Shown here: positions 1-64,000 of the stretch, one piece after another
How the letters are laid out: each line of letters begins with the position of its first letter
Numbering within the stretch: position 1 is the first letter of the stretch
Source: an uncultured Planctomycetales bacterium
GTDB taxonomy: Bacteria > Omnitrophota > Gorgyraeia > Zapsychrales > JANLHA01
Assembly: GCA_964374105.1 (NCBI GenBank)
Contig: CAYJXI010000008.1
Span: forward strand, 2,589-66,588
Reading direction: 5' to 3'
DNA: 64,000 nucleotides
Translations under genes and position numbers: made by a program
The notes under the pieces: generated by a model
What the model was told of the DNA's origin: nothing
The model's input: the letters and a program-made list of their open reading frames with translations, nothing else
The model's database searches: none

Positions 1-1
1 C

Positions 2-769
2 AATAAAATCAATTCTTCGGATATCAATATTATCACTTTAGAGGATCCCGTGGAATATAAGATCATGGGGATGAACCAATGTGATATTAGAACCCGTTCT
101 GATTTTAAATTTTCCGATGGACTCAAAGCCGTATTAAGACAGGACCCAGATGTGATTCTGGTGGGAGAGGTCAGGGACAAAGAGACCGCGGATATCGCCA
201 TTCGGGCTGCCATCTCTGGACATTTGGTATTTAGCTCCATTCACGCTAATAGTTCTATTGGTACAGTCGTAAGACTTGTCAACATGGGGTTGGAGCCTTT
301 TATGGTTTCTTATTCCATGATTGGAGCCATTGCCCAAAGGTTAGTCAGAAAAGTTTGCACCCAATGTAAGGTGGAAGAACCCGTCAATCAAGAATTGATT
401 AGTCATTTAAAGAATCATTATGAAATTGATATTGATTCTTTACTTCTTAAGAGTTCAAAATTTTTAGAAGGCAAGAAAGAGGACTCGCGTTCAGAATTCT
501 CTGCCAAGGGACAATCCCCTGTTTTTTATAAAGGTGCGGGCTGCCAATATTGTTTTGGGACAGGGTATATGGGCCGCGTGGGTATTTTTGAAATTGTATT
601 GTTTGATGAAGAGTTAAGACATGGGATTCTCCGTGGAGCAAATTCTTGGGAATTGCAAGATATTGCTATTCGAAAGGGTGCTAAAACTTTAGCCTTGGAT
701 GCCCTCCATAAGGTAAGAAGTGGTCTGACAAGTTTGGAAGAAGTTTATTCTATACTGATTGAAGATTAA
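2..769 (+). CDS. pilB: Type IV pilus / type II secretion assembly ATPase (PilB/GspE family), 5'-truncated by the window edge. Only the C-terminal part including the tetracysteine Zn module is present.
   Basis: The frame is open from nt 2 and encodes NIITLEDPVEYKI upstream of the tracked ORF. Motifs ILVGEVRD and LVFSSIHANS are present, with CTQC...CQYC cysteines typical of the GspE C-terminal domain. Confidence 0.85.
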   Translation, partial: NKINSSDINIITLEDPVEYKIMGMNQCDIRTRSDFKFSDGLKAVLRQDPDVILVGEVRDKETADIAIRAAISGHLVFSSIHANSSIGTVVRLVNMGLEPFMVSYSMIGAIAQRLVRKVCTQCKVEEPVNQELISHLKNHYEIDIDSLLLKSSKFLEGKKEDSRSEFSAKGQSPVFYKGAGCQYCFGTGYMGRVGIFEIVLFDEELRHGILRGANSWELQDIAIRKGAKTLALDALHKVRSGLTSLEEVYSILIED

Positions 770-781
770 ATAAATTAAATA

Positions 782-826
782 GGGACAGATACCTATTTTT
801 CAAAAAATAGGCATCTGTCCCCTTTT
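782..826 (+). terminator. Rho-independent terminator after pilB: 19-bp near-perfect stem GGGACAGATACCTATTTTT / AAAAATAGGCATCTGTCCC, 3-nt loop, then CTTTT
   Basis: The inverted repeat was read directly and is followed by a T-run 10 nt before the next ATG. Confidence 0.7.
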
Positions 827-836
827 ATGCTAATCA

Positions 837-2348
837 ATGAAACAATTAGACATTTTATTTATCCACCCTAACGCCTCGCAAAAGATCTATCAAGATCTCA
901 GTAAAGACTATTCTGCTATTGAACCCCCGATTTGGGCTGGAATGCTTTTATCGCACTGTCTTAAGGCTGGGTTTAGAGCGGAGATTCTAGATTGTGAAGC
1001 CTTGCATTTGTCCGATGAAGAGGCTTCCCAGAAAATCCAGAAATCAAATCCGCGTGTCGCCTGTTTTGTTATTTATGGCCAGCAGCCCAGTGCTAGTTCC
1101 CAGAATATGGAAGGAGCGGTCTCACTGGCCAAGACGATTAAAGGCTTAAATCCTCAAATCAAAATCCTGTTTGTGGGGGGGCATGTCAGTGCCTTACCAC
1201 GGGAGGTGATGGAGAAACATCTCTGTGTGGATATGGTTTGTCAGAATGAAGGGGTTTATACGATATCCACTCTGTTAAAAACGAATTTGAAAGATAACTT
1301 AAAGGAGGTCAATGGCCTAGGCTTTAGGAGCAACGGTATGACCATCTTAAATAAACCCTCCCCTATTGTCGCAAAGGAGGATCTTTCCCAGCAATTACCG
1401 GGCAGTGTCTGGGATAAATTGCCGATGAAACAGTATCGAACCGCTCTCTGGCATGCCTTGCCTAATGATTGTGTCCGCCAACCTTTTGCCGCATTATACA
1501 CAAGTTTAGGATGTCCTTTTCGATGTAGTTTTTGTATGATCAACATCATTAATCGGCAAGAGAATGAGTATGCGGATGGAAGCAACGTCTTTCGGTATTG
1601 GGATCCGGAATTCATCATTGAAGAATTTGATAAATTGGCTCGGATGGAGATAAAAAATATTAAGATCGCTGATGAGATGTTTGTTCTTAATCCCAATCAT
1701 TTTATGAAATTATGCCAATTGATTATTGAGAGAGGGTACCAGTTCAATCTCTGGTGCTATGCCAGGATTGATACCGTCAAAGAACAATATCTGGAAACTT
1801 TAAAGAAAGCCGGTGTGAATTTCTTAGCTTTAGGGATTGAGAGCGGGGATAAAAAGGTCAGAAGCGATGTCGTTAAGGGCAAGTTTGAGGAGATCGATAT
1901 CCGTGATATTGTCAAAAAAATCCGATCCCATGGGATTTATGTTGCTGCCAATTACATCTTTGGTCTTCCGGAAGATAATTTGGAGACAATGCAACGGACC
2001 CTGGATTTAGCCTTGGAATTAAATACCGAAATGGCTAATTTTTACAGTGCCATGGCTTATCCGGGAAGTCCTTTGTATGGAATCGCCCAAAAAGAAGGGT
2101 GGAGACTTCCCGAGACATACGCTGCATATTCTCAGCATTCTTATTATACTCAGCCATTACCCACAAAATATCTCACTCCCCAGCAAGTTCTGGCCTTTCG
2201 CGATGAGGCGTGGATGAAGTACCATACCAACCCTCGATTTTTGAATTTATTGAGAGAAAAATTTGGACAGATGGCTGTTGAGGAAACCGTAAGATCAACC
2301 AAGATCAAGTTAAGAAGAAAAATTTTAGAAGAGGTCACGACCGTATGA
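837..2348 (+). CDS. B12-binding (class B) radical SAM protein
   Basis: N-terminal Rossmann-like B12-binding region (ILFIHPN...PPIWAGMLLS...AEILD). CPFRCSFC CxxxCxxC radical SAM motif. Stop overlaps the next ATG (ATGA). Confidence 0.75.
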   Translation: MKQLDILFIHPNASQKIYQDLSKDYSAIEPPIWAGMLLSHCLKAGFRAEILDCEALHLSDEEASQKIQKSNPRVACFVIYGQQPSASSQNMEGAVSLAKTIKGLNPQIKILFVGGHVSALPREVMEKHLCVDMVCQNEGVYTISTLLKTNLKDNLKEVNGLGFRSNGMTILNKPSPIVAKEDLSQQLPGSVWDKLPMKQYRTALWHALPNDCVRQPFAALYTSLGCPFRCSFCMINIINRQENEYADGSNVFRYWDPEFIIEEFDKLARMEIKNIKIADEMFVLNPNHFMKLCQLIIERGYQFNLWCYARIDTVKEQYLETLKKAGVNFLALGIESGDKKVRSDVVKGKFEEIDIRDIVKKIRSHGIYVAANYIFGLPEDNLETMQRTLDLALELNTEMANFYSAMAYPGSPLYGIAQKEGWRLPETYAAYSQHSYYTQPLPTKYLTPQQVLAFRDEAWMKYHTNPRFLNLLREKFGQMAVEETVRSTKIKLRRKILEEVTTV

Positions 2349-3343
2349 TTATCAGCCGCACTCCTTTCCGTGTTTCATTTTTTGGAGGTGGAACAGATTA
2401 CCCGAAATGGTTTAAGGACTATAAGGGTGCAGTTGTGGCAACAACCATTGATAAGTATTGTTATATTACCTGCCGTTATCTTCCTCCTTTTTTTGAACAT
2501 AGATCAAGAATCATTTATTCTAAGATGGAACATGTCCGAAAAGTCAACGAGATTGATCACCCCGCTGTTCGAGAGGTTCTAAAATTCCTTAAAATTCGTC
2601 AAGGGATAGAAATTCATCATGATGGGGACCTGCCGGCCAGAACTGGTTTAGGGTCCAGTTCGTCATTTACTGTTGGACTTCTAAATAGTTTATATGCTTT
2701 GAAAGGAATCATGCCTACCAAAGAGCGTTTGTCCCAAGAGGCCATTTACGTTGAACAGGTGATGTGTCGCGACAATGTGGGTTGTCAGGATCAGACCTTG
2801 GCGGCCTATGGCGGGTTCAATTATATTGAGTTTGGCGGGAGTAATTATTTAAAGGTAAGTCATATAACTCTGACCGAAGAGAAATTGAAATATTTACAGA
2901 AATGCCTAATGCTTTACTTTACCGGTTTTTCTCGGATGGCCTCAGAGATTGCTGCCCATCAGATCAAAAATATTCCCAATAGAACAAAAGAACTTAAGGC
3001 CATGTATGAGATGACCAAAGAGGCTATTCGAATTCTCAATGGGAAGGACTTACTTGCCTTTGGGAAACTCCTGCATGAAAGTTGGATGCTCAAGAGGACG
3101 TTATCAGATAGGATTTCTACACATTTTATTGATGAGATTTATGAAACTGCCAAACGGGCTGGAGCCGTGGGGGGGAAACTTTTAGGAGCGGGGGGGGGTG
3201 GTTTTATCCTCCTGTTTGTCCCTCCCGAGAAGCAGAAGAAGATTAAAGAAAAACTTAAAAAATTACTTATGATTCCTTTTAAATTTGAGAATCTTGGTAG
3301 CCAAATTATATTCTATCAGCCCAATAGCGGGAAGGTGATTTAA
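2345..3343 (+). CDS. GHMP-family sugar kinase, most similar in motif pattern to D-glycero-alpha-D-manno-heptose 7-phosphate kinase (HddA)
   Basis: N-terminus RTPFRVSFFGGGTDYP and GHMP ATP motif PARTGLGSSSSF. Followed by an HddC-like nucleotidyltransferase, with GmhB in the same locus. Confidence 0.65.
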   Translation: MIISRTPFRVSFFGGGTDYPKWFKDYKGAVVATTIDKYCYITCRYLPPFFEHRSRIIYSKMEHVRKVNEIDHPAVREVLKFLKIRQGIEIHHDGDLPARTGLGSSSSFTVGLLNSLYALKGIMPTKERLSQEAIYVEQVMCRDNVGCQDQTLAAYGGFNYIEFGGSNYLKVSHITLTEEKLKYLQKCLMLYFTGFSRMASEIAAHQIKNIPNRTKELKAMYEMTKEAIRILNGKDLLAFGKLLHESWMLKRTLSDRISTHFIDEIYETAKRAGAVGGKLLGAGGGGFILLFVPPEKQKKIKEKLKKLLMIPFKFENLGSQIIFYQPNSGKVI

Positions 3344-3355
3344 ATTTTAAGTAAA

Positions 3356-3431
3356 AAGCTATCAGCTGTCAGCTTTCAGTTCAAAGATTCATTTTCATTA
3401 AATATTTCTGATAGCTGAAGGCTGATAGCTA
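3356..3431. repeat. Imperfect 23-bp-arm palindromic element (AGCTATCAGCTGTCAGCTTTCAG ... CTGATAGCTGAAGGCTGATAGCT). A second copy lies at 11908-11975.
   Basis: Arms read as reverse complements with about 20 of 23 positions pairing and a 28-nt loop. A related sequence recurs inside the 3' end of CDS 11161-11991. Confidence 0.55.
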
Positions 3432-3445
3432 ATAAGATATTCATT

Positions 3446-4174
3446 GTGAATCCATTAAATGAAATCGATGTTGTTATTTTATGTGGAGGATTAGGGAAAA
3501 GATTGCGGTCAGAGATTGGGCGTTCCCAAAAAACGATGGCCGCAATAAGAGGAGAGCCTTTCTTAAATATTTGGATCAGGGATCTCAGCAAGCAGGGATT
3601 TAGGCGGATCATTTTATGCACTGGCTATCGGGCCGAAAGTGTCCATCGTTACTATCGGAAGAATAATTTTGGGGTTGAGATTGTTTACAGTCGAGAAAAG
3701 AACCCTTTAGGGACGGGTGGGGCCCTTGGACATTCCGGGCCCATGATTCACAGTGATCCATTTTTTGTTTTAAATGGTGATTCGTATTGTGCTGTCAGTT
3801 TTAAGAAGCTCCTTTCTTATCACCATTTAAAGAAATCTCTTGTGACCATCGTTATTTCCAAGGTCAAAAATCAAAAAGATTACGGCTCGGTTAGTTTCCA
3901 TAAAGATAAGAGGATTACGGGTTTTAAGGAGAAGGTCGACTCTTCCTTAAAGAGGAGTCACGCTAGCACAGATTTTTATGCGAATGCTGGTATTTATTGT
4001 TTCCGAAAAAATATCTTTCAATTGATGCCCAAAGTCGCAATATTTTCTTTAGAAAAGGATTTTTTCCCAAGGTTGCTTCGGAAACCTGTTTTTGCCTTTA
4101 AAGTTAATACTCCGTTTTGGGATATAGGAACACCCTATCGTTATCAATATGCGCAAAGCGTTTTAAAAAGATAA
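3446..4174 (+). CDS. Sugar-1-phosphate nucleotidyltransferase, HddC-like (D-glycero-alpha-D-manno-heptose 1-phosphate guanylyltransferase candidate). GTG start.
   Basis: VVILCGGLGKRLRS G-G-x-G-x-R-L motif and overall similarity to HddC/RmlA-type short nucleotidyltransferases. Adjacent to the HddA-like kinase. Confidence 0.65.
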   Translation: MNPLNEIDVVILCGGLGKRLRSEIGRSQKTMAAIRGEPFLNIWIRDLSKQGFRRIILCTGYRAESVHRYYRKNNFGVEIVYSREKNPLGTGGALGHSGPMIHSDPFFVLNGDSYCAVSFKKLLSYHHLKKSLVTIVISKVKNQKDYGSVSFHKDKRITGFKEKVDSSLKRSHASTDFYANAGIYCFRKNIFQLMPKVAIFSLEKDFFPRLLRKPVFAFKVNTPFWDIGTPYRYQYAQSVLKR

Positions 4175-4189
4175 ATCTTACTTTCCTCC

Positions 4190-5437
4190 TTGGATTGCGA
4201 ACTGATTCCATATAAAATCGGAAAGTGTGATCAAAAATCCTCTATATCAACAGAAAGGTTAAAAAAGGTGACAACTCAGAAGGTCTTAAGTACAGAAGCC
4301 AAAACACAATATCGTGTTTCATTTGGGACAGTGTCCATAACCGAGGAAGCCCGTCATTTGATTGATAAGGCCCTTTCCAAAAAGCTTGTCACTCGGGGGA
4401 AATATGTTGAGGAATTTGAAAAACAATTTGCGAAATTATTTGGAACCAAAGAAGCCGTGGCCGTTAGCAGCGGCACTGACGCGGATGCCCTTTCGTTAGC
4501 GGTCCTTTATGATCATGGTGCAAAGCGGGGCGATGAGGTGATTATCCCGGCCTTGACCTTTATTGCCACGGGTAATAGTGTTTTTCAGGCAGGATTTAAA
4601 CCGGTTTTTGTTGATATTAAAAAAGATAATTTGAATATCAATGTCGATCAAATTGAAAAAGCCATAACCCCAAAAACCCGTGCCATTATGCCGGTCCATT
4701 TGATGGGGAAACCTTGCCCAATGGATCGCATCCTAGAAATCGCCAAGAAGTATAAGTTGTTTGTTATTGAAGATGCTGCCGAGGCGCATGGGGCGGAATA
4801 TAAAGGCAAAAAAATCGGAACGTTTGGGAACATGGCCGCGTTTAGTTTATATGCGGCGCATATTATTACAACGATTGAAGGTGGGATGGTGATTACCGAT
4901 GACCCCCAAATGGCGGACGCCTTAAGGTCATTGAGGAATCATGGGATCGTCAATAAATTTGAATTCCAAAGAATCGGGTTTTCGGCCAAGATGAATGAAA
5001 TCGAGGCCGCGATCGGGCTGGGGAATATTAAGATATTTTCCACCATTCTAGAACGCCGAAGAAGAAATCTCCTGTATCTTATAGATCAATTTAAGAAATT
5101 CGAGCATCTTTTTATTACCATCAAAGAAGAAAAAAATGAAAAGATTGGGCCGCATGCCTTCTCCATCATTTTAAGAGAAGGTTTAAAGTTTACCAAAGAT
5201 GAGTTTGTTGATTACTTGGACCAGGAGGGAATTGATTCAAGAAATTTGTTTTACTCTCTTCCCACCCAAACACCCAGTTATCGGTTTTTAGGATACCATT
5301 TAGGAGATTTCCCTGAGGCAGAGTATTGTGGGGATCATGGATTTCATATTGGTATCCATCAGGATCTTGAGTTAGAGCAACTCGACTATGTTGTTGAGAC
5401 CATCGAAAAATTCTTAAAATTAAAAGGAAGGAAATAA
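4190..5437 (+). CDS. DegT/DnrJ/EryC1-family PLP/PMP enzyme with His in place of the Schiff-base Lys: predicted ColD/E1-like nucleotide-sugar 3-dehydratase rather than an aminotransferase. TTG start in the ORF track; the true start may be downstream.
   Basis: SSGTDADALSLAV and EDAAEAHGA motifs are present. The active-site region reads AAFSLYAAHIITTIEGG, where consensus FSFxxxK has H; ColD and E1 dehydrases carry His at this position. Confidence 0.6.
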   Translation: MDCELIPYKIGKCDQKSSISTERLKKVTTQKVLSTEAKTQYRVSFGTVSITEEARHLIDKALSKKLVTRGKYVEEFEKQFAKLFGTKEAVAVSSGTDADALSLAVLYDHGAKRGDEVIIPALTFIATGNSVFQAGFKPVFVDIKKDNLNINVDQIEKAITPKTRAIMPVHLMGKPCPMDRILEIAKKYKLFVIEDAAEAHGAEYKGKKIGTFGNMAAFSLYAAHIITTIEGGMVITDDPQMADALRSLRNHGIVNKFEFQRIGFSAKMNEIEAAIGLGNIKIFSTILERRRRNLLYLIDQFKKFEHLFITIKEEKNEKIGPHAFSIILREGLKFTKDEFVDYLDQEGIDSRNLFYSLPTQTPSYRFLGYHLGDFPEAEYCGDHGFHIGIHQDLELEQLDYVVETIEKFLKLKGRK

Positions 5438-5444
5438 GGGAAAA

Positions 5445-5557
5445 AGGATTTGAGGATCAGAGGATTTAAGGAATAAATGACCAAAGAAACATTCCCTTTT
5501 GGATAACCAAATATTTTAACCCTTGAATCCTCAAATTCTAAAATTCCTAAATCCTCT
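5445..5557. promoter_or_regulatory. Array of four copies of a 12-mer AGGATTTRAGGA (two direct, two inverted) in the 128-bp intergenic region upstream of the GT4 gene: candidate operator array
   Basis: AGGATTTGAGGA (5445-5456) and AGGATTTAAGGA (5461-5472). The reverse complements ATCCTCAAATTC and TCCTAAATCCTC lie at 5527-5557. Confidence 0.35.
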
Positions 5558-5565
5558 ACTATATT

Positions 5566-6690
5566 ATGCGTATTGCTATCAATTGCCGATCATTTCTTAA
5601 CCGACAATATACCGGTATTGGGCGGTATGCTTATAACCTGGTGAAATCTTTGAGTGAAATTGACCATGACAATGAATACTGGCTTTATGCCCAAAAAAAA
5701 TATTTTGATTTCAAAAGACAAGTTCCGCGCATCTCGGCTAAAAATTTTTTTGTTAAAATCGATTGGTTAGGACGGGGGATTGATCGGACTCTTCATCCCG
5801 CTGATATCTATCATTCTCCCAGCCCAGACTATATTAATATCAGTCAGGCTAAGATCATTGTTACGGTTCACGATTTAGTCTACAAGACTTATCCCGAAGG
5901 ACATACCCCGCAAACCATCGAGACAACCGACAAACAGCTAAAGATGATTGTGGAGAAAGCCGACAAGATCATCTGTTGTTCTAAGAGTACAATCAAAGAC
6001 CTCTTGTATTTTTTTAAAGTGGATCCTCAAAAGGTATGCCTCGTTTATCAGGGGGTGGATAAAGCAATCTTTTATCCTATCAATGACATCGAAAGGAGAA
6101 AAGCCCAAAGCATCATCAAAAGAAAAGGGCTCATTCGTCCCTTTATTCTTTTTGTGGGAACGATTGAACCAAGAAAGAATCTTATGAATTTGTTGAAAGC
6201 CTTTTCCATCTTAAAAGAAAAAAAAAGATTCAATGGACAATTGGTTGTCATCGGAATGAAGGGATGGATGATTGAAGGTCTCGAGCAGGTGACTCAAAAA
6301 TTTAAGATTCAGAACTCGGTTCTGTTCCCAGGATATGTGACCGATGAACTCTTGCGCTATTTTTATAACCTGACCGAGGTCTTTGTTTTTCCTTCTTTTT
6401 ATGAAGGTTTTGGTTTCCCAATCGTGGAAGCCTTCAGTTGTGGAACCACGGTCATTACCTCTAATGTCTCTTCTTGTCCAGAAATTGCTTGTGAGGGGGC
6501 CAACCTTATCAACCCACACAGTCCTGAGGAAATCGCCAATGCTATTGGGCAGGTGATAGAAGATGAAAAACTACGTCTCAGTCTTAAAGAGAAAGCCCTC
6601 AAACGGGCGGAAGAGTTTTCCTTTTTAAAAACTGCTCAACAGACATTTAAGATTTACCAAGAAGTCTATGATTCAAGTGACAATGGGTAG
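5566..6690 (+). CDS. GT4-family (GT-B) glycosyltransferase
   Basis: C-terminal FPSFYEGFGFPIVEAFSCGTTVITS matches the GT4 EX7E/EGFG motif. Confidence 0.8.
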   Translation: MRIAINCRSFLNRQYTGIGRYAYNLVKSLSEIDHDNEYWLYAQKKYFDFKRQVPRISAKNFFVKIDWLGRGIDRTLHPADIYHSPSPDYINISQAKIIVTVHDLVYKTYPEGHTPQTIETTDKQLKMIVEKADKIICCSKSTIKDLLYFFKVDPQKVCLVYQGVDKAIFYPINDIERRKAQSIIKRKGLIRPFILFVGTIEPRKNLMNLLKAFSILKEKKRFNGQLVVIGMKGWMIEGLEQVTQKFKIQNSVLFPGYVTDELLRYFYNLTEVFVFPSFYEGFGFPIVEAFSCGTTVITSNVSSCPEIACEGANLINPHSPEEIANAIGQVIEDEKLRLSLKEKALKRAEEFSFLKTAQQTFKIYQEVYDSSDNG

Positions 6691-6727
6691 ATGATGAATC
6701 GATGCTGGGGTGAGGAGTTTTTAAACA

Positions 6728-7579
6728 ATGATGATCAGTGGATTTACGATTATCCGTAATGCAACGAAATTCAGTTATCCTGCGGAGGAATCCATTCTTT
6801 CTATCTTGCCCATCTGCGATGAATTTATTATTAATGTGGGGGATTCTGATGATAAGACTCTCGAAATGATGCAGTCTCTTCAACGTTCTTATCCTGACAA
6901 AATTCGTATCATTGAAAATAAATGGGATTTATCCGAAGGTAAAACGGTTTTATCTAAACAAACCAATATGGCCTTAAAAGAATGTAAAGGGGATTGGGCT
7001 TTTTATCTGCAGTCCGATGAGGTGATCCATGAAAAAGACCTTGTCCATTTAAGAAAGATCATGCACAGGTATTTAAAAGATGAAAATATTGATACCTTTC
7101 GATTCCCATGGTTGCATTTTTATGGGAGCTATTATCGTTACCGTATTGACAGCGGTTGGTATCAGAAACAAGATAGGATTATCCGCAATAACGGTGAGAT
7201 TGAGTCTTTTGGGGATGCTTATGGTTTTCAATGTAAAGACGGGCAGTCCCTCAAACGAAAGAATACAAATTGCTTCCTTTATCATTACGGATGGGTCCAT
7301 TCTGAGCCTGTGATGACCCAGAGAAGGATCAATGCTGAGAAAATTGGATTTACCACATTACAACAGAATGAGCGCGAGCGCGAGTACTCTTTTGGAGATT
7401 TGAACCGATTCCCGATATATTTTGGGAGCCATCCAGCGGTTATGAAAGAAAGGATCGCGGCTCATCATTTGAGTCAGAGAGATTCGGCGAAAATTCACAG
7501 GCGATATTGGTGGCATCCGTTTAAAATTTTCAAGATTAGATATAAGACTCCCTTTCGGCTGAAAACCCGTATTGCTTAA
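6728..7579 (+). CDS. Glycosyltransferase, GT2-like (GT-A fold)
   Basis: N-terminal FTIIRNA...YPAEESILSILPICDEFIINVGDSDDKT resembles GT2 nucleotide-binding and DxD regions. Weak. Confidence 0.4.
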   Translation: MMISGFTIIRNATKFSYPAEESILSILPICDEFIINVGDSDDKTLEMMQSLQRSYPDKIRIIENKWDLSEGKTVLSKQTNMALKECKGDWAFYLQSDEVIHEKDLVHLRKIMHRYLKDENIDTFRFPWLHFYGSYYRYRIDSGWYQKQDRIIRNNGEIESFGDAYGFQCKDGQSLKRKNTNCFLYHYGWVHSEPVMTQRRINAEKIGFTTLQQNEREREYSFGDLNRFPIYFGSHPAVMKERIAAHHLSQRDSAKIHRRYWWHPFKIFKIRYKTPFRLKTRIA

Positions 7580-7580
7580 T

Positions 7581-8645
7581 ATGAAATCCTTTAAAAAGAA
7601 TATTTATGCCGTGATTTTGGCGGGTGGAACAGGGACACGATTTTGGCCGATGAGTCGAAATAAAAAGCCAAAACAGTTTCTTAACCTTTTTGGGAAAAGA
7701 TCATTGTTTAAGGAAACCCTCCTTCGGATCAAATCTTTAATCCCTTCTTCTCATGTGTTGATTGTCACAAATTCACATTTTAGAAAGATTATTAATGACG
7801 AAATAAGACCTTTCCAGATTCCTAGGGCTAATATCTTGTGCGAACCCGAAGGAAAAAATACCGCCCCGGCTATCTGTTGGGCAGCCAGATACATTTTAAG
7901 GAAGAATAAAGAAGGGGTGATGGTGGTGTTGCCTTCGGATCATTTGATCCTCAATCAAAAGGCCTTTTTAAAAAATATAAAAAAGGCCATTGGACTGGCC
8001 GAAAAAGATTATCTTGTGACCTTAGGGATTGTCCCTACGCGACCGGAAACAGGTTACGGGTATCTTAAATTTAAAGTGTTCCGAGATGGTAATAAAAGTT
8101 TATTTAAAGTTGAAAAATTCACAGAGAAACCAACACGATCTTTAGCGCAAAAGTTTATTAGGCAAAAAAGGTATTTGTGGAACAGTGGGATGTTCGTCTT
8201 CAAGTGTTCGGTGATTCTTCGGCAATTCCAGCGCTATCTTCCTTCTATTTATTCCATTTTCCAAAAGGAAAAAACCGTCACCAGGAGATTGTGGATCAAA
8301 TTACCGCAGATCTCTATAGATTATGGAATTTTAGAAAAGGCAAAAAATGTGGTGACGATCCCTGCCTATGACATGCGCTGGTCGGATTTGGGAAGCTTTG
8401 AATCACTCTTTGAGGTCATGAAAACCGACAGCCAAGGAAATATCATTAAGGGTAAGGCTATTGCTTTGGAATGCCGAGATTCCTTGATCCTTGGGAAGAA
8501 TCGTCTGATTGCGGCTGTAGGATTGAAAGATTATCTGATTGTTGATAGCGATGATGCTGTCCTTATCTGTAGTAAAGATAACTCACAGAAGATCCGAGAA
8601 GTCGTAGCGCTATTAAAAAGTTCAAGACAAGAAAGTTTAACCTAA
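7581..8645 (+). CDS. manC: Mannose-1-phosphate guanylyltransferase-like nucleotidyltransferase (ManC N-terminal type, no cupin domain)
   Basis: AVILAGGTGTRFWPMSRNKKPKQFLNLFG is the ManC/GDP-mannose pyrophosphorylase signature. ATG at 7581 sits 1 nt after the upstream stop; the ORF track's TTG at 7572 is less likely. Confidence 0.7.
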   Translation: MKSFKKNIYAVILAGGTGTRFWPMSRNKKPKQFLNLFGKRSLFKETLLRIKSLIPSSHVLIVTNSHFRKIINDEIRPFQIPRANILCEPEGKNTAPAICWAARYILRKNKEGVMVVLPSDHLILNQKAFLKNIKKAIGLAEKDYLVTLGIVPTRPETGYGYLKFKVFRDGNKSLFKVEKFTEKPTRSLAQKFIRQKRYLWNSGMFVFKCSVILRQFQRYLPSIYSIFQKEKTVTRRLWIKLPQISIDYGILEKAKNVVTIPAYDMRWSDLGSFESLFEVMKTDSQGNIIKGKAIALECRDSLILGKNRLIAAVGLKDYLIVDSDDAVLICSKDNSQKIREVVALLKSSRQESLT

Positions 8646-8647
8646 TT

Positions 8648-8738
8648 TGACGGCTCGGGGAGTTTCTCGAGCCGTCATGACCTCTTGGGTAAGGTAGCCC
8701 CTGACTGCCGTCAGGCAGGTAAAATTCCCCGAGGGCTC
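8648..8738. repeat. Structured intergenic region with multiple hairpins (TGACGGCTCG/CGAGCCGTCA 10-bp stem; CCTGAC-TGCC-GTCAGG) and a direct repeat GAGTTTCTC
   Basis: Inverted repeats read directly between the manC-like stop and the GT9 start. Confidence 0.4.
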
Positions 8739-8769
8739 AATTGAGTTTCTCCCAAAGGAGTGTGAAGGA

Positions 8770-9858
8770 TTGTCTTATAAAAAAGTCCTCATTATTAATA
8801 TTTTTGGTATTGGCGATGTGCTTTTTACCATCCCTTTGATGAATAATCTTAAAACCAATCTTCCGGATATCAGAATTGGCTATGTTGCTAATAGTCGAAC
8901 AGCGGGACTGCTTAAGTCTGTTCCCTATATTAATCAAGTTTTTATTTATGATCGGGATGAATATCATTCTCTTTATCAAAAGTCCAAAATTCAATTTATG
9001 AAAAAGTTTCTTCATGACCTTAAAGCCATTAAAAAGGAGGGATATGATCTTGTTTTTGATTTATCGCTCAATCCTTATGCGGGTTTGTTGATGGGACTTA
9101 TTGGAATTCGCTATCGGATTGGATTTAATTATAAAAATCGGACTCCCTTTTTAACAAAAAGAGTCCCCTTAGAGGGATATGAAGGTCGCCATGTGATTGA
9201 ATATTATCTTGATTTATTGAGAGCCTTGGGACTGAAGGTCACATCTAACCATTGGGAACTCCCTTTAGACCGCCAAGATGTGGAGTGGGTTAAAAATTTT
9301 TTGACTCAACACCGGATCGATCAGAAAGATTTAGTCATTGGGCTTTTCCCGGGAGGAGGGGCCAGCTGGGGGAAGGAGGCTCACCTGAAGCGCTGGCCAG
9401 CGGATCGATTTTCACAATTAGCTGATAAAATTATTGAAAATTTTGCTTGCTCCCTTATACTGTTGGGAGACAAGAATGAGAGAAAACTTTGTGAGGAAGT
9501 AGCTTCCTTGATGAATCATAAAGCCTCTGTGGCTTGTGGCCAATTGACCTTAGGTCAACTGGCAGCAATGTTGTCCCAATGTTCCTTAGCCATAATGAAT
9601 GATGGAGGGCCTTTGCATCTGGCGGTGGCGGTTGGGACAAAGACAGTCTCAATCTTTGGTCCGGTGGATGAAGAAGTTTATGGCCCTTACCCATTGGGGT
9701 CGCATAGTGTCGTAACTCACCCTATTGCCTGTCGACCTTGTTATCGGCAATTTCGTCGGGCAAGCTGTGAACATATCAGTTGTCTTTCTCAACTGAAAGT
9801 TGAGGGTGTTTTTGATAAAGTGAGGAAAATTATTGAAATGACTACTCTAAAGACTTAA
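8770..9858 (+). CDS. GT9-family glycosyltransferase (heptosyltransferase-like), TTG start
   Basis: N-terminal KKVLIINIFGIGDVLFTIPLMNNLK matches the heptosyltransferase RfaF/RfaC-type ILIIRLSxLGDVLxTxP motif. AAGGAG lies 11 nt upstream. Confidence 0.7.
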   Translation: MSYKKVLIINIFGIGDVLFTIPLMNNLKTNLPDIRIGYVANSRTAGLLKSVPYINQVFIYDRDEYHSLYQKSKIQFMKKFLHDLKAIKKEGYDLVFDLSLNPYAGLLMGLIGIRYRIGFNYKNRTPFLTKRVPLEGYEGRHVIEYYLDLLRALGLKVTSNHWELPLDRQDVEWVKNFLTQHRIDQKDLVIGLFPGGGASWGKEAHLKRWPADRFSQLADKIIENFACSLILLGDKNERKLCEEVASLMNHKASVACGQLTLGQLAAMLSQCSLAIMNDGGPLHLAVAVGTKTVSIFGPVDEEVYGPYPLGSHSVVTHPIACRPCYRQFRRASCEHISCLSQLKVEGVFDKVRKIIEMTTLKT

Positions 9859-9915
9859 AGAAAATTATCTAAAAATTATACTGATATTTTTTTCAAAGAA
9901 AGGTTATTGTTCTTC

Positions 9916-11016
9916 ATGCAAGTCCAATTCATTGATTTTAGAAAGCAGTATGAGGCGATCAAAGACGAAATTGATGTAGGCCTTAAGAAGGTTTTTGAGA
10001 AAGGGGATTTTATTTTAGGTAAAGAAGCCCAAGATTTTGAGGAAGAATTTGCTCAATATTGTGAGGCTCAGTATGCGGTGGGAGTTAATTCTGGAACGGA
10101 TGCCTTGTATCTGGCCCTGGCAGCCTTAGACGTTAAAGTGGGAGATGAGGTCATTTTACCTGCTTTTACTTTTATTGCCACCGCTCTGTGTATCTCCTAC
10201 GCTGGGGCCAAACCCGTATTTGTTGATATAGAACCGGAAACTTATAATCTTGATCCTAAAAAATTAAAAAAGGCTATCACTAAGAAAACAAAGGCCATTA
10301 TCCCGGTCCACATTTATGGTCAGGCGGCGGATATGAATGAAATCCTTGCTATTGCAAAGGAAAATAAACTCAAAGTCGTTGAGGACGCCGCTCAGGCCCA
10401 TGGTGCGAAGTATGAGGGAAGGAAGATCGGTTCTTTAGGGGAGGTAGCGTGTTTTAGTTTTTATCCCACCAAAGGGTTAGGGGCGTTCGGAGATGCAGGG
10501 ATGATTGTCACTAAAGATAAATCCATCTATGAAAAAGCCAAAATGTTAAGGGATTATGGCCGAATCGGCCGCTATGAACATAAAGTTAAAGGATATAATT
10601 CTCGCCTGGATACTATTCAAGCTGTTATTTTATCCGCTAAATTAAAATACTTGGATGAATGGAATGCCATGCGTGATGAAAAAGCCGCGTACTATTGTCA
10701 GCTTTTAAAAAGCAGTGATGGGGTGAAGACTCCTACGATAAAGCCTAACCGAACACACGTATTTCAGACATTTGCTATCCGAATTAAAAATCGAAATAAG
10801 ATATGTGAAGCATTAAACCAAAGAGGAATTGGCACTCTCATTCATTACCCAATTCCTTTGCATCTGCAGGAGGCCTACAAAGAATTGGGTCACAAACGGG
10901 GTGACTTTCCTATTTCAGAATTAATAGCGGATGAAATCCTTTCCCTTCCTATGTTCCCGCATATCTCAAAAAAGCAGATAGAATTTGTTTGCGATCAATT
11001 GAAGGAAGTCATCTAA
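9916..11016 (+). CDS. DegT/DnrJ/EryC1-family PLP-dependent sugar aminotransferase (Lys intact)
   Basis: MQVQFIDFRKQYEAI start typical of the family. GVNSGTDALYLAL, EDAAQAHGA and FSFYPTKGLGAFGDAGMIVT with the PLP Lys. The ATG at 9916 has an AAAGG RBS, whereas the upstream TTG at 9907 in the ORF track has poor spacing. Confidence 0.8.
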   Translation: MQVQFIDFRKQYEAIKDEIDVGLKKVFEKGDFILGKEAQDFEEEFAQYCEAQYAVGVNSGTDALYLALAALDVKVGDEVILPAFTFIATALCISYAGAKPVFVDIEPETYNLDPKKLKKAITKKTKAIIPVHIYGQAADMNEILAIAKENKLKVVEDAAQAHGAKYEGRKIGSLGEVACFSFYPTKGLGAFGDAGMIVTKDKSIYEKAKMLRDYGRIGRYEHKVKGYNSRLDTIQAVILSAKLKYLDEWNAMRDEKAAYYCQLLKSSDGVKTPTIKPNRTHVFQTFAIRIKNRNKICEALNQRGIGTLIHYPIPLHLQEAYKELGHKRGDFPISELIADEILSLPMFPHISKKQIEFVCDQLKEVI

Positions 11017-11114
11017 GCTTTTCCTAAAAACAAAGGATAAAGTTTTCCTAAAGGATATCTTTAAAGAATAACTAAATTGCTCAAACACCTTAAAGAAAAT
11101 ATTTTCCTTGGTTA

Positions 11115-11143
11115 TTGTTCCAAACTTTAACATCAAGTATACT
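11115..11143 (+). promoter_or_regulatory. Candidate sigma70-like promoter TTGTTC-N17-TATACT upstream of the GT2 gene, preceded by direct repeats TTTTCCTAAA..AAGGATA (x2)
   Basis: Hexamers and spacing read directly; the -35 is weak (3 of 6). Confidence 0.25.
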
Positions 11144-11160
11144 AAGAAAGTTATTAAATC

Positions 11161-11991
11161 ATGAAGAAGGTCAATCTCTCGGTTGTTATTCTTACAAAAA
11201 ACGAAGAAAATAATATTGAAAGTTGCCTGTCGAGTGTTCATGACTGGGCAGATGAGATTATTGTTGTTGATGATGAAAGTACCGATCAAACTTTAACGAT
11301 TGCGGAAAATTATGCTGATCAGATACTTAAACGCAAGATGGAGAATGAAGGAAGCCATCGAAACTGGGCTTATCAAAAGGCAAAGCATGAGTGGGTCCTC
11401 AGCCTTGATGCCGATGAAATGGTGACTGAGGAATTACAACGGGAGATTGAGGACAATTTAAAGGATAACGACTGTGCCGCCTTTGCTATACCTTTAAGGA
11501 CTTACATCGGTGATTACTGGGTCAAATATGGGGGATGGTATCCGGCTAGCAAGATCCGTTTGTTTAAGAAAACCAAATTCCGTTACGAAGAGGTCGAAGT
11601 CCATCCCCGGGCCTTTGTGGATGGGAAAGCGGGAAGTTTAACGAAAGATATTATCCATAAAGGGTATCCCGATTTCGAACATTTCTTAGCGAGTCTCAAT
11701 CGCCAGACAACTTTAGAGGCCCAAAAATGGATTCGAACGGGACAAAGAATCACAACCGGACGGATTGTCCGTCGATCGGTTGACCGATTCTTCCGAACCC
11801 TCATCCGTAAAAGGAGTTTCAAAGACGGTTTTATGGGATTTATGATTGCGTATTTTGCCTCTTTGTACCAAGTGATGAGTTTTGCAAAATACTGGGAAAT
11901 GAAAAGAAAGCTATCAGCTCACAGCCTTCAGAAACCAGATGAAAAACTGAATACTGAAGGCTTAAGGTCTGAAAGCTCTAACGGAGTATAA
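11161..11991 (+). CDS. GT2-family glycosyltransferase with a C-terminal about 25-aa tail encoded by a palindromic repeat element
   Basis: LSVVILTKNEENNIESCL...IIVVDDESTDQT GT2 signature. The last about 80 nt coincide with the second copy of the AGCTATCAGC palindrome. Confidence 0.8.
   Translation: MKKVNLSVVILTKNEENNIESCLSSVHDWADEIIVVDDESTDQTLTIAENYADQILKRKMENEGSHRNWAYQKAKHEWVLSLDADEMVTEELQREIEDNLKDNDCAAFAIPLRTYIGDYWVKYGGWYPASKIRLFKKTKFRYEEVEVHPRAFVDGKAGSLTKDIIHKGYPDFEHFLASLNRQTTLEAQKWIRTGQRITTGRIVRRSVDRFFRTLIRKRSFKDGFMGFMIAYFASLYQVMSFAKYWEMKRKLSAHSLQKPDEKLNTEGLRSESSNGV
11908..11975. repeat. Second copy of the AGCTATCAGC...CTGAAGGCT palindromic element, embedded in the 3' end of the GT2 CDS
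   Basis: AAGCTATCAGCTCACAGCCTTCAG at 11908-11931 versus AAGCTATCAGCTGTCAGCTTTCAG at 3356-3379. The partner arm CTGAAGGCT...TCTGAAAGCT follows. Confidence 0.5.
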
Positions 11992-11994
11992 AAG

Positions 11995-12549
11995 ATGAAA
12001 GTGGTCTTTCTCGATCGGGATGGCGTGATCAATGAGTTCCCAGGTAACGGGAGTTATGTCACGAAGGTTAAGGATTTTCGCTTTATCCCAAGATCGCTAG
12101 AAGCCTTGAGGATGTTGACGCAATCAGGATACACCATTTTTGTTGTTTCCAATCAGGCGGGTGTGGGCAAGGGAATTTATAGTCGAGATAAATTAAAAAG
12201 TATCACCCGCTTTATGCACAAGGAAGCCCATAAGATGGGAGGAAAGATTAAAAGAGTCTTTTATTGCACGCATACTCCTCAAGCTGGTTGTGGTTGTCGC
12301 AAGCCTGACATTGGTTCCATTCGTAAGGCCTTGGGTTCACTGAAGAAATCGATGCGGTCAGCAAGGAAAGCCTTTTTTGTAGGAGATACCGGGGTGGACA
12401 TTGAGACGGGGTACAATGCCGGCTGCAAGACGATCTTTGTTCTCTCAGGACGGGAAGATCGTGGATATATGAGGAAATGGAGTGTACGTCCGGATTATAT
12501 TGTTAAAGATCTTTATGAGGCCGCAAAGATTATCCTTAAGTTAAGATAA
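11995..12549 (+). CDS. gmhB: D-glycero-D-manno-heptose 1,7-bisphosphate phosphatase (HAD family)
   Basis: FLDRDGVIN HAD motif I and the CTHTPQAGCGCRKP zinc-binding signature specific to GmhB. Confidence 0.85.
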   Translation: MKVVFLDRDGVINEFPGNGSYVTKVKDFRFIPRSLEALRMLTQSGYTIFVVSNQAGVGKGIYSRDKLKSITRFMHKEAHKMGGKIKRVFYCTHTPQAGCGCRKPDIGSIRKALGSLKKSMRSARKAFFVGDTGVDIETGYNAGCKTIFVLSGREDRGYMRKWSVRPDYIVKDLYEAAKIILKLR

Positions 12550-12611
12550 GGTGTCCACTTTTTTGGTTAGCCATTCTCATTTTTTAGACCAATTGATGGG
12601 CCTAGATAATC

Positions 12612-13700
12612 ATGAAAATCCTTGTCATTTACGCCACTGCCGGTGCCGGTCACAGAAGAGCCGCCGAAGCCATCTATCAAGGTCTTAAGTCTTCCCCTCA
12701 ATTTCAAGTTACCCTGGCGGATGTTTTGGATCATACCAATCGTTTTTACAAAATTCTTTACAGTGGGACCTATACATTTTTTATCTCAAAGATTCCTCCG
12801 GTTTGGGGGATTTTATTTCAAATTTTAGATTGTCGCTCTTTATTACCGATAATCAATTTATTCCGTCGCACCTTTAATGCGATCAATGCGAGGAGATTTC
12901 ATCACTTTCTCGTGAAAGAAAATTTTGATTATATCCTTTCAACCCATTTTTTCCCAAACGAGGTGGCCGCTTATCTGAAACGAAAGGGTTTGATCCGTTC
13001 TCAAATTATTTCCGTTATCACGGATTATGATGTCCATCAAATTTGGCTGGCCGAAGGAATTGATTATTATTGTGTCGCTTGCGAACTCACGAAAAGAAAA
13101 TTGTTACAATTGGGAATCAAAGAAAATTACGTTGTCATAACCGGTATTCCGGTAGATGAAAAGTTTATTCAGCCATGGAATAAAGCGGAATTGAGAAAGA
13201 AACTTGGTCTTAAGGAGAATATTTTCACCGTGTTGGTGGCCACCGGATCCTTTGGGATCGGCCCGATTGAGGAGATCATCAATCTTTCTCTGCCTTTGGG
13301 TTTTCAGGTTATTGTTGTGTGCGGTCACAATAAGGTCCTTTATGATCGCCTGAGTCGGTCGGTGAGAGTGGGAGGGAAAATATACGGTTTGGTGAAAAAC
13401 ATGGATGAATTGATGGCGGTGAGTGATATGATGATCACCAAACCGGGAGGGTTATCGATCACCGAGGCCCTCGTTACTGGCCTTCCGTTGATTTTTTTTA
13501 GTGCCATACCTGGACAAGAGACAAATAATATTAAAATTCTATCTCAATATGGTGTTGGCCGTAGCGGTTCCTTGGAAGGGATAGGAAATGTTCTTAAGTC
13601 GTTGGGAGATTCACCATCGGAATATCAAAATCTTAAAGAGAAAATTAAGGCCATCGCCAGACCGCATGCTGTCAAAGATATCATCGCCCTGATTCAATAA
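12612..13700 (+). CDS. Diacylglycerol glycosyltransferase (MGDG-synthase / UgtP-like, GT28)
   Basis: N-terminus MKILVIYATAGAGHRRAAEAI (MGDG synthase domain). C-terminal ITKPGGLSITEAL GT28 motif. Confidence 0.7.
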   Translation: MKILVIYATAGAGHRRAAEAIYQGLKSSPQFQVTLADVLDHTNRFYKILYSGTYTFFISKIPPVWGILFQILDCRSLLPIINLFRRTFNAINARRFHHFLVKENFDYILSTHFFPNEVAAYLKRKGLIRSQIISVITDYDVHQIWLAEGIDYYCVACELTKRKLLQLGIKENYVVITGIPVDEKFIQPWNKAELRKKLGLKENIFTVLVATGSFGIGPIEEIINLSLPLGFQVIVVCGHNKVLYDRLSRSVRVGGKIYGLVKNMDELMAVSDMMITKPGGLSITEALVTGLPLIFFSAIPGQETNNIKILSQYGVGRSGSLEGIGNVLKSLGDSPSEYQNLKEKIKAIARPHAVKDIIALIQ

Positions 13701-13721
13701 ATTCTCTCATTTTCGAATTTC

Positions 13722-15569
13722 ATGAAGAAAAAGATTGCCCAAGTTGTTTTTGGCCTTCCTCTGGAAGGTCCCTTTGATTATTTAATCCCAGAAGATGGGC
13801 AGGCAAAAATCAGTCTAGGGCAACGAGTCTATGTCTCATTTCAAAATCGATATAAAGTTGGTTATGTGGTAGGATTTCGAAAACAAAGTCCTTACCCAAA
13901 GTTGAAAACAATCCTCACTCCATTGGACAATGGCCCGGTCTTAAACGCAAAGGCATTGAAGTTAACAAAGACCTTTTCTGACTATTATGGGTGTTCTTGG
14001 GGGGAGGCCATTGAAACGAGCTTGCCCCTTGCCTTACGTCGAAAACAGCCTATGCCATTTTCATTGCCTCCTCAACAAAAGAACAGTTTTGTTACCAAGG
14101 CAGAGATTGTTTTATGCCACGATCAGGGGCTAACGGGCCGATGGCCATTTTTAATCCAACAAATAAAAGAAAATTTAGGGCATCACAAAGGTGTTATTTT
14201 TCTTGTCCCGATAGTCTCGCTTATCAAAAAGATTCAAAAGATCCTGCAAGATAAACTAGACTTTTCCATAACAGTATTGGATCGGCAATTAACAAATAAA
14301 GAAGAAAGAGACCAATGGAGAAACATCTTAGAAGGAAAGGTTAAGATGGTTATAGGGACTCGTTCCGCGATTTTTACCCCGGTTGCCGATTTAGGACTCA
14401 TCATTGTTTATGAAGAAGAACACACCTCTTATAAACAGGAACAATCCCCTTTTTATCACGTGCGCGAGGTCGCTTTGATGCGAAGAAAGATTGAAGACTG
14501 TTCTTTGATCTTCGTGAGTTCTTATCCCAGTACCGAAGTCTGGTGGCAGGCTAAAAAGAAAAAGATTAATTTAAGGTCATTCCCTTCAGAATATTTAAGT
14601 CCCATACAATGGCTAGATCTTTCTAATTATAAACCTCGCAGGAGATCCACCATCTCCTTTCCTCTGCAAAACAGCATTCAAACAACACTTGATCAACAGG
14701 GGAAAAGCCTGTTGTATTATAATCGTCGAGGATTTAGTACCATCACCCTTTGTCATCAGTGTGGATTTATCGTCACCTGTCCACGTTGCCAGGTGAATTT
14801 AAGTTATTTGTATTCTCAAAAAAAGTTGATATGTCATTTGTGTCAAAAATCGATAGAGGTGCCTAAGGTTTGTCCAAATTGTCAGGGAAGTTACTTGCAT
14901 CATCTGGGGAGGGGAATTGAAAAGGTGGCCAGTGAGGTGTCCCTTTATTTTCCCCAAGCGCGGGTGGCTAAATATGACCGAGAGACACAGAAAATCCCTT
15001 TAGATTTCGATATCTTGGTGGCAACTCAAGCCGTTTTTAAAGATCTTGATCATCTTTCCATTGATCTTGTGGGGGTTTTGGAAATCGATTCCCAATTTAA
15101 TCGCCTGGATTTTCGTAGTGCGCAGAAGGTCTTTGCCCTTTTGTATCAATTCCGACAGTATGCAAAGGAAAAGATAGTGGTACAAACCTTTTTAAAAGAT
15201 AACTATTGTTTGCAGGCCGTTGCAACAGCAGATTTCGGGAAATTTTATCAAAAGGAATTGGAATTTTTAAAAGAATTGGGATTCCCTCCTTTTCAACATC
15301 TCATTCACATCGGATTTCGTGGACCTAAAGAAGAAATCGTCTTACAGCAGGCAAAGGATTTTTATGAAAGACTTATTGAAAAGAATTGGAAAGATGCCGA
15401 GTTAACCACTCCCCAGGCCGATCTTGTTAAGAAATTGCGTGATCAATATCGTTTTATTATCGTGTTAAAATGTTCCAAGGTGATTCCGGCTATTTCCTCA
15501 ATCAAATCGGTGATCAAGACTTTTAGAAGAAAACGGGGTGTGATTGTAACCATTAATGTGGATCCATAA
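13722..15569 (+). CDS. priA: Primosomal protein N' (PriA) with conserved Cys-rich Zn region but an apparently degenerate Walker A
   Basis: FDYLIPE 3'-DNA-binding domain start, GTRSAIFTP, and an 8-Cys CxxC cluster (CHQCGFIVTCPRCQ...CHLCQ...CPNCQ). The region aligning to GVTGSGKT reads HDQGLTGRW, and DEEH reads YEEEH. Confidence 0.75.
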   Translation: MKKKIAQVVFGLPLEGPFDYLIPEDGQAKISLGQRVYVSFQNRYKVGYVVGFRKQSPYPKLKTILTPLDNGPVLNAKALKLTKTFSDYYGCSWGEAIETSLPLALRRKQPMPFSLPPQQKNSFVTKAEIVLCHDQGLTGRWPFLIQQIKENLGHHKGVIFLVPIVSLIKKIQKILQDKLDFSITVLDRQLTNKEERDQWRNILEGKVKMVIGTRSAIFTPVADLGLIIVYEEEHTSYKQEQSPFYHVREVALMRRKIEDCSLIFVSSYPSTEVWWQAKKKKINLRSFPSEYLSPIQWLDLSNYKPRRRSTISFPLQNSIQTTLDQQGKSLLYYNRRGFSTITLCHQCGFIVTCPRCQVNLSYLYSQKKLICHLCQKSIEVPKVCPNCQGSYLHHLGRGIEKVASEVSLYFPQARVAKYDRETQKIPLDFDILVATQAVFKDLDHLSIDLVGVLEIDSQFNRLDFRSAQKVFALLYQFRQYAKEKIVVQTFLKDNYCLQAVATADFGKFYQKELEFLKELGFPPFQHLIHIGFRGPKEEIVLQQAKDFYERLIEKNWKDAELTTPQADLVKKLRDQYRFIIVLKCSKVIPAISSIKSVIKTFRRKRGVIVTINVDP

Positions 15570-15584
15570 ACCGTGGCCAGTGAC

Positions 15585-15623
15585 CAGTGACCCGTGACTC
15601 GGATCACCGGTCACGGGTCACTG
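15585..15623 (+). repeat. Strong hairpin with a 14-17 bp stem (CAGTGACCCGTGAC / GTCACGGGTCACTG, loop ATCA) immediately upstream of the fmt RBS, preceded by tandem CAGTGAC heptamers
   Basis: Read directly. There is no downstream T-run, so this is not a classic terminator. Confidence 0.5.
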
Positions 15624-15637
15624 TAAAGAGGTCATGC

Positions 15638-16570
15638 ATGAAAATTATCTTTTTTGGGAGTGATGATTTTGCTGCATTTCACTTAAATCAACTCCTATCT
15701 TCAGAACACGAAGTGGTGGCTTGTGTCACCCATCCGGATGTCCTCAAAGGGAGGGGATTAAAAATGATCTCTTCCCCAGTTAAAGAGGTAGCGATCCAAG
15801 AGAAGATTCCACTTTATCAACCTCTTCATCTGAAAGAAGACTCATTTCTCCATCCCTTAAAAGATTTGCGATGTGATCTTTTTGTGGTTGTCAGTTTTGG
15901 GAAAATTTTACCTCCCAGCCTTCTTTTTATCCCTTATGTTTGCGCCATCAATGTCCATGGATCCTTACTCCCGAAATATCGAGGGGCCGCGCCGATCAAT
16001 TGGGCTATTATCAAGGGGGAGGAAGAAACCGGTGTCTCTATTATTAAGATGAATGCCCAGCTAGATCAAGGAGATATCTTCGCTCAAGAAAAAATCAAAA
16101 TAGCGGGTGATGATACAGCTGTAACATTAAGATCCCAAATGGCTGTCTTGGGGGCAGAACTTCTTCTTAGAACCATTAATTCTTTGGAAAACAATTCTTA
16201 TTCTCTAGCAGTACAGGATCAGCAGAAGGCTACTTACGCCCCCAAACTCGCTAAACAACTTGGGAAAATCGATTGGAAGAAATCTTCTTTAGAGATTCAC
16301 AATCTGGTTCGGGGTCTTCTTCCGTGGCCAACGGCTTTTACCTATTGTCGAGGTCAATTGCTTAAGATTTTAGAGACAAAAGTAGTGGATATCAAAAAGT
16401 CAACTTCTGCTTGCGGGACGGTGGTGGGAATCACGCAAGAAGGATTCCACGTTGAGACTGGGAAGGGACAATTGCTTATCAAAAAGGTCCATCCTGAGTC
16501 CTCCAAAGTCATGGAGGCGCGCAGTTTCATGGTGGGATATAAAATTCAAGAAGGGCTTTTATTGGGCTAA
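15638..16570 (+). CDS. fmt: Methionyl-tRNA formyltransferase
   Basis: MKIIFFGSDDFA start with AAAGAGG RBS. HGSLLPKYRGAAPINWAIIKGE catalytic motif. The ORF-track start at 15587 runs through the hairpin and is unlikely. Confidence 0.85.
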   Translation: MKIIFFGSDDFAAFHLNQLLSSEHEVVACVTHPDVLKGRGLKMISSPVKEVAIQEKIPLYQPLHLKEDSFLHPLKDLRCDLFVVVSFGKILPPSLLFIPYVCAINVHGSLLPKYRGAAPINWAIIKGEEETGVSIIKMNAQLDQGDIFAQEKIKIAGDDTAVTLRSQMAVLGAELLLRTINSLENNSYSLAVQDQQKATYAPKLAKQLGKIDWKKSSLEIHNLVRGLLPWPTAFTYCRGQLLKILETKVVDIKKSTSACGTVVGITQEGFHVETGKGQLLIKKVHPESSKVMEARSFMVGYKIQEGLLLG

Positions 16571-16584
16571 ATTAGTGTCAGAAA

Positions 16585-16638
16585 GGGGACGGTTCTATTT
16601 ACAAAGGATTGGGTAAGAAAAAAAATAGGACCGTCCCC
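16585..16638 (+). terminator. Hairpin after fmt (GGGGACGGTTCTATTT / AAATAGGACCGTCCCC, 22-nt loop), member of a GGGGACRG hairpin family
   Basis: 15 of 16 bp pair. There is no clear T-run. Confidence 0.4.
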
Positions 16639-16648
16639 ATATCTATTA

Positions 16649-16657
16649 TGATATAAT
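16649..16657 (+). promoter_or_regulatory. Extended -10 element TGaTATAAT upstream of the galT-like pair
   Basis: Perfect TGnTATAAT read at 16649-16657, about 90 nt upstream of the ATG at 16745. Confidence 0.35.
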
Positions 16658-16744
16658 TCTACGACTCAAACTTGCATGTCGCTGATTGTTTTTAAAGAGT
16701 CTTCAATTTAAAGAATAATTTATCTTTTAATTTACAATCTCCCT

Positions 16745-17761
16745 ATGCCTGAATTACGCAAAGATCCAGTGGTTGGTCGGTGGGTCATTATTGCCACCGA
16801 ACGGGCAAGGCGACCGGGTTCCTTTATCGGCCAGCAAGATAACAATTTTGATCCGAATCAAAAATGCCAATTCTGTAATAATCAAGATCCAGAAATTTAC
16901 GCCATTAAAGCTCAAGGATTTCAGGGGAATGGGGCTTGGCAGATCCGGGTTGTTCCCAGTGGAACGCCTTTATTGAAAATGGACACTTCGTTTAAACGAC
17001 GGGGACATGGACTTTATGATGTGGTCAACGGATATGGTGTCCATGAAGTTGTTATAGAAACCCCCCAGCACATTGCCAATATGGCGGATTTGGATTTTAA
17101 ACAGATTCAGCTGGTTCTTGAGACGTATGTCGTACGATTCAATGAATTGGAAAAGAATCCGAATTTTCAATATGTGATTGCCTACAAAAATTATGGCTGG
17201 GCAGCGGGAAGTCGAAGAATTGGCCATTCCCGCTCTCAGATTATCGCCACCCCCGTCAATCCCTTAAGAGTCAAAGAAAAATTGATTGGGGCGAAACGCT
17301 ATTTTGATCTCCATGATCGCTGTCTTTATTGTGATCTGATCCTCCAGGAAAGGGAAATAAAAAAGAGGGTGGTGGTGGAATCAGAACATTTTTTAGCGGT
17401 TACACCTTTTGCTCCGCGTTTTGCTTTTGAGATCTGGATTCTCCCTAAGAAACATCATTGTGATTTTGCTAAAGGGATCATCGGTCAACAAGAGGATCTG
17501 GCCAAGGTTTTAAAGGAAATTTTATTAAGACTTAAAGTAGGGATTGATGATCCATCTTACAATTATGTGATTCATACGGCTCCTTTCCGTCATGGCGAAA
17601 AGGGACAGCGTTGGAAAACGATCGAGGAAGATTATCACTGGCACATTGAGGTTATGCCCAGATTAACCCGAGCGGCTGGATTTGAGAAGGGGACAGGGTT
17701 TTATATCTGTTCTATTCCCCCCGAAAATACGGCTGAGTATTTGCGCGAGGTACAGATTTAA
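16745..17761 (+). CDS. Galactose-1-phosphate uridylyltransferase-family protein (HIT-like GalT, type 1), paralog 1; nucleophilic His replaced by Arg
   Basis: ELRKDPVVGRWVIIATERARRP and the CQFC Zn motif. The active-site region is GHSRSQII where the paralog has HAHSQII. Confidence 0.7.
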   Translation: MPELRKDPVVGRWVIIATERARRPGSFIGQQDNNFDPNQKCQFCNNQDPEIYAIKAQGFQGNGAWQIRVVPSGTPLLKMDTSFKRRGHGLYDVVNGYGVHEVVIETPQHIANMADLDFKQIQLVLETYVVRFNELEKNPNFQYVIAYKNYGWAAGSRRIGHSRSQIIATPVNPLRVKEKLIGAKRYFDLHDRCLYCDLILQEREIKKRVVVESEHFLAVTPFAPRFAFEIWILPKKHHCDFAKGIIGQQEDLAKVLKEILLRLKVGIDDPSYNYVIHTAPFRHGEKGQRWKTIEEDYHWHIEVMPRLTRAAGFEKGTGFYICSIPPENTAEYLREVQI

Positions 17762-18765
17762 TGGGAGAATTAAGACGTGATCCAATCATAGGTCGATGGG
17801 TGATTGTAGAGAATGACAACGATTCTTATTCACCGCAAGACTATGGAGTTGAGGAAAGGATCCCAAAGCAGAAAGCCATTTGTCAATTCTGCAGTGGGAA
17901 AGAGAATCTTACTCCACCCGAGGTGGATGCTATTCGGGTTGGGGGCTCTTCTCCCAATACCCCTGGGTGGTTAGCCAGAGTGGTTTCCAATAAGTTCCCC
18001 GCACTTAAAATCGAGGGTGAACTCGATAAACGAGGAACGGGAATTTATGACATCTCTAACGGGGTGGGGGCCCATGAGGTTCTTATTGAAACCCCCGAAC
18101 ATTATTTGAACCTTGCCGACCTTAAGGTGGAAGATTTTGTCAATGCGATCAAGCTTTATCAGAATCGTTCTTTGAGCCTAGCCCGAGACAAACGTTTTAA
18201 GTATATTATGATCTTTAAAAACTACGGGGAGTCAGCCGGGGCCTCGGTGGAACATGCGCATAGCCAGATCATCGCGCTTCCCATGGTCCCCAAATATGTC
18301 TTAGAAGAATTGGAAGGGGCGGTCTCTTACTTTAACTTTCGGGGAAGATGTATTTATTGTGATATCATTGAATTAGAATATGCAGACAAAGACAGGGTTG
18401 TAACCGAAAACGATACTTTTATCTGTTTTTGTCCCTACGTGCCCAGGTATCCTTTTGAATGCTGGATTTTACCTAAAGAACATCATTCTGATTTTTGTTC
18501 GCTTTCTGATAGAGAATGTTTTCAGTTAGCCAGTTTATTGAAAGAGATGCTATGTCGTATTAAGATTTGCTTATCCGATCCTTCTTACAATTATTATTTG
18601 CATGTGACTCCCGTGAATTATGAGAGAGAAGAAAGTTATCACTGGCATATTGAGATTGTTCCCCAGCTGACCCGTGAGGCCGGCTTCGAATGGGGAACGG
18701 GATTTTATATGGTGAGAACCTCGCCTTCGGTGGCGGCAGAATATTTAAGAAAAGTGCGGCTTTAA
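17761..18765 (+). CDS. galT: Galactose-1-phosphate uridylyltransferase-family protein, paralog 2 with an intact HxHxQ active site
   Basis: ELRRDPIIGRWVIV, CQFC and VEHAHSQIIALP. The start overlaps the stop of paralog 1 (TAATG). Confidence 0.75.
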   Translation: MGELRRDPIIGRWVIVENDNDSYSPQDYGVEERIPKQKAICQFCSGKENLTPPEVDAIRVGGSSPNTPGWLARVVSNKFPALKIEGELDKRGTGIYDISNGVGAHEVLIETPEHYLNLADLKVEDFVNAIKLYQNRSLSLARDKRFKYIMIFKNYGESAGASVEHAHSQIIALPMVPKYVLEELEGAVSYFNFRGRCIYCDIIELEYADKDRVVTENDTFICFCPYVPRYPFECWILPKEHHSDFCSLSDRECFQLASLLKEMLCRIKICLSDPSYNYYLHVTPVNYEREESYHWHIEIVPQLTREAGFEWGTGFYMVRTSPSVAAEYLRKVRL

Positions 18766-18773
18766 TTCATCAT

Positions 18774-18830
18774 GGGGACAGCGCCCTTTATCAAATAATT
18801 ATGTCTGGAATAAAAAAAGGGCGCTGTCCC
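18774..18830 (+). terminator. Perfect 15-bp stem hairpin (GGGACAGCGCCCTTT / AAAGGGCGCTGTCCC, 26-nt loop) between galT and gap
   Basis: Read directly. It shares a GGGGACAG 5' arm with the hairpins at 782 and 16585. Confidence 0.45.
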
Positions 18831-18844
18831 TTAAAATCAAATAG

Positions 18845-19903
<1,059 letters not shown>

Positions 19904-19947
19904 AAACAGCATATTTTTTTCATCTGCCCCATTTTGGGTTGGGAGTT

Positions 19948-19986
19948 AAAGGCCGGTTACTTAAGCGTAACTGGCCTTTATTCTTA
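19948..19986 (+). terminator. Rho-independent terminator after gap (AAAGGCCGGTTAC / GTAACTGGCCTTT, loop TTAAGC, then TTTATTCTT)
   Basis: Inverted repeat plus U-rich tail read directly. Confidence 0.6.
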
Positions 19987-20108
19987 TAATAAATCTTAGA
20001 AGAAACTTTTTGCTTTGACTTGGGAGGGTTATATTGCTATGATTACGCCACTTAAGCTTGTCATACTTAAAACAGTACGGTTCTTGCTAAAGGCCCTGTC
20101 CCTACAGG

Positions 20109-21914
20109 GTGTGTCTGATGGTTATGAAATATCACTTCTTGACCCCGCTTATTATTTTTCTCTGTGTCGCCGTGATTTTTAGCCTTCCTGTTTTCCACAA
20201 CTTTCACCATTGGGGGCAGATGGAATGGGATCAGTTTACCTTCTGGAACGCTGTCCCCCGAGAAACAATATTAACATATCAGCAATTTCCCTTGTGGAAT
20301 CCCTACGCGAATGGCGGCAACGTCTTATTAGCCCATCCGCATTCTTCCTTTCTTTCCCCCTTCTATATTTTCGTATTGATTTTTGGGCCGGTCATTGGCT
20401 TAAAATTAGAGATCATCATCCATTTGATCATTGGGTTAGGAGGAATGTTTTTTCTTTCGCAATATTTATCGCTGAATAAGATATCTTCCTATTGCGCCTC
20501 TTTTGTCTTTATGCTAAGTTCCCTCTACGCGTTACATTTAACCGAAGGCCACACAGAGTGGTTAACCATGGCCTTTGTCCCATGGATGTTTTTGTTTTAT
20601 TTAAAAAGCTTCAAGGAAACGAGACACGTGCTGGGGGCAATTGTATTCTTTGGATTAATGCTTTTGGGAGGAAGCGTTGATGTTGTGACTGTAACAACAG
20701 TTTTTTTTTCGATTTATGCTCTTTTAAAATTATTTGAGCTGAGACAAATAACGCCTCTCATAACTTTATGTTTGATTTTTGGTGGGACATTCTTACTGTG
20801 TGCCGTTAAGTTATTGCCCATGCTTGAATTTCTTGATGAATGTTCCCGACTAACAAGGGAAACAAGCCGAATAGATTTGGGTGTACTGCGCGATATGTTT
20901 TTTAGCAGAGAGCAAGCCCATTTGGATTCCTTGGATTGGGATACAACTCAAAATATGGGGTTGGCCTATGGATGGCATGAATATGGAGCTTATATCGGTG
21001 TCGTTCCCTTTTCATTATACGTGTACGGTTCCTTAAGAGGTTTTAAAAAAAATTGGCCCTTGGTATTAACAGGGATAATATCTCTGTTGATTGCGATGGG
21101 GAATCAATCCCCGGTTGATTTATGGAAAATTTTACATAACTTACCCTTTTATGATTCGCTGAGAGTCCCCACGAGATTTGTTTTAGGTTTTGTTTTTTCT
21201 GTGGCCATATTGTCAGGGGTGGGGTTGGCTTACTTAGAAAAGGACGTATTGGCCAAGACTCCCAGCATACAGGCCGCACCCTTAAGCAGCTATCTTGTAT
21301 TGATCGTTTTATTTGTGATTTTCGATTTATGGCAGGTGGATTCTCCAATCTTTAGGAGCGCCTTTCGGATCGCGCCTTTAGCTGTTGAGCGAAATTCTGT
21401 TTTTCTTCAAAGGTATGAATACCTCAACCTTCATGAAGAGAATAAATTTGAAAATATTATCGGCGAAAAGATGAGCAACAGTTCGATGTATCCGGTTTTT
21501 TTAAGCAACAGTGGCATCTTAGAAGGGAATGAGGTGATTCATGTCCCTAAGGGAGAGGTCAAGGCCATCTTTGATGAGGAATATCAAGGGGAAGTTTATT
21601 TGGCTGAATCTCAAGGCCAGGCGTCGTTTAAGTATTTTTCTCCTAATAAAATAACGGTAGATATCAAGGTGCATAAACCAGACACGCTCGTGGTAAATCA
21701 AAATTATTATGAGGGATGGAAGGTCAACAAGAGCAATCAAACAGAACATGCTGTCTCTTTTCAAGGATTAATCGCCACACCCGTTATGCCCGGCGATCAT
21801 ACGGTTACTTTTTATTATCGGCCCTTGAGTTTTTTGGCGGGTTTGTCCGTAACGATTAGTTTTGTTTTACTTGTTTCCTTGTTTTATATGAAAAGGTTAA
21901 AATTTCATTCTTAA
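20109..21914 (+). CDS. Polytopic membrane protein (about 12 TM N-terminal region plus C-terminal extracytoplasmic domain), function unknown; start uncertain (GTG 20109, ATG 20118 or 20124)
   Basis: Long hydrophobic segments. No recognisable catalytic motif. Confidence 0.5.
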   Translation: MCLMVMKYHFLTPLIIFLCVAVIFSLPVFHNFHHWGQMEWDQFTFWNAVPRETILTYQQFPLWNPYANGGNVLLAHPHSSFLSPFYIFVLIFGPVIGLKLEIIIHLIIGLGGMFFLSQYLSLNKISSYCASFVFMLSSLYALHLTEGHTEWLTMAFVPWMFLFYLKSFKETRHVLGAIVFFGLMLLGGSVDVVTVTTVFFSIYALLKLFELRQITPLITLCLIFGGTFLLCAVKLLPMLEFLDECSRLTRETSRIDLGVLRDMFFSREQAHLDSLDWDTTQNMGLAYGWHEYGAYIGVVPFSLYVYGSLRGFKKNWPLVLTGIISLLIAMGNQSPVDLWKILHNLPFYDSLRVPTRFVLGFVFSVAILSGVGLAYLEKDVLAKTPSIQAAPLSSYLVLIVLFVIFDLWQVDSPIFRSAFRIAPLAVERNSVFLQRYEYLNLHEENKFENIIGEKMSNSSMYPVFLSNSGILEGNEVIHVPKGEVKAIFDEEYQGEVYLAESQGQASFKYFSPNKITVDIKVHKPDTLVVNQNYYEGWKVNKSNQTEHAVSFQGLIATPVMPGDHTVTFYYRPLSFLAGLSVTISFVLLVSLFYMKRLKFHS

Positions 21915-21954
21915 ATGGAGTCCCGGAGCTTCTCTAGTAGAGAGGAATCCATCT

Positions 21955-22899
21955 GTGAAGATTAACGGCAAGTTTTTACGGTTCATGGTTGCCCTCAGCA
22001 TAACCGTTGGTATTTTCGTCTTCCTGCTTTCAACGATAGATTTTTCCAGGGTCATGGCTGCCCTACAAGAAGCGAATATTTCTCTCATAATTTTTGTATT
22101 CTTTATTTTAATCTTTGGTAATTCCCTACTGGATGTCTGTAGATGGAAAGTTATATTGCATTATCTCCATTATCCTATTTCTTTTAAAGAAGCCTTGTTG
22201 ATCAAAGTAGCGGCTAATTTGTTGATCACGGTATTGCCGTTTAGGAGCGGAGAACTGTCCCGCCTTGTGTATCTCAAACGTTTGAAAAATATTCCTTATA
22301 CCAAAACCACACTTTCCATTGCGGTGGAATACGGTCATAAAATTTTCATCCTGCTGCTTTATCTGTGCATAGGCATGGGCTTGTACTATTTTGAAAATCA
22401 TAAGCAAAATACGGGTTATGATTTTAACCGTTTTTCCTTAACTTTGATGCCCTTATGTTTTATTAAGCTCGACATCTATAGGGTGATCATGGCAAAATGG
22501 GGGGAGAAATACCTCTCTGTCTTCCAGCTTCATTTTAACGAGTTAAAGGATCTTCTTAAGAATAAAAAGATATTTTTTTTTAATTTTTTGTACACCAGTA
22601 CGGATTTTATCAATTTCTATTTGCTATCCAAATCGTTGTCGATGGACATCCCTGTTTCTGCAATATTGTTTTTTCTCCCTCTCATTTTATTTATCAGCTG
22701 TCTGCCGTTCACTATAGCAGGACTGGGGTCGAGGGAGTTATCTATCCTATTTTTCTTTCAGAAATACGCCTCTTCTGAGGTGCTGTTGTCATTAGGCATA
22801 TTGTATTCTTTGGTGGAGTTTGTATTACCTTTTTTGGTAGGGGTATTGGTTATGGCCTTTTTCTTTAGACAAAATCCTAAATTTGAGTGTTGGCCGTGA
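21955..22899 (+). CDS. Integral membrane protein resembling the lysyl-PG-synthase-TM / flippase-like family commonly paired with GT2 enzymes
   Basis: 8 or more TM segments, GTG start with an AGAGGA RBS. Family assignment is by pattern only. Confidence 0.4.
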   Translation: MKINGKFLRFMVALSITVGIFVFLLSTIDFSRVMAALQEANISLIIFVFFILIFGNSLLDVCRWKVILHYLHYPISFKEALLIKVAANLLITVLPFRSGELSRLVYLKRLKNIPYTKTTLSIAVEYGHKIFILLLYLCIGMGLYYFENHKQNTGYDFNRFSLTLMPLCFIKLDIYRVIMAKWGEKYLSVFQLHFNELKDLLKNKKIFFFNFLYTSTDFINFYLLSKSLSMDIPVSAILFFLPLILFISCLPFTIAGLGSRELSILFFFQKYASSEVLLSLGILYSLVEFVLPFLVGVLVMAFFFRQNPKFECWP

Positions 22900-24536
22900 A
22901 TCAAATCCAGAGACATCGTATGAATGACGGTAGGCATCGAAATCAAAAAATTGTCATCGCAATTATCGTTTTGGCGGGCAGCTTATTTTTCTTGTTTTTT
23001 AACCTTGGGCACTATGCGCTCTGGGATGATGAAGCTACAACAGCCCTTTATGCCCAATCCGTCTGGCGTACCGGGGATACCTACGCCTTGTTAGATCATC
23101 ATTTGATTGCTTATGATTCGGGGATTGACTTAAAAGGTCTTTACAGCCGATATATGCCCCCGTTGCCATTTTATCTAGCCGCTGTGTTTGTCGCCAACTT
23201 TCCTGGATCAGCTTTTGCGGCACGGTTACCTTTTGCCATTTGCGGATTGTTAGCGGTAGGGATGATGCTTTTATGGTTATGGCGATCCGGGGCTTCTCTT
23301 AAGACATGGGGCCTTACCGCGATAGGCATTCTTTGTAACGTTTCGCTCATGTTATTTAGCCGGCAATGCCGTTATTACTCGATATCCATCCTCATGGCAA
23401 TACTTTTAGCCTTTCTCTATTTTTACCGAGATGAGCGAATAAAGACCTCAGCAGCAATAACGGTGACCTCACTTTTACTTTTTTCCTCCAATTATTTGAG
23501 CTATGCCGCTGTTTATGCCTGTCTGATCGTTGATTATCTTTTCTGGGGTCGAAAAACCCGCCCTATTCCCTATCCTCAACTTGCCATAATTTTTGTTCCC
23601 CAATTTCTGATCGGTGGATTGATTTTTAATATATTCAACCCCCTGGGCAAGGACCTGTGGGAGCATTATACGTACGCACAGTTTTGGAGGGGAAAGGCCG
23701 CATTATTACTGGAAAGCTTTTACAGTCTTAATGCGTGTGAGTTAGGTGTGGGAATACTTATTCTCCTAGCGCCGATCCTGTATTTGTTCACGAGAGACAA
23801 TCTCTTGCGTTGTTTTGTGGCTAGCGGCATTTATTTACTTGTGGTTGGATTGCTTTCTCCGCCCTTAAGTAAAATAGGGACAACGGTCAGATACCTTGCC
23901 CCGTTGATTCCTCTGTGCATTTTGACGACGGCCTTAAGCATACAGGCATTAACCATTCGTCTGAAGTGGTTATCCATTCCGCTGGCGGTGTTTGCCTTCG
24001 GGACAAATGTATTGCACGGCGGACCATGGGGCCTCACTGATAACAAAACGAAGTTTAGCCGAGTTCTGGCTCAAGATCGATTCAGGTCTACGGTTATAGA
24101 ATTTACGAAGGAATTGATTTCGCCGCCTCCGAGCGCTTATCGGGTGACGTCCGCATGGATTAATCAAAATTTAACAGAGGGGGACACTCTTTGGGTCATG
24201 CCTTCTTATGCCGCGTATCCTCTTATGTACCATGCACCGAAGCCGACCTATGCCTGGCAATTGAAGGGAGTCTCAGAGTCGTTTAAGGGTTTATCGGCGA
24301 TTCATTTTATGTATCAAATCCCGCCCGATTATGTTATTGCTTTCGGCCCTTATGTCGGTATTGTTCAGGATGAACTGGTGGCATTAGAAAAAAGGGGAGT
24401 CCATTATGTTCAAATCCAACAGATCGACCAATATTGGTATGATTTGACAAGACCGGAATTGTTTTGGCATTCATTCCGTAAAATAGAGAATTATTCATCA
24501 ACGTCAGAGGCAGTTTACATCTTTAAACGCATTTAA
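22887..24536 (+). CDS. GT-C fold glycosyltransferase, ArnT/PMT_2-like (uses polyprenyl-phosphate-sugar donors)
   Basis: First-loop motif ALWDDEATTALYAQSVWRTGD and ARLPFAICGLLAV match the ArnT/PMT_2 DE...RLP pattern. Multi-TM. An alternative ATG lies at 22920. Confidence 0.6.
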   Translation: MLAVNQIQRHRMNDGRHRNQKIVIAIIVLAGSLFFLFFNLGHYALWDDEATTALYAQSVWRTGDTYALLDHHLIAYDSGIDLKGLYSRYMPPLPFYLAAVFVANFPGSAFAARLPFAICGLLAVGMMLLWLWRSGASLKTWGLTAIGILCNVSLMLFSRQCRYYSISILMAILLAFLYFYRDERIKTSAAITVTSLLLFSSNYLSYAAVYACLIVDYLFWGRKTRPIPYPQLAIIFVPQFLIGGLIFNIFNPLGKDLWEHYTYAQFWRGKAALLLESFYSLNACELGVGILILLAPILYLFTRDNLLRCFVASGIYLLVVGLLSPPLSKIGTTVRYLAPLIPLCILTTALSIQALTIRLKWLSIPLAVFAFGTNVLHGGPWGLTDNKTKFSRVLAQDRFRSTVIEFTKELISPPPSAYRVTSAWINQNLTEGDTLWVMPSYAAYPLMYHAPKPTYAWQLKGVSESFKGLSAIHFMYQIPPDYVIAFGPYVGIVQDELVALEKRGVHYVQIQQIDQYWYDLTRPELFWHSFRKIENYSSTSEAVYIFKRI

Positions 24537-24546
24537 CGAAATCTTT

Positions 24547-26199
24547 ATGAAATTGAGCTTATTCGATTTTGAATTACCCCTAAATAAAAGGAATTTGTTA
24601 TTCATAACAATCGGCAGTTGGCTTTGTTTAGGCATCCTGATATGGATGATTCAGAAGATTTCCATTAATGGCCCGGATCTATTTAACGAGACCGAAACAT
24701 ATCTTTTTAGTCACTATCTTCAAGAAATTGGTATTTATTTATTGGCTAGTTTTATTATCTTTATACTGCCCGGGTTGATATGGATTAACGTTTTTTTCAA
24801 CAGGAAATATACGACCTTAGAATTATTAGCGGTTTCTTTCATCGCCAGTTTAACCGGGTTAATCGTTATGACTACCATGTTTAAGATGGCTACCTCTAAA
24901 GAGTTGCAATTCTTGAATTTTCTTTCTATGCTCCTGACATTGACTTTTACAGGACTAATGATGTGCCTCAAAAAGGATATTCTTATAAATACGATCAAAA
25001 TTTCTTTAGCGCATATCCTTTTATGTTTCCTTTTGATATTCCTCATTGTTATGGTAGGGTGGGTTTTTCAAGAAGAAATATTACGAGTTGATTATGATAG
25101 AAATTTCTCACCGGAACGAATTTTAGACATACCGTTAGGAATGCAGGATGACGTCTTAGAAAGTTTTGGTTTAATGAATAGTCTCAAGACTTATTTACTG
25201 CCGTATTGGGATCTAGAATATGCGGATCGTTTCGGCTACTCTATTATTGATCCGCCTTTAAGGATTTTTATTTCTCTATTTTTAATGCTTTTTTTGGGTG
25301 AGTCTTTTGCGGTCCAGAGTTTGAATACTTTATTAGTGCTGCTGTTGAGTTTTTGGCTAGTTGTCCATTTATCAACTTTAGAAATGAAAAGAACAAATCG
25401 TTTCTTTTTTGTTCTTGTGATTCCCTTTTTGTTTCTGGACTATCTTTTTGTTTTTTTAGAGCATCACGAATCTTCCCTGGTTTTGATTGACCATATCCAT
25501 TTTATGAGTCTATTCGTTATGGCCCAATTTTATTTTCTATTAATGGGGAAACACAATCTGTTTCTTATCTTTGCTTTGTTAGCGTTTTTAACTAAATTTG
25601 AAGCAGTTTTGTTCACTCTTCTGGGCCTTTGGTTTTATCAAAAAATATGCAAACCTCAGCCTCAAACCATCTCTGATCTCTTCAGGAAATATTTAATGCT
25701 TATTTCGCCTTATATTTTGCTGATGATCATGATCGGTATGCTTCGAAGAGATTTGGGCGCCTATCTAGAAGCTTTCTTTTTGGAAAGATTTGTACGGATG
25801 GATCATTTTCATCTTTTCGATAAGGTCTTCCCGCATGAATCAACGGCGCCCTGGGGTTCTTTTTCTGTGAAAGCAACATGGGAATTCTTTAAGCAATTCA
25901 TGCTGGGTTCAAGTTTTCTGGGTATTGTCATATTCTTTCCTCAAAAGGACAAAATCTCCTGTTTTTTTAACCGAATGACTATCTTTTATTTTATTTTAGT
26001 TATGATCAGCCGGGAAAAGAGGGTACATTATATTTCACCGTTAGTCTTAATGTCTTCCATAGTCGCTTTACGGATGTTGTTTTTAACTAAATGGAAAGAG
26101 CATTTTCTTCCTTACGTATATCGTTTAGCAGAGAGGATGGGAGCATTTCCTCAAAAACTAAAAAAAATGATACACGAAGAAAAGAATATGAGAGAATAG
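24547..26199 (+). CDS. Polytopic membrane protein, unknown function (very AT/Phe/Leu-rich)
   Basis: More than 12 predicted TM helices; no motif recognised. Confidence 0.45.
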   Translation: MKLSLFDFELPLNKRNLLFITIGSWLCLGILIWMIQKISINGPDLFNETETYLFSHYLQEIGIYLLASFIIFILPGLIWINVFFNRKYTTLELLAVSFIASLTGLIVMTTMFKMATSKELQFLNFLSMLLTLTFTGLMMCLKKDILINTIKISLAHILLCFLLIFLIVMVGWVFQEEILRVDYDRNFSPERILDIPLGMQDDVLESFGLMNSLKTYLLPYWDLEYADRFGYSIIDPPLRIFISLFLMLFLGESFAVQSLNTLLVLLLSFWLVVHLSTLEMKRTNRFFFVLVIPFLFLDYLFVFLEHHESSLVLIDHIHFMSLFVMAQFYFLLMGKHNLFLIFALLAFLTKFEAVLFTLLGLWFYQKICKPQPQTISDLFRKYLMLISPYILLMIMIGMLRRDLGAYLEAFFLERFVRMDHFHLFDKVFPHESTAPWGSFSVKATWEFFKQFMLGSSFLGIVIFFPQKDKISCFFNRMTIFYFILVMISREKRVHYISPLVLMSSIVALRMLFLTKWKEHFLPYVYRLAERMGAFPQKLKKMIHEEKNMRE

Positions 26200-26312
26200 A
26201 GAAGAAAGAAATAGAAAATGCGTTCTACTGCTTTTGATTAGTAATTGCCATTTAACTGGCCGTATGTTATATTTTTCTCGAGGTATATCAAACCTTTATT
26301 TCGCAAGGAATT

Positions 26313-28067
26313 ATGAAGTTAGCTTTAATTTACCCCCCATTTTTTCATAAGAAGTTTAATGAAAACCTCCCGACGGTTGATGATGAATTCGGCTTATTCC
26401 CTCACATCGGTTTTGGTTGGGTAGCGGCTGCTACTAAACAGGCCGGCCATGAGCTCAAGCTATTTGATGCCGCGGTGTCCAAATGCCGGTACGAAACCGT
26501 TTTGAAAGAGGTCCGGGATTACAGTCCCGATATATTAGGTTTTGCCGCTCATGCGATCCAGACGTATCGCGACATGCTGGTATGGGCCAAGAAATTCAAA
26601 AAGGATACCGGCCTGCCTATTTTGGTCGGCGGGTATGAGGCAAAAATTTATCCTTTAGAGATTATGGAACATTCATGCTTTGACTATTTGTGTGCCGGTG
26701 AAGCGGTGACGTTCATGGGGCCTTTCTTAGAAGCATTTAAGAGAGGATATGATTATGATAAAGTTCCGGACCTTTTTTATCGTAAGAATTGGCAAGTGAG
26801 AAGAACCCAAGATGCCCCGCATATTCCCTTCAGTCAGCATCCTCATCCTGATCGGTCCATTTTCCCTAATGAGCTTTATTACTCCCATGTGTCTTCTCGA
26901 AGGAATTTTACCATTGGCATGTCCGAAGTCGGCTGTCCCTACCCATGTACGTTTTGTTCGATGAGGCACACGGGCTTTGATGCCAGGACCCCAAAGCAGG
27001 TAGCCGATGAAATGCAGGAATGTGTTGAGCGTTACAACATCCATGAAATCGATTGGTTTGATCCCATCATGCTGTATGACCGAAATCGGATGATGAATTT
27101 AGCCGAGGAATTAAAGCGCCGCAAACTGGATATGATTTGGTCCACCAGAACGCGAGTCGATTGTCTTTCTTTCAGACGTCCTGATGGCAATGTTGATGAG
27201 GAGCTTATTCAAGCCCTTACCGAGTCTGGCTGTAAACGTCTTTTTTTCGGCATAGAGTCGGGAGATGACGAGGTTTTAAAAAATATCAGAAAGGCCAGCC
27301 GGACTGACAATATGCGCAAGGTATTGGAAGCCGTCGCAGCTCATGGCATTCGCCCTTTAGGTTTTTTTATGATCGGCAATCCCGGAGAAACCAAGGAGTC
27401 GGTTTATAAAACCATCACCTACGCTAAATCCCTGCCGTTGGATTATGCGCAATTTACCATTACCATCATGAAGCCCCACTCTGAATTGGAGAAAGATAAC
27501 TTTAAGGCTTTAGAAACAATCAACTATTGGCGTGAATACATTCGCGGAACCGTGGAAGAGCGCGTTCTGCCTACTCCCTGGACTAACCTCACTCGCGCTG
27601 AAATAGAGGTCTTGACGCGAATGGCGTATCTGCATTTCTACGCCAGACCCCGATACATTTTAAGAATGATCAGACGGTTACAATCCAGGGAAGAATTGAT
27701 GCGTTATGTGCGGGTATTTTTTCAGCTTTTATTGCGGCCGGTACGGCCTCAACAAGGGAAGAAAATACCTTTCATCGTTAAGGTCATAAGGTGCGTGTTG
27801 GCATTCTTGGAAGGGCTTATTGCTGTTATTAACAAGGGTGCCAGACATCCTGTTGCGGCCTATGGAGGAGGAGTGCGAGGGGCCTGGCAGTTGGCGAAAC
27901 GTGAATGGAAACGGTCAACAACCCTCGAAGATTTACCGGCTCCTGGTAATATGGACGAAGATCTTCTAATGATAGGTTCTGATAAACAATCTGACCAACG
28001 GGAGCAATTTGACCAACCCACCCGCTATATCCCTGTTTCCTCTGGTTCCCTAGGTTCTAGGCGCTAA
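26313..28067 (+). CDS. B12-binding (class B) radical SAM protein with a low-complexity C-terminal tail
   Basis: MKLALIYPPFF...GFGWVAAATKQAGHELKLFD B12-domain pattern and CPYPCTFC motif. Confidence 0.75.
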   Translation: MKLALIYPPFFHKKFNENLPTVDDEFGLFPHIGFGWVAAATKQAGHELKLFDAAVSKCRYETVLKEVRDYSPDILGFAAHAIQTYRDMLVWAKKFKKDTGLPILVGGYEAKIYPLEIMEHSCFDYLCAGEAVTFMGPFLEAFKRGYDYDKVPDLFYRKNWQVRRTQDAPHIPFSQHPHPDRSIFPNELYYSHVSSRRNFTIGMSEVGCPYPCTFCSMRHTGFDARTPKQVADEMQECVERYNIHEIDWFDPIMLYDRNRMMNLAEELKRRKLDMIWSTRTRVDCLSFRRPDGNVDEELIQALTESGCKRLFFGIESGDDEVLKNIRKASRTDNMRKVLEAVAAHGIRPLGFFMIGNPGETKESVYKTITYAKSLPLDYAQFTITIMKPHSELEKDNFKALETINYWREYIRGTVEERVLPTPWTNLTRAEIEVLTRMAYLHFYARPRYILRMIRRLQSREELMRYVRVFFQLLLRPVRPQQGKKIPFIVKVIRCVLAFLEGLIAVINKGARHPVAAYGGGVRGAWQLAKREWKRSTTLEDLPAPGNMDEDLLMIGSDKQSDQREQFDQPTRYIPVSSGSLGSRR

Positions 28068-28087
28068 CAAGGACCGTCATCTACAAA

Positions 28088-29080
28088 ATGAATTTAACGA
28101 GAAAAATAAAAATAGCCCAGAAAGTTCTCTCTGCTAAAATTTCTAAGAAATATTGTCCTCTGACAGTTAGTTGGGCTATTACAAGGCGTTGCCGCCAGAG
28201 GTGTTCCTATTGTGGGGTTGTGGTCCCCAAAGAAGAATTATCCACAGAAGAAATTTTTACGATCATTGACAAATTGAGTCGTTTTGGAACGGAAAGGATT
28301 TCGTTTACCGGTGGAGAGCCGTTATTAAGGGAAGATTTAGGGCGTATTATCGATTACGCTAAAGGTAAAGATATTGTTTCCGTTGTTAATACGAATGGAG
28401 ATTTGTTAAAGCAGGCAATACAAAAGTTATCGAATGTCGAGAGAATTACGATGAGTTTTGACGGACCGGATGAGGTCCACAGGGAATTGAGGCGCGGCAA
28501 TTCCCATCATCTTGAGGCGATAAAATTATGCCGGTCAGAAGGTATTCCGATCGTCTTAACCACTGTCTTATCCAAACTCAATCTTGATTATATAGATTAC
28601 ATTTTGGATATAGCAGAGAAGTTCAATATCAAGGTGTTATTTCAGCCAGCCCAGCTTAATTTGTTGGGTCAAGACAAGACAAATCCATTAGCTTTAGAAA
28701 AACAACAGTTGCAAGACCAGATTGAAAGATTAATCAAGAAGAAATCACAAGGGAATAGTCATATCTATAACTCACTATCCGGATTGAGACATCTAAAGCA
28801 TTGGCCTGAGGCCGCGATAATCCCCTGCTGGGCGGCTAAATTGCATTGTCGAATCGATAGCGATGGTTATATATACCCTTGCGGGCACACAACAGCCGCT
28901 TATAAAGAGCGATCAATCTTTTACAAGGATTTAAATGATTATAATGAACTTTATGATTTGGTACCTGTTGGTTGCCGTCACTGTTGGTGTGCATCGATCG
29001 TTGAATACAATTTAGCCCTTTCTTTCCATATGGATTCTCTTTGGAATATTGCTAATAATGAAAATCATTTTTTCAATTAA
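28088..29080 (+). CDS. Radical SAM protein with C-terminal SPASM/twitch-like Cys cluster
   Basis: CRQRCSYC CxxxCxxC, FTGGEPLLR, and C-terminal CWAAKLHC...PCGH...GCRHCWC. Confidence 0.7.
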   Translation: MNLTRKIKIAQKVLSAKISKKYCPLTVSWAITRRCRQRCSYCGVVVPKEELSTEEIFTIIDKLSRFGTERISFTGGEPLLREDLGRIIDYAKGKDIVSVVNTNGDLLKQAIQKLSNVERITMSFDGPDEVHRELRRGNSHHLEAIKLCRSEGIPIVLTTVLSKLNLDYIDYILDIAEKFNIKVLFQPAQLNLLGQDKTNPLALEKQQLQDQIERLIKKKSQGNSHIYNSLSGLRHLKHWPEAAIIPCWAAKLHCRIDSDGYIYPCGHTTAAYKERSIFYKDLNDYNELYDLVPVGCRHCWCASIVEYNLALSFHMDSLWNIANNENHFFN

Positions 29081-29130
29081 TGAATGAAATTTTTGGGTAT
29101 GTCAATTGCGGTTTTTAAGGGAAGGCGTTT

Positions 29131-30369
29131 TTAGAAATATCGCGTGATTTTATTTAATGTTTCAACGAGAAGTTTCGCCTCATCTTTTGTATTATAGAGA
29201 TATAAAGACACCCTCAAACTCGGAGGCAATTTATATTTTTTATACCAGGCATGACAACAGTGAACCCCGCTTCGTGTCATAATATTGTAAGTCTCATCGA
29301 GAATAATCGACAATTCTCCGGAATCCATGCCATCAATGGTTAAGTTTATTATACCAGCTCTTAATTTCGCATCTTGTGGCCCGAGCAGTTTAATTCTGGG
29401 AAGACCTTTGATTTCACTGCTAATGAACTCATTGAGTTCAGTTGAATGTTGCAGGATGTTTTGCATTCCAATGTTTTTTAAGTACTGGATGGCCGCCGTT
29501 ACCCCCAATGCCCCGGAATAATTCTGTAAACCAGCCTCGAATCGATCAGGTATTTTGGAAAGAATAAACGAACGATAGTCTACATCGTCAACAGTTTCCC
29601 CACCTATAAGAAAAGGAGTCATTTCTTCAAGGAGATGTTTTTTAGCATAGAGACACCCCATGCCGGAGGGTCCCAGCATTTTATGAAATGAAAAAACAAG
29701 GAAATCAACATCGAGTTTCTGAACATCTAGCGATTGATGCGCAATGCTTTGTGCAGCATCAAGGAGGACCAAAGCCCCGTGTTCATGGGAGCAGTTGATG
29801 ATTTCTTCAATAGGGAGAGTGTATCCCGTAACGTGGGATGTGTGAAAAACACTGACGAGCCTCACTCCCGAACTCAATGCTGTTTTAAATTTTTGCATGT
29901 CAAAAGTAAAATCCGGTGAAAGTGTAAATGTTTTGTACTGCACTCCTATTCTTCTGGTTAATATTTGCCATGGCAAATTGTTGGAATTGTGTTCCATATC
30001 GGTGGTGAGAATGCAATCGCCGTTCTTAAAGGGAAAACTATGAGCAACAATATTAATGGAATCTGTTGCGTTTTTTGTGAAAACGATCTCCTGGGCATCC
30101 TTGGCGTGGATAAATTGACGTACCATCTCTTTTGCCTTGAGGTAAGCATCGGTTGTCAGCTTGCCGAATTTATGTATGGCCCGTTTGTGGCAACTGGGAT
30201 GCGCCGTATAATATCTGTTCATTGCTTCGATGACCTGCTGCGGTCTTAAAGTCACACAGGCATTATCAAAATATATCGGTCTTTTCCCATTGATCGATTG
30301 ATATAAGGATGGGAAATCGTTTCTTATTTGTTCGATACTCACAGGCATTAGTTCGATACTAATAGGCAT
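29131..30369 (-). CDS. Class V aminotransferase, cysteine desulfurase (SufS/CsdA-like)
   Basis: FSFHKMLGPSGMGCLYAKK (PLP-Lys motif of NifS/SufS) and RSGVHCCHAW (catalytic Cys loop). The start is taken as the ATG at 30369 (MPISIELMPVSIEQIRNDFPSL, the usual family N-terminus) rather than the ORF-track start at 30525, which would overlap the neighbouring small ORF. Confidence 0.7.
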   Translation of the reverse strand: MPISIELMPVSIEQIRNDFPSLYQSINGKRPIYFDNACVTLRPQQVIEAMNRYYTAHPSCHKRAIHKFGKLTTDAYLKAKEMVRQFIHAKDAQEIVFTKNATDSINIVAHSFPFKNGDCILTTDMEHNSNNLPWQILTRRIGVQYKTFTLSPDFTFDMQKFKTALSSGVRLVSVFHTSHVTGYTLPIEEIINCSHEHGALVLLDAAQSIAHQSLDVQKLDVDFLVFSFHKMLGPSGMGCLYAKKHLLEEMTPFLIGGETVDDVDYRSFILSKIPDRFEAGLQNYSGALGVTAAIQYLKNIGMQNILQHSTELNEFISSEIKGLPRIKLLGPQDAKLRAGIINLTIDGMDSGELSIILDETYNIMTRSGVHCCHAWYKKYKLPPSLRVSLYLYNTKDEAKLLVETLNKITRYF

Positions 30370-30376
30370 GTGAAGT

Positions 30377-30742
30377 TTAAGATAGCAACAAACAGATTGG
30401 AAGTAGAAAGACTGCCCACAAAAAGAGTAAGAATAAGAAATTAAAATTTTTGTAAGCGACCCCGGAAATTCTTGCGAAATACGGCAACAGGTAGCCGGCG
30501 ACCTTGCACCGAATTTTAGGAACAATCGGCGTCATGTGGATCAGACGCAAATTGATCCGAACAATTAACTTAATGAGTTCACAGATTTTTTTTAGCGGCT
30601 TGATTATTTTGCTTAAGGGGATCAAGATAAAAAGAAACAGACTGCCTATGATGATCATAGGCATGGAGAGTGTTATCAGTCCAACCAAATTGGGTTCATT
30701 TTCTTTGAAATGGTAACCACAACAACCGGTCTCAAAAGACAT
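30377..30742 (-). CDS. Small (121 aa) two-TM membrane protein of unknown function, fitting exactly between the PP-loop and desulfurase genes
   Basis: The ORF fills the gap with 4-nt and 8-nt spacers to its neighbours. It has hydrophobic helices and an N-terminal CCGYHF. Confidence 0.4.
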   Translation of the reverse strand: MSFETGCCGYHFKENEPNLVGLITLSMPMIIIGSLFLFILIPLSKIIKPLKKICELIKLIVRINLRLIHMTPIVPKIRCKVAGYLLPYFARISGVAYKNFNFLFLLFLWAVFLLPICLLLS

Positions 30743-30746
30743 CTCT

Positions 30747-31595
30747 TTACCTTTCGATCAGTTTATAAAAACGGCTATGCTTTCTTTTTTGCACATAATC
30801 CTCTAAAGTATTTGTCAGATGAGATATTTTATCTTTGTAAAGTTTAACATTGGCCTTAACATATTCCTCATAAGAGTGATCGTATAAATAATACCACTTA
30901 ATAAATATATTAAACAGAATAAACTGAAAACAACGAGGCTGCATTCTACGGTCTAATTCAGTTCCTTTAACATTTTCAGACGGCATCAGGCCAAGTTCAT
31001 GCAATTGACAACCCGTCGTCCTCGCTTTTGTTTTCATGCTTGGTTTTTGAGGATCCTTTTCCTTTAAGATTGATTCTAAATGAAAACGATCAGCAAAGCC
31101 GATATTCTTGGGCGGGTCATAGTTGAAGACAGGGTTGTTATAGTTAATACCAAATTTGGCATACAATTTTTTTAGTTCATCAATGACGGTTGATATTTGT
31201 TCTGGGAATAAATACATGCCTTGGTTAGCCCCATCGGACACATTGCCGATATTATGATCCAAACAGAATATCAAAGTTCGGATATGCATGGCCAGTTTGC
31301 ATAATCCGCAAATAGAGAGTAAGAAAAAGCCGTGATGTCGCAAGTTATAAAGGTAACGTTCATAAAAAACATATTCGGTGAGTTTATCTATTATGACAAT
31401 GTGGGAGATAAACTTATCTTCACCGAATTTATCTTTCAATTTTTGGACGTTGAGTTGGCTGTTATTGACAGAAAATAATCCGAAACGCTTATATGTGAGA
31501 AGATGGACTTTGTCAAACTTTTTGGCTTCCAATGCCGCGGCTAAGGTTGAGTCCGTGCCTCCCGAAAACATCACAACTGTTTCATTATTGTTCAT
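30747..31595 (-). CDS. PP-loop ATP pyrophosphatase (adenine-nucleotide alpha-hydrolase superfamily), TtcA/TtuA/LarE-like candidate sulfurtransferase
   Basis: N-terminal VVMFSGGTDST PP-loop. A CGLCK motif about 80 residues downstream plus a further Cys, as in Fe-S dependent thiolases. Confidence 0.5.
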   Translation of the reverse strand: MNNNETVVMFSGGTDSTLAAALEAKKFDKVHLLTYKRFGLFSVNNSQLNVQKLKDKFGEDKFISHIVIIDKLTEYVFYERYLYNLRHHGFFLLSICGLCKLAMHIRTLIFCLDHNIGNVSDGANQGMYLFPEQISTVIDELKKLYAKFGINYNNPVFNYDPPKNIGFADRFHLESILKEKDPQKPSMKTKARTTGCQLHELGLMPSENVKGTELDRRMQPRCFQFILFNIFIKWYYLYDHSYEEYVKANVKLYKDKISHLTNTLEDYVQKRKHSRFYKLIER

Positions 31596-31599
31596 GATA

Positions 31600-31785
31600 T
31601 TAATTTTCTAGTTGTGTTTTTTGTGCCTTTTGAAGTTCATTAATAATGAATTTTAGAAGGACAATATAGCTCAAATAGAAAAATTGCGTGATCCAGCCTA
31701 ACAGCTCAATATAAAGACATCGCAAGCGCCAGGGCAATATAAGACCGAGGCTCAAGAGGAAGAAGGCCATTATTTTTTTAAACAT
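31600..31785 (-). CDS. Small hydrophobic ORF (61 aa), possible membrane peptide, translationally coupled to the PP-loop gene
   Basis: Stop lies 4 nt before the downstream start. Support is weak. Confidence 0.25.
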   Translation of the reverse strand: MFKKIMAFFLLSLGLILPWRLRCLYIELLGWITQFFYLSYIVLLKFIINELQKAQKTQLEN

Positions 31786-31851
31786 AATTTGTCACTTGTT
31801 GAAAATATGCTTTTGTTTAACAGTTTTTTGAACCGAAATGGTTAGGAGATT

Positions 31852-33333
31852 TCAGGATGTTTTTCCTAGGCTTAAGTTCTTTCCATTCCCATCCCTCTGT
31901 AAATTTTGTATCAAATAAGCTTGTAACATCAATCCTGCAGCATTCAAAATATTCTTCAGATAATTGAATTTACTGGGATATTTCCAAAATCCTCTCATCA
32001 TTCTTTTGGGGTTTAAATAAAATTTGCTTTGGGCCTTAAAGATTATTTTATTAAGTTCACCAGAAGAGACTTTGGCCATAGAACGTTTCACGGAATAGTA
32101 GCTTATGTCTTGAAAATCCAAATTTAACGCCCCACCTTTTTTATCCCCGTTTAATTTGTTTTGGTAAATATCAAGAATGTCATTGTATTCTGTAGCTTTA
32201 AAAAAGGAGGCAATATCTAGATCAGAGTCAACGGCGAAATCAATGGTTTGGTTCATTTCTTCCTCGGTCTCTGTGGCAAAGCCCAGCATAAAATAGCCTC
32301 CTGTCAGGATGCCTGTCTTTGCCGTTTTGCGAATGACTTCCCTGACAAGGGGGAGGTTAAGATTTTTCTTGATCAACTTTTGGATGCGCGGGGATCCGGA
32401 TTCAACGCCATAGACCAATTTGTAAGTTCCCGCCTCCTTTAACAAGCGTATCAAATCATCGGTCATGATGTCCGCACGGATACCGTGTGGAAAGGCAAGA
32501 CTGATTTTGATATCGGAATCTATGATGGCCTGACAGATATCTTTTGCGCGTTGATTATGATAATTAAAGACTGCATCAAAGATATGAATTTCTTTAGCCT
32601 TATATTTATCCTGCAGGAACTTGATTTCCGCTATGACATTTTGCGGTGATCGAGCCCGGAATTGTTTGTCATATGTCTCCAGACAAAATGTGCATGGGAA
32701 AGGGCAGCCTCGGGAGGTCAGAAGGGGAAGATAAAAACTTTCTTTGAGGGCCCCGTTCCAATTTGCGTATCGGGCGTATGCTTTAACATCGATCAAATCC
32801 CAGCTTGACGATGAAATAGAGATATCATCCAAATCGTTGGGTAAAATACGTTCTTTCGTTGTTATCATTGTTTCATCAATTTTATAGATAAGGCCATTGA
32901 CCTTAGAGCAATCTAATTGATTTTCTAATGAGGATAAAAGTTCTTTAACGGTTAATTCCGGCTCTCCTATAATGACAAAATCAATATTCGTATCCGTTGC
33001 CAAATATGTTTTGGCTAAAGTGGCCAGCTGCCCAAAGACAATAACTTTTGTATCTTCGTTATAATCTTTTGCTAGGGAAGCAATTGTGTGCACAGGCTCC
33101 GCCTCCCAAGCCATGGCATACAGTAATATAAATTTCGGATTTAACGATTCAATTTCCTGCTTAATATCCAATTCCGAGAGGTTCCCGATTCCCATATCGG
33201 TAATTTTAAGGGAATAGTAATCCCCAAATTCCTTTTCAATTTGGGATGCGACATAAAGCAGTTCCAGCGGGGGAATCGGTCCACCGATGCCAACAGGTAT
33301 ATATGTTCTAACTAATAAAATGTTGTTATCCAT
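31852..33333 (-). CDS. B12-binding (class B) radical SAM protein
   Basis: SRGCPFPCTFC motif and N-terminal B12-domain pattern. Confidence 0.75.
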   Translation of the reverse strand: MDNNILLVRTYIPVGIGGPIPPLELLYVASQIEKEFGDYYSLKITDMGIGNLSELDIKQEIESLNPKFILLYAMAWEAEPVHTIASLAKDYNEDTKVIVFGQLATLAKTYLATDTNIDFVIIGEPELTVKELLSSLENQLDCSKVNGLIYKIDETMITTKERILPNDLDDISISSSSWDLIDVKAYARYANWNGALKESFYLPLLTSRGCPFPCTFCLETYDKQFRARSPQNVIAEIKFLQDKYKAKEIHIFDAVFNYHNQRAKDICQAIIDSDIKISLAFPHGIRADIMTDDLIRLLKEAGTYKLVYGVESGSPRIQKLIKKNLNLPLVREVIRKTAKTGILTGGYFMLGFATETEEEMNQTIDFAVDSDLDIASFFKATEYNDILDIYQNKLNGDKKGGALNLDFQDISYYSVKRSMAKVSSGELNKIIFKAQSKFYLNPKRMMRGFWKYPSKFNYLKNILNAAGLMLQAYLIQNLQRDGNGKNLSLGKTS

Positions 33334-33349
33334 CGTTATTCATGCTCAA

Positions 33350-33574
33350 TTAAAATAAAGCATAAATGGCCGGCAGAATCGACTGACTGCCGCTTAAATT
33401 AACAAACAAACTCAAGAAAGCAAGTAGGATGAGTAAGGGAAGGAGCCACCATTTTTTGCTCTGCATAATAAGAATGAATAGATAAGTCAATACTTCCCAA
33501 TTGCTCTTGATCCGACTTTTTTTGGACTTAGTCGGATTTTTATTTTTTTGAGCATCCGCTTCATCCGCTTTCAT
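33350..33574 (-). CDS. DUF5989-like small membrane protein
   Basis: KKWWLLPLLILLAFLSLF...PAIYALF matches the remembered DUF5989 signature (KKWWL.P..., C-terminal ...IYTLF). Confidence 0.5.
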   Translation of the reverse strand: MKADEADAQKNKNPTKSKKSRIKSNWEVLTYLFILIMQSKKWWLLPLLILLAFLSLFVNLSGSQSILPAIYALF

Positions 33575-35235
33575 AGGTTAACGGCCCTTTCTTTAACTAG
33601 GACTTTATAAATGTCATCTGCCATAATACGATGGCCCTCTTTAGTGCAATGGTCGAAGTCTGAGAAGAATTTATCTTTTTCTTGCGGAGGGAATTTATTA
33701 AATACCGCATAATTATCAACAAAGGACACGCCATTTTTATTGGCAACATTCTCTAAAACTTTATTGGCTGAGTGATAGGCATAAGGGTAGTTCTGGATGA
33801 TTAAATTGATATTATTCATTCTGCACAACTGCACTATTCTTTCTAAATCATTTTCTAGCCAGGCATCAATTTCTTTTTCCATTTGTACTCTATTTTTAAA
33901 AAAGAAAACATAATTTCGAAACTCCTCGTTTTCTCTAAGGGTTGGATTTTCTTTTTCCAGCTTGGAAAAGAATGCCATAATATCATCGGCATCATACTGG
34001 CTTTGAAATTCATAGGCTTTGAGCAGGGCATAATAATTATCGAACTCGCCTGGATACAAACCGATAACATTTATGAACATCCCGACAGCTTCATCAAATT
34101 GACCTAATTGCATATAAATCCAGGCTAATTCGGTATAGGTATACGGTTTTGGATTCAATTCCAGTGACTTTTTGTACCATGTGGCTGCCTCCTTGTATCG
34201 GCCGAGTTTCTCATTGTAGCTGGCCATAGCATCATAAATAAGGTCTTGAGCCGTATTGAATTCGAGTGCCTTTTTGAATAATTTTTCCGCCTCTTCAAAT
34301 CTCTCCCGCATGATATAGGATTTGGCTAATCTTACATAAGCCCAGATACGATAAGGCTGATCGGTAATTAATTTGTGATATAAGTCTTCCGCATCATTGT
34401 ATCTTCCTTGTTTTTGGTAGTTTTCTCCTAAAGCCATATATGCATTTTCAGTTCCTATGTTATTGGTGATCATCTTGTTATACAATGATTCCGCCTCTTC
34501 ATATTTACCCTGTTCGTTATAACATTCTGCCAGTTGATAATATGTTTCAATCCTGTCGGGGTTTGAAATTATTTCTTTTTGATATTTTTCTTCTAAATTT
34601 TTATCACAAAAATCCACCTTCCCTGTGAAATCTCCCGTTTTATTGTAAGCATAATCATATTTTGCTTTAAGCCGTTCTTTGGCGCTCTTTTGGGCTTGTT
34701 TTTGGAGTATTCTTCCCTTTAAATTGACCATAAGAATGCTAGCAACTTTAAATAAGCGTAAATGAGAGAGGATATTCCCTCCCTTATTTTGATGATAACC
34801 GGCTGGGTTGAATCGGTTAGCCGATCCCACCAGAAGTATAACCGTATCTACACTGTAAGTCTTAATCAGTTTAGATAAATAGGAGAGGGCTTGTGTGGAA
34901 TTGGCCTCACAAATGCCACCGTTAATAACGGTGTATTCTTGTGGATAATTTTTTGAAAACAATTTCTGTAATTGACTGGGATAATTTTCCTCCCATTTCC
35001 CGCTTCCTCCCACCGTATAGGAGTCTCCTAAAGTTAAGATTGTGTTTGGGGTGTTATCGGTTAATTTATTTTGACCTTCGGAAAGCAATTGATGTAAATA
35101 AACATATCCCCCGAGCCTCAACCCGCCTTCTAACAATATGAGAAAAAAGAAGAGGCTAGCCAAACTGATACACAAGCGTGTTTTTAAATTGAGTTTATTC
35201 ATCTTCCAATTTGGATTTTGCCAATTGTATTCCAT
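33571..35235 (-). CDS. Membrane-anchored SGNH/GDSL-family hydrolase with an internal TPR-repeat insertion
   Basis: SGNH block I LGDSYTVGG, block II NGG, block III GSAN, block V DFDH. 5-6 TPR units (YYQLAECYNEQGKYEEAESLY...) lie between blocks III and V. Confidence 0.6.
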   Translation of the reverse strand: MEYNWQNPNWKMNKLNLKTRLCISLASLFFFLILLEGGLRLGGYVYLHQLLSEGQNKLTDNTPNTILTLGDSYTVGGSGKWEENYPSQLQKLFSKNYPQEYTVINGGICEANSTQALSYLSKLIKTYSVDTVILLVGSANRFNPAGYHQNKGGNILSHLRLFKVASILMVNLKGRILQKQAQKSAKERLKAKYDYAYNKTGDFTGKVDFCDKNLEEKYQKEIISNPDRIETYYQLAECYNEQGKYEEAESLYNKMITNNIGTENAYMALGENYQKQGRYNDAEDLYHKLITDQPYRIWAYVRLAKSYIMRERFEEAEKLFKKALEFNTAQDLIYDAMASYNEKLGRYKEAATWYKKSLELNPKPYTYTELAWIYMQLGQFDEAVGMFINVIGLYPGEFDNYYALLKAYEFQSQYDADDIMAFFSKLEKENPTLRENEEFRNYVFFFKNRVQMEKEIDAWLENDLERIVQLCRMNNINLIIQNYPYAYHSANKVLENVANKNGVSFVDNYAVFNKFPPQEKDKFFSDFDHCTKEGHRIMADDIYKVLVKERAVNL

Positions 35236-36511
35236 CGATAAGGCCGTTGCCGATAAGGGCCTTATATATCTCTTGGCTGATAATGGTATGCCCTAAGGGG
35301 TTGGGATGTATAGTATCATGCTGAGAGTCTAAGAAAAGCGATTTATTATTCTCTTTTGCATATTGATTAAAAGCAGAAACCATATCAACCATTACTACTT
35401 GTTCTTCTTTGGCAACCCTTTCCATAATTTCGTTGTAATCTTTACCAAGATATCCGCACTCATAGAGTTCCATCTTTATGGCTTGCTTAAAATTATCATG
35501 GGCCTGTTTACCGTCACCGATCTGCTCATAGTATTTTCCTAACAAATAATATGCTTTACTTGAAAAGGGATCCAGAACGATCGCATCTTTAAGTTTTTCG
35601 ATGGCTTTCCCAAATTTTTTTTCTTTGGCCAGGGCAAGGGCATCGGCCAGATAGCTGTCTAGTTTTGAATGCGAAGACTCAGAGACATTTTTTTTAGAGG
35701 GCAAATTGACTGGCATTTTAAGAAAAACGACTTTAATCCCATTTTGTCTTGCTATATGAATAATCGATTTTAGGTTCTCTTTGTAATCGTCGATGGGGAC
35801 TCTTCTTGTCTCTATGTATTGATATTTACCAATCGTACCAAAATATTGTACGGCTGCCGACTGGAATTGAGTCACGGTTTTTCTTAAAAGATTGACCAGA
35901 TGGCTTCTATCCAATAAGTTTTCGATATTTGTTAATATTTTGCTTTTTGATTTCAATTCTTTATCAGTTTTTCCATCACTTCTAAAAAAACGATGTTTAT
36001 CCACATCATTAATGACATAGGGGACGGTGATAATATCTGGAGAAAGTCTTAGGATTTTATTCTTAAGAAACTGCAACCCTTGATGGGAACTGTACCCTAT
36101 GACACCGGCATTAATGACTTCGACATCTTTTGACTGGGGAGCATTTTTCTTAAGGAGTTGATCCAATTGATAGGCATAGGTCTGTTCTTCTTTGACTCCC
36201 CAGCCAAATGTCGGTGATGCGCCAAGACAAACGATCCTCGTTGTATTTTCATTCGTTTTGCGTGGGATTGCTTTGTTACGCAATCCAAGGCTGTTTGTTC
36301 TGACCCTGGCTCCTTCAAAGACGGTATTTAAATCTGCCCTTTGTTTCCATAGGAGGTCTGCGTCCTGTTCTAGCATAGCCAATATACGTTCGAGTCGATT
36401 GGGGGGAGGGGAGAATAACCTTGCTAATCCCTCTATTGACAGCAATAGAAAACAGAGAAAAGTCAGGGCTGCTATTTGTCCACAATATTCTTTTACTTTT
36501 ACGTTCGCCAT
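35195..36511 (-). CDS. Paralogous membrane-anchored SGNH-like hydrolase with TPR insertion (block I GASPT, Asp replaced by Ala)
   Basis: IVCLGASPTFGWG, NAGVIGYSS, YVINDVD and DTIHPNPLGH, with about 2 TPRs between them. Confidence 0.55.
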   Translation of the reverse strand: MANVKVKEYCGQIAALTFLCFLLLSIEGLARLFSPPPNRLERILAMLEQDADLLWKQRADLNTVFEGARVRTNSLGLRNKAIPRKTNENTTRIVCLGASPTFGWGVKEEQTYAYQLDQLLKKNAPQSKDVEVINAGVIGYSSHQGLQFLKNKILRLSPDIITVPYVINDVDKHRFFRSDGKTDKELKSKSKILTNIENLLDRSHLVNLLRKTVTQFQSAAVQYFGTIGKYQYIETRRVPIDDYKENLKSIIHIARQNGIKVVFLKMPVNLPSKKNVSESSHSKLDSYLADALALAKEKKFGKAIEKLKDAIVLDPFSSKAYYLLGKYYEQIGDGKQAHDNFKQAIKMELYECGYLGKDYNEIMERVAKEEQVVMVDMVSAFNQYAKENNKSLFLDSQHDTIHPNPLGHTIISQEIYKALIGNGLIDGIQLAKSKLEDE

Positions 36512-36518
36512 GTCTTTA

Positions 36519-37709
36519 TCACAATGACCGGTATTTCTGATTCCGTAAGATTGATTCGCTTTTGATCTGGCCTTCTTGAGAAGTCAGGATTTTATAAAGC
36601 GCGACAATGACCCCTGTTCTGACATCTACGCTGGTATCGTAGAGTCCTTTTTCAAGATAAGGGAGAGCCACTTTGTCTTTTCTTTCCCCCAAAGCCCAAG
36701 CGGCTATTTCTCTGACCGTGCTGTTCTCGTCGTTAAGCAGCACCTCTCCCAAAATCGATACCAGGGGGAACTCCTTAAAGTTGTTCAAATCTTCAATGGC
36801 GCTCTCTCTGATCTCCCAATTTTTTTCTTTTAAAAAATTCAGTAAAAAGGGATAAACGTACTCGAGCTCGTCTAAATGGCACAAGGCTTTAGCGGCCTCG
36901 GATTTGAGTTCTATCTCATTGCCATTAGCTACAACATTTTTTAAATATAAAAGGCTGTCCTTATCCTCATTTTTAGCAAGTAGGCAGGCAAGCCAGACTT
37001 TAACATAGGGGTCCATCTCGTTTTTCATAACCTGTTTGAGGGTTAAATTATCTAAGGCGATATTGAAAATGTGCAATAGATTTACTAAATGATACCTGGC
37101 TTCGGGGTTAGCATCTTTTAACAAGGAGTCGTTAATAAATTCCAGCTTTTTTTTATCGCCTAATTTTGCCATAGCAGCGGCGATTGTGATTTTATTGAGC
37201 TTATCTTTCTCCTGAAAAAATGCGTTTCCCAGTTCCGGGGTTGTTGATTCATCTCCCAGTTCACCACAACCAAAAGCGGCTTTTCTTCTGATCAAGGTGT
37301 CTTCATCGTTTAATAGCTTAAGCAGGTAAGGAACAGAGGATTTATTTTGAGTGAGTAGCATCCCTTCAACGGCTCCGAGTCTTACCACAGGTGTTTTTTC
37401 CTCAATAATGACCTTCCAGAGCTTCTTTAGAATCACGGGATCACCCAATTCCCCCATGGCTTCAGCGATATTGAATCTGGGCATCACGTCATGATGATTC
37501 AGTTGCATCAATAGAATTTTTCTAAGAAGGTCTGGCTGATGCGTTTTGTATTGATTAAGCAAATCGCGGTATTTAAAAACAGCCTCATCTTGATCATAAG
37601 TACGATTCTCAGCTGCGTGTATGGGACAAATTAACAAGAAAACAATGTTAAAAAATAGAAACGATAATAAAGAGATGGTTTTGCCTTTTTTGAAGTCAAG
37701 TGTTGTCAT
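36519..37709 (-). CDS. Secreted or periplasmic HEAT / PBS-lyase-repeat protein
   Basis: N-terminal signal-like hydrophobic segment, then about 9 repeats of the type VRLGAVEGM...IRRKAAFGCGELGD...VREIAAWALGE. Confidence 0.6.
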   Translation of the reverse strand: MTTLDFKKGKTISLLSFLFFNIVFLLICPIHAAENRTYDQDEAVFKYRDLLNQYKTHQPDLLRKILLMQLNHHDVMPRFNIAEAMGELGDPVILKKLWKVIIEEKTPVVRLGAVEGMLLTQNKSSVPYLLKLLNDEDTLIRRKAAFGCGELGDESTTPELGNAFFQEKDKLNKITIAAAMAKLGDKKKLEFINDSLLKDANPEARYHLVNLLHIFNIALDNLTLKQVMKNEMDPYVKVWLACLLAKNEDKDSLLYLKNVVANGNEIELKSEAAKALCHLDELEYVYPFLLNFLKEKNWEIRESAIEDLNNFKEFPLVSILGEVLLNDENSTVREIAAWALGERKDKVALPYLEKGLYDTSVDVRTGVIVALYKILTSQEGQIKSESILRNQKYRSL

Positions 37710-37828
37710 GTCAAACCTGAACTTAGATATTCAATAGAGGTCCCTTGCAGTAGAATTCGAGAAGAGGCGTGTCAGTACCAATGAGATAAATATTTTTTCA
37801 TTAACGAGGCCAGCGTGAAGTATTCCGA

Positions 37829-37856
37829 TTGACAGTATTTTAGTATAAGTTAAAAT
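37829..37856 (+). promoter_or_regulatory. Candidate promoter TTGACA-N16-TAAAAT upstream of the 38052 gene
   Basis: Consensus -35 hexamer read directly. The -10 matches 5 of 6. Confidence 0.3.
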
Positions 37857-37916
37857 AAGTCACAAGATAAAAATTAACCTACTGAATTAATATGTATAGA
37901 AATATTCATTATTAGA

Positions 37917-38035
37917 TTCCCCCGCCTTCACAGGCGGGGAACTTACTGTCTCAAGCGCTGTTGGCGCTAATCGTTGTCCAGAAATTTCATTTCTGGAATT
38001 TGCTCTCATCCCCGCCTTAAATAAAGGCGGGGAAT
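37917..38035 (+). repeat. Four consecutive hairpins in the leader/intergenic region, including two related GC-rich palindromes CCCCGCCTT-N4/5-AAGGCGGGG 91 bp apart
   Basis: Hairpins at 37917-37941, 37954-37968, 37978-37996 and 38008-38035, all read as perfect or near-perfect inverted repeats. Confidence 0.55.
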
Positions 38036-38051
38036 TCTCGCTGAGATTAAA

Positions 38052-39962
38052 GTGCTCAAAGCATTTTTAAAAAACGTAAGAGAAGGACCCACCCAACTAG
38101 TTTTGGGAATAATTATTTTTTTTATTTTTATCCGATTCCTCATTATTCTCTTTGGGTCTTCACACTTTTTTTGTGAATCTGAGCTTTATCGAGGGACGAT
38201 TGCTCGCGAGATATTAACTAATTGGGGATGGCCAATTTGGGCTTACCAGAATGAGGCACATACCGGCGGTTCGCTTATGATGAGCCTCAGCATTATCCCT
38301 TTCTTTGCCGTGTTCCCACAAAATTTAATTACGATCAAAATCATTGCGCTCATTTTTTCCTTATTGACTTTGCAATGCGTTTATTATTTCACCTATCGCT
38401 GCCTGAATAACCCGAAGGCCGCGCTTTTAACTCTTCTCTGGTTTGTTTTTGCTCCTCCTTTGTATCTGATCTATTCAACAGTACTGATGGGCGAACACTA
38501 TGAATCTCAACTTTTCAGCTTCTTATCTTTCATTCTCTTTTATAAAATGACTGATCCTCAGATATCCTCCCAAAAGAGACTTATCTTTACAGCACTTTTC
38601 GGTTTAACCTGCGGTTTTTCTCTGTATTTTAGCTTTACTTTTTTAATAACTTTAATTACCTGCTTGTTGGGCTGGTTCTTTATTGACAGAATTTTCTTCT
38701 TGCGTATGAATTTCGTGGCTTTTATTATCTGTGCGACCATAGGTTTTATTCCGCATCTTCTGTATAATTCTACTCTTAAACTTTATCCTTGGACGATTCA
38801 CGGGCAGTCAATTCTGAATCATATCAATGTCGGTTATTCTACACTGGCAGAACGATTTCATTTTCTTTTGACATTTTATTGGCCGCACGGCCTTTGGTTG
38901 GGAGATCTGGGGAATGTAGAAACATTTCCATTGTTAGGATCACTTTTAGGCATCTTGTTTATTATTGCTTATTTCGTTGTTGGCATTGAAAAGACAAGAA
39001 CCATCACAGCTAACCATCAGTGGGTGGATAATCGGGCGTGGTTTCTTGTGCTTTTTTATCCGATTGTCTTTATCGCATTAAATATATTGACTGATTTTTA
39101 TGATGAATTTTTAAGGTTCCCTCTTGAGGCGTATGCATGGATTGATGATTATACGGAATTCAAATATGTTTTTGTATTATTCCCATTTGTTTTTATCATC
39201 ATTTCCTTTTTTCTAGTTCATATAAATCAAGGGAGCCGAAAGAATCCCTTGATAAAATTTGTTATGCCGATCTTGATTTGCGTTTTCTTCTGGTCAATGT
39301 CCATGTTAGATGTGACAAGATTGACGGCCATAGGCAACTTTGACTTGCATGTTCAAAGGTGGCGTTCAAATTCCTATCATTTGCTGGGGGAGCATGTCTT
39401 CCGTTCTTTTTCGCAAAGCACCTTAGAGCAAAAGAATGAATATATCGAAAAAATAAAGATGCCTTATCGTAAGTTTGCTTATATCGGATTCGGGTATCAG
39501 ATTGCCGATGAAGATGTTAGTCATGAACTGTTAACAGAAGCTCTTAGTTTGGTAAAACAGGAATGTAAAAGGTATTTCATAGTCGGATTAGGGGCCGCTT
39601 GTGCAGAACATATCCTTCAGGAAAAAGCCTCCTTGGAAGATGCCTGCCCATTTGCAAAGGATATCCCAACAGATTTTCACCGAGATTTTATTGAGGGTTT
39701 AGGGGTAGGAATGGGTGCGGATATTCACGGAATCCCTGATATGAATTTACCTGATCAAGACATGCCAGCTTATTATCAGGGGTTTGCCATAGGCAAATTG
39801 CGTCTCTTCCGCTATGATTTGGACAGGATTTTCGAGGAAATGGAAGATATTCCTTTACTATACCGGAATGACTTCTACACGGGGTTAAATAAATATTCGG
39901 ATTACCTTATTGACTTTGAAATTGATCGACAGAAATTAAATGGGTTTCTAACAAGACTTTGA
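38052..39962 (+). CDS. Polytopic membrane protein, possibly GT-C (ArnT/PMT-like) glycosyltransferase; GTG start
   Basis: Multi-TM. First-loop ESELYRGTIAREIL resembles the GT-C DE motif. Weak. Confidence 0.4.
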   Translation: MLKAFLKNVREGPTQLVLGIIIFFIFIRFLIILFGSSHFFCESELYRGTIAREILTNWGWPIWAYQNEAHTGGSLMMSLSIIPFFAVFPQNLITIKIIALIFSLLTLQCVYYFTYRCLNNPKAALLTLLWFVFAPPLYLIYSTVLMGEHYESQLFSFLSFILFYKMTDPQISSQKRLIFTALFGLTCGFSLYFSFTFLITLITCLLGWFFIDRIFFLRMNFVAFIICATIGFIPHLLYNSTLKLYPWTIHGQSILNHINVGYSTLAERFHFLLTFYWPHGLWLGDLGNVETFPLLGSLLGILFIIAYFVVGIEKTRTITANHQWVDNRAWFLVLFYPIVFIALNILTDFYDEFLRFPLEAYAWIDDYTEFKYVFVLFPFVFIIISFFLVHINQGSRKNPLIKFVMPILICVFFWSMSMLDVTRLTAIGNFDLHVQRWRSNSYHLLGEHVFRSFSQSTLEQKNEYIEKIKMPYRKFAYIGFGYQIADEDVSHELLTEALSLVKQECKRYFIVGLGAACAEHILQEKASLEDACPFAKDIPTDFHRDFIEGLGVGMGADIHGIPDMNLPDQDMPAYYQGFAIGKLRLFRYDLDRIFEEMEDIPLLYRNDFYTGLNKYSDYLIDFEIDRQKLNGFLTRL

Positions 39963-41009
39963 GGCGAGTTTATGTTCCTGCAATAAATCTTCATAGGGGA
40001 TCGGTACTTTTTTAGAATTAAGTTTTTCTTTCATAACTTCATTATAGCCTTTATTGGTCGAAGGGATGCACATTTCGTTGTGATCGCTGATGAAGGGGTA
40101 GGTTAACATGCGTTTGCGGATGTCACTGAGTTTCTCTTTCCTGATGTTGCCAAAGCTAATCGGCACAAATGTGCATGGCATGACATCACCATAGGCCGTT
40201 ATATGCAACTTTTCCACACCCGATCTACAGCGCGTTGAGAAATAGGAGGACATTTCGCAGGCTCTCACAGATTTTCCTCGGTAGAACTTCCTGACCAGTT
40301 CCTTGTCTTCCTCATTGAGAAATAAATCGTCTCTTCCTTTCCACATACCGTACAAGGCAGGCAGATTCGTATGAAGCAGCATTTTTCGTTCTCCACAGAA
40401 GTTCCCTAATTTTTCCATGCTCCCATCGCGGATATTTTGTTTTGTTAGGACGGTGCTGATGTAGACTTTAAGTTTTACTTTAAAGCAGCTTTCCAGGGCC
40501 TTTATGGCTTTTTTATATGCGCCTTTTCCGCGAATTTGATCATGTTCCTTTTCATCAAGAGAGTCTAAACTGAGCAAGACCACATCCAGCCCGTTTTTTT
40601 TGAGTTTGCGCGCGAACTCTTCATCGATCATAGACCCATTTGTAGCTAAGCTACTAATCGCTGGTTTTCTATTGATGTAATCGAGGAGTTTAAACAAATC
40701 TTTGTGTAACGTGGGTTCGCCACCGATAATATTGAAATGAAGAGCCCCTTCCGCACAACATCTGTCAACAGTCTCAAATATTTCAGAAAGAGATAGCGCT
40801 GGTTTCTCATGATCCTCAAAATCAGAGGCATAGCAGTGAGAACATTTGTAATTGCAGCGGTATTCAAAAACCAAATCAACTGTCCGGAGGGTGTTTTTTC
40901 TTAAAATACCTTTACAGAAGTAATTCCAAATGACCCGTGGTAGAACAGCAGGTTTATTGAATACGAAGCTCGAATTTTGTATGAGTCGGTCAATAAGTTT
41001 CATGTTCAA
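39948..41009 (-). CDS. Radical SAM protein with SPASM/twitch-like C-terminal Cys cluster
   Basis: CNYKCSHC, IIGGEPTLH, and C-terminal CEMSSYFSTRC...PCTF. Confidence 0.7.
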   Translation of the reverse strand: MNMKLIDRLIQNSSFVFNKPAVLPRVIWNYFCKGILRKNTLRTVDLVFEYRCNYKCSHCYASDFEDHEKPALSLSEIFETVDRCCAEGALHFNIIGGEPTLHKDLFKLLDYINRKPAISSLATNGSMIDEEFARKLKKNGLDVVLLSLDSLDEKEHDQIRGKGAYKKAIKALESCFKVKLKVYISTVLTKQNIRDGSMEKLGNFCGERKMLLHTNLPALYGMWKGRDDLFLNEEDKELVRKFYRGKSVRACEMSSYFSTRCRSGVEKLHITAYGDVMPCTFVPISFGNIRKEKLSDIRKRMLTYPFISDHNEMCIPSTNKGYNEVMKEKLNSKKVPIPYEDLLQEHKLASKSC

Positions 41010-41076
41010 TTATCTCCCAGTTTTCATTATTGTTTGATCGGACAATTTTTTAAAAATTATTCGGAGTCCAAGTAGT

Positions 41077-41832
41077 CTAGTAATATATAAAGACACATAT
41101 TAAAACTAACACGATTACGGAAAAAGCTATTCTAGGATAAACCGCAAAGGGTTTCGGAGATAATGTTAGCATTAACGTTAAATGTCTCCATCCATCTCTA
41201 AAGGTTTTTAAGTGAGGTATCCGTCCAGAGAAGCTCGGGAAAAAATTGATGGGTATTTCCTCGATACTTAATTTCTTTATAGTTGCTTGAATGATCATTT
41301 CTGATGCAAATTCCATGCCTTTACATTGCAAATTAAGTCTTTCAATGGCTTCTTTTTTAAAAGCCCTCATGCCACAATTCACATCCGATATTTTTGAACC
41401 ATAAAATAATCTTAAGACCCATGTCAAGACAGGGGTACCTAAGTAGCGATGTAGCTGTGGCATAGCATTTTTGTGAATTTTTCCGCCGAGACGATTTCCT
41501 ATAACAAGATCTGCGCCATTTCGCAATAAGCTAACAAAATCCTTCAATTCCAAAAAATTATATGTATCGTCCCCATCTCCCATAATAACCATCTGACCAA
41601 CTGCTTCTTTAATCCCTGTCCTTACCGCACTGCCATACCCCTTTTCTTTCTCAAATACAATTCTGGCACCGGCGTCTTTAGCTCGTTGCCGCGATTGATC
41701 TGTTGATCCATTATCAACAACAACAACCTCTCCCGAGAGGCCTTCTTGTTTCAAGGCTGCAAAGGCCTTTTTCACACAAAGACCAATGGTTTTCTCTTCA
41801 TTCAAACAGGGAATAACGACACTTATGTCCAT
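41077..41832 (-). CDS. GT2 polyprenyl-phosphate sugar synthase (GtrB/ArnC/DPM1-like) with C-terminal TM anchor
   Basis: MDISVVIPCLNEEKTI...VVVVDNGSTDQS...MGDGDD and a C-terminal hydrophobic helix. Confidence 0.7.
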   Translation of the reverse strand: MDISVVIPCLNEEKTIGLCVKKAFAALKQEGLSGEVVVVDNGSTDQSRQRAKDAGARIVFEKEKGYGSAVRTGIKEAVGQMVIMGDGDDTYNFLELKDFVSLLRNGADLVIGNRLGGKIHKNAMPQLHRYLGTPVLTWVLRLFYGSKISDVNCGMRAFKKEAIERLNLQCKGMEFASEMIIQATIKKLSIEEIPINFFPSFSGRIPHLKTFRDGWRHLTLMLTLSPKPFAVYPRIAFSVIVLVLICVFIYY

Positions 41833-43259
41833 TTAAAATTTCTTTTTGTAGTCGCCATCCAGCCTAAAAATCGGCACATTTTAAGGACTTGACGTAAAGG
41901 GTACTCTTTGATGATATTGTTCAAAATATAGGATGGGCGGTAATAGAATTTTCTAAAGGCTTTTTCACGAAAATACACAACTTCTTGAGAGGAAAGGGTC
42001 CCGTTATTGACAATCGAATATCCCCCAAAATCGTATTGTGACCACCGGTCGGCCTCAATCCACCTGTTCTCACGGGCCATTTCTCCAAACTCGGTTTTAG
42101 GGTAAGGAACGGCACAGTAGCTTTGGATAAAATCTAATTTAAGTTCAAGCATGAAATCAATGGTTTGATTGGCCGTTTCCTTTGTTTCTCCCGGCAATCC
42201 AAAAATAAAATGCCCCATTGTTTTAATGCCGGCTTTTTTAACTAATTTGACACAACGTCTCACATCATCCAGGGTCTGCTCCTTCTTTGAATTATCTAAA
42301 ATTTTCTGATTCCCACTTTCTATCCCTAACCCTAACAAATAACAGCCGGCTTCTTTCATTTTTATAATAAGATCATATTCTACAAGATCTACACGTGTTG
42401 TAGCCGCCCATTTGATGTTTAAATTATGATCAATAATGGCATTGCATATTTCAAAGGCGAACTCCTTATCTATTGTGAAAACTTCATCCCAGAATAAGAA
42501 TTCTTTTATACCGTATTGGAACTTACACTCTTTAATTTCGTTAATTATATATTCTACGGAATGTTTGCGTGTTTTTTTCCCGGAGTAAGGGGCGACAATA
42601 CAGTATGTGCATGAGTATGGACAACCTCGAGCTAGGTTAATAAGTGTAAATGTATTGCCATTATGGGGAAGCCGGTAGCGGCCATTTTTAAATAAATCAC
42701 GAGCTGGGAAAGGAAGAGTATCCAGATTTTGTTGTAAAGGGCGTTTGGGATTGATTTGGAGTACCTCGTCCTTTCTAACAATAAGACCTTGAATTTGATC
42801 AAAGTTGTTTTTTCCCGCATTTAATGTGGTTAGCAATTCCCTAAAAGTGTCTTCGGGCTCGCCATAAATACAAAAGTCTAAGTAGGGGTGTTGGCGAAGC
42901 GCTTCCTTTTCAAGCAGAGTAAAATAAACTCCAAAAGCGGCTAGTTTGATATCGGGGAATGATTTTTTAACTGATTCAGCAACCGACATATCCATATCAA
43001 TCGATGGGAACCCAGTATTAAACAGAATGAGGTTTGGATTAAATGTTCTGATATCATTCAGTAAATCTTGTAACGTCCAATTTTCAACATTGCCATCAAA
43101 AAAGCGAACCCTACCATACGATTTAGCGATTTGTGTCAGTATACCCAGTGTAATCGGAGGCCAAGCTGTCGCCCATGAGGATGCTTTTTGCATACAACGC
43201 CCTTCACGTATGTACGCACTGTTTTTATCAACGGTTGGATTTAATAGGTATGTTTTCAC
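41823..43259 (-). CDS. B12-binding (class B) radical SAM protein
   Basis: LARGCPYSCTYC motif and N-terminal B12-domain pattern. Confidence 0.75.
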   Translation of the reverse strand: MKTYLLNPTVDKNSAYIREGRCMQKASSWATAWPPITLGILTQIAKSYGRVRFFDGNVENWTLQDLLNDIRTFNPNLILFNTGFPSIDMDMSVAESVKKSFPDIKLAAFGVYFTLLEKEALRQHPYLDFCIYGEPEDTFRELLTTLNAGKNNFDQIQGLIVRKDEVLQINPKRPLQQNLDTLPFPARDLFKNGRYRLPHNGNTFTLINLARGCPYSCTYCIVAPYSGKKTRKHSVEYIINEIKECKFQYGIKEFLFWDEVFTIDKEFAFEICNAIIDHNLNIKWAATTRVDLVEYDLIIKMKEAGCYLLGLGIESGNQKILDNSKKEQTLDDVRRCVKLVKKAGIKTMGHFIFGLPGETKETANQTIDFMLELKLDFIQSYCAVPYPKTEFGEMARENRWIEADRWSQYDFGGYSIVNNGTLSSQEVVYFREKAFRKFYYRPSYILNNIIKEYPLRQVLKMCRFLGWMATTKRNFKWT

Positions 43260-43416
43260 TTTTTAAGATGAGAGTATTATTATGGTAGAAAACTATGGTT
43301 AGTATAACATAATCTAAATTAAATTTAAAATCTAAAATGTTTGGATTAGATTAAAACTTCTACTGATTCACGGCAATTGACACAAGTTAATCTATTAAAG
43401 TAAAAGTAAACTCATT

Positions 43417-44955
43417 TTATTTTAAGCGAAAGATCTGAATAGTGCCAAACCTTTTGAACGATGAAGTTTGCTTAGAAATGTTTTCAGGTAATGGATAGTA
43501 TGGATCCTCCCGATGGAAATAAAATTTAACAGTGTTATGATCTGATAAAGGGAGTTCGATATAATTAAAAGCGAAATGTTCGATTCCTTTGGGATGTTTC
43601 GGTAATGCCTTATAATGATATTTTGCTAACATATATAAAGCATTTAAGTCTGAGGGGTCCATTTCGGAAACAACCTGATAATTATTATTTGATTCTGATT
43701 GCATGTAGCTTATGGCATTCAAGTAATCTTTTGTTGTGCCAAAAGCGTTGTCCTTAACAAAACAAAGATATTTTGAAAATTCTGAAATGGAGGTAATAAA
43801 AAATATAACTGCTAAGCCGTACAAAATCATTTTTTTTATGCCAGTTTTATATTCGTGATGTAGATATTCAACCCCCATGGTTTTAAGAATAGCAATAAGC
43901 GGGATAATTGTATAAAGATACCTTGCATGACAATCTGCCATACGTAGCAGATTTACGGTGATGACTGAGGCTACGCATATCAGAATAAACGAAAGAGCAG
44001 TGGGTTTTTTGAATAAAGTTTTCTTATCATTTTTTAGAAACTTCATGATGGGGTAGACGAATGCGATCAGTCCAAATCCCACTGAAAGTCCTAGTAGCAT
44101 AAATCTAAATATATCTGTCTCATAAAAGTTTTTTCCAAGAAGAAACATATATTCCTCAAAAGGTATGGGTACTGCGAACAAAAATGTCCATAAAAAGGCC
44201 TTCAAGGCATTTTGCGGGTGGTCAAAAAATAAATCGGAACGAATATTCATTAGAATATCCCTAATATCCTGAAAATTGTGTTGAAAAAGATAAAGAATAT
44301 AGGGTGTGTATAACAAAAAACAGATCAGCAGTCCTAGGAGCTGATACTGCAATGAGGGTTTTATCCGGAAGAAAATAAAACAACAAAGCATAGCCAATCC
44401 TAAAGCCAAATGGGCGAGGTCAATTTGTGAAGTCAGCGCAAATAAAGGAAGTAGAAATATCTGGCTTGCGCTTTGAGGTTTCTGCACAGCTCGATACAGG
44501 ACCCAAAAAAATAGGGCTCCAAACAATAGGACATAATTGGGAGCAAATACTTCTCGGCTGAAAATGTTAACATTAAGATTTACAGTCATAAAAAGACAGG
44601 GTAGTACTCCTCCCATAAACAGTAGATTCATTTCTCTTGTCATAAAAAAAACGACTAGAATTGTTAATGAGGAAAGAAGACCTAAGAATATAACGGCAGC
44701 ATAAGGATGATCAGTAAAAAGGTGGGGAATACTCATGAGAAGATAAACAAACCCGCCGGGTGTGCGTACTGTTTTTTTAAGGTAATTAATCTCTATCCCA
44801 GAAATGGGGAAATACTCACCGTTTGAAGTTTGTACCGCCCTTTCATAATCCCTTGGGTTATCAGGGCCTTCCATATTTGAAATGCCGATATTCTGCCAAT
44901 GCATAAACAGTGAAAAAAGAAATATATAAGTCAGGGGATGTTTAAAGAGTTTCAT
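43417..44955 (-). CDS. Polytopic membrane protein, unknown (possible GT-C type)
   Basis: More than 10 TM segments. Confidence 0.4.
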   Translation of the reverse strand: MKLFKHPLTYIFLFSLFMHWQNIGISNMEGPDNPRDYERAVQTSNGEYFPISGIEINYLKKTVRTPGGFVYLLMSIPHLFTDHPYAAVIFLGLLSSLTILVVFFMTREMNLLFMGGVLPCLFMTVNLNVNIFSREVFAPNYVLLFGALFFWVLYRAVQKPQSASQIFLLPLFALTSQIDLAHLALGLAMLCCFIFFRIKPSLQYQLLGLLICFLLYTPYILYLFQHNFQDIRDILMNIRSDLFFDHPQNALKAFLWTFLFAVPIPFEEYMFLLGKNFYETDIFRFMLLGLSVGFGLIAFVYPIMKFLKNDKKTLFKKPTALSFILICVASVITVNLLRMADCHARYLYTIIPLIAILKTMGVEYLHHEYKTGIKKMILYGLAVIFFITSISEFSKYLCFVKDNAFGTTKDYLNAISYMQSESNNNYQVVSEMDPSDLNALYMLAKYHYKALPKHPKGIEHFAFNYIELPLSDHNTVKFYFHREDPYYPLPENISKQTSSFKRFGTIQIFRLK

Positions 44956-44960
44956 AAAAG

Positions 44961-46481
44961 TTATTTTCTTTTAAATAGATAAAAATCATCCTCTATCGCT
45001 AAAGTTTCCCACGCATTGTTATTTAATAACTCAGTAAGCTCTTCCTTGATCTTTTCGTCATTCCAGAAATATTGCCCTGCTCCCATGTACATATTTTTAT
45101 TGTGGATCAAGATATAATCAACAGCATAATAATCATATTGATTATCTAAGAATTCTATGATCTTTTTTCGTGAGGATAAAGGAGGGAGTAAATCTCCTGT
45201 CGCTGCCACGGAAATAAGTGGATCCTTGGGGATCATATTCACCATACGCCAAGCTATTCTGTCGGCCTTATCCATCTGGTAGAACCTTGGGTCATAAATG
45301 TTTGTAATGTTTATAAACCGGTCGTCCGCTATCCTATAAACGTCAGCTCGATGTGGTCCTCCAATGATATTAGGGGCGAAATTCGATAGGAAACAGCCGA
45401 GAAACACCAACAAAGACAATATGGTAGGGCAATGTTTCTTAAAGATATTTATTAATTTTCTATCATGACATCCTTCTTCGGTGGGGTAAGCAGCAGAAAT
45501 CTTTTTAATGAAAAATATCGTTCCAATAAAAATAAAAGGCACAAGGTTAGAAATATAATGAGCTCGTTGAAAAAGAAAATCTTCCGTATTGACTATAAGG
45601 AAGATACTGGGCAATCCCAGCAGTATTTCCGGTGTAAACAAGGGGAAGAGTAAGACCGGCAGAAACAGCTTAAAGAAACATTCGATTTTTATATGAGAGA
45701 AATAAGAGGATAAGGGAAGAGGATTTAGGGATGTAAGGGAACTTGCGATGTCTGAAATCACTGTACAAGATTCACAAATGGGCTCTTTACCAAATTTGTT
45801 GGAAAGGATCACATAGCCCACCAGAAAGAAGATGGAAAGCAAACCCATGAAGAGATATACCCTGCTATCAATTTTGTTGAAATCTCTTCTTTTAATAAAA
45901 AGATATGTTGCGAGCAAGGTCATGTAAGATGGTGTTTCCGTTTTGCATAGCATGACTAAAATTGAGCATACATTAAACTGGTTTTTTTTCCCAACCAGAG
46001 TTGCATAAAAAGTGAATAAGAGAAGGGGAATAGTATAGATTGAGGTGTCTCCATCTAAAAAGTTAAGTGAATTTTTGGGAGCATACAACAGATAGGCAAT
46101 TGCTAATAATACAGCCGCTTGCTTATTTTTAAGGAAGTTCTCTGCGATAACATAAATAGCTATGGCCGCAATAGCTAAACTGGTAGTGACAACGAAAAAA
46201 AGTGTATAAATGTATGGCACACAAAAATAGAAGGCCGAAATAAGGATGACAAATGGTGGAATCTGCAGACGATCGTGCTTATAAAAGTTGAAATAATGAC
46301 TCATATGCCCTTGGGATAAGTTCCAACATAAATGATTGGCGGCAGCCAAATCCTCCCATTCGTAGCTAAAAAAAGCTTTATAGCGTAATACGCTAAGTGT
46401 GAAAAATATGGCTACATAGACAATGATGCAGAAAATAACGCAGATAAATGCCCTGTCAATTTTACAAATTATTTTTTTCAA
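44961..46481 (-). CDS. Polytopic membrane protein with C-terminal soluble domain, unknown
   Basis: N-terminal multi-TM region and a C-terminal about 150-aa hydrophilic domain. Confidence 0.4.
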   Translation of the reverse strand: MKKIICKIDRAFICVIFCIIVYVAIFFTLSVLRYKAFFSYEWEDLAAANHLCWNLSQGHMSHYFNFYKHDRLQIPPFVILISAFYFCVPYIYTLFFVVTTSLAIAAIAIYVIAENFLKNKQAAVLLAIAYLLYAPKNSLNFLDGDTSIYTIPLLLFTFYATLVGKKNQFNVCSILVMLCKTETPSYMTLLATYLFIKRRDFNKIDSRVYLFMGLLSIFFLVGYVILSNKFGKEPICESCTVISDIASSLTSLNPLPLSSYFSHIKIECFFKLFLPVLLFPLFTPEILLGLPSIFLIVNTEDFLFQRAHYISNLVPFIFIGTIFFIKKISAAYPTEEGCHDRKLINIFKKHCPTILSLLVFLGCFLSNFAPNIIGGPHRADVYRIADDRFINITNIYDPRFYQMDKADRIAWRMVNMIPKDPLISVAATGDLLPPLSSRKKIIEFLDNQYDYYAVDYILIHNKNMYMGAGQYFWNDEKIKEELTELLNNNAWETLAIEDDFYLFKRK

Positions 46482-46518
46482 TTATATTTAAGATTAAGAT
46501 AGATCTTTTGGAAAAATA

Positions 46519-47730
46519 TTAATGAAAACAGAAAATGGCTTTCATGAAGACGAGGGTATGTTGGTATATTCTTAAAATATGGTATTTGATTCTGATAACG
46601 AGATCAGGATTCTTATTGGTATATTTGCAACTTCTTGCGCCTCCCCTATCAGAATAAGCAAAGCCGACAAAATAATCAAAATGCCTTAATACCGCTAACG
46701 TCTTAAAGAAATCCCGCCAGCCTTCTCCCGGAAAGCCAACCATGGCATGTGTAGAAATGAAAGTTTTGGGAGATATTTTCTTAATATGTTTAATAACATT
46801 CATCACTTCACGGATATCATAATTTCGATTCATCTCGCTCAGGACTCTGTTAGAACCGCTTTGGATGGGGATGTAGACAGAATTAAGATCAATATTTCTG
46901 AAGGCATCTAGAAGTTCATCTCGGTACCGTAAAATCCAAAAGGGGTTTGTTTCTCCAAGATCAATTTTCCGGTTCCCGAATCTATTCGATATGGTTTTCA
47001 GCAGTCTGGGCAAGTTTAGGCCTATGTCCAGGCCATAAGGTCCGCAGTCATCCGACACGAGGTGGATCGTTTTGGCAAAATCACTGTTATTTTCTATGTC
47101 CTGAATGATGTGTTCCGGATTTCTGGATTTGACTTTTCCGATCGCTTTTTTGATAACACAGAAATTGCAGTTTGACGCGCAGCCGGTATTGATTTGTATA
47201 TCGAATTTGTTTTTGAAGTAAACTTGGTCAAATAGTTTCCGGAAGTATGATTTTTTCCCAAATACTCTTAAGAAGATTTTGCATACGATAAAATTATAGA
47301 ATTTAGAGAAACCGCTGTCCTGAATTTTGTAATAATCCTGAAATTCATCATGCATGCAGTATTCAGTCACATCATCGAACCTCACCTGGTTAAAGAATAT
47401 TGGGTCAAGTTCCTTAAGCTCGTTTATTAGCAAAATGTTTCCTGGGATGCTTGTTATAGCTTGTCCGTTTATTTTATTTAAGCAGCCGATCGAAATCACC
47501 TTAGATTTGTTTCTACTATAGAATTGAAACAGATTAACTGTTGCCATTTCAAATTCTTTCATGAACCCGCAGGTGTTGACGATTACATAATCGGCATGGC
47601 TGAAATTGCTTACAAAAGTATGCCCGTTTCGTTTTAGATAAGAATACACCTTGCTTAAGGTGATTGTATTCGGTTTGCACGCTTTGTTGGAACTGTCTAA
47701 ATAGATTTTAAATTTTGCCATGGGTGTCAT
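46519..47730 (-). CDS. Methylthiotransferase-family radical SAM (MiaB/RimO-like, non-canonical)
   Basis: MTTase N-domain Cys triad (KAC, VIVNTCGF, IGCL). Radical SAM CASNCNFCVIKKAIGKVKSRNPEHIIQDIE matches CxxxCxFCxI...RSR...I..E of MTTases. Confidence 0.55.
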   Translation of the reverse strand: MTPMAKFKIYLDSSNKACKPNTITLSKVYSYLKRNGHTFVSNFSHADYVIVNTCGFMKEFEMATVNLFQFYSRNKSKVISIGCLNKINGQAITSIPGNILLINELKELDPIFFNQVRFDDVTEYCMHDEFQDYYKIQDSGFSKFYNFIVCKIFLRVFGKKSYFRKLFDQVYFKNKFDIQINTGCASNCNFCVIKKAIGKVKSRNPEHIIQDIENNSDFAKTIHLVSDDCGPYGLDIGLNLPRLLKTISNRFGNRKIDLGETNPFWILRYRDELLDAFRNIDLNSVYIPIQSGSNRVLSEMNRNYDIREVMNVIKHIKKISPKTFISTHAMVGFPGEGWRDFFKTLAVLRHFDYFVGFAYSDRGGARSCKYTNKNPDLVIRIKYHILRIYQHTLVFMKAIFCFH

Positions 47731-47742
47731 CTTTATTTCGTA

Positions 47743-48780
47743 TTACAGTGAACTCATTTTGGCATTCACGAATCTTTTTCGTTTGCTTATGAGAATCGGC
47801 TGATATTTGCTTCTCTTATCCAATGAAAATAAAATACCACCTATAAATGACAAGAACATAACAATATGTGTTGTGAGAAAGACAAAGGGGAGGACCCCGA
47901 ATACAACGGGATGCTTTTTAAGATATTTCCATGAAAATCCAATTGCTAAGGAAAGATAGGATATTCCTGCAATACATAATGTAGTATGTAAATGCTGAGG
48001 GAAGAGCAGACCTATTCCTGATAGGATCCCGAAAACGACGATGGCCAGTTTTATAAATGGCATTTTCCCATAGATTTCGTTGAATAAGACAGCGTTAATC
48101 CCTGTGTTAAAACGGGTAATCATTTTCTTTTTCAAATAACCAACAGGAAATGGCTCTACAATATGGTGGACATTTAACTCAGGGATGACGAAGAAAGAAT
48201 ATCCCAAATACGAAGCAATATAAAAAAATTCAATGTCATCGATGTAATAAGAAGAAGTCTCGTTAAACCCTCCCACGGCTTCCCATACGCTTCTTTTGAT
48301 AAGACAGTTGCATAAGGGCATGTTATAAAAATTCACTTTTCTGACGTTTTCGGCATGGGTGTCTTCAAATCCTTCCAGAAAGAAAGAATCATTAGCCGCG
48401 CCTGCTAACTGATAAGGTAATGAGGCTTTTTCATCAAAATGAGAGAGGGGACCGCAAACGCCATCGCACGGATGATCATGTAAACTTTTTATGGCCTGGT
48501 CAACCCAATTACGGGCCACAATAATATCGTCATCGAGAAATGCAACGAGTTCTGCCTGTGTGTGCTTTACACCTCTATTCCTGCGCATGCTTGGATGGAG
48601 AGTGTTTTCTATCAGGTGGGTGATTTTAACATCTGTTGGGGGCAGATCGATTATGTAGTCGTCTGCCATCACCAAGATGATTTCAAATTGGTTATGATCG
48701 TATGTTTGGTGAATTAATTGTTTCAGGCAGTGAGATAATCTCTGCGGTCTTGTGACAGGTATGATGATCCCCAGTTTCAT
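47743..48780 (-). CDS. GT2-family glycosyltransferase with C-terminal TM helices
   Basis: MKLGIIIPVTRPQRLSHCL...VAFLDDDIIV (DxD) and C-terminal hydrophobic segments. Confidence 0.65.
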   Translation of the reverse strand: MKLGIIIPVTRPQRLSHCLKQLIHQTYDHNQFEIILVMADDYIIDLPPTDVKITHLIENTLHPSMRRNRGVKHTQAELVAFLDDDIIVARNWVDQAIKSLHDHPCDGVCGPLSHFDEKASLPYQLAGAANDSFFLEGFEDTHAENVRKVNFYNMPLCNCLIKRSVWEAVGGFNETSSYYIDDIEFFYIASYLGYSFFVIPELNVHHIVEPFPVGYLKKKMITRFNTGINAVLFNEIYGKMPFIKLAIVVFGILSGIGLLFPQHLHTTLCIAGISYLSLAIGFSWKYLKKHPVVFGVLPFVFLTTHIVMFLSFIGGILFSLDKRSKYQPILISKRKRFVNAKMSSL

Positions 48781-50213
48781 TGTCCATTCTTTGAATCAGC
48801 AGGAACCCATTTTAACTTTAACCATAGATTGCAAATGATATCCCTCAAGATAAGCGGATTACCTATTTTGTTCGGAGAATAGAGTCGCAGACTTTTCACA
48901 ATGCGAAAGACCCTGATAGGGTTTGAATACCACTTGCGGTAAAAACTTTTTATCGCTCTGCTGGCTTCATCATTGCTATTATAAATAATATTTTGGTAGG
49001 AGCGGTCCTCAAAAACGGCTTCATTATCTTCATTTAAAGATTGATCTTTATACAATCCTGTTGTCGGTAAGGCTATATATTTTGACAAAGTTACGAAATC
49101 CGTATCTAATTCAAAGGCCAAATCGAGTGTTTTTTTGTAGTCTTCTTTATTTTCCCAAGGGAAACCTATCAGAAGAAATATTTCCGTGGCGACTCCATGC
49201 TTTTTAGCCAACGCAACGCCTTTTTTGACATCATCGAGCGAAAGGTCTTTTTTGAGCCGTTCAATCGTTTTGGGGCTGCCTGATTCGGGCGCAAAATTAA
49301 CCACCCACAAGCCGGCTTCTTTTAGCTTCCGCATTGTTTCTTCATCAATAAAATCTGCTCTGATACCGCTCGTAAAATGCAGCTTTACCTTTATGCCCCT
49401 TCGTATAATTTCATCGCAAATTTCTATGACCCTATTTTTATTCAACGTAAAATTCTCATCAACAATGCCGATATCCTTGATGCCAAATTTTGTTACTTGC
49501 CATTCTATCTCGTCAACCACATTGTTGGGAGATCGTGTTCTAAAATTCCTTCCCATATTATGATAACAAAATGTGCACTCATAAGGACATCCCCGCGATG
49601 TGATGATGTAAGAAGACGGCCATTCTCTGGAAAACATGATGTGATACTTTTTTATGTCAATTTTGTCTAAAGCTGGGAATGGCAAGGGGTCGAGGTCCTG
49701 CATCCAATCCCTTGTTCCGGTGAAATTCAGCCGATCATTTTCTCGATAATATAATCCTTTAATTTCTGGCTGTGGTTTTCTGGAAAGATACTCATAAAAT
49801 GTTTGCTCGGCCTCACCGACTACGACCACATCAATATATTTTTCTCGCATGAGGATCTTGGGGTAAGCGCTGGCAAACGGGCCTCCAAAGATTATTCTCG
49901 TGTCAGGTTTCTTTTGCTTTATGGAGAGCGCTGTGGTCAGACTTTTTTTAATATTATTAATGGTCACGCTAAAACCAATGGTGTCATATTTTGTGTAGTC
50001 AACATGTTTTGAGTGATCAACATTGCGATCAAGGAAATCACCAGGTATTCCCCTGTGTTCCAGAAATGACAAGATATACAGAGGTCCTAGGTGGATGGCC
50101 GTTCCCAAATATTCCGGTTTAGCAGGGGATTCAACAACTAAGAGTAATTTAGTTTGAGTAGCTGTCCCCCTAGGCCTATTACCCTTTTCTAATAAAACAT
50201 TTTCATGCTGCAT
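48777..50213 (-). CDS. B12-binding radical SAM, tandem paralog A
   Basis: SRGCPYECTFCYHNMGRNFRTRSP. The start at 50213 (MQHENV..., aligning KLLLVVESP to KILIVVERS of its paralogs) is preferred over the 50267 ORF-track start, which overlaps the upstream gene by 37 nt. Confidence 0.7.
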   Translation of the reverse strand: MQHENVLLEKGNRPRGTATQTKLLLVVESPAKPEYLGTAIHLGPLYILSFLEHRGIPGDFLDRNVDHSKHVDYTKYDTIGFSVTINNIKKSLTTALSIKQKKPDTRIIFGGPFASAYPKILMREKYIDVVVVGEAEQTFYEYLSRKPQPEIKGLYYRENDRLNFTGTRDWMQDLDPLPFPALDKIDIKKYHIMFSREWPSSYIITSRGCPYECTFCYHNMGRNFRTRSPNNVVDEIEWQVTKFGIKDIGIVDENFTLNKNRVIEICDEIIRRGIKVKLHFTSGIRADFIDEETMRKLKEAGLWVVNFAPESGSPKTIERLKKDLSLDDVKKGVALAKKHGVATEIFLLIGFPWENKEDYKKTLDLAFELDTDFVTLSKYIALPTTGLYKDQSLNEDNEAVFEDRSYQNIIYNSNDEASRAIKSFYRKWYSNPIRVFRIVKSLRLYSPNKIGNPLILRDIICNLWLKLKWVPADSKNGQ

Positions 50214-50230
50214 TGAACAGGCTTTCAAGG

Positions 50231-51613
50231 TTATTTCTCCCTGATGGGTAATCCTAATTTCATCCACGAATTAACCATCATAATTTTGAACATATTGGGG
50301 TTAAATAATTTGTTGGGTGAATAAAGATTCAATATTCTTGCCAAACGCATCACCCTGCGTGGATCTGCATACCATCTACGATAAAAGTCTTTTACCATTT
50401 TAGAGGCTTCATCGTCTCCTTGGTAGGCGTAATTATTGTACAATCGATCGCTAAAGAGGTTGATTTTATCTTCTTGTGTCAATTCACTTGGTTGCAGTTG
50501 TGTGCCTGGAAAGGGGATATATCTGTTCAATGAGACAAAATCAACATCTAATTCATACGGCACGGCAAGGGTTTGTCTATAATCTTCCTTGGATTCCCAA
50601 GGCAGGCCTAACAAGAGGAATATTTCCGTTGCAACGCCATATTTTTTGGCTATCCCTATTGCCTTTTGCATATCGTTGCTTTTAAATCCCTTTTTCAATC
50701 GCTCGATTGTCTGAGGGCTACCTGATTCTGGCGCAAAATTAATAACCCATAAGCCGGCGTCCCGTAATTTCCTCATCATTTCATCATCGACGAAGTCTGC
50801 TCTTACACCATTGGAGAACTGCAATTTTACTTTAATCTTCCTTTGGATGATCTCATCGCAAATTTCAATGACTCTTTTGCGGTCAAGGGTAAAATTGTCA
50901 TCAACAATCCCGATCTCTTTGACACCTAAAGAATTGATTTGCCATTCGATTTCATCGACAACATTCTGGGGGGATCGTACCCGCCATTTTTTCCCCATAT
51001 TATGAAAACAAAATGTGCAAGGATAGGGGCAACCCCGGGTTGTCATAATATAGGAAATAGGAGAGGCCTTTGCAAAAAAGCTATGGTATTTTTTAATGTT
51101 GGTTTTATATAGCGCGGGGAAGGGGAGAGCATCGAGATCTTTGATCCACGGCCTGTTTCCCGTAAAGTGGACATTCCCATTTTCCCGAAAGTATAAGCCC
51201 AGAATATCTTTTTTATTTTTCCGGATGACGCATTCATAAAATGTCTCTTCGCCTTCTCCAATGACAACAGCATCAATATACTCTTCCTGCATGAGAAGCT
51301 GCGGATAGGAGCTGGCGAAGGGCCCTCCAAAAATGATTTGAGTTTCGGGTTTATTACGTTTAATGGATTGTGCCGTGAAGAGGCTCCCTTTTATGTTATT
51401 GACGTTTGTGCTGAAGCCCACTATCTCATAGTTGGCGAGATCAATAATTTTAGTAGGATCAACCGTTCGGTCTAAAAAGTCTCCGTTGATTCCTTTTTGT
51501 TCAAGATAGGAAAGAAGATACAAGGGTCCTAACCAAAGCTGATTTTCCTGACAGTAGGGTAGCGTGCTCCTTTCCACAACAATCAATATCTTAGGCGCAG
51601 CATTTTTAATCAC
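50231..51613 (-). CDS. B12-binding radical SAM, tandem paralog B
   Basis: TRGCPYPCTFCFHNMGKKWRVRSP. About 75% aa identity to paralog C by eye. Confidence 0.75.
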   Translation of the reverse strand: MIKNAAPKILIVVERSTLPYCQENQLWLGPLYLLSYLEQKGINGDFLDRTVDPTKIIDLANYEIVGFSTNVNNIKGSLFTAQSIKRNKPETQIIFGGPFASSYPQLLMQEEYIDAVVIGEGEETFYECVIRKNKKDILGLYFRENGNVHFTGNRPWIKDLDALPFPALYKTNIKKYHSFFAKASPISYIMTTRGCPYPCTFCFHNMGKKWRVRSPQNVVDEIEWQINSLGVKEIGIVDDNFTLDRKRVIEICDEIIQRKIKVKLQFSNGVRADFVDDEMMRKLRDAGLWVINFAPESGSPQTIERLKKGFKSNDMQKAIGIAKKYGVATEIFLLLGLPWESKEDYRQTLAVPYELDVDFVSLNRYIPFPGTQLQPSELTQEDKINLFSDRLYNNYAYQGDDEASKMVKDFYRRWYADPRRVMRLARILNLYSPNKLFNPNMFKIMMVNSWMKLGLPIREK

Positions 51614-51618
51614 GGCAT

Positions 51619-53028
51619 TTATCCTTTCACATAGTTGCGATATAGATTACTCTGCCAAGGCAGTGAGCCTAATTTCAGCCACGAATTTTCCATGATATTT
51701 TTTAACATATCAGGGTTAAATAGTTTTTTGGGGGAATAAAGATTCAACATCTTGGCTATGCGTAGAACTCGTCGCGGGCTAGAATACCATTTGCCATAAA
51801 AGGCTCGCATCATTTGCGACACTTCATCCTTTCTATCATAGGCGAAACTATTGTATAATCGGTCGTTAAAAAGGTTTTCTTTATCTTCTTGCGTCAATTC
51901 GTTTGGCTGAAGGGGTGTGCCTGGAAATGGAATGTATCTGTGTAATCCAACAAAATCCACATCTAATTCATACGGTAAGGCAAGGGTTTGTTGATAATCT
52001 TCTTTGGTTTCCCAAGGGAAGCCTAGCATGAGAAATATTTCCGTGGCGACACCATATTTTTTGGCGATAGCTACTGCCTTTTGCATATCATCTTCTTTAA
52101 ATCCTTTTTTCAAACGTTCAATCGTCTGAGGGCTTCCTGATTCAGGAGCAAAATTGATCACCCATAAACCAGCATCGCTTAATTTTTTCATCATTTCATC
52201 ATCAACAAAATCAGCTCTAACCCCATTGGTGAACTGTAATTTGACGTTAATCTTCCTTCGAATGATCTCATCGCAAACGTCGATCACTCTTTTGCGGTCA
52301 AGGGTGAAGTTGTCATCAATAATGCCGATTTCTTTGATACTTAAGGAATTGACCTGCCATTCGATTTCATCAACGACGTTTTGAGGGGAACGTGCACGCC
52401 ATTTTTTTCCCATGTTGTGAAAGCAAAATGTACAAGGGTAAGGGCAACCCCGGGTTGTGATAAGGTAGGAAATAGGTGAGGTTTTTGCAGAAAGGTTTTG
52501 GTATTTTTGAATTTTGGTCTTATGTAATGCCGGGAAGGGAAGAGAATCAAGGTTTTTGATCCAAGGCCTGGGACCCGTAAAATGGACACGGCCACATCCC
52601 CGATAATATAAGCCTTGAATCTCACTTTCTTTCTTCCCGCAGACAAATTCATAAAAACTTTCTTCGCCTTCGCCCACCACAGCCGCATCGATATATTCTT
52701 CTCCCATAAGAAGCTGTGGATAGGAACTGGCAAACGGTCCTCCAAAGACGACTTTAATATCAGGTTTAATACGTTTGATTTTTTGCGCTGTTGCAAGGCT
52801 TAATTTTATGTTATTGACATTCGCGCTGAAACCCACAACATCGTATGATGAATAGTCAATAACTCTTAATGGCTCAACGCTTCGATCAACAAAATCCCCG
52901 CTGATTCCTTTTTGTTCGAGATAAGAGAGGATATACAAAGGGCCTAGCCAAAACTGAGATCCTTGATAGGATGGTGCCGTACTTCTCTCAACGATAATCA
53001 ATATTTTAGGCTGAGAATGGTCAATCAT
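51619..53028 (-). CDS. B12-binding radical SAM, tandem paralog C
   Basis: TRGCPYPCTFCFHNMGKKWRARSP. Confidence 0.75.
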   Translation of the reverse strand: MIDHSQPKILIIVERSTAPSYQGSQFWLGPLYILSYLEQKGISGDFVDRSVEPLRVIDYSSYDVVGFSANVNNIKLSLATAQKIKRIKPDIKVVFGGPFASSYPQLLMGEEYIDAAVVGEGEESFYEFVCGKKESEIQGLYYRGCGRVHFTGPRPWIKNLDSLPFPALHKTKIQKYQNLSAKTSPISYLITTRGCPYPCTFCFHNMGKKWRARSPQNVVDEIEWQVNSLSIKEIGIIDDNFTLDRKRVIDVCDEIIRRKINVKLQFTNGVRADFVDDEMMKKLSDAGLWVINFAPESGSPQTIERLKKGFKEDDMQKAVAIAKKYGVATEIFLMLGFPWETKEDYQQTLALPYELDVDFVGLHRYIPFPGTPLQPNELTQEDKENLFNDRLYNSFAYDRKDEVSQMMRAFYGKWYSSPRRVLRIAKMLNLYSPKKLFNPDMLKNIMENSWLKLGSLPWQSNLYRNYVKG

Positions 53029-53033
53029 GGGGT

Positions 53034-54380
53034 TTATCCTTTTGCATAAAAGACTTCCAGGCCGTACTTAACAAATCTCAAGAATGATTTTATACCAATT
53101 TTATTAATGATTTCCATTATCTTGAGAGGTCTTGAATAGAAGCGGTAGTAGGCATTTCTGTATATCCTTTCGAGAAAATCATCACTTTGTTTGTCATAGT
53201 AAGTGGTCATGGATTCCTGGATCCGGCCGCTTAAGGCAGGATTTTTCTCGTAAACTTCGGTTCCTTTAAAGGGTACAAGTTTGCTTAAATCCATCATGAG
53301 CGGGTCAAGCTCAAAGGCAAATTCGACCGTCTTTTTCATATCTTCCTCTGTCTGAAAGGGGAGCCCGATAAGGAAAAATCCATAGAAGACAATATCCAAT
53401 TCCTTACACCATTTTGCCGCGTGACGGAACTGGTCTATTTTTGCCGCCTTCTTGATTTTTTTGAGGCTTTCGGCATCACCGACTTCCGGGGCAATGGCGA
53501 TCTTCCAGCATCCGGCTTCTTTCATGGCCTGAAGCAGTTCTTTGGTCATTTTGTTGACGGTGATACCGTTGGCCAGTTGCCAGTCAAGTTTGATCCCTTT
53601 TTTTCTTTTCAATTCACATATTTGATAAACACGGTCGATGTCATAAGTGAAATTATCGTCTTCAATAGAAATTTCCTTGACACCAATTTCTTTTTCAAGC
53701 CATTCCATTTCCGCCACAATATTTTCCGGTGAGCGTGAACGCCATTTTCTGCCTGTTACTTTTTGGCTGCAGAAGATGCAGTGCGAAGGGCACCCGCGGG
53801 AGGTGACCATGGAGACCAGCGGTCTTTTTTTGTAAGAATTGATGTAATATTTGTCAACGCTGATCATGTCATAGGCCGGGAAAGGCAGGGTGTCCAACTC
53901 CCAGACGGGATCATATTTGTTGATAATTTTAGAGATTTTTGTTTCGTTTTGCCTGAATTCTTCCATGGGGCCGTTTTTGGCCGTTAAGAAATCCAGGATC
54001 ACTTTTTCTGCCTCATACTGGATAATGTAATCGATAGAAGCCTGGTCATACTCCGCGGGCTCGATGGTAGGGTGAGGGCCGCCGACAAGGGTAACGACAT
54101 CTTTGTCAAGCTCTTTGATAGCCGAGGCCAATTTAATAGTCATATTCCGGTTTGAAAAATTTGAAGACAACCCAACGGTGGTCGGTTTGTATTCATTCAC
54201 AATTGAGGCTAAATCTTTTTCCCAATTCCTGCTTATATTTAAATCCACAACCTTGACATTGACACCATGTTGTCTTAGGTAGGAGGCGATGTATAAAATA
54301 CCCAGCGGGGGTTGGATGGAAATATAATATAGCTTATCCGAAGGGGGATTGATTAATAAAACCTTTTCATTTTTATCCAT
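53034..54380 (-). CDS. B12-binding radical SAM (HpnJ-like position in a GT2-deacetylase-rSAM triad)
   Basis: SRGCPSHCIFCSQKVTGRKWRSRSP and an N-terminal B12 domain. Confidence 0.7.
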   Translation of the reverse strand: MDKNEKVLLINPPSDKLYYISIQPPLGILYIASYLRQHGVNVKVVDLNISRNWEKDLASIVNEYKPTTVGLSSNFSNRNMTIKLASAIKELDKDVVTLVGGPHPTIEPAEYDQASIDYIIQYEAEKVILDFLTAKNGPMEEFRQNETKISKIINKYDPVWELDTLPFPAYDMISVDKYYINSYKKRPLVSMVTSRGCPSHCIFCSQKVTGRKWRSRSPENIVAEMEWLEKEIGVKEISIEDDNFTYDIDRVYQICELKRKKGIKLDWQLANGITVNKMTKELLQAMKEAGCWKIAIAPEVGDAESLKKIKKAAKIDQFRHAAKWCKELDIVFYGFFLIGLPFQTEEDMKKTVEFAFELDPLMMDLSKLVPFKGTEVYEKNPALSGRIQESMTTYYDKQSDDFLERIYRNAYYRFYSRPLKIMEIINKIGIKSFLRFVKYGLEVFYAKG

Positions 54381-55242
54381 AGAAGCTCCGATAATTTATT
54401 AAATTGACGTTCAATTGATGGATTAAATGGAAAATTTCTGGATTGGTTAAGGCCTCGCGTTCCGTCTGCCACCCGTAATTCCAGTGTTGATAGGGGCCCG
54501 CCAAGAGTTTGTTCCCTGGATGACACATCAATTCGGTCACTCCCTGGTTTAGATATGATAAATATTTGTTTAAATTTTTCTCATTCATTTTTCCGGAAGC
54601 ACCAAGTCCTAAAAAATAATCTGCACGCTTCCCATCAAGATTATTTTTTTCTATAGGAATGAAATTTAAAAGACTCCTTATACAGAGCCATTTCAGGAAA
54701 TGGCTAAAAGAAGCACATCCGGCGATGTTTTCTTCAAGAGGATAACGGACAAAATGAATGCGGTATTGTTGGCATACCCGTTTCACGATACTCCATAGGC
54801 TTGGGAATATATGGATGTGCTGATGGCTATCGAGATGCGTTGGAAGTAAACCAGCATCCAGAACTTTTTTGATTTGGGCTTCCCACTCATGCTCAATCTC
54901 AGCAAGGCAGATCTTCCTTGTAAGCAGTCTCAAGATAACCTCCCAGCAGTTCTCATAAAATCGATTTGCCCGATTCAGAAGAGTTGGGATATATCGCTGT
55001 GGTAAAACGGGGGAAGTATGTGTTAAAGCCAAATGGACTCCCACCCCCAAACCAATATTTTCCTTGATGAGCTTCAGCGCATGATCAAAGGCCTCACCGG
55101 TCGCAAGGAGGGAGACACTGGTGACAATGCCTTTTTGGTGCGATTCAATAATGCCATTATTAATTTCTTCGGTTAAACCGAAATCATCGGCATTAACAAT
55201 GAGATATTTTTTCGTTTGTTTTATCGAGTCAAGAGTCATCAA
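54373..55242 (-). CDS. YdjC/ChbG-family carbohydrate deacetylase (HpnK-like)
   Basis: YLIVNADDFGLTEEINNGIIESHQKGIVTSVSLLATG and THLDSHQHIH metal-binding motif. Confidence 0.65.
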   Translation of the reverse strand: MMTLDSIKQTKKYLIVNADDFGLTEEINNGIIESHQKGIVTSVSLLATGEAFDHALKLIKENIGLGVGVHLALTHTSPVLPQRYIPTLLNRANRFYENCWEVILRLLTRKICLAEIEHEWEAQIKKVLDAGLLPTHLDSHQHIHIFPSLWSIVKRVCQQYRIHFVRYPLEENIAGCASFSHFLKWLCIRSLLNFIPIEKNNLDGKRADYFLGLGASGKMNEKNLNKYLSYLNQGVTELMCHPGNKLLAGPYQHWNYGWQTEREALTNPEIFHLIHQLNVNLINYRSFYG

Positions 55243-55253
55243 TAGCTATAAAT

Positions 55254-55982
55254 CTAATAATAGAGCGATCTGATTTCGGGATAATATTTTATTATTTCGT
55301 ATATGGTTCTCGAAATGTTACTGAGAGACGCAAGATGTGATCGTCCATATTTTCGTTGGTTAAAGGTGACCGGTATATTGATGACTTTAAAACCATTGTA
55401 ATAACTTTTTAGTAAAAATTCAGCGCTGATAAATGATCCGTTAGCGGAAAGGGAGATTTTATCTAACACGTCTCGCTTAAATATCGTCATCGCAAAATTG
55501 ATGTCATTTGTTTTATAACCAAAGATAATCCTTATGAGGAAATTATAAGTGCGAGAATACACCGTACGCAAAAAAGATTCTCTCTTCCCAACTCTATATC
55601 CATGGACAACATCTGTTTCCTCAAGTAGCGTAACGGCATCTTTTAATATGGAAAAATCAAAAGGCATATCGACATCGGTATAGACGATAGTGTTTTTCTT
55701 CGCCTTATTAAATCCTGTTTTCAATGCCGCCCCCAAGCCTTTATTTTTGTCATGTTGAAAAACTTTTATTCGAGAATCCCCAGCCGCAAGCTTGAGTGCA
55801 ATGGTTTCTGATCCATCAAAGCTGGCATCATTGACGAGAATGATTTCATAGTCGGCCTCCAGGGAATTCAACACATTTTGGGCTTTGGCTATGGTCATTT
55901 GTAAATATTCAATTTCATTATAGAAGGGCATAACCAGAGAAAGGGATGTTTTCATTTTATCTTCCATTTGGGAAAAATTCAT
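55254..55982 (-). CDS. GT2-family glycosyltransferase (HpnI-like position)
   Basis: LSLVMPFYNEIEYL...EIILVNDASFDGS...YTDVDMPFD. Confidence 0.7.
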   Translation of the reverse strand: MNFSQMEDKMKTSLSLVMPFYNEIEYLQMTIAKAQNVLNSLEADYEIILVNDASFDGSETIALKLAAGDSRIKVFQHDKNKGLGAALKTGFNKAKKNTIVYTDVDMPFDFSILKDAVTLLEETDVVHGYRVGKRESFLRTVYSRTYNFLIRIIFGYKTNDINFAMTIFKRDVLDKISLSANGSFISAEFLLKSYYNGFKVINIPVTFNQRKYGRSHLASLSNISRTIYEIIKYYPEIRSLYY

Positions 55983-56016
55983 AATAAACGAACAGGATGA
56001 AAACTTTTCTAAATGA

Positions 56017-57462
56017 CTAATTTCTTGCTAATAGGTATTCATAGATTCGCTTAAAAATAAAATAAATCTGATAAGGCGATTTGATCTTACGTAATAGCTT
56101 AATAAGGATATGCCATCGCAAATAAAACCGCAGGTAGGCTCGTCTGACTATCGTTCGCTGGATATTTTTTTCTTTATTGTCTTGAAATCGATTGGTGATG
56201 TGAGCGGGAGAGGAAAGCCGTTCGTAATTGAGCTGATTTACGGCATCCTGACCATAGACGCGATTGATCACAGATCCCCCCGGGAGCGGCAGAAAATTGC
56301 TAAAATCAGCTACGTCTAACGGTAAGGAGCGAGCAAATTGTATTGTCTTATTCATATCGGCTTCTGTCTCACCGGGAAACCCCAGTATAAAAAACCCAGT
56401 GACATCAAAATCGAATTTTTTAATGATCTCCATTTTGGAAACGATCTCTTTAAGGCGCAATCCTTTTCTCATTCTATTTAAGGTTTCTTGGGAACCAGAT
56501 TCTATGGCGACAAATAATGAATAACATCCGGCTTGTCTCATTTTTTCTAGCAAAGGTTCATTCAGGCTGTCAATCCGAACACCATTGGGACAACTCCAGG
56601 CAATGTTTACCTTTTGATCTAAAAGCACATTACAAAACGATGTAACAAATTCATTATCTTCGGTGAAATCATCATCCAAAAAATGGAACTCTTCAATGTT
56701 ATATTCTTTTTTAAGATGAAGGATCTCCTGGATAATATGGGGGATGCTTCTTTTCCTGATTTTTCTCCCCGTCACGGTATGGGCAGCACAAAAGGAACAA
56801 TAATGAGGACATCCCCTCGTTGCAAAGAGAGGGGCAAACCGGCTTTTTTTATAAAAAACCCCTTGGCAGGTTTTAAAATATTTTTTAGGGTCAACCACAT
56901 CCCAGGCTGGGAATCCAAAAGAATCGAGATTATCTTCAAACGATTGGGGGTTGATGCGTACTTGGTGGTCGTCACGATAAATAAGCCCGGGGATATGTCT
57001 TAATCTGTCTGGACGATAGGTCCCATTCGTTTTAACCGATTCTAAAAGTTGAGGGAAGCCGATTTCCGCTTCCCCTTTGAAGGCAAAGTCCACGTTATCC
57101 AAAAATTGCATTGTATGTTCCGCAGCAGCGGAAGAGTGTGGTCCTCCTACCACGGTCAATATATCTTTTGAAACTCCTTTTTTTATTGCCTCGGTGACAC
57201 GTTTGACCATAGGCACATCATGCGATAACATGCTTAGTCCAATAACATTCGGTTTTTTTTCCTTAATGATTGTTATAAGCTCAGCCAAGGAAAAATTGTC
57301 GCAAACACAATCCAAGATTTGGGTTTTTTCACAATGATTTTTGATGGATGTAGCCAGGTAACCTAACCCAAGGGGAGGCATGATATGAAAGACAGCCTGT
57401 TGAGGTTGAGGGGGTTTAACTAACAGTACTTTCATTTCATTAAGGCAGATGTGTATAGACAA
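56017..57462 (-). CDS. B12-binding (class B) radical SAM protein
   Basis: TRGCPHYCSFCAAHTVTGRKIRKRS. Confidence 0.75.
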   Translation of the reverse strand: MSIHICLNEMKVLLVKPPQPQQAVFHIMPPLGLGYLATSIKNHCEKTQILDCVCDNFSLAELITIIKEKKPNVIGLSMLSHDVPMVKRVTEAIKKGVSKDILTVVGGPHSSAAAEHTMQFLDNVDFAFKGEAEIGFPQLLESVKTNGTYRPDRLRHIPGLIYRDDHQVRINPQSFEDNLDSFGFPAWDVVDPKKYFKTCQGVFYKKSRFAPLFATRGCPHYCSFCAAHTVTGRKIRKRSIPHIIQEILHLKKEYNIEEFHFLDDDFTEDNEFVTSFCNVLLDQKVNIAWSCPNGVRIDSLNEPLLEKMRQAGCYSLFVAIESGSQETLNRMRKGLRLKEIVSKMEIIKKFDFDVTGFFILGFPGETEADMNKTIQFARSLPLDVADFSNFLPLPGGSVINRVYGQDAVNQLNYERLSSPAHITNRFQDNKEKNIQRTIVRRAYLRFYLRWHILIKLLRKIKSPYQIYFIFKRIYEYLLARN

Positions 57463-57583
57463 AAAATTAGGACATTCGGATAAAAGTGTTTAACAACGCA
57501 ACCGACTCGTCTTAAAACTTAATATGAATATAACTTAAAACTAATTCTAATTCAAGGGAAAAAGCGGCGTTCAATTGATCAGA

Positions 57584-58954
57584 TTAATGTTGGATTGTCG
57601 ATAGAATCTCATTTGCGCGGCCGACTAACATCTTGTCGTTTGTTTTGGATAAGACCCAATAGCATCTATCAATAGCCCAATCATATTCGCCGGCCAGCCG
57701 GTAGATCTCAGCTTTGTTTAAATAGTAAACATACAACTCTTTTTTAGGAAGTGCAAATTGACTTTCCGGTAAATTGATAAAATAAATGGAATGGAGAAGA
57801 AAATAAATCATCAAACCCGTTATAACGAATTTAAAGAAACGGTGCTTTTGTAAAATATCGTTGAGCATATAAGAAAATAAGATAACACCCGGAAACAGGG
57901 TCATCCCTGCCCACCAATGATCATCCAGTAAGGAATAAGATCCCGCAATAAAGCTGGTTATCGTAAACACAAAGCCAAACATAAATAGAGAAAATTTTAT
58001 TAACTCAGTTTTATTTTTTTGTTTAAAACAATAAAAAAATCCCCAAAAAATTAATACCCCTAAAGGCCAATGAATCACAGGCAATTCATTGCTAAGCGCG
58101 CTTAAGAATATTAATTTGCCATCAGGTGCGATAAAAGAGATTGAATCGATATTTGAATCCCAAATAAACAAATGAAAATGTTCATTGAGAATAGGAAGCA
58201 ACTCAGCAAAATATAAATAAAATGATCTGAGGCTAACCCCCAAATCGAAGAAATGTTCACTGCTAATTTTGCTGAATTTATTCTCGTAACTCCAAAGCAA
58301 ATGGGGTGAGAAAATGAGGAACATGATCAAAAGCGAAAAATAAAATTCCTTACGTCTCAGCCAAAACCTGTGGTTTCTATTGACTATTAAATAAAAAAGG
58401 AGGGTTGAGGCAAATAAGACCATCCCCTCGTAAGCCAAACAACCAAACCCAATGAAAATAGCCGTAAACATCACATATTTTGCCTTCTGTGTATGCAGTC
58501 CTCGAAAAAAAGTATACAAAGCCAAAGGCATAAAAAAGAAAAATAAAGTCCCTTCATACGCAAAGCGTGTTACCCCGATATGATATTGGCTAAATGAGAG
58601 GAAATAAAGGGTCAAAAAAGCTGTTTTAGTTTTCAGATTTTCTTCTACGAGCTTGAATATAAAAAAAAGGCCCAAGGTCCCTAAGGCAACAAATAGCAGA
58701 CGAATTTCTAGCTGACCTGTACCGAAGAGAGCAACGCCTAGTTTAATGATATAAGTAGAGAGTATAGGGTTTTGTAAATCCTTATCCCCAATAGGGAGTT
58801 TCCAATGATCTCGAGCCAATGAGATATTTTTAATAAAATCGATGAGTTCTTGTTCATCAGGGATAAAAGGAACGAGACAGGATGTATAAAGCCGAAAAAG
58901 GCCGGCTATAATTAAGAGAAGGGATATTAGAAAAAACCGGGGCTTTCTTCTCAA
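57584..58954 (-). CDS. GT-C fold glycosyltransferase, ArnT/PMT_2-like
   Basis: FIPDEQELIDF...PILSTYIIKLGVALFGTGQLEIRLLFVALG matches the PMT_2 DE...KPPL...RL pattern. Multi-TM. Confidence 0.5.
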   Translation of the reverse strand: MRRKPRFFLISLLLIIAGLFRLYTSCLVPFIPDEQELIDFIKNISLARDHWKLPIGDKDLQNPILSTYIIKLGVALFGTGQLEIRLLFVALGTLGLFFIFKLVEENLKTKTAFLTLYFLSFSQYHIGVTRFAYEGTLFFFFMPLALYTFFRGLHTQKAKYVMFTAIFIGFGCLAYEGMVLFASTLLFYLIVNRNHRFWLRRKEFYFSLLIMFLIFSPHLLWSYENKFSKISSEHFFDLGVSLRSFYLYFAELLPILNEHFHLFIWDSNIDSISFIAPDGKLIFLSALSNELPVIHWPLGVLIFWGFFYCFKQKNKTELIKFSLFMFGFVFTITSFIAGSYSLLDDHWWAGMTLFPGVILFSYMLNDILQKHRFFKFVITGLMIYFLLHSIYFINLPESQFALPKKELYVYYLNKAEIYRLAGEYDWAIDRCYWVLSKTNDKMLVGRANEILSTIQH

Positions 58955-59367
58955 CTTTTAAACTCTTTAAATTTATTCATAGCAAAACTCATCGGAATTT
59001 TTTTGGAAAAAATAATAGAAGGATGGAGTCTTAACACTCAGAATGTCTGTAATTAATAGCTTAAAGTTCGGGGAAGGAGAAACTGTCTTTTCCAAAATCA
59101 GATTATCAAAGAAACAGTATGAAGCCAAGAGAAAAATTTATTCTTATTACAAAAGGTTAATACTAAACATCTAAAAATATGTTATTATAAAAACGCTTTT
59201 AGGCTAAGAACAACCTTTATTTCTGTTTGAATAATCATTTAAAATATTAGATACTTTTAATAGAAAAATGTATTAAGCCCGCCGTTAGTCAAGGGATTTT
59301 TAAGTGAGAGCCGGCTTATTGATGAAAATTTTTCAGACGAAGCCCTTAAACTCAACACATTATAGAA

Positions 59368-60831
59368 ATGAAAAGAAAGATTAGCTGTGTCCTGTTGCTT
59401 AGACTAAGTTCTGCTATCCTTAAGGAGGACAAACATCCCCGAGGTAGCCGCTTCCCGTATATGTTGAAGTATATGGAAGCGCTTCTTAAAAAGAATCCGG
59501 ACTGCAACGTTAAACTGATGGATTTAATGATTACACCGATGGAATCGAGGGCGTTGTTGAGTAGGGTACAGGATTGGACGCCGGATCTGATTGTCATTTA
59601 TTCAACCACCCGTGATCATTCGGCGGTTTTGGAGTTCTCTTCGTCTGTCAAGAAAGTTTGTCATCCAATTATTGTGAGCGTAGGGCAGGATCCTACCGCC
59701 AGACCCCTCCAATATCTCTTTGAAAACTCTCCAATTGATATTGTATTACCTGGTGACTCGGAATTAGAATTGTTAAAGGTCATTAAGGAGCTTAACAATG
59801 GAGCTGATCTTAAAAATTTTAAGCAATTTTACCTTAAACAAAAGACACTTATGATCTCTGAACTGGATGATCTTCCTTTCCCTGATGTCACTGGGGAGGA
59901 ATTGAAAGCTTATTATCACATCTACCCTATTGCTCTCAATCAGCGGTTGATCTGGGGACATATCCTAAGTTCTCGGGGATGTCCTTATCCCTGTATGTTT
60001 TGTACCGAGATGATCCGGGAGACCACCGGGGATAAGCCGCGATTCCGCAGCGCCGGTAATGTGGTCGATGAAATAGAATATTTGGCGGGAAAGGGCGTTA
60101 ATATTATTATTTTTGACGATGACAATTTCACGACTTCGAAAAGTCACGTTCAAAATATCTGTGCCGAGATGAGGAAAAGGGATTTAAGGATGCCTTGGGT
60201 GGCACATGCCAGGGTTGATAACCTTACCCATGATCTTTTGGAAGTCATGAAGGAAACGGGTTGCCTATTACTGCGGTTTGGCATTGAGTCAGGATCCCAT
60301 CGGATCATTAAACTATTGGAAAAGACAACGAGGGAGGATTGGGCACCGCAGACAAAAAAAGTATTTCGTTCCTGTCAAGAGTTAGGCATAGCAACAGCGG
60401 CCCTTTTTATGGTGGGATCGCCAACCGAAACAAAGGAGGAAATCGAAGAGAGTATCCGATTTGCCAAGGAACTCGATCCGGATGTCATTCAAGTATCATT
60501 TTTTACCTTTTATCCGGATACAAAAGCTTTCAAACGTCTGGAAAATTACGATAACGGTTATGATTTTGCCAAAATGTACCATTTTTCTACCTCGGATCCC
60601 GATTTCAATTTTAGCGAAGTGGATAACGATACCTTACAAAAACTACAAAATATTTTTTACAAAACGATATTGCTGAATCCGAGGTATATTATCAGACATC
60701 TTACAAAATACGGTCTTTTTTATTTATACAACCCTATGACTTTCCGTTCTCTGGCCCGGATCGGTAGCTATCTAGGGAGCAAAAAGGAGATTCGTTCGGG
60801 AGCTCAACTTTGCCATAGCGGTGCTCACTAA
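59368..60831 (+). CDS. B12-binding (class B) radical SAM protein (start uncertain)
   Basis: SRGCPYPCMFCTEMIRETTGDKPRFRSA. Confidence 0.7.
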   Translation: MKRKISCVLLLRLSSAILKEDKHPRGSRFPYMLKYMEALLKKNPDCNVKLMDLMITPMESRALLSRVQDWTPDLIVIYSTTRDHSAVLEFSSSVKKVCHPIIVSVGQDPTARPLQYLFENSPIDIVLPGDSELELLKVIKELNNGADLKNFKQFYLKQKTLMISELDDLPFPDVTGEELKAYYHIYPIALNQRLIWGHILSSRGCPYPCMFCTEMIRETTGDKPRFRSAGNVVDEIEYLAGKGVNIIIFDDDNFTTSKSHVQNICAEMRKRDLRMPWVAHARVDNLTHDLLEVMKETGCLLLRFGIESGSHRIIKLLEKTTREDWAPQTKKVFRSCQELGIATAALFMVGSPTETKEEIEESIRFAKELDPDVIQVSFFTFYPDTKAFKRLENYDNGYDFAKMYHFSTSDPDFNFSEVDNDTLQKLQNIFYKTILLNPRYIIRHLTKYGLFYLYNPMTFRSLARIGSYLGSKKEIRSGAQLCHSGAH

Positions 60832-60844
60832 TATAAGGAATAAC

Positions 60845-62107
60845 ATGTTTGCCAAGAAAGCCTACCCGCGTCATACAATCAACGGAAGTATAAAGTTGTT
60901 TGGACTGGCGTGTCAGATGATCTTTAAGGGGAGGGCTCAGGCAGGAGATCATATCCAGCGTTTTGAACAGAAATTTGCTGAGTTTATCGGCACTCAATAC
61001 GCCATCGGAGTGGAATCAGCAAGAAAAGGGCTTTATTTAATACTCAAAAGCCAGCGTTTTGATAGAGGCGATGAAGTGATCATGCCGGACTATACCTTCA
61101 AGGCGTTACCGGTTGCGGTTATTGCCTGTGGTCTAAAACCCGTGTTTGTAGATGTCGATCGGTATACATATAATATCAACCCTACCTTGATTGAAGAGAA
61201 AATCACCAAGCGCACAAAGGCGCTCATTATTACGCATATGTTTGGTCAGCCCGTTGATATGGCTGCTATCTTGGCGTTAGCGCGGAAACATCAACTCTGC
61301 GTTATTGAAGATTGTGCTCATGCGTGCGGTGGAAAATATCAAAATCAGCGGCTGGGTTCTTTAGCGGATGCGGCGGTTTTCAGCTTTAAAATGGGAAAAA
61401 ATCTTCCTTGTTTTGGCGGAGGGATGATCACCACAAACGATACGCGCCTCTATACAAACCTTAAAGAAATGATTGCAAAATTTCCCTATCCCCAAAAGTG
61501 GGATTTGATAAAAGATGTTGCGAGTACTTTTATATTTTACTTAAGCACGCATAAAAATATCTTCCCTTTGGTCACTTATCCGATCCTTCGTCTTTTAGAT
61601 TGGGTGGGGTCCGACTTCAGTGATAGTCACATCGAGGAATCCGTAGATATAGAGAAGAGCATTAACTCTCTCCAAAACCAAACCCGGTTGGCCAATCTTC
61701 AGGCGGCGGTGGGCCTTGAGCAATTGTTGCGATTGGATGACCTCAATTGTAAGCTAAAAGTGAACGCCCAACAGCTTATTAAGGAATTGCGCAATGTTAA
61801 GAATATTTCTGTCCTGGTTGAAAATGCAGAAAACCTCCCGACCTATTTATATTTTCGAATTCAGGTCCCTCAGGTGAGGCCTTTTCGCAAAAAGTTGCTC
61901 TCTAAAGGGGTGGATACCAAACGGGATGATATGAGTGCGTGTTCCAATCTCAAGGTTTTTTCAGAATACCGACAGTCATGTCCTGTCGCAGAAAGACTGA
62001 ATGTGAGGAGTATCGAAATCCCCAACAACCCCTTTCTCAACGAAGATGACATTGGATACATCGCGCAGCAGGTTATGCATACTGCCGATGAAATTTATGG
62101 ACCGTGA
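60845..62107 (+). CDS. DegT/DnrJ/EryC1-family PLP-dependent aminotransferase (Lys intact)
   Basis: AVFSFKMGKNLPCFGGGMITT and EDCAHACGG. ATG at 60845 with a TAAGGAA RBS; the ORF-track GTG at 60821 overlaps the upstream stop. Confidence 0.7.
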   Translation: MFAKKAYPRHTINGSIKLFGLACQMIFKGRAQAGDHIQRFEQKFAEFIGTQYAIGVESARKGLYLILKSQRFDRGDEVIMPDYTFKALPVAVIACGLKPVFVDVDRYTYNINPTLIEEKITKRTKALIITHMFGQPVDMAAILALARKHQLCVIEDCAHACGGKYQNQRLGSLADAAVFSFKMGKNLPCFGGGMITTNDTRLYTNLKEMIAKFPYPQKWDLIKDVASTFIFYLSTHKNIFPLVTYPILRLLDWVGSDFSDSHIEESVDIEKSINSLQNQTRLANLQAAVGLEQLLRLDDLNCKLKVNAQQLIKELRNVKNISVLVENAENLPTYLYFRIQVPQVRPFRKKLLSKGVDTKRDDMSACSNLKVFSEYRQSCPVAERLNVRSIEIPNNPFLNEDDIGYIAQQVMHTADEIYGP

Positions 62108-62194
62108 AGATATGTCAGGGGTCGGGGAGTTTTTTCCCTCCCTTGGTAGCACTGCAGGCAGGCTCTCCCATCGAGGGGAAGGAAAAGATAGATT

Positions 62195-63493
62195 ATGAAA
62201 ATACTATTATGCAAACCCTATTGGCCTTACCCCTATGGCAGAGGCGAACATACGTACAACCGTATTTGGCCGCCGTTATGCTTGGCTAATTGTGCCGCTC
62301 TATTGGAAAGACAGAACCATGTTGTCAAAATTTTAGACGCGCATGCTTTGCGTATTAAACCGCAGAAAATCAAATTCTTTATTCAGAATTTTGATAAGAT
62401 TTTTATTACTTCATCGTCTCTGGATCGATGGCAATGTCCCAATATTGACATTGCCATGTTTCTTCAGACTGTTAGATATATCAGAGAAGTGACCAACGAA
62501 ATCTATATTATGGGTTACCACGGAACCATCGATCCCGCAAATATTCTTGTCCAAACAAAAGCCAAAGCGGTTATCAGAGGGGAAGCGGAATACACGATTG
62601 AAGAGATCTGTCAAAATCAAAATTTAAGCGATATCAAAGGTATTACCTATCAAACTAACGGTAAAATCATTTCCACCTCGGATAGAGAAAATGCTGATTT
62701 AAAAAAACTTCCTGTCCCTGCCTTTCATTTATTAGATACGAGCAAATATGCTTATGAAATACTGGGAAAAAATTTTACCTTGTTTGAAATCAGCCGGGGA
62801 TGTAAATGGGGGTGTAAATTTTGCAATAAACTTATGTATGAGCCAAACTTAAGAGTTAAATCCGCCAACCAGGTTATAGAGGAAATTAAGGTTGCCATCG
62901 AAGATAATGGCATCAAAACAGGTTATTTTATTGATTTGGAATTCCTCTCAAACAAAAAAACAGTTTCCGAAATCTGTGATTTTCTTACAACGAGCCAATA
63001 TGATTTTCGATGGTGTTGCCAAACGCGCGCCGATTCTCTAGATGAGGAAATTGTTAGGAAGATGAAAAAAGCCGGCTGTGAACTCATTCATGTGGGAGTT
63101 GAAAGCGGGATTCAGAAATTTCTTGATTTATCCGGCAAACACACCACAGAAGATAAACTAAAAAAGGGAGTACAGATGTGTGAAAAAGCAGGTATCAAAA
63201 CGCTTGCCTTTTTTATGTTTGGATTTCGCGGAGAAACAGCTAAAGACAGGGAAGAAATATTTCAATTTGCCCGGAAATTAAATACCAATTTTGTTTCATT
63301 TCATAAAGTGTATCCTTATAGGAAGAGCGATATTTATTTATCCGATATCCATTCCAATAAAGAAATAGACAATCATATTCTTAAAGTATATCTGAAATAT
63401 TATTTAAGGATCGCCTATTTGAAGAAATCCGATATCATGACGTTGATCCGAAGTTTTAAATTATTCTTAGGGCGGCTAGGCACTTTGACATGA
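62195..63493 (+). CDS. B12-binding (class B) radical SAM protein
   Basis: SRGCKWGCKFC, and MKILLCKPYWPY B12-domain-type N-terminus. Confidence 0.7.
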   Translation: MKILLCKPYWPYPYGRGEHTYNRIWPPLCLANCAALLERQNHVVKILDAHALRIKPQKIKFFIQNFDKIFITSSSLDRWQCPNIDIAMFLQTVRYIREVTNEIYIMGYHGTIDPANILVQTKAKAVIRGEAEYTIEEICQNQNLSDIKGITYQTNGKIISTSDRENADLKKLPVPAFHLLDTSKYAYEILGKNFTLFEISRGCKWGCKFCNKLMYEPNLRVKSANQVIEEIKVAIEDNGIKTGYFIDLEFLSNKKTVSEICDFLTTSQYDFRWCCQTRADSLDEEIVRKMKKAGCELIHVGVESGIQKFLDLSGKHTTEDKLKKGVQMCEKAGIKTLAFFMFGFRGETAKDREEIFQFARKLNTNFVSFHKVYPYRKSDIYLSDIHSNKEIDNHILKVYLKYYLRIAYLKKSDIMTLIRSFKLFLGRLGTLT

Positions 63494-63527
63494 GCGCCAA
63501 ACAGATTAAGCGAAGGGAAAGGATGAG

Positions 63528-64000
63528 ATGAATATTCACGCCGTGAGGCGAATCGATTTTTGGGTTGGAGTACCGCTATGCTTCTTGTTGACCTTGGTGG
63601 ATAAAACTTTGCGGTTATTCTCCTTTAAGGGGGATGGAAAAGATATCCCCAACAACATACTGTTTATTAAGCCCTCAGAGATGGGGGGGATTATTCTGTC
63701 CCTTCCATTACTGCGCCGGATACAAAAAGATTATCCGGAAGCGCAAATGTTTTTTCTTACCTTTGAAAGCAATAAAGGTCTTTTTGATGTCCTGGATGTG
63801 ATCCCTGTTAAGAATGTCTTCACCATCCGTGATGATTCGGTCTTGGCGACTCTCTTAGATACCATAAAGGTGCTTTTAAAGATACGTAAGATAAAGGCTG
63901 ATGTGGTGTTTGACTTGGAATTTTTTTCCCGTTTTACCGCGATTATTTCTTACCTCACGGGTGCGGCGAAAAGAGTAGGATTTTATCGATATACCCTGGA
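63528..64000 (+). CDS. GT9-family glycosyltransferase (heptosyltransferase-like), 3'-truncated by the window edge. Not in the ORF track because no stop is reached.
   Basis: Open frame to nt 64000 translating to ILFIKPSEMGGIILSLPLL...VVFDLEFFSRFTAIISYLTGAAKRVGF, a GT9 pattern. GAAGGGAAAGG RBS. Confidence 0.6.
   Translation, partial: MNIHAVRRIDFWVGVPLCFLLTLVDKTLRLFSFKGDGKDIPNNILFIKPSEMGGIILSLPLLRRIQKDYPEAQMFFLTFESNKGLFDVLDVIPVKNVFTIRDDSVLATLLDTIKVLLKIRKIKADVVFDLEFFSRFTAIISYLTGAAKRVGFYRYTL

Follow-up and report, generated by a model that had tools for sequence, protein, structure and literature searches.

The window (the whole stretch of 64,000 nucleotides that was analysed) carries towards its beginning, all on the forward strand, an array of sugar-related genes (Table 1) that closes ahead of priA, and within it lies the gene of a DegT-family enzyme (His-DegT) in which the lysine of the Schiff base has given way to histidine. 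The GHMP kinase finds its best solved counterparts among kinases of the WcbL/HddA type (PDB 4usk, 3k85 and 4n3o, E ~1e-37), and the nucleotidyltransferase beside it in 5xhw/6jq8, the HddC of Yersinia, named "6-deoxy-D-mannoheptose pathway protein"; HddC is the heptose-1-phosphate guanylyltransferase that makes GDP-heptose. These matches bear out the heptose setting in which the initial annotation had placed a dehydratase-type enzyme, and the HddA-, HddC-, GmhB- and ManC-like neighbors it had named are indeed the best matches of these genes; however, the HddA-, HddC- and GmhB-like proteins remain below the equivalog cut-offs of NCBIfam, so that the sugar could be other than a heptose, another higher-carbon sugar, and no GmhA lies nearby. 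A tblastn search with the GmhA of E. coli gave no match at E ≤ 1e-5, either within the window or across 84 loci (L001–L084), and another part of the genome may carry the gene.

Table 1. Features of the His-DegT array, in positions of the window.
Feature	Position	Strand	Remarks
B12-binding radical SAM enzyme	837..2348	+	Pfam B12-binding and Radical_SAM; weak HpnJ/BchE/AprD4-type matches; first cassette gene in this genome
GHMP sugar kinase, HddA/WcbL-like (heptose-7-phosphate kinase)	2345..3343	+	NCBIfam HddA E=8.5e-41, 140 bits vs cut-off 600
Sugar-1-phosphate nucleotidyltransferase, HddC-like	3446..4174	+	NCBIfam HddC 139 bits vs cut-off 300
His-type DegT enzyme	4268..5437	+	389 aa; predicted PMP-dependent, cluster-free NDP-sugar C3-dehydratase (Pfam DegT match, clade membership, AlphaFold2)
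CAT codon of His198 (His224 in the long reading frame)	4859..4861	+	Schiff-base Lys column
GT4 glycosyltransferase	5566..6690	+	Pfam; after His-DegT in many related loci
GT2-like glycosyltransferase	6728..7579	+	weak Pfam match; 55–70% identity across related loci
ManC-type mannose-1-phosphate guanylyltransferase without isomerase domain	7572..8645	+	NCBIfam GMP_PMI 342 bits vs cut-off 373
GT9 heptosyltransferase-family glycosyltransferase	8770..9858	+	Pfam Glyco_transf_9; weak NCBIfam heptosyltransferase II/III matches
Lys-containing DegT aminotransferase ("FSFYPTKGLG")	9907..11016	+	Pfam; conserved in second syntenic block
GT2 glycosyltransferase	11161..11991	+	–
GmhB-type heptose 1,7-bisphosphate phosphatase (HAD-IIIA)	11995..12549	+	NCBIfam PRK08942 153 bits vs cut-off 178
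GT28 glycosyltransferase, MGDG/diglucosyl-diacylglycerol-synthase-like	12612..13700	+	closes conserved block ahead of priA

Taken mechanically, the open reading frame of His-DegT runs on the forward strand from a TTG at 4190 to 5437 and contains AAFSLYAAHIITTIEGG. The true start is most likely the GTG at 4268, which gives 389 aa, because the motif AGAAAGG stands about 10 nt 5′ of it and because a database protein 100% identical to His-DegT (P0001) has this same length. A scan of positions 600–13800 for promoters and terminators gave a single feature above the level of shuffled sequence, a 19-bp hairpin at 781–822. The Pfam family DegT_DnrJ_EryC1 spans the whole domain (E=5e-106), and Pfam, AlphaFold2 and Foldseek agree in assigning the protein to the fold-type I aminotransferases of this family. 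The predicted model has a pLDDT of 90.9, with the active-site loop 195–197 poorly modelled, and against DegT structures, those of E1 and ColD among them, its TM-scores are 0.8–0.9, although all DegT structures score alike and the comparison has no power to tell function. The cofactor-site residues D169, S193 and G69 (in the "SSGT" loop) stand at columns with at least 93% conservation among the His types and among the Lys types alike; the residues that bind PMP/PLP are in this way retained, and PMP is the presumed working form.

Histidine in place of the PLP lysine, as read by the initial annotation, is upheld from several sides. In a phmmer search of solved structures, His198 pairs with Lys186 of the GDP-perosamine synthase of Caulobacter ("fslyaaHiittiegg" vs "fsffgnKiittgegg"), and it pairs as well with H220 of E1 and, by BLASTP, with His188 of ColD, the identity of the latter being fixed by the PDB mutants H188N, H188K and S187N/H188K, the last of which turns ColD into an aminotransferase. 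A lysine returning to this column once indels were corrected would have overturned the reading, and the alignments to all three enzymes place His there. Furthermore, the CAT codon is two substitutions away from any codon for lysine, and the histidine is kept in 119 of 120 close homologues (72–80% identity, all from Omnitrophota), so that it can be put down neither to faulty sequencing, nor to an indel, nor to chance. The other two DegT genes of the window (9907–11016 and 60821–62107) retain the lysine.

The His-type clade is large, since 88 of the 150 nearest representatives of clusters at 50% identity carry His and 58 carry Lys. In a neighbor-joining tree, which is a distance tree with 30 replicates only and from which the K/H column had been removed, one split parted the His and Lys types in 28/30 bootstraps, and His-DegT, ColD and E1 stood together on the Lys-free side in 30/30. 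The three have in common a signature formed by the loop insertion 81–83, F/L110, A197, K241, a residue other than Pro at 331, G362 and Q365. By these sequence comparisons His-DegT, ColD and E1 belong by common descent to one Lys-free clade, and the kinship proposed in the initial annotation is confirmed. A separate change from Lys to His within the lineage of perosamine synthase, the top match among PDB entries, was also considered, and is ruled out by the K/H-free tree and the signature positions. Domains of the GT2, GT4 and SDR families are found joined to other His-type DegTs in single proteins, as would suit enzymes of nucleotide sugars, and among the relatives of His-DegT are two fusions to GT2 (P0122 and P0123). 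We know of no characterised member of the sub-clade marked by "AAH(I/V)", to which His-DegT belongs.

The likeness to known enzymes can be set out as follows: (i) ColD, the GDP-4-keto-6-deoxy-D-mannose 3-dehydratase of E. coli O55 (PDB 2gms), shares with His-DegT the DegT fold, the histidine at the same column, the clade, the signature residues and the lack of an Fe-S cluster, and, like the heptose orthologues of Campylobacter jejuni HS:5/HS:11, it works in a GDP-sugar or heptose context (PMC10440746), as that of His-DegT seems to be. It differs, however, in that identity is 32%, "SHHI" stands in ColD where His-DegT has "AAHI", the loop of some 25 residues that follows "RAHG" in ColD is deleted, the partner in the related genomes is a C4-dehydrogenase and not a 4,6-dehydratase, and His-DegT is linked to a B12-radical-SAM gene; (ii) E1 (RfbH/DdhC, CDP-6-deoxy-L-threo-D-glycero-4-hexulose 3-dehydrase, PDB 3bcx) and SpnQ are also His-type DegTs with the dipeptide "AH" in the active site, identity to ColD and E1 being about 32–33%, but the whole Cys-rich [2Fe-2S] insertion of E1 is missing from His-DegT, together with the four-Cys motif of the E1/SpnQ subtype, and two Cys only are present; relatives close to His-DegT, P0122 among them, keep an E1-like Cys-rich loop; (iii) and finally, the best match by sequence among solved structures is the GDP-perosamine synthase of Caulobacter (PDB 3bn1/3dr4; 226 bits, 39% identity), which is also among the best predicted-fold matches (TM-score 0.87 normalised to His-DegT and 0.93 normalised to the target) and has the same compact scaffold, whereas its Lys186 and Asn185 are intact and the tree groups it with the Lys types, His-DegT having the His-clade signature at about nine further positions.

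Thus, an Fe-S enzyme of the E1 type is ruled out, and because the Cys-rich insertion is missing neither a [2Fe-2S] cluster nor an E3-type reductase partner is to be expected; for the same reason, cluster-free chemistry of the ColD type is the best model for His-DegT. RfbH is its best NCBIfam match, with 263 against an equivalog cut-off of 423, and this match is broken in two where the insertion is missing. As for orthology with ColD, the identity, the lack of an SDR in the window and the Cj1427-like C4-dehydrogenase of the related loci speak against it, while the heptose C3-dehydratases of Campylobacter are 62–67% identical to ColD (PMC10440746). Of the ColD/E1-type 3-dehydratase announced in the initial annotation, the E1 part has to be given up, and the ColD part holds for the Lys-free clade and the absence of a cluster, but not in the sense of an orthologue.

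The surroundings of the gene are those of a cassette. In the loci of 57 Omnitrophota species the order is an SDR (SDR_B), the B12-radical-SAM gene, a GHMP heptose-kinase-like gene, an HddC-like NTP-transferase, His-DegT and glycosyltransferases: SDR_B opens the cassette in at least 41 of 47 loci, the B12-radical-SAM gene lies 5′ of His-DegT in at least 40 of 50, the GHMP kinase is present in at least 44 of 54, the HddC-like gene adjoins His-DegT in 54 of the 57, and ManC occupies the same place in at least 19 of 49. SDR_B matches PDB 6vo6 end to end (390 bits, 56% identity), an entry that we take, in part from the molecule name given by its depositor, to be Cj1427, the GDP-heptose C4-dehydrogenase of C. 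jejuni (a text search of the literature for "6VO6" returned nothing relevant to this identity), and it carries "TNSGYG", not the T-[DS]-E motif of the dehydratases. Within the window no SDR was found, neither a 4,6-dehydratase nor a C4-dehydrogenase (Pfam on every ORF of 100 aa or more; tblastn with SDR_B and with SDR_A, a second SDR of the related loci), nor does the matching contig CAMTXN010000017.1 encode one, the Cj1427-type dehydrogenase included, in the 10 kb that precede the His-DegT gene; the SDR_B homologue looked up for this MAG (P0375) comes from other assemblies. No obvious C4-reductase is found in the cassette. In some genomes ThDP enzymes lie upstream of it. The loci from outside Omnitrophota (L060–L083) were rejected as a His-type context, as the DegT matched there is of the Lys type wherever the motif is readable and mostly perosamine-synthase-like; one of them, from Neobacillus, holds ManC, GMD, a NeuD-type acetyltransferase and a Lys-type DegT.

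On this basis we lean, with some reserve, towards a gene for a PMP-dependent C3-dehydratase of nucleotide sugars whose mechanism is cluster-free and ColD-like, with a GDP-4-keto-heptose as its most likely substrate. All characterised DegTs with Lys changed to His (E1, ColD and SpnQ) are C3-dehydratases (PMC8987622). PMP would be made from PLP with L-glutamate and would form a ketimine with the C4 carbonyl of the NDP-4-keto sugar, His198 would take the C4′ proton while the C3 hydroxyl is expelled, and hydrolysis would release a 3-deoxy-4-keto sugar and ammonia. Before this step, GDP-heptose would have been built by the HddA-like kinase, the HddC-like guanylyltransferase and GmhB, and oxidised at C4 by a Cj1427-type dehydrogenase, whose gene is absent from the window. 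After it, the candidates for further modification of the 3-deoxy-4-keto-heptose would be the B12-radical-SAM enzyme, a reduction, or an amination, as the Lys-type DegT of the array could aminate a 4-keto sugar, and the downstream GT4, GT2 and GT9 enzymes would then place the sugar on an envelope glycolipid. Against this reading count the lack of an SDR and of GmhA, the sub-cut-off scores of the HddA-, HddC- and GmhB-like proteins, a cassette with no obvious C4-reductase, the sub-clade without characterised members and the poorly modelled active-site loop, and also the fact that an aminotransferase, GDP-perosamine synthase, resembles His-DegT more than ColD or E1 do, both by sequence (39%) and by predicted backbone.

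The Campylobacter GDP-heptose logic, in which C4 oxidation by a Cj1427-type dehydrogenase is followed by C3 dehydration by a Lys-free DegT, matches the one proposed here for the cassette, and the chemistry is feasible, since Cj1427 with a ColD-type C3-dehydratase gives GDP-D-glycero-3-deoxy-4-keto-heptose in vitro (PMC10680097). There, however, the two enzymes came from separate serotypes and were combined artificially, whereas in Omnitrophota they are natural neighbors; the Omnitrophota dehydratase is, on the other hand, a distant paralogue, and the dehydrogenase gene is missing from this window. Because such a partner makes a 4-keto sugar without 6-deoxygenation, the product would likely be GDP-3-deoxy-4-keto-heptose that keeps its 6-OH. 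In other words, of the two sugars that the initial annotation had offered, the conserved Cj1427-type partner favors the 3-deoxy-heptose and makes the 3,6-dideoxy sugar less likely; the same partner renders invalid the idea that a genome devoid of 4,6-dehydratase would refute the proposal, as the 4-keto sugar can arise without it (PMC10680097).

Other explanations have to be weighed against the dehydratase. A Lys-free PMP enzyme with another chemistry, be it C4 transamination (stoichiometric or driven by glutamate) or a new reaction coupled to the B12-radical-SAM enzyme, is unlikely but carries some weight: SpnQ shows aminotransferase activity when no reductase is present (PMC8987622), the scaffold of His-DegT is compact and perosamine-synthase-like, with all the loop insertions of E1 and ColD deleted, in a sub-clade devoid of characterised members, and in a distant locus (L085) the B12-radical-SAM gene remains linked to a 51%-identical His-DegT, adjoining it directly, with the kinase and transferase genes between them missing. 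Yet every characterised His-type member dehydrates at C3 (PMC8987622), the signature residues of the His clade are in place, and the array already holds a Lys-type aminotransferase.

A route of the colitose type, where GDP-mannose from ManC would pass through a GMD encoded elsewhere to GDP-4-keto-6-deoxy-D-mannose, dehydrated by His-DegT towards a 3,6-dideoxyhexose, would account for ManC in the same gene array and for the presence of ColD and GDP-perosamine synthase, both enzymes of GDP-6-deoxyhexoses, among the best solved-structure matches. It is nevertheless decidedly improbable, as no GMD was seen in the window or in the sampled Omnitrophota loci, the conserved SDR of the latter being Cj1427-like in its motif, no ColC-type reductase is present, and ManC was detected at its place in at least 19 of 49 loci, while the GHMP kinase and the HddC-like gene are nearly always adjacent.

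Farther upstream in the related loci there are a UGDH-like gene (at least 15/38) and SDR_A (at least 30/40), which has the UXS motif "STSEVYGDP"; with these, a UDP-4-keto-pentose derived from UDP-glucuronate might be imagined as substrate, with a 3-deoxy-pentose as product, and ArnB-type enzymes are good structural matches; but these genes are farther off, more variable and missing from this window, and the conserved genes immediately around His-DegT encode the kinase, a guanylyltransferase-like protein and the Cj1427-like SDR, so the pentose has very little to recommend it. That the missing Schiff-base lysine betrays a catalytically dead or purely structural homologue is scarcely credible, given 72–80% conservation across the phylum with His, Asp169, Ser193 and the phosphate loop invariant, a predicted fold that is intact and confident (AlphaFold2), and Lys-free relatives known to be active (PMC8987622).

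With the C3-dehydratase retained as the preferred reading, the probable product of His-DegT is a 3-deoxy-heptose destined for the cell envelope, in what would be a variant of a known pathway. A wider proposal, tentative and on balance doubtful, is that the Cj1427-type dehydrogenase, the insertion-free His-DegT and the B12-radical-SAM enzyme would act as one unit in a natural, phylum-wide pathway whose product would be a 3-deoxy-heptose with its 6-hydroxyl in place, either as such or C-methylated or branched. In such a unit the co-substrates could be coupled, the dehydratase turning glutamate into 2-oxoglutarate, which the ping-pong dehydrogenase requires for the reoxidation of the NADH it binds. 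Another possibility is that the dehydrogenase, once loaded with NADH, itself reduces the 3-deoxy-4-keto product, which would amount to a redox-neutral 3-deoxygenation with no separate reductase. The radical SAM enzyme would add a chemistry so far not known for nucleotide heptoses, as might the upstream ThDP enzymes in some genomes.

To our knowledge, only E1, ColD and SpnQ have been characterised in depth among the Lys-free DegT enzymes, and we know of no natural route to D-glycero-3-deoxy-heptoses, which have so far come only from mixed Campylobacter enzymes in vitro. Should the proposed pathway hold, it would be the first such natural route, it would carry out C3-deoxygenation without prior 4,6-dehydration, and it would give an orphan B12-radical-SAM enzyme a substrate context open to testing. 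In any case, one deep, insertion-free branch of the His-type clade is a conserved part of an envelope-glycan locus in the candidate phylum Omnitrophota. This is also of relevance for annotation, as such proteins at present bear the names of aminotransferases, JGI records giving, for example, "dTDP-4-amino-4,6-dideoxygalactose transaminase".

Judged from its sequence, the DegT-family protein is a deep-branching, insertion-free and cluster-free His-type DegT, belonging to an Omnitrophota-wide cassette, where it accompanies a B12-binding radical SAM protein and a C4-dehydrogenase resembling Cj1427. The open reading frame contains AAFSLYAAHIITTIEGG and begins mechanically at a TTG; given that an identical (100%) database protein has 389 aa, and that AGAAAGG lies some 10 nt upstream of GTG 4268, the gene is taken here as 4268..5437, which numbers the histidine as His198. 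The protein matches DegT_DnrJ_EryC1 of Pfam end to end (E=5e-106). The histidine that the initial annotation saw in place of the Schiff-base lysine is borne out by its alignment column, which is that of Lys186 of the Caulobacter GDP-perosamine synthase (phmmer, solved structures) and of His188 of ColD (BLASTP; residue number fixed by the mutants H188N, H188K and S187N/H188K in the PDB), by its CAT codon, which would need two base changes to encode Lys, and by 119 of 120 homologues (72-80% identity; those named are all Candidatus Omnitrophota, which places the window's organism in that group). The other two DegT genes of the window retain Lys. Lys-free homologues are called “dTDP-4-amino-4,6-dideoxygalactose transaminase” by JGI and “DegT/DnrJ/EryC1/StrS family aminotransferase” by NCBI, names that probably misstate their chemistry.

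Among solved structures, sequence comparison puts GDP-perosamine synthase first (226 bits), above ColD (190) and E1 (174), and the AlphaFold2 model (pLDDT 90.9) fits sugar aminotransferases, E1 and ColD about equally (TM-scores 0.8-0.9), so that an independent loss of Lys within the aminotransferase lineage had to be considered. This is rejected on the tree built without the K/H column and on the shared signature positions. When 1.84 billion cluster representatives were searched exhaustively with HMMER, the 150 nearest relatives had His at the column in 88 cases and Lys in 58, the two states being cleanly apart in NJ trees; once the column is removed, a single split continues to unite the His types (28/30 bootstraps), and the query, ColD and E1 fall together on a Lys-free side (30/30). 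The query carries the His-type signature (loop insertion 81-83, F/L110, A197, K241, non-Pro 331, G362, Q365), where Lys types have Ala at 110, Asn at 197, Arg at 241 and Pro at 331 and 362, and the cofactor-binding columns (Asp169, Ser193, SSG loop) are conserved. On these grounds of sequence, the query genuinely belongs to the Lys-free clade.

The characterised members of this clade, E1, ColD and SpnQ, are all NDP-sugar C3-dehydratases (PMC8987622), and the dehydratase class initially proposed is therefore probably right; orthology with ColD or E1 does not hold, as each is only 32-33% identical to the query and the query lacks their insertion. The RfbH equivalog gives 263 against a cut-off of 423; the Campylobacter heptose C3-dehydratases are 62-67% identical to ColD (PMC10440746). 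In a focused alignment, what follows “RNHG” is a Cys-rich [2Fe-2S] loop in E1 and in database homologues such as P0122 and P0236, and a 25-residue loop in ColD, whereas in the Omnitrophota branch the entire insertion is deleted. With this Fe-S insertion gone and just two Cys in the query, the E1/SpnQ type is excluded, and the hydrolytic, glutamate-consuming mechanism of ColD is the best available model. Some other PMP chemistry in place of C3-dehydration is unlikely in view of the clade. Among His-type DegTs there are fusions with GT2, GT4, SDR and methyltransferase domains, and one representative, P0136 (689 aa), has an intein splicing domain inserted.

The gene stands within a same-strand array: B12-binding radical SAM, GHMP kinase, NTP-transferase, His-type DegT, GT4, GT2, ManC, GT9, Lys-type DegT, GT2, GmhB and an MGDG-synthase-like glycosyltransferase, then priA and fmt. 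Upstream, in the matching NCBI contig, are AsmA, MgtE_N/CBS, Exo_endo_phos-family, PilZ and T2SSE genes. The heptose neighbours of the initial annotation survive as best matches (HddA/WcbL heptose-7-phosphate kinases for the GHMP kinase, HddC for the NTP-transferase, and GmhB, just short of its cut-off), all three being below NCBIfam equivalog thresholds. GmhA was not found by tblastn (E. coli query, E<=1e-5) in the window or in the 84 loci L001-L084.

A scan of GTDB species genomes gave 57 Omnitrophota loci with orthologues 66-80% identical, whose ORFs were typed by BLASTP against reference proteins. Their common order is [UDP-sugar dehydrogenase]-SDR_A-[ThDP enzyme]-SDR_B-B12-rSAM-GHMP-NTP-transferase-His-DegT-[GT4-GT2-ManC]-GT9-Lys-DegT-GT2-GmhB-MGDG-like-PriA-Fmt, SDR_A and SDR_B being two upstream SDR genes and B12-rSAM the radical SAM gene. 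As lower bounds, where the flank suffices, the NTP-transferase is present in at least 54/57, GHMP in at least 44/54, rSAM in at least 40/50 and SDR_B in at least 41/47. SDR_A has the UDP-xylose-synthase-type motif STSEVYGDP; SDR_B has “TNSGYG” and YxxxK, lacks the dehydratase Asp/Glu pair, and matches 6vo6/6vo8 (390 bits, 56% identity over 308 residues) far above other solved structures. We take 6vo6 to be C. jejuni Cj1427, which the depositor's molecule name fits. A metagenomic relative only 51% identical to the query, at locus L085, keeps an SDR_B-like gene (46%), a split ThDP enzyme, B12-rSAM (59%) and His-DegT, and thus the triad SDR_B, B12-rSAM and His-DegT is the deep core. No SDR/epimerase domain occurs among the ORFs of the 64 kb window, where tblastn with SDR queries was also empty, so that the window itself offers no source for a 4-keto sugar substrate; the SDRs are missing from locus L018 too. 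In most relatives the SDR genes are located exactly where the window has a hairpin, which might act as a terminator or mark a past rearrangement.

Cj1427 and the HS:5 C3-dehydratase, with glutamate and PLP, give GDP-D-glycero-3-deoxy-4-keto-heptose, by which “novel” 3-deoxy-heptoses were made in vitro (PMC10680097). By analogy, the cassette of the Omnitrophota seems to be this route in natural form, in which case the 4,6-dehydratase initially held to be a required partner would not be needed; relatives pair His-DegT with the Cj1427-like SDR_B, which favours a 3-deoxy over the 3,6-dideoxy product also envisaged. A colitose-type reaction on a GDP-6-deoxyhexose is improbable beside that pairing. 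Fold, histidine, cofactor residues, His-clade membership, lack of an Fe-S motif and conserved synteny are observed; on them, PMP would form a ketimine at C4 of GDP-4-keto-heptose, His198 would take the C4' proton with expulsion of the 3-OH, hydrolysis would release GDP-3-deoxy-4-keto-heptose and ammonia, and glutamate would restore PMP. The two enzymes may be coupled, because the dehydratase would yield the 2-oxoglutarate that a Cj1427-type dehydrogenase uses. For a following reduction or amination at C4, the cassette has no reductase, and the Lys-type DegT close by is a candidate. A UDP-4-keto-pentose substrate, which SDR_A might recall, is very improbable next to SDR_B, and a dead enzyme, for all its missing Lys, is scarcely credible with its cofactor columns conserved.

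The cassette lies beside LptD in another locus, and GT9 and AsmA lie near it in the window's genome, which point to an outer-membrane glycolipid as destination. Many related cassettes have upstream a ThDP enzyme (either PDH-E1 alpha and beta as a pair, or E1_dh + Transket_pyr as a small split pair), and some also a carbamoyltransferase, an SxtJ-like protein and one more SDR, none of them in the window; by analogy with yersiniose and avilamycin biosynthesis, these suggest C-branched or chain-extended sugars.

Across the 64 kb, eleven B12-binding radical SAM ORFs (mutual identity mostly 20-34%, 58-74% in a tandem triplet) and three other radical SAM genes alternate with GT2, YdjC, PMT_2 and DUF2079 genes, in what resembles an extensive region for the tailoring of glycans or lipids. 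The third DegT gene keeps its Lys (“VFSFKMGKNLP”) between B12-radical-SAM genes. Five ORFs, each 512-636 aa long, are without a Pfam match, and AT skew is strongly negative over 20-26 kb and 38-40 kb.

Features of the window, and ThDP enzymes of related loci
Feature	Position	Remark
Hairpin	781-822	apparently perfect 19-bp stem; 67-nt gap between T2SSE and B12-radical-SAM genes
Same-strand array	837-13700	
His-type DegT ORF	4190..5437 (+)	TTG 4190
His198 codon	4859-4861	
B12-binding radical SAM	837-2348	
B12-binding radical SAM	26313-28067	
B12-binding radical SAM	31852-33333	
B12-binding radical SAM	41823-43259	
B12-binding radical SAM	48777-50267	triplet
B12-binding radical SAM	50231-51613	triplet
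B12-binding radical SAM	51619-53028	triplet
B12-binding radical SAM	53034-54380	
B12-binding radical SAM	56017-57462	
B12-binding radical SAM	59368-60831	
B12-binding radical SAM	62195-63493	
Other radical SAM	28088-29080	
Other radical SAM	39948-41009	SPASM domain
Other radical SAM	46519-47730	MiaB-like
Third DegT-family gene	60821-62107 (+)	428 aa; Pfam match in two pieces around insertion
GalT/HIT-like (galactose-1-phosphate uridylyltransferase family)	16745-17761 (+)	just downstream of fmt
GalT/HIT-like	17761-18765 (+)	adjoining paralogue
LPG_synthase_TM	21955-22899	
No Pfam match	20109-21914	
No Pfam match	22887-24536	
No Pfam match	24547-26199	
No Pfam match	38052-39962	
No Pfam match	43417-44955	
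ThDP enzyme	L001:3485-5549	
ThDP enzyme	L030:3644-4918	
ThDP enzyme	L087:5821-7030	
ThDP enzyme	L085:2421-3545

Follow-up and report, generated by a model that had tools for sequence, protein, structure and literature searches.

In the modification of lipid A, the YdjC-family enzyme NaxD deacetylates undecaprenyl-phosphate-GalNAc ahead of its transfer to lipid A (PMC11279074). The HpnI, HpnK and HpnJ enzymes carry out glycosylation, deacetylation and then radical SAM (rSAM) ring contraction of a lipid-linked GlcN, and the same ring contraction is performed by Cds on the hexose of GDGT (PMC13459092).

We analyzed a 64,000-nt stretch of DNA (the window) from an uncultivated PVC-group, Omnitrophota-like bacterium. 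We consider it somewhat better than an even bet that the window represents a plastic cell-envelope glycan locus, in which repeated cassettes tailor carrier lipid-linked sugars by the steps proposed below. The recurring ingredients are a small polyprenyl-phosphate-type GT2, at least one cytoplasmic class B rSAM and a GT-C membrane transferase, and the identified features are listed in Table 1.

Table 1. Genes and gene blocks of the window with supporting domain matches
Coordinates	Strand	Feature	Evidence
837..2348	+	Class B rSAM, 503 aa	PF02310 50.6 bits, PF04055 69.9 bits; CPFRCSFC motif
2345..13700	+	Sugar-nucleotide/LPS-core-like block	Pfam
13722..19903	+	Housekeeping genes: PriA, Fmt, two GalT-like, GAPDH	Pfam
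20109..21914	+	Polytopic membrane protein, about 8 TM	Weak GT-C_AftD (E 0.0036) and YfhO matches
21955..22899	+	Flippase-like membrane protein (LPG_synthase_TM)	PF03706 121 bits
22887..24536	+	Polytopic membrane protein, about 7 TM	TM prediction
24547..26199	+	Orphan membrane protein, 13 TM, predicted GT-C fold	Predicted fold
26313..28067	+	Class B rSAM, 584 aa, C-terminal extension	PF02310 57.1 bits, PF04055 71.9 bits
28088..29080	+	rSAM, 330 aa, Cys-rich C-terminus	PF04055 86.9 bits
29131..30525	-	SufS-like cysteine desulfurase	PF00266 375 bits; TIGR01979 SufS 430 bits (cut-off 475)
30747..31595	-	PP-loop ATPase-like protein	N-terminal QueC-like motif only
31852..33333	-	Class B rSAM, 493 aa	PF02310 42.4 bits, PF04055 70.5 bits
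33571..36511	-	Two membrane-anchored GDSL/SGNH hydrolase + TPR proteins	Lipase_GDSL_2 + TPR; one N-terminal TM each
36519..37709	-	HEAT-repeat protein, N-terminal TM	PF13646 123 bits
38052..39962	+	Orphan membrane protein, 14 TM, predicted GT-C fold	Predicted fold
39948..41009	-	rSAM + SPASM	PF04055 93.6 bits; PF13186 31.8 bits (cut-off 21.5)
41077..41832	-	Small GT2, polyprenyl-phosphate type, cassette 2	PF00535 87.8 bits
41823..43259	-	Class B rSAM, '41823-type', cassette 2	PF04055 94.8 bits, PF02310 34.5 bits
43417..44955	-	Polytopic membrane protein, 9 TM, cassette 2	PMT_2 18.6 bits, E 0.0023, under cut-off
44961..46481	-	DUF2079 membrane protein	PF09852 87.2 bits
46519..47730	-	Methylthiotransferase-like rSAM	UPF0004 40.9 bits, rSAM 74.2 bits
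47743..48780	-	GT2 with C-terminal TM helices, 3 TM	PF00535 47.5 bits
48777-50267, 50231-51613, 51619-53028	-	Tandem trio of paralogous class B rSAMs	Mutual identity
53034..54380	-	Class B rSAM	PF02310 73 bits, PF04055 89 bits
54373..55242	-	YdjC-family carbohydrate deacetylase, NaxD/HpnK-like	PF04794 220.9 bits
55254..55982	-	Small soluble GT2, polyprenyl-phosphate type, cassette 1	PF00535 92.4 bits
56017..57462	-	Class B rSAM, '56017-type', cassette 1	PF02310 63.3 bits, PF04055 83.2 bits
57584..58954	-	PMT_2 (ArnT/PMT-like) GT-C transferase, cassette 1	PF13231 88.2 bits
59368..60831	+	Class B rSAM, divergent from cassette 1	PF04055 62.3 bits; HpnJ model over residues 63-446
60821..62107	+	DegT/PseC/ArnB-like sugar aminotransferase	PF01041 267.9 bits
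62195..63493	+	Class B rSAM	PF04055 87.6 bits; HpnJ + BchE models from residue about 20
63528..64000	+	GT9 heptosyltransferase-like, cut by window end	Full gene, 422 aa with PF01075, on contig L084

Radical SAM genes

All eleven genes that a preliminary description had listed as B12-binding rSAMs possess both the PF02310 and PF04055 domains. Nine of them pass the Pfam cut-off for the B12-binding domain (32.1 bits); the proteins 59368 and 62195 score slightly under it (26.8 bits, E 5e-6, and 27.8 bits, E 2e-6) and align to the class B models HpnJ and BchE from near the N-terminus (residues 63 and 23, respectively). All eleven are genuine class B rSAMs, as that description had proposed. A single CxxxCxxC motif is present in each of the eleven proteins and DxHxxG in none of them, a combination that is usual in class B enzymes. 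TM helices are absent, except for one predicted C-terminal helix in 26313. The tandem trio shares 57-74% identity (80-92% in the core and 40-67% at the termini), versus 17-32% for other class B pairs. Against the HpnJ model, 41823 scores 245 bits (cut-off 578) and 53034 scores 187 bits, also under the cut-off. The '56017-type' subfamily comprises 8,234 representatives at E<=1e-30.

Among the other rSAM genes, two had been described as SPASM-type. This assignment stands for 39948, while 28088 has no SPASM match at the Pfam threshold; its six C-terminal cysteines (247, 254, 265, 296, 299, 301) make a SPASM-type or twitch domain plausible. The proposed methylthiotransferase 46519 retains the UPF0004 domain, the three N-terminal MTTase cysteines (18, 54, 83) and C184xxxCxxC; it is without a TRAM domain, however, and its match to the MiaB/RimO subfamily (188 bits) is under the cut-off of 251.

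Class B rSAMs are encoded by 39% of bases 26313-63493, and of the 74 kb examined, the final 37 kb contain ten of the eleven genes (binomial p = 0.006). As many as seven lie fully within 21 kb of the window, whereas no more than four do so in any of the 78 loci from other genomes used for comparison. Nevertheless, the density was overstated when called unprecedented, a term that does not stand up within the lineage: seven class B genes occur within 14 kb in one relative, fused proteins combine four or five rSAM modules in some 7 kb, and the window is broken by the housekeeping genes, which separate 837 from the other ten class B genes.

Glycosylation cassettes

Pfam, NCBIfam and predicted folds bear out the reported interleaving of rSAM genes with GT-C transferases, a GtrB-like GT2, other GT2s and DegT enzymes. 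The GT-C types include PMT_2, DUF2079, a probable YfhO-like protein and two orphans with a predicted GT-C fold; the added tailoring enzymes are the YdjC deacetylase and DegT aminotransferases (three DegT genes in the window). From 58954 to 39948, 15 co-directional genes are separated by gaps of -37 to 157 nt, an operon-like layout.

In cassette 1, the best NCBIfam match of the small GT2 (55254) is ArnC, with the PpgS model also close, and its nearest solved structures are P. furiosus DPMS (5mlz), ArnC (9hwj, 9bhc, 8vxh) and GtrB (5ekp). The YdjC protein aligns over its full length to TIGR03473 HpnK (182 bits, cut-off 232.6) and matches 2i5i and 7vi8 (chitooligosaccharide deacetylase) in the PDB; its stop overlaps the start of rSAM 53034 by 8 nt. 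In cassette 2, the best NCBIfam matches of the GT2 (41077) are AglJ (143 bits), Dol-P-hexose transferase and PpgS, and the membrane protein 43417 is probably a PMT_2-like GT-C. The adjacent DUF2079 protein is presumably a member of the GT-C clan. To the right of cassette 1, the aminotransferase 60821 scores under the cut-offs of the PseC, LegC and ArnB models. The sub-blocks at 20-29, 29-37 and 59-63 kb have no DPMS-type GT2, and some rSAMs therefore lie outside complete cassettes. The rSAMs, the GT2s and the YdjC protein all stay below the NCBIfam equivalog cut-offs, so their putative substrates are assigned by analogy only.

The left part of the window

The sugar block downstream of 837 contains, in order, an HddA-like GHMP kinase (NCBIfam HddA 140 bits, under cut-off), NTP transferase, DegT, GT4, GT2, ManC-like NTP transferase, GT9 heptosyltransferase, DegT, GT2, GmhB-like HAD and MGDG-synthase-like GT28 genes, and is syntenic with Omnitrophota MAGs L028, L030, L044 and L057. 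The housekeeping genes that follow are outside the glycan-modification system; the PriA–Fmt–GAPDH order is also found in Omnitrophota-labelled loci. Omnitrophota relatives hold such rSAMs within the same housekeeping and LPS-like block, which in part supports the earlier caveat that rSAM arrays may be a lineage-wide habit.

Among the membrane proteins, 20109 is probably a YfhO-like GT-C: its homologs in L041 and L052 match PF09586 YfhO and adjoin 41823-type rSAMs. The protein 21955 matches the TIGR00374 flippase-like domain (51 bits, above the cut-off of 43.2) and, weakly, HpnL, whereas 22887 has only marginal PMT_2 and O-antigen-ligase matches (E 0.6-1.9). Two orphans, 24547 (no match in Pfam or NCBIfam) and 38052 (no Pfam match), are GT-C-fold proteins according to their AF2 models (pLDDT 86, pTM 0.87, and pLDDT 72, respectively). 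The top Foldseek matches are ArnT (5f15 and 5ezm), PIG-U, STT3 and ALG9 for 24547 (probability up to 1.0, E 0.009-0.6) and STT3, AftB, AglB, Pmt4, PglB and ArnT for 38052 (probability about 1.0, E 0.02-0.15); the E-values (0.009-0.15) and TM-scores (0.3-0.42) of the GT-C matches are modest. The 38052 family is lineage-specific, with only 7 homologs among 5.8 billion proteins, and a HEAT-repeat gene (PF13646) adjoins its homologs in L088 and L089 too. The protein 30747 has weak QueC and DUF7411 matches over residues 6-41. Locus L090 shares the domain order around 31852, namely two GDSL/TPR genes, a class B rSAM, a 282-aa ORF and Aminotran_5; this Pfam-less ORF has the length of 30747 and corresponds to it by position, unaligned.

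Conservation in relatives and recurrence across phyla

Both L005 and L092 conserve the core block PMT_2–rSAM–GT2–YdjC–rSAM(n)–GT2, and L091 has it minus PMT_2. L088 keeps the run next to it, SPASM–DUF2079–MTTase–GT2–rSAM, and L094 the 24547–26313 module. Protein identity across these relatives is 48-91%, as exemplified by the L005 orthologs of 53034 (85%), 59368 (70%), PMT_2 57584 (68%) and GT2 47743 (56%) and the L088 ortholog of 28088 (83%). The rSAM 26313 is unusually conserved, being 91% identical to its L094 ortholog versus 60% for the adjacent GT-C. An rSAM+SPASM gene occupies the position of 39948 in L088, L091 and L092 (by domain and position, unaligned), and a DUF2079 gene that of 44961 in L088 and L091. 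After YdjC there are four class B genes in L005, two in L091 and four in L092; the L088 run, which meets the locus end, has at least four. One relative carries an IS3 transposase. Tandem rSAM copy number is variable, and cassettes have been gained and lost between relatives. Rather than the single architecture for one heavily modified product that had been envisaged, the locus is a mosaic that combines at least four cassettes, with content differing between close relatives.

Omnitrophota, Acidobacteriota, Elusimicrobia, Aegiribacteria and Bacteroidota likewise harbor the GT2–rSAM–GT-C cassette. In these five phyla and in Desantisbacteria, class B rSAMs are combined with PMT_2 or YfhO, mostly accompanied by GT2a. 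Ortholog-like matches of 41823 (330-390 bits) adjoin YfhO or PMT_2 in L041, L049, L052, L056 and L061, and matches of 56017 (300-386 bits) lie within GT2–rSAM–PMT_2 cassettes of Omnitrophota, Fibrobacteria and Syntrophales. Further sugar-tailoring enzymes stand between loader and transferase in L061 (GT2, rSAM, carbamoyltransferase, PMT_2) and L065 (rSAM, methyltransferase, PMT_2, GT2). In the 78 loci, a same-strand polytopic membrane protein is located within 3 kb of 54/107 class B genes versus 66/288 other genes of the same loci (OR 3.4, p = 3e-7), and a GT2a neighbor is also enriched (OR 2.7, p = 0.015), in statistics that ignore phylogeny. Finally, an uninterrupted metagenomic ORF of 2,633 aa encodes, in a single protein, two class B rSAMs together with DUF362, Fer4, three GT4 domains and TPR. 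Given the synteny in related species, the link of the class B rSAMs to polyprenyl-phosphate-type GT2 and GT-C machinery is no accident of one window. Together, the synteny, recurrence, polytopic-neighbor enrichment and fusion favor, as the best reading, the previously suggested periplasmic route, in which a sugar tailored by radical chemistry is transferred on that side of the membrane.

Proposed pathway

We propose that a small GT2 of the DPMS/ArnC/GtrB kind, using a nucleotide sugar as donor, would attach a single sugar to polyprenyl phosphate on the cytoplasmic side of the membrane, where soluble enzymes would then remodel the lipid-linked sugar. In cassette 1, the YdjC deacetylase would uncover an amine. 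One to five class B rSAMs may then act by radical chemistry on unactivated carbons, the candidate reactions being C-methylation, ring contraction to a carbocycle, and deoxygenation or dehydration. Alternatively, the rSAMs could act on nucleotide sugars instead of lipid-linked sugars; rSAM 837 is coupled to a heptose-nucleotide pathway, its stop overlapping the start of the heptose-kinase-like GHMP gene by 4 nt. In the lipid-linked scheme, the tailored product would be flipped across the membrane. There is no GtrA-type or ArnE/F-type small flippase, as the intergenic gaps are too short to accommodate one, and the sole flippase-like gene (21955) lies at a distance from both numbered cassettes. 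A GT-C-fold transferase (PMT_2, DUF2079, YfhO-like or orphan) would then join the product to a periplasmic acceptor. This would most probably be LPS core, lipid A, or some other glycan or protein of the envelope. Cassettes standing side by side, with tandem duplication and gain or loss, may diversify surface chemistry among related species.

The proposed order of loading, tailoring and GT-C transfer resembles the ArnC/ArnD/ArnT and FlmF2/NaxD/FlmK systems. The nearest solved relatives of the rSAMs are AprD4 and OxsB, both sugar-acting, and the nearest named family is HpnJ. C-methylation, which had been given prominence, is one candidate only; the chemistry of AprD4, OxsB and HpnJ is dehydration or ring contraction on sugars.

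Class B radical SAM proteins

A Pfam scan of all 49 window ORFs of at least 150 aa found both the B12-binding (PF02310) and the radical SAM (PF04055) domain in each of the eleven proteins, named here by gene start (837, 26313, 31852, 41823, 48777, 50231, 51619, 53034, 56017, 59368 and 62195), that the preliminary description had listed as B12-binding radical SAM enzymes (class B rSAMs). Nine of them pass the PF02310 cut-off (32.1 bits) and two lie slightly under it, 59368 with 26.8 bits and 62195 with 27.8 bits (E about 1e-6); the alignments of these two proteins to class B family models begin near the N-terminus of each. Every one of the eleven proteins possesses a single CxxxCxxC motif (residues 195-227), and the DxHxxG motif is absent from all of them. 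No transmembrane (TM) helices are predicted in ten proteins, and 26313 has one predicted C-terminal helix.

Pairwise identities among the eleven proteins are 17-32%, except for the tandem paralogs 48777, 50231 and 51619 (the trio), which are 57-74% identical to each other. The members of the trio share 80-92% identity in the radical SAM core and 40-67% in the N- and C-terminal parts, and similarity at the DNA level is no longer detectable. This pattern would fit an old duplication, after which the parts outside the catalytic core diverged, and the class B rSAMs of the window are probably for the most part old and diverse paralogs. A 151-aa ORF on the minus strand (52341-52796), which lies in another frame inside rSAM 51619, has a weak counterpart (41% identity over 82 aa) in L005 (L numbers denote loci or contigs of compared genomes); it is most likely a by-product of the conserved overlapping gene and not a real gene.

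The best-scoring named NCBIfam models for these rSAMs are HpnJ, BchE and, for 56017, a P-methyltransferase family. None of the eleven proteins reaches the equivalog cut-off of HpnJ (TIGR03471, 577.6 bits), the best score being 245 bits for 41823 and the others ranging from 117 to 187 bits. The names HpnJ, HpnK, ArnC and MiaB were rejected, since the rSAMs, the family 2 glycosyltransferases (GT2s), the YdjC protein and the membrane proteins all score under the NCBIfam equivalog cut-offs. By sequence profile, the closest solved structures are AprD4, an unnamed entry (9ccb), OxsB, TokK, TsrM and CysS. AprD4 (6fd2) is the closest relative among them, with the match confined to the radical SAM core. 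Because AprD4 has the class B architecture and yet does not use cobalamin, cobalamin binding by the window rSAMs cannot be assumed from sequence. Despite the eleven putative B12-dependent genes, no Rfam family, including the cobalamin riboswitch, was detected in window positions 1-64000, and a tRNA scan of the 64 kb identified none.

Gene organization

Of the 74 kb inspected, the final 37 kb hold ten of the eleven class B genes (p = 0.006), and class B genes account for 39% of the bases in 26313-63493. At most seven of them fit in any 21 kb of the window, and the 10 kb upstream of the window contain no class B rSAM gene. Downstream, the analysis covered about 2 kb. The largest gene array consists of fifteen minus-strand genes, running from 58954 to 39948 with gaps of -37 to 157 nt, in the order PMT_2, rSAM 56017, GT2 55254, YdjC, rSAM 53034, the trio, GT2 47743, a methylthiotransferase-like rSAM, DUF2079, 43417, rSAM 41823, GT2 41077 and a SPASM rSAM. 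The YdjC gene and rSAM 53034 overlap by 8 nt. This array holds two complete units composed of a loader GT2, a class B rSAM and a GT-C transferase (a polytopic membrane glycosyltransferase), namely 55254/56017/57584 and 41077/41823/43417 plus 44961. A divergent unit (59368-63493) comprises rSAM, DegT and rSAM genes and runs on into a GT9 gene, and a plus-strand unit contains YfhO-like, flippase-like, membrane protein, GT-C 24547, rSAM 26313 and rSAM 28088 genes. The longest intergenic gap is 413 nt. A promoter and terminator scan of 39.6-59.5 kb gave counts equal to those of shuffled sequence and was uninformative. Overall, the window is a region of envelope-glycan genes that is broken up by housekeeping genes; further features are collected in the table.

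Location and assignment of additional features of the window
Feature	Position	Strand	Basis or content
Sugar and glycosyl-transfer region	837-13700		rSAM 837 overlapping heptose-kinase-like GHMP by 4 nt, nucleotidyltransferases, two DegT, GT4, GT2, GT9 heptosyltransferase, GmhB-like HAD, MGDG-synthase-like GT
Housekeeping genes	13722-19903		PriA, Fmt, two GalT-like, GAPDH
Flippase-like protein (LPG_synthase_TM)	21955	+	TIGR00374 flippase-like, Pfam
rSAM with six C-terminal Cys	28088	+	PF04055; no SPASM match in Pfam
SufS-like protein	29131	-	Pfam/NCBIfam
PP-loop motif protein	30747	-	Pfam
rSAM with SPASM domain	39948	-	PF13186, 31.8 bits
Methylthiotransferase-like rSAM	46519	-	UPF0004, Cys 18/54/83, rSAM core

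Glycosyltransferases and other neighboring genes

The GT-C, GtrB-like GT2, other GT2 and DegT genes that had been described as interspersed with the rSAMs are indeed present, as supported by Pfam, NCBIfam, PDB and Foldseek matches. Seven polytopic membrane proteins of 456-636 aa are encoded from 20109 onward, and pairwise BLAST detected no relatedness among them. By Pfam, 57584 belongs to PMT_2 (88 bits) and 44961 to DUF2079 (87 bits), which we take to be a member of the GT-C clan, while for 43417 and 20109 the signals for PMT_2, AftD or YfhO all stay below threshold. The polytopic protein 22887 has no more than marginal PMT_2 and O-antigen-ligase matches (E 0.6-1.9). The 38052 and 24547 proteins have no family matches; their AlphaFold models (pLDDT 72 and 86) are predicted to adopt the GT-C fold, all top PDB matches in Foldseek being GT-C proteins (STT3, AftB, AglB, PglB, Pmt4, ArnT, PIG-U and ALG9) with a probability of about 1.0, but with E values of 0.009-0.15 and TM-scores of 0.3-0.42. 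With only seven homologs among 5.8 billion proteins, the protein encoded at 38052-39962 is lineage-specific, and the 3' end of its gene shares 15 nt with the convergent SPASM rSAM gene.

The top PDB matches of 55254 are DPMS (5mlz), ArnC (9hwj, 9bhc and 8vxh) and GtrB (5ekp). In NCBIfam, 55254 has ArnC as its top match and 41077 has AglJ or Dol-P-hexose transferase; PpgS is matched as well, and all of these matches are sub-equivalog. Both GT2s thus appear closest to polyprenyl-phosphate glycosyltransferases, and their use of such an acceptor is suggested by this similarity and by the pairing with GT-C genes. The 54373 protein belongs to the YdjC family (PF04794, 221 bits) and aligns over its full length to the HpnK model (TIGR03473), with a score of 182 bits that is under the 232.6-bit cut-off, so it is a YdjC-family member and not an HpnK equivalog. 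The association of YdjC with rSAMs is lineage-restricted, because the genomic context of a distant YdjC homolog (42% identity) contains no rSAM; the sole other instance is L040. No small flippase of the ArnE/F, GtrA or GtcA type was found in the window, where no gap is big enough for such a small ORF, leaving the flippase-like 21955 alone. Two tandem GalT-like (HIT-family) genes at 16745-18765 lie between Fmt and GAPDH, a slot that is occupied by a 56017-type rSAM in L042 and L050.

Besides the class B set, the preliminary description had named two SPASM-type rSAMs and one methylthiotransferase-type rSAM. The former assignment holds for 39948, which has a PF13186 domain, while 28088 lacks a Pfam SPASM match and possesses six C-terminal Cys residues. 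The latter is borne out in part: 46519 has the UPF0004 domain with three N-terminal Cys residues, but of the features that define MiaB/RimO (a three-Cys UPF0004 domain, a radical SAM core and a C-terminal TRAM domain) no TRAM domain was found in this protein, and its subfamily score is 188 bits versus a cut-off of 251. The domain order of the minus-strand block 29131-36511 (two GDSL/TPR proteins, a class B rSAM, a 282-aa ORF and Aminotran_5) recurs at L090:1-6773, in a genome that also encodes a 38052 homolog with 48% identity; the Aminotran_5 gene is SufS-like in the window. This block and the TRAM-less 46519 hint at sulfur insertion chemistry.

Related loci and genome context

Protein clusters of the window genes contain one or two members each. 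The sole close GTDB genome, the source of L005, was deposited as an uncultured 'Planctomycetales' MAG, and its trio is 82% identical to that of the window. The gene order GT9…GT2-HAD-MGDG-PriA-Fmt…GAPDH is collinear with MAGs labelled Omnitrophota, Omnitrophica or 'Planctomycetia' (28-56% protein identity), and the sole named homolog of 38052 is from 'Candidatus Omnitrophica'. Because both the synteny and this homolog point to Omnitrophota, we infer that the source is probably a PVC-group, Omnitrophota-like bacterium.

The inverted L005 locus retains 62195, DegT, 59368, PMT_2, 56017, GT2, YdjC, 53034, three further tandem rSAMs and GT2 47743, with 51-85% identity to the window and seven class B genes in 14 kb. 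The block from PMT_2 to GT2 47743 is kept in L092 (Hainich groundwater), where four rSAMs follow YdjC, and a similar block in L091 has two rSAMs after YdjC and outer genes in a different order. L088 lacks both the 41077-41823-43417 cassette and the block of PP-loop, rSAM 31852 and GDSL genes, and L090 keeps GDSL-GDSL-rSAM, the 282-aa ORF and Aminotran_5 in the order of the window. In L094, an array of PMT-GT-C 24547-PMT_2-rSAM 26313-flippase-like-methyltransferase-rSAM-YfhO-rSAM is located beside unrelated housekeeping genes. The locus is thus conserved in content and plastic in cassette number and order, a plasticity that is usual for surface-glycan loci.

Two local features of these relatives can be added. 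An IS3-family transposase (rve, HTH_Tnp_1) lies inside the rSAM array of L091 (6629-7701), consistent with the rSAM locus being a rearrangement hot spot. The rSAM at 26313-28067 is 91% identical to its counterpart at L094:13211-14968, compared with 60% for the neighboring GT-C (24547) and 31% for the flippase-like protein; such a high identity indicates either very strong constraint or recent transfer.

Cassettes in other phyla

Using the trio as query, we recovered 78 loci from other GTDB genomes, which are dominated by two subfamilies, the 56017-type and the 41823-type. The 56017-type proteins (300-386 bits) occur in Omnitrophota (L028, L030, L044, L057 and L073) in the order GT2a (a small GT2 of the DPMS/ArnC/GtrB type), rSAM, small ORF and PMT_2. 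In Fibrobacteria (L047) GT2a directly precedes the 56017-type rSAM, and in Syntrophales (L069) both are found on the same short contig. The 41823-type proteins (330-390 bits) are followed by a YfhO-type protein in Desantisbacteria and Marinifilum (L041, L049, L052 and L056), and in Acidobacteriota (L061) this type belongs to a GT2-rSAM-carbamoyltransferase-PMT_2 unit. A class I methyltransferase is located between the rSAM and PMT_2 in Elusimicrobia (L065). Among ten adjacent polytopic proteins scanned by Pfam, six match PMT_2 (five above the cut-off) and two match YfhO, and the remainder comprise a TM+TPR protein, a Wzx-like flippase and a protein without a match. The family of 56017-type proteins is large, with 8,234 representatives of 50%-identity clusters at E<=1e-30.

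The small ORF between the 56017-type rSAM and PMT_2 of Omnitrophota encodes 115-137 aa (L028:11271-11678, L030:11355-11765, L044:11230-11631, L057:11342-11689 and L073:2390-2803) with one N-terminal TM helix, and no Pfam domain was found in the two copies scanned (L028 and L073). The corresponding gap of the window, between 56017 and 57584, is 121 nt and too small for an ORF of this type.

By comparison with the other genes of the same loci as baseline, and by statistics that ignore kinship, class B genes in the 78 loci more often have a polytopic same-strand neighbor within 3 kb (54 of 107 versus 66 of 288; OR 3.4, p = 3e-7) and a DPMS-type GT2 neighbor (14 of 107 versus 15 of 288; p = 0.015). 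The 2,633-aa protein P0291 (L095:194-8095) combines two class B rSAMs, DUF362, Fer4 (ferredoxin), three GT4 domains and TPR, and the reading frame of its gene is unbroken under the standard code (code 11). This fusion is a Rosetta-stone link between these rSAMs and glycosyl transfer. Other giant fused proteins among the best relatives of 56017 are P0173, P0224, P0286 and P0293; some of the fusions carry four class B modules, or four and a SPASM rSAM, in 2.1-2.3 kaa. The density of class B genes in the window had been called unprecedented, a term that holds neither within the lineage, given L005, nor against the fused multi-rSAM proteins.

Proposed role of the cassettes

Known two-step systems, exemplified in textbooks by ArnC/ArnD/ArnT, begin in the cytoplasm, where a GT2 loads a single sugar onto polyprenyl phosphate and soluble enzymes may trim this sugar; after flipping, a GT-C transferase, an enzyme that uses polyprenyl-P-sugar donors, transfers it outside. 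We suggest that the class B rSAMs would tailor the carrier-linked sugar, and that they must act before flipping because they are soluble and need SAM and a reductant. Such tailoring fits the observation that the rSAMs lie between loader and transferase, accompanied by a deacetylase, a carbamoyltransferase or a methyltransferase in different phyla. The candidate radical reactions are methylation, ring contraction and deoxygenation, and some rSAMs, for example 837, may act on nucleotide sugars instead. For the acceptor, LPS core or lipid A is a candidate in view of the adjoining GT9, heptose-pathway and DegT genes. As a precedent for deacetylation, the YdjC enzyme NaxD of Francisella and Acinetobacter removes the acetyl group from undecaprenyl-P-GalNAc, which is then transferred to lipid A (PMC11279074). 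Two rSAMs provide precedents for action on lipid-linked sugars: following HpnI and HpnK, HpnJ carries out ring contraction of the deacetylated GlcN attached to bacteriohopanetetrol, and Cds does so with a GDGT-linked hexose (PMC13459092).

We tentatively propose that the 56017 and 41823 subfamilies may represent a widespread, unrecognized class of tailoring enzymes for polyprenyl-P sugars, a reading that we regard as plausible, though somewhat short of probable. They would produce C-methylated, deoxygenated or carbocyclic (ring-contracted) sugars, which GT-C enzymes would install on the envelopes of many mostly uncultivated anaerobic phyla, and the lineage studied here would have amplified them to diversify its surface. 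The preliminary description had suggested a heavily C-modified glycan or glycolipid assembled on the periplasmic side. This interpretation is supported in part: its direction, towards radically modified sugars that GT-C enzymes deliver, is right, but the locus is a mosaic of cassettes and not a single pathway.

Thousands of B12-domain rSAM proteins of anaerobes, such as those of the 56017-type, have no known function. The conserved cassette, in which a loader GT2 is combined with a class B rSAM and a GT-C, provides a testable substrate hypothesis for two large subfamilies, namely a lipid-carrier-linked monosaccharide, and is a minimal three-gene set for heterologous reconstitution. If the proposal is true, radical C-H chemistry would join deformylation and deacetylation, the few reactions known on undecaprenyl-phosphate sugars; Omnitrophota, Elusimicrobia, Acidobacteriota and further groups would be predicted to have new acid- or glycosidase-resistant sugars in their envelopes; and the pile-up of class B rSAM genes in variable surface-glycan loci would be explained.

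Alternative explanations

A lineage-wide proliferation, allowed for in the preliminary description, would have scattered many class B rSAMs with unrelated functions, making the window a chance dense patch and not a functional unit. It is true that housekeeping genes interrupt the window, that Omnitrophota-labelled relatives carry class B rSAMs within the GT9…PriA-Fmt-GAPDH block (L028, L030, L044, L057, L042 and L050), that at least two class B genes occur within 21 kb in 31 of 79 loci of other genomes, and that the eleven genes are mostly old and only distantly related. However, ten of them are concentrated in 37 kb with none in the upstream 10 kb, gene order around the rSAMs is kept in the related species examined, the 'scattered' copies of relatives reside in GT2-rSAM-PMT_2 cassettes, and a fusion protein joins rSAM and glycosyltransferase. 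Proliferation is thus partly true, since rSAMs of relatives occur among housekeeping genes, but it leaves the conserved order, the enrichment and the fusion unexplained, and as a full account of the window we consider it unlikely.

Modification of the cell's own membrane lipids, in the form of a hopanoid-like HpnI/K/J cyclitol ether, calditol-like head groups, or methylation or cross-linking of chains, appears quite improbable. HpnJ is the top model for most rSAMs, the HpnK score of the YdjC protein is 182 of 232.6 bits, weak matches to HpnL and to 'lipid biosynthesis B12/rSAM' models were found, the window contains an MGDG-synthase-like gene, and there are well-documented examples of class B rSAMs that modify lipids (PMC13459092). 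Nevertheless, the Hpn models remain far under their cut-offs (HpnJ at most 245 of 578 bits), the GT2s resembling polyprenyl-P loaders are paired with GT-C enzymes, and SHC, HpnH, HpnG and an HpnI-type GT2 are all absent from the 64-kb window, while all genomes reported to carry HpnI and HpnJ also have SHC and HpnH (PMC12324291).

Maturation of a RiPP precursor or an envelope protein by the rSAMs, with GT-C glycosylating that protein, is highly improbable. Many RiPP maturases are class B or SPASM rSAMs, proteins can be glycosylated by GT-Cs of the PMT family, and weak matches to ApyD and RiPP C-methyltransferase models exist. However, precursor genes would find practically no space in intergenic gaps that do not exceed 413 nt, for which reason the RiPP reading was rejected; scans of the window revealed neither a peptidase nor a transporter nor a RiPP recognition element, and the neighbors are sugar-nucleotide and glycosyl-transfer enzymes.

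Comparison with known systems

A literature search on class B rSAM-GT2-GT-C cassettes, including Omnitrophota/Omnitrophica, polyprenyl and LPS angles, found no description, and the cassette itself appears uncharacterized. Its nearest functional parallels under the tailoring proposal are the Arn system (lipid A L-Ara4N), FlmF2-NaxD-FlmK of Francisella and LgmA-C of Bordetella, in which, as proposed for the window, a GT2 loads undecaprenyl phosphate. A cytoplasmic enzyme then de-acylates the lipid-linked amino sugar; NaxD, which has this role, is a YdjC protein like 54373. A DegT/ArnB-type aminotransferase nearby and an ArnT/PMT_2-type GT-C, with transfer at the periplasmic face as proposed here, are common to Arn-type systems and the window. 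Unlike Arn, the window places one to five class B rSAMs between its loader and its transferase, lacks an ArnE/F-type flippase, an ArnA-like dehydrogenase and a formyltransferase, and encodes no protein that reaches the Arn equivalog cut-offs.

The HpnI-HpnK-HpnJ pathway (bacteriohopanetetrol cyclitol ether), grouped here with the calditol synthase Cds, resembles the window in its trio of GT2, YdjC deacetylase and B12-domain rSAM, which act in turn on a lipid-linked hexosamine, in the adjacency of the YdjC and rSAM genes (overlapping in the window), and in that no named model scores better for the window proteins than HpnJ and HpnK. The window differs from it in scores well under the cut-offs, a GT2 that is not HpnI-like and the absence of hopanoid genes; moreover, the presence of GT-C transferases implies that the sugar would be passed on and not kept as a lipid head group.

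The three-component logic of polyprenyl-P sugar synthase, flippase and GT-C is shared with GtrA-GtrB-GtrX (O-antigen glucosylation) and CsbB-GtcA-YfhO (LTA GlcNAc), the latter including a YfhO-type GT-C comparable to 20109 and its homologs. These systems handle an unmodified sugar and use a GtrA-family flippase, whereas the window would add rSAM tailoring and GtrA was not found there.

Finally, AprD4 and OxsB, which belong to the same enzyme class as the window rSAMs and are among their nearest solved structures by sequence profile, act on sugars or aminoglycosides, and GenK, GenD1, Fom3 and MoeK5 are sugar-modifying B12-domain rSAMs of natural-product pathways. Such natural-product rSAMs, to which the window proteins show superfamily-level identity, occur alone or in groups of no more than three in the antibiotic gene clusters of cultured producers, whereas the window contains up to seven class B rSAMs in 16 kb in an envelope-glycan context.

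Follow-up and report, generated by a model that had tools for sequence, protein, structure and literature searches.

Four adjoining genes in the analysed window (the whole stretch of 64,000 nucleotides) encode a small hydrophobic protein (s61), a PP-loop ATP pyrophosphatase, a second small membrane protein (mem121) and a SufS-type cysteine desulfurase (31785-29131; Table 1). We attach about even confidence to the view that these four proteins constitute a membrane-associated sulfur-insertion machine with an envelope glycan substrate. Judged from its sequences, the module appears to be a variant of the adenylating sulfur-transferases that is anchored in the membrane and tied to envelope glycan modification. 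The sequence-only reading that pointed to this region was partly supported. All of the motifs that it named were found in place by sequence inspection and domain scans, and its proposal that the desulfurase and PP-loop genes make up a dedicated sulfur module is upheld by their conservation with two small ORFs, by the separate subtype of the desulfurase and by the homology of the PP-loop enzyme to YcfA.

Table 1. Features of the module, its operon and the MTTase-like gene (positions in the window)
Feature	Position	Strand	Basis
SufS-type (class V, type II) cysteine desulfurase, 412 aa	29131..30369	-	domain and family scores, PDB alignments
mem121, 121 aa, two transmembrane segments, K/R-rich central loop	30377..30742	-	alignment, hydropathy and charge analysis
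PP-loop ATP pyrophosphatase, 282 aa	30747..31595	-	sequence, alignments, PDB profile search, AlphaFold2 and Foldseek
s61, hydrophobic, 56-61 aa, LPWRLR...LGW..Q motif	31600..31785	-	alignment, adjacency, fusions
B12-binding radical SAM enzyme, 493 aa	31852..33333	-	domain scans
DUF5989 small membrane protein, 74 aa, one transmembrane segment	33350..33574	-	Pfam assignment
Membrane-anchored SGNH/GDSL and TPR protein	33571..35235	-	domains; N-terminal transmembrane segment in sequence
Second membrane-anchored SGNH/GDSL and TPR protein	35195..36511	-	domains
HEAT-repeat protein, N-terminal signal or anchor sequence	36519..37709	-	sequence, domains
TRAM-less MTTase-like radical SAM protein, 403 aa	46519..47730	-	domains, sequence, homologues

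The PP-loop enzyme and its nearest relatives

The core enzyme of the module is the PP-loop protein, which is YcfA-like in fold. No Pfam or NCBIfam model covers it, the matches being confined to the first ~30 residues and below cut-off. In a PDB profile search (hmmsearch) its best match was YcfA (E 1.7e-19, residues 6-164), and Foldseek with an AlphaFold2 model (pLDDT 83.5) also placed YcfA first (E 6.5e-9, target-normalised TM about 0.7), with YcfA chains filling all of the top 20 places; the next-best folds were carbapenam synthetase, QueC and argininosuccinate synthase. The protein did not score as QueC or asparagine synthase, either of which would have spoken against the original proposal. 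The QueC models PF06508 (20.6 bits, cut-off 22) and TIGR00364 (20.5, cut-off 150.3) matched only residues 6-36, in the PP-loop region, and the cysteines of the protein lie elsewhere than the C-terminal four-cysteine zinc site of QueC, so that this identity was rejected. Pfam and NCBIfam gave no match at E <= 0.01 to LarE, asparagine synthetase B or NAD synthetase, to which the fold similarity found by Foldseek was only weak, nor to the ATP_bind_3 or TtcA models.

At 50% identity, the family to which this protein belongs falls into 638 representative clusters. Over the range of 28-100% identity, S11-G-G-x-D15-S16 of the PP-loop (FSGGTDS in the window protein), the cysteines of C96-G-L-C99, and C222 are invariant; F130-P-x-Q133 is likewise invariant. 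The three cysteines are unchanged even among relatives of 28-40% identity; C111 is not invariant.

YcfA, which with YcfC serves in 6-thioguanine thioamide synthesis in Erwinia amylovora (PDB 9KQ6, 9KQ7, 9KQ9 and 9KQD), is the nearest solved relative by both sequence and fold, and its mechanism has been described (PMC12494993). The PP-loop and the DG...F-P-x-Q active-site segment are common to both, F132 and Q135 of YcfA, which respectively stack and align the guanine substrate (PMC12494993), corresponding to F130 and Q133. Each system, moreover, pairs an adenylating enzyme with a class-V PLP enzyme that has the desulfurase fold. The differences are nevertheless considerable. YcfA forms an adduct with free L-cysteine by means of R18, Y128 and Q129 (PMC12494993), positions which are occupied by T14, G126 and an invariant M127 in the PP-loop protein, and both the cysteine-binding and the GTP-phosphate-binding residues of YcfA are lost. 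YcfA is soluble and lacks a CxxC, reading LG-EK where the PP-loop family reads CGLCK; the family in turn is longer by ~60 helical residues at the C-terminus, has small membrane subunits and is found in glycan loci. YcfC is a desulfurase-like C-S lyase without a catalytic cysteine (PMC12494993), whereas the persulfide-forming cysteine of GVHC is kept in every complete module-linked SufS copy. A YcfA-type route through a free-cysteine adduct is judged less likely for the PP-loop enzyme than sulfur held on an Fe-S cluster.

The protein had originally been described as TtcA-like, a label that survives for the cysteine triad but not for overall kinship: YcfA is closer, and TtcA aligns over the PP-loop only. 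The SGGxDS loop is shared by TtcA, TtuA, Ncs6 and the PP-loop family, yet hhalign of the family alignment against Escherichia coli TtcA covered just the 22 PP-loop columns (15% probability), and the Foldseek similarity of the model to the TtcA/TtuA/Ncs6 group was only about 5e-4 in E with a TM of about 0.35. The spacing downstream of the loop was therefore compared by hand, and the C-x2-C-x22-G of the family equals C122/C125...G148 of E. coli TtcA. TtcA binds its cluster through Cys122, Cys125 and a third cysteine ~90 residues downstream, all three being essential (PMC4081106), and a third cysteine ~90-125 residues downstream is present in TtcA-type enzymes and in the PP-loop family alike. Unlike TtcA, TtuA and Ncs6, the family has no zinc fingers, tRNA-binding features or TtuB-like carrier, is sporadic in distribution and appears to be membrane-anchored.

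For the whole triad, a parallel in spacing is offered by CtaC of closthioamide synthesis, an Fe-S AANH thioamide synthetase with a non-RNA substrate and the ligands C154, C157 and C284 (PMC6772006). Compared by published positions, D77-S78...C154/C157/C284 of CtaC and D15-S16/C96/C99/C222 of the PP-loop protein are nearly equally spaced. The substrates of CtaC are peptides bound to a carrier protein, and its cluster makes an antibiotic independently of NRPS (PMC6772006); this locus, in contrast, has no carrier protein. These parallels suggest that C96, C99 and C222 are probably ligands of a [4Fe-4S] cluster. They could bind zinc instead, although they do not resemble the C-terminal zinc site of QueC.

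The desulfurase and the small membrane proteins

The comparison of related PP-loop loci covered 80 genomes, which represent at least four phyla. SufS, the PP-loop enzyme and both small membrane ORFs are kept together in Omnitrophota, Elusimicrobiota, Bacteriovoracia and Myxococcota. Since the same PP-loop/SufS layout recurs in at least 23 independent loci from several phyla, the pairing is not due to chance.

The desulfurase itself is well assigned. Aminotran_5 scored 376 bits, the top PDB matches were 4Q75 and 1T3I (E 2.5e-92 and 2.6e-91), and full-length alignment showed ~45% identity to plastid NFS2 and Synechocystis SufS. As the sequence-only reading had proposed, both catalytic elements align with SufS: the PLP lysine is situated in FSFHKMLGPSGMG, SFHK matches its SufS counterpart, and the catalytic cysteine loop, RSGHHCA in SufS, reads RSGVHCC. 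Whilst these elements are held in common with SufS and CsdA, the module copy falls just below the SufS cut-off (TIGR01979, 430.8 bits against 475.1), is paired with mem121 and belongs to a sequence subtype of its own, with EHNSN and GVHC.HAWY compared with EHHSN and HHCCQPLM in housekeeping enzymes. No sufBCD, sufE, sufU or other suf genes were found in the window by Pfam and NCBIfam scans.

SufS is located one or two genes downstream of the PP-loop gene, on the same strand, in 27 of the 80 loci. Amongst the 66 loci that could be judged, SufS and mem121 occur together in 23, mem121 alone in two, SufS alone in one and neither in 40 (about 60%); the two genes have been gained and lost together. 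In the related loci a radical SAM gene, of the B12 type or another, usually follows SufS. We infer that SufS is the dedicated sulfur donor of the module, though given this regular neighbour it might instead supply Fe-S clusters.

The latter possibility forms part of a rather unlikely alternative, in which the PP-loop protein would be an adenylating amidotransferase or ligase that adds nitrogen, the cysteines would hold a structural zinc, and SufS and mem121 would feed the Fe-S clusters of the radical SAM enzymes. Conversion of a uronic acid to a uronamide, or of a carbamoyl or ureido group to a guanidino group, would be examples, each rather unlikely in the same degree (cf. argininosuccinate synthetase, QueC and beta-lactam synthetase). 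The folds ranked after YcfA, the many loci without SufS, the radical SAM gene next to SufS and the carbamoyltransferase gene that adjoins or overlaps the PP-loop gene in some relatives would all agree with nitrogen addition. On the other hand, the top homologue inserts sulfur, the cysteine triad occupies the Fe-S ligand positions of sulfur-transferring relatives and not those of the QueC zinc site, SufS presence follows mem121 rather than how many radical SAM genes there are, and a glutaminase domain or partner is absent.

Directly upstream of the PP-loop gene, s61 was detected in 65 of the 80 loci by BLASTP and in 53 by its motif. Some PP-loop proteins are fusions whose N-terminal extension is recognised by the s61 HMM (P0294, E 1.7e-15; P0267, E 1.9e-11), and the mem121 HMM matches the N-terminus of another fused protein (P0279). 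The adjacency of s61 and the fusions of both small proteins to the enzyme indicate that the PP-loop enzyme is membrane-anchored, with s61 as its likely anchor subunit. For mem121, which carries an invariant N-terminal C-C-G motif, a role as an accessory subunit tied to SufS seems the best reading. The positive-inside rule, applied by charge analysis, predicts an outward-facing CCG motif, on the opposite side of the membrane from the cytoplasmic SufS, which makes a sulfur relay doubtful and leaves a SufE-like persulfide acceptor as no more than a possible role. NCBIfam and Pfam scans found nothing for either s61 or mem121.

Gene neighbourhood and the MTTase-like gene

Tight coupling, with spacers of 4-8 nt, had been claimed for the module genes together with the B12-radical-SAM gene. 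It applies to SufS/mem121 (7 nt), mem121/PP-loop (4 nt) and PP-loop/s61 (4 nt) but not to the B12-radical-SAM gene, which is 66 nt from s61, or 81 nt if the start giving 56 residues is used. The DUF5989 gene is situated 16 nt upstream of the latter gene. A nine-gene minus-strand operon, its limits based on gene spacing and strand only, is opened by the HEAT-repeat gene, and the same order is present on an identical contig (L001). Counts from a promoter and terminator scan of 28800-38300 were within chance (30 vs 28 ± 5 and 13 vs 8 ± 3).

The B12-radical-SAM enzyme has BchE and HpnJ as its nearest models, both far below cut-off. The window contains 11 B12-radical-SAM genes, and all 18 of the B12-radical-SAM ORFs found directly upstream of a PP-loop gene elsewhere matched this one best. 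The first SGNH/GDSL protein is probably an extracytoplasmic acyl-transferase or esterase acting on a glycan, and the second weakly resembles the LA_2490 and LA_2486 SGNH esterase families; the SGNH/GDSL family occurs in 55 of the 80 loci. DUF5989, with an invariant C-terminus of ..LPAIYALF, occurs in 51 and is also found without the PP-loop gene, for example beside a carbamoyltransferase; an NCBIfam scan found nothing for this protein. A literature search found no paper on DUF5989 or on the PP-loop/SufS module.

The motifs of the small proteins (CCG in mem121, LPAIYALF in DUF5989) and the tight coupling of their ORFs might recall a RiPP pathway, with s61, DUF5989 or mem121 as a precursor peptide thioamidated by the PP-loop enzyme. 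Such a product is extremely improbable: the N-terminal fusions of s61 and mem121 to the enzyme fit subunits and not substrates, and because of them s61 was rejected as a precursor; all three are hydrophobic membrane proteins, DUF5989 does not depend on the PP-loop gene for its occurrence, and no RiPP-typical protease or exporter is present.

The setting of the module in a glycan locus was confirmed. In addition to six GT2 genes and three of DegT, the window has GT4, GT9, MGDG-synthase-like, PMT_2 and YdjC genes as well as heptose-type kinase, nucleotidyltransferase and HAD genes. NCBIfam and Pfam scans found nothing for an SxtJ-like protein and five large unknown ORFs, and neither a carbamoyltransferase nor an SxtJ-like gene is present in the window. 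A carbamoyltransferase gene accompanies 18 of the 80 related loci, in one of which (L088) it overlaps the PP-loop gene; given its absence from the window, it was rejected as the general substrate-forming step here. The regular company of the module consists of SGNH esterase-like genes, DUF5989, one type of B12-radical-SAM enzyme and sometimes a carbamoyltransferase.

Relatives of the PP-loop enzyme were found in at least 139 places among 185,579 species genomes, and their context, distant and archaeal members included, is always glycan, SGNH, DUF5989 or carbamoyltransferase. With so few relatives and such constant envelope-type surroundings, it is not a housekeeping enzyme. This bears on a further proposition, that the family thiolates nucleotides or tRNA, either as a lineage-specific tRNA thiolase or as a YcfA-like maker of a thio-purine antimetabolite, the glycan neighbours being incidental. 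It would accord with the fact that the well-studied relatives, CtaC and LarE excepted, all act on nucleobases, with the conservation of the guanine-stacking Phe and aligning Gln of YcfA, and with database entries that label some members QueC or 'tRNA methyltransferase subunit'. We nevertheless regard it as improbable. The domain scan found no THUMP, TRAM or zinc finger in the PP-loop protein, the membrane anchor is conserved and sometimes fused, the distribution is sporadic, and the context in at least four phyla is envelope-glycan or SGNH and never translation genes; moreover, the YcfA residues for GTP phosphate and cysteine are missing, and in place of a YcfC-type lyase the enzyme has a genuine desulfurase as its partner.

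The MTTase-like gene is real and non-canonical, but it lies outside the module and is not conserved with it. Its product has UPF0004 (PF00919, 40.9 bits) and Radical_SAM (PF04055, 74.2 bits) domains and, as had been noted from its sequence, the three N-domain cysteines (C18, C54 and C83) and a cluster motif (C184-ASN-C188-NF-C191). The UPF0004 domain and CxxxCxxC are shared with MiaB, RimO and MtaB, but identity to these canonical enzymes is 29% at most. It is not a RimO or MiaB ortholog with a TRAM domain: PF01938 gave no match in the protein, near homologues also lack TRAM, TIGR00089 scored 187.6 against a cut-off of 251, and every equivalog score was below cut-off. The protein is a member of a small clade without TRAM, which occurs in clusters of radical SAM and glycosyltransferase genes.

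A link between this gene and the module, with the PP-loop enzyme, SufS and the MTTase-like protein acting on one product by thiolation and then methylthiolation, did not hold up and is now given very little probability. All three genes are indeed within one large glycan region, and a TRAM-less, non-canonical protein makes a non-RNA substrate plausible. However, the gene is 15 kb from the module and a plus-strand gene (38052-39962) intervenes, so that the transcription units differ; generic radical-SAM matches aside, none of the 80 related loci has this kind of MTTase, and the cluster of its closest relative has neither PP-loop gene nor SufS. MTTases such as MiaB and RimO also carry their own sulfur-donating auxiliary cluster, which renders a PP-loop partner superfluous.

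Proposed reaction and its significance

In the sulfur-insertion reaction that we favour, the PP-loop enzyme, held at the membrane by s61, would activate a non-RNA substrate by ATP-dependent adenylation of a carbonyl oxygen, whether of an amide, a carbamoyl or a carboxyl group. PPi would be released, and the activated oxygen would then be swapped for sulfur. Cysteine would be the sulfur source, by way of the dedicated desulfurase, and the sulfur would probably be presented on a [4Fe-4S] cluster at the conserved triad, as in TtcA, TtuA and CtaC. The substrate would most likely be an intermediate, bound to the membrane or linked to a nucleotide, in the synthesis of the envelope glycan or glycolipid of the locus, which the B12-radical-SAM enzyme and, extracytoplasmically, the SGNH/TPR proteins would process further. 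More tentatively, the family could be membrane-anchored Fe-S PP-loop thiolases that place a thiocarbonyl or thiol group, such as thioacetamido, thiocarbamate or thiocarboxylate, on an envelope glycan or glycolipid with sulfur supplied by SufS and mem121, a specific form that is possible but to which we would give somewhat over one-third of our confidence.

Enzymes that exchange oxygen for sulfur by carbonyl adenylation serve tRNA, cofactors (e.g. that of LarE) and, in the case of YcfA and CtaC, two pathways to antibiotics or antimetabolites. To our knowledge, none is membrane-bound or takes part in cell-envelope glycan biosynthesis. The system is defined by an enzyme family without a Pfam or NCBIfam model, a SufS subtype of its own, small membrane subunits and recurrent partners (SGNH/TPR, DUF5989 and one B12-radical-SAM type). 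It occurs in predatory and episymbiotic bacteria with poorly known surfaces. If the more specific form of the proposal is true, Omnitrophota, Elusimicrobiota, Bacteriovoracia and some Myxococcota and archaea would carry sulfur-substituted surface glycoconjugates that are so far undescribed. A first clue to the function of DUF5989 and of the LA_2486/LA_2490-related SGNH proteins would follow as well, together with an example of how cytoplasmic sulfur mobilisation is coupled to a membrane process.

The operon and its setting

The PP-loop and SufS-like genes belong to a closely packed nine-gene operon on the minus strand, recognised from gene spacing and strand. The HEAT gene is followed after 7 nt by the first of two overlapping SGNH/TPR genes, the second of which overlaps the DUF5989 gene by 4 nt, and a 16-nt junction leads to the B12-radical-SAM gene. 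Spacers of 4-8 nt, claimed in a sequence-only reading, hold for the junctions of s61 (a hydrophobic ORF of 56-61 aa) with the PP-loop gene (4 nt), of the latter with mem121 (a 121-aa membrane ORF; 4 nt) and of mem121 with SufS (7 nt), but not for the B12-radical-SAM gene, which lies 66 nt from s61. The motifs quoted there were recovered: SFHKMLGPSGMG and RSGVHCC in the SufS-like protein, FSGGTDS and CGLC in the PP-loop protein, and UPF0004 with three cysteines plus CASNCNFC in the MTTase-like protein. Both SGNH/TPR proteins and the HEAT protein carry N-terminal anchors and are probably extracytoplasmic. Given these anchors and the small membrane proteins, the operon would span the cytoplasm (predicted for the B12-radical-SAM enzyme, PP-loop enzyme and SufS), the membrane (DUF5989, s61 and mem121) and the periplasm (the remainder).

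Coordinates of features in the window
Feature	Position	Strand
HEAT-repeat protein (operon)	36519-37709	minus
SGNH/TPR protein (operon)	35195-36511	minus
SGNH/TPR protein (operon)	33571-35235	minus
DUF5989 (operon)	33350-33574	minus
B12-radical-SAM enzyme (operon)	31852-33333	minus
s61 (operon)	31600-31785	minus
PP-loop protein (operon)	30747-31595	minus
mem121 (operon)	30377-30742	minus
SufS-like protein (operon)	29131-30369	minus
MTTase-like gene	46519-47730	minus
B12-radical-SAM	837-2348	
B12-radical-SAM	26313-28067	
B12-radical-SAM	41823-43259	
B12-radical-SAM	48777-50267	
B12-radical-SAM	50231-51613	
B12-radical-SAM	51619-53028	
B12-radical-SAM	53034-54380	
B12-radical-SAM	56017-57462	
B12-radical-SAM	59368-60831	
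B12-radical-SAM	62195-63493	
Radical SAM	28088-29080	
Radical SAM (SPASM domain)	39948-41009	
Unmatched ORF	20109-21914	
Unmatched ORF	22887-24536	
Unmatched ORF	24547-26199	
Unmatched ORF	38052-39962	
Unmatched ORF	43417-44955	
Housekeeping stretch	13722-19903	
GalT/HIT-like tandem	16745-18765	

The glycan-locus setting proposed earlier also stands, the window being a very large glycan region with several glycosyltransferase families, three sugar aminotransferases, heptose-type activation genes, YdjC and DUF2079. The glycan genes are broken up by a stretch with priA, fmt and gap, within which two GalT/HIT-like genes lie in tandem. Eleven B12-binding radical SAM genes occur in the 64-kb window, including a consecutive run of four (48777-54380), and the radical SAM genes score far under every NCBIfam equivalog cut-off. 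Their alternation with glycosyltransferase genes suggests that sugars are tailored extensively by radical (methyl) chemistry. Neither Pfam nor NCBIfam matches any of five ORFs of 500-640 aa, and several of these lie within stretches of strongly negative AT skew.

The PP-loop protein and its cysteine triad

Pfam and NCBIfam matches to the PP-loop protein are confined to its first ~30 residues, and the QueC, DUF7411 and PRK14561 models all score under cut-off; because these matches are short and below cut-off, the protein falls outside every curated family. Among 5.8 billion proteins searched, 291 relatives were found; the best 120 are mostly ~280 aa long (range 233-312), come predominantly from MAGs of Omnitrophota and Elusimicrobiota and carry either no name or, wrongly, that of QueC. 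Profile searches gave 638 related clusters among 1.84 billion representatives (123 at E <= 1e-30) and, among PDB sequences, one strong match, YcfA of Erwinia amylovora (E 1.7e-19, residues 6-164). YcfA chains also fill the Foldseek top 20 (E about 1e-8) for an AlphaFold2 model of the protein (pLDDT 83.5, pTM 0.85), followed by carbapenam synthetase, QueC, MJ0690 and TtuA/NcsA (E 1e-5 to 1e-3).

YcfA acts on GTP: it adenylates the C6 carbonyl and then adds free L-cysteine, after which YcfC, a desulfurase-like protein without the catalytic cysteine, cleaves the adduct to leave a thioamide (PMC12494993). Residues F132 and Q135 of YcfA (stacking and aligning) correspond to the invariant F130 and Q133 of the PP-loop family, whereas R18, Y128 and Q129 (cysteine/GTP handling) are replaced by T14, G126 and the invariant M127, and the LG-EK of YcfA stands where the family has C96-G-L-C99-K. 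In family alignments C96, C99 and C222 (within Q219-x-x-C222) are invariant down to 28% identity; C111 is not, though it is common to YcfA.

The essential [4Fe-4S] ligands of TtcA are its CxxC pair and another cysteine some 90 residues further on (PMC4081106), and C122-x2-C125-x22-G of the E. coli protein has exactly the spacing of the family's C-x2-C-x22-G, which precedes the beta-4 strand. The thioamide synthetase of closthioamide, CtaC, relies on C154, C157 and C284 after D77-S78 (PMC6772006), with near-identical spacing to D15-S16, C96, C99 and C222. The likeness to YcfA and these spacings thus point to a YcfA-like scaffold joined with the cysteine triad of Fe-S thiolases, and we infer that C96, C99 and C222 would bind an Fe-S cluster. 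An unlikely reading of the same protein is that it is a zinc-binding ligase that transfers nitrogen, SufS then serving the radical SAM enzymes. Two proteins in which s61 is fused to the PP-loop domain, P0267 and P0294, lack the CxxC pair (ATPGLSSLSWH and ATCGFSSLAWH), and some members of the superfamily may therefore function in the absence of the triad.

The module appears to work like the YcfA/YcfC, TtcA/TtuA and CtaC systems, and by the tests applied it belongs to none of them. Both the cysteine-adduct residues and a YcfC-type partner are absent, and CtaC works with a carrier protein, which the module lacks. No profile-level match of the PP-loop protein to TtcA or TtuA was found. A nucleotide or tRNA thiolase is quite unlikely.

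SufS, the small membrane proteins and conserved neighbours

Aligned over its full length with plastid NFS2 or Synechocystis SufS, the SufS-like protein is ~45% identical and matches both the PLP lysine and the catalytic cysteine; it scores slightly under the TIGR01979 cut-off. Every complete module-linked copy retains HK as well as the first cysteine in GVHC, and EHNSN and HC.HAWY are common to them, while unlinked SufS proteins in three other loci (L072, L075 and L077; >3.5 kb off, other strand) have the usual EHHSN and HHCCQPLM. The retained cysteine and the separate signatures thus indicate a dedicated true desulfurase. A YcfC-type lyase was ruled out by the retained catalytic cysteine.

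One genome from each of 185,579 species was scanned and at least 139 places encode a PP-loop relative; the following counts refer to the best 80, with 10-kb flanks, from Omnitrophota, Elusimicrobiota, Bacteriovoracia (including Halobacteriovorax), Myxococcota and a few others. BLASTP places s61 immediately upstream of the PP-loop gene in 65 loci, and a motif search does so in 53. SGNH/GDSL proteins occur in 55, DUF5989 in 51, B12-radical-SAM genes in about 34-38, SufS (same strand, <= 3 kb) in 27, carbamoyltransferase in 18, a different type of radical SAM in 12 and GT9 glycosyltransferase in eight; a mem121-like ORF with a CC motif lies directly downstream in 28 of 75 judgeable loci. All 18 B12-radical-SAM ORFs directly upstream of the PP-loop gene match the operon's enzyme best among the window's 11. 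SufS and mem121 are gained and lost together (both in 23 loci, mem121 only in two, SufS only in one, neither in 40; Fisher p = 2e-14, loci uncorrected for phylogeny).

Distant, shorter PP-loop relatives keep similar neighbours: two flanking SGNH genes (L089), DUF5989, GT4 and Bac_transf genes in an Altiarchaeota locus (L090), and a GT2/GT4 cluster around a fused form (L091). In a fourth such locus (L088, 7001-9419) a 248-aa PP-loop gene, preceded by a small methyltransferase gene, runs 29 nt into the start of a carbamoyltransferase gene, which hints at a carbamoyl group as substrate in some lineages.

Aligned s61 sequences are hydrophobic and share the motif LP(W/Y)R(L/A)R...LGW..Q. Among the 150 PP-loop representatives listed, 19 have 60-140 extra N-terminal residues; the s61 HMM matches this extension in P0294 (E 1.7e-15), P0267 (E 1.9e-11), P0303 and P0317, and the mem121 HMM that of P0279 (E 4.6e-6). 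The fusions speak for s61 as a subunit of a PP-loop enzyme acting at the membrane, and for mem121 as another in some lineages. Alignment and hydropathy give mem121 an invariant N-terminal C-C-G and two transmembrane segments, and the 50-65 residues of the loop that joins these include 6-12 Lys/Arg. This loop is predicted from the positive-inside rule to be cytoplasmic, and the CCG tail to face outward, which makes a simple persulfide relay from SufS to mem121 uncertain.

DUF5989 proteins (the operon's own and those in L004-L083) are K/R-rich at the N-terminus, contain a single transmembrane segment and have a nearly invariant C-terminus, ..S(I/V)LPAIYALF; except in three members, this motif ends with the last residue of the protein. 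They occur with carbamoyltransferase/SxtJ-like genes as well as with the PP-loop module; a literature search found no paper on DUF5989.

The MTTase-like gene and the proposed sulfur step

The MTTase-like protein has UPF0004 and radical SAM domains without TRAM, scores under cut-off for TIGR00089 and all equivalogs, and is at most 29% identical to canonical MiaB and MtaB. About 45 close relatives likewise lack TRAM; the nearest (45% identical) lies in a radical-SAM/glycosyltransferase cluster with neither a PP-loop gene nor SufS, and a further one sits among unrelated genes. In L085 and L086 an unannotated 510-aa protein precedes the MTTase-like gene. This TRAM-less clade may methylthiolate a substrate other than RNA or protein. 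The earlier association of the gene with the module did not survive: it lies 15 kb away in another transcription unit, is not a conserved neighbour of the PP-loop family in the 80 loci, and is not demonstrably part of the sulfur module. A scheme combining thiolation with methylthiolation is accordingly very unlikely.

The reading that we prefer, to which we give an even chance, is adenylation by an s61-anchored enzyme followed by exchange of oxygen for sulfur. The PP-loop enzyme would adenylate a carbonyl on a substrate other than RNA, probably a glycan intermediate linked to the membrane or to a nucleotide; a peptide substrate is extremely improbable. SufS would mobilise sulfur from cysteine, and the three-cysteine Fe-S site would present it in exchange for the carbonyl oxygen; the B12-radical-SAM enzyme would act either earlier or later, as would the SGNH/TPR proteins in the periplasm. 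What would be new in this family is the anchoring at the membrane by dedicated small subunits, the private branch of SufS and CCG protein, and the constant company of envelope-glycan, SGNH and DUF5989 genes.
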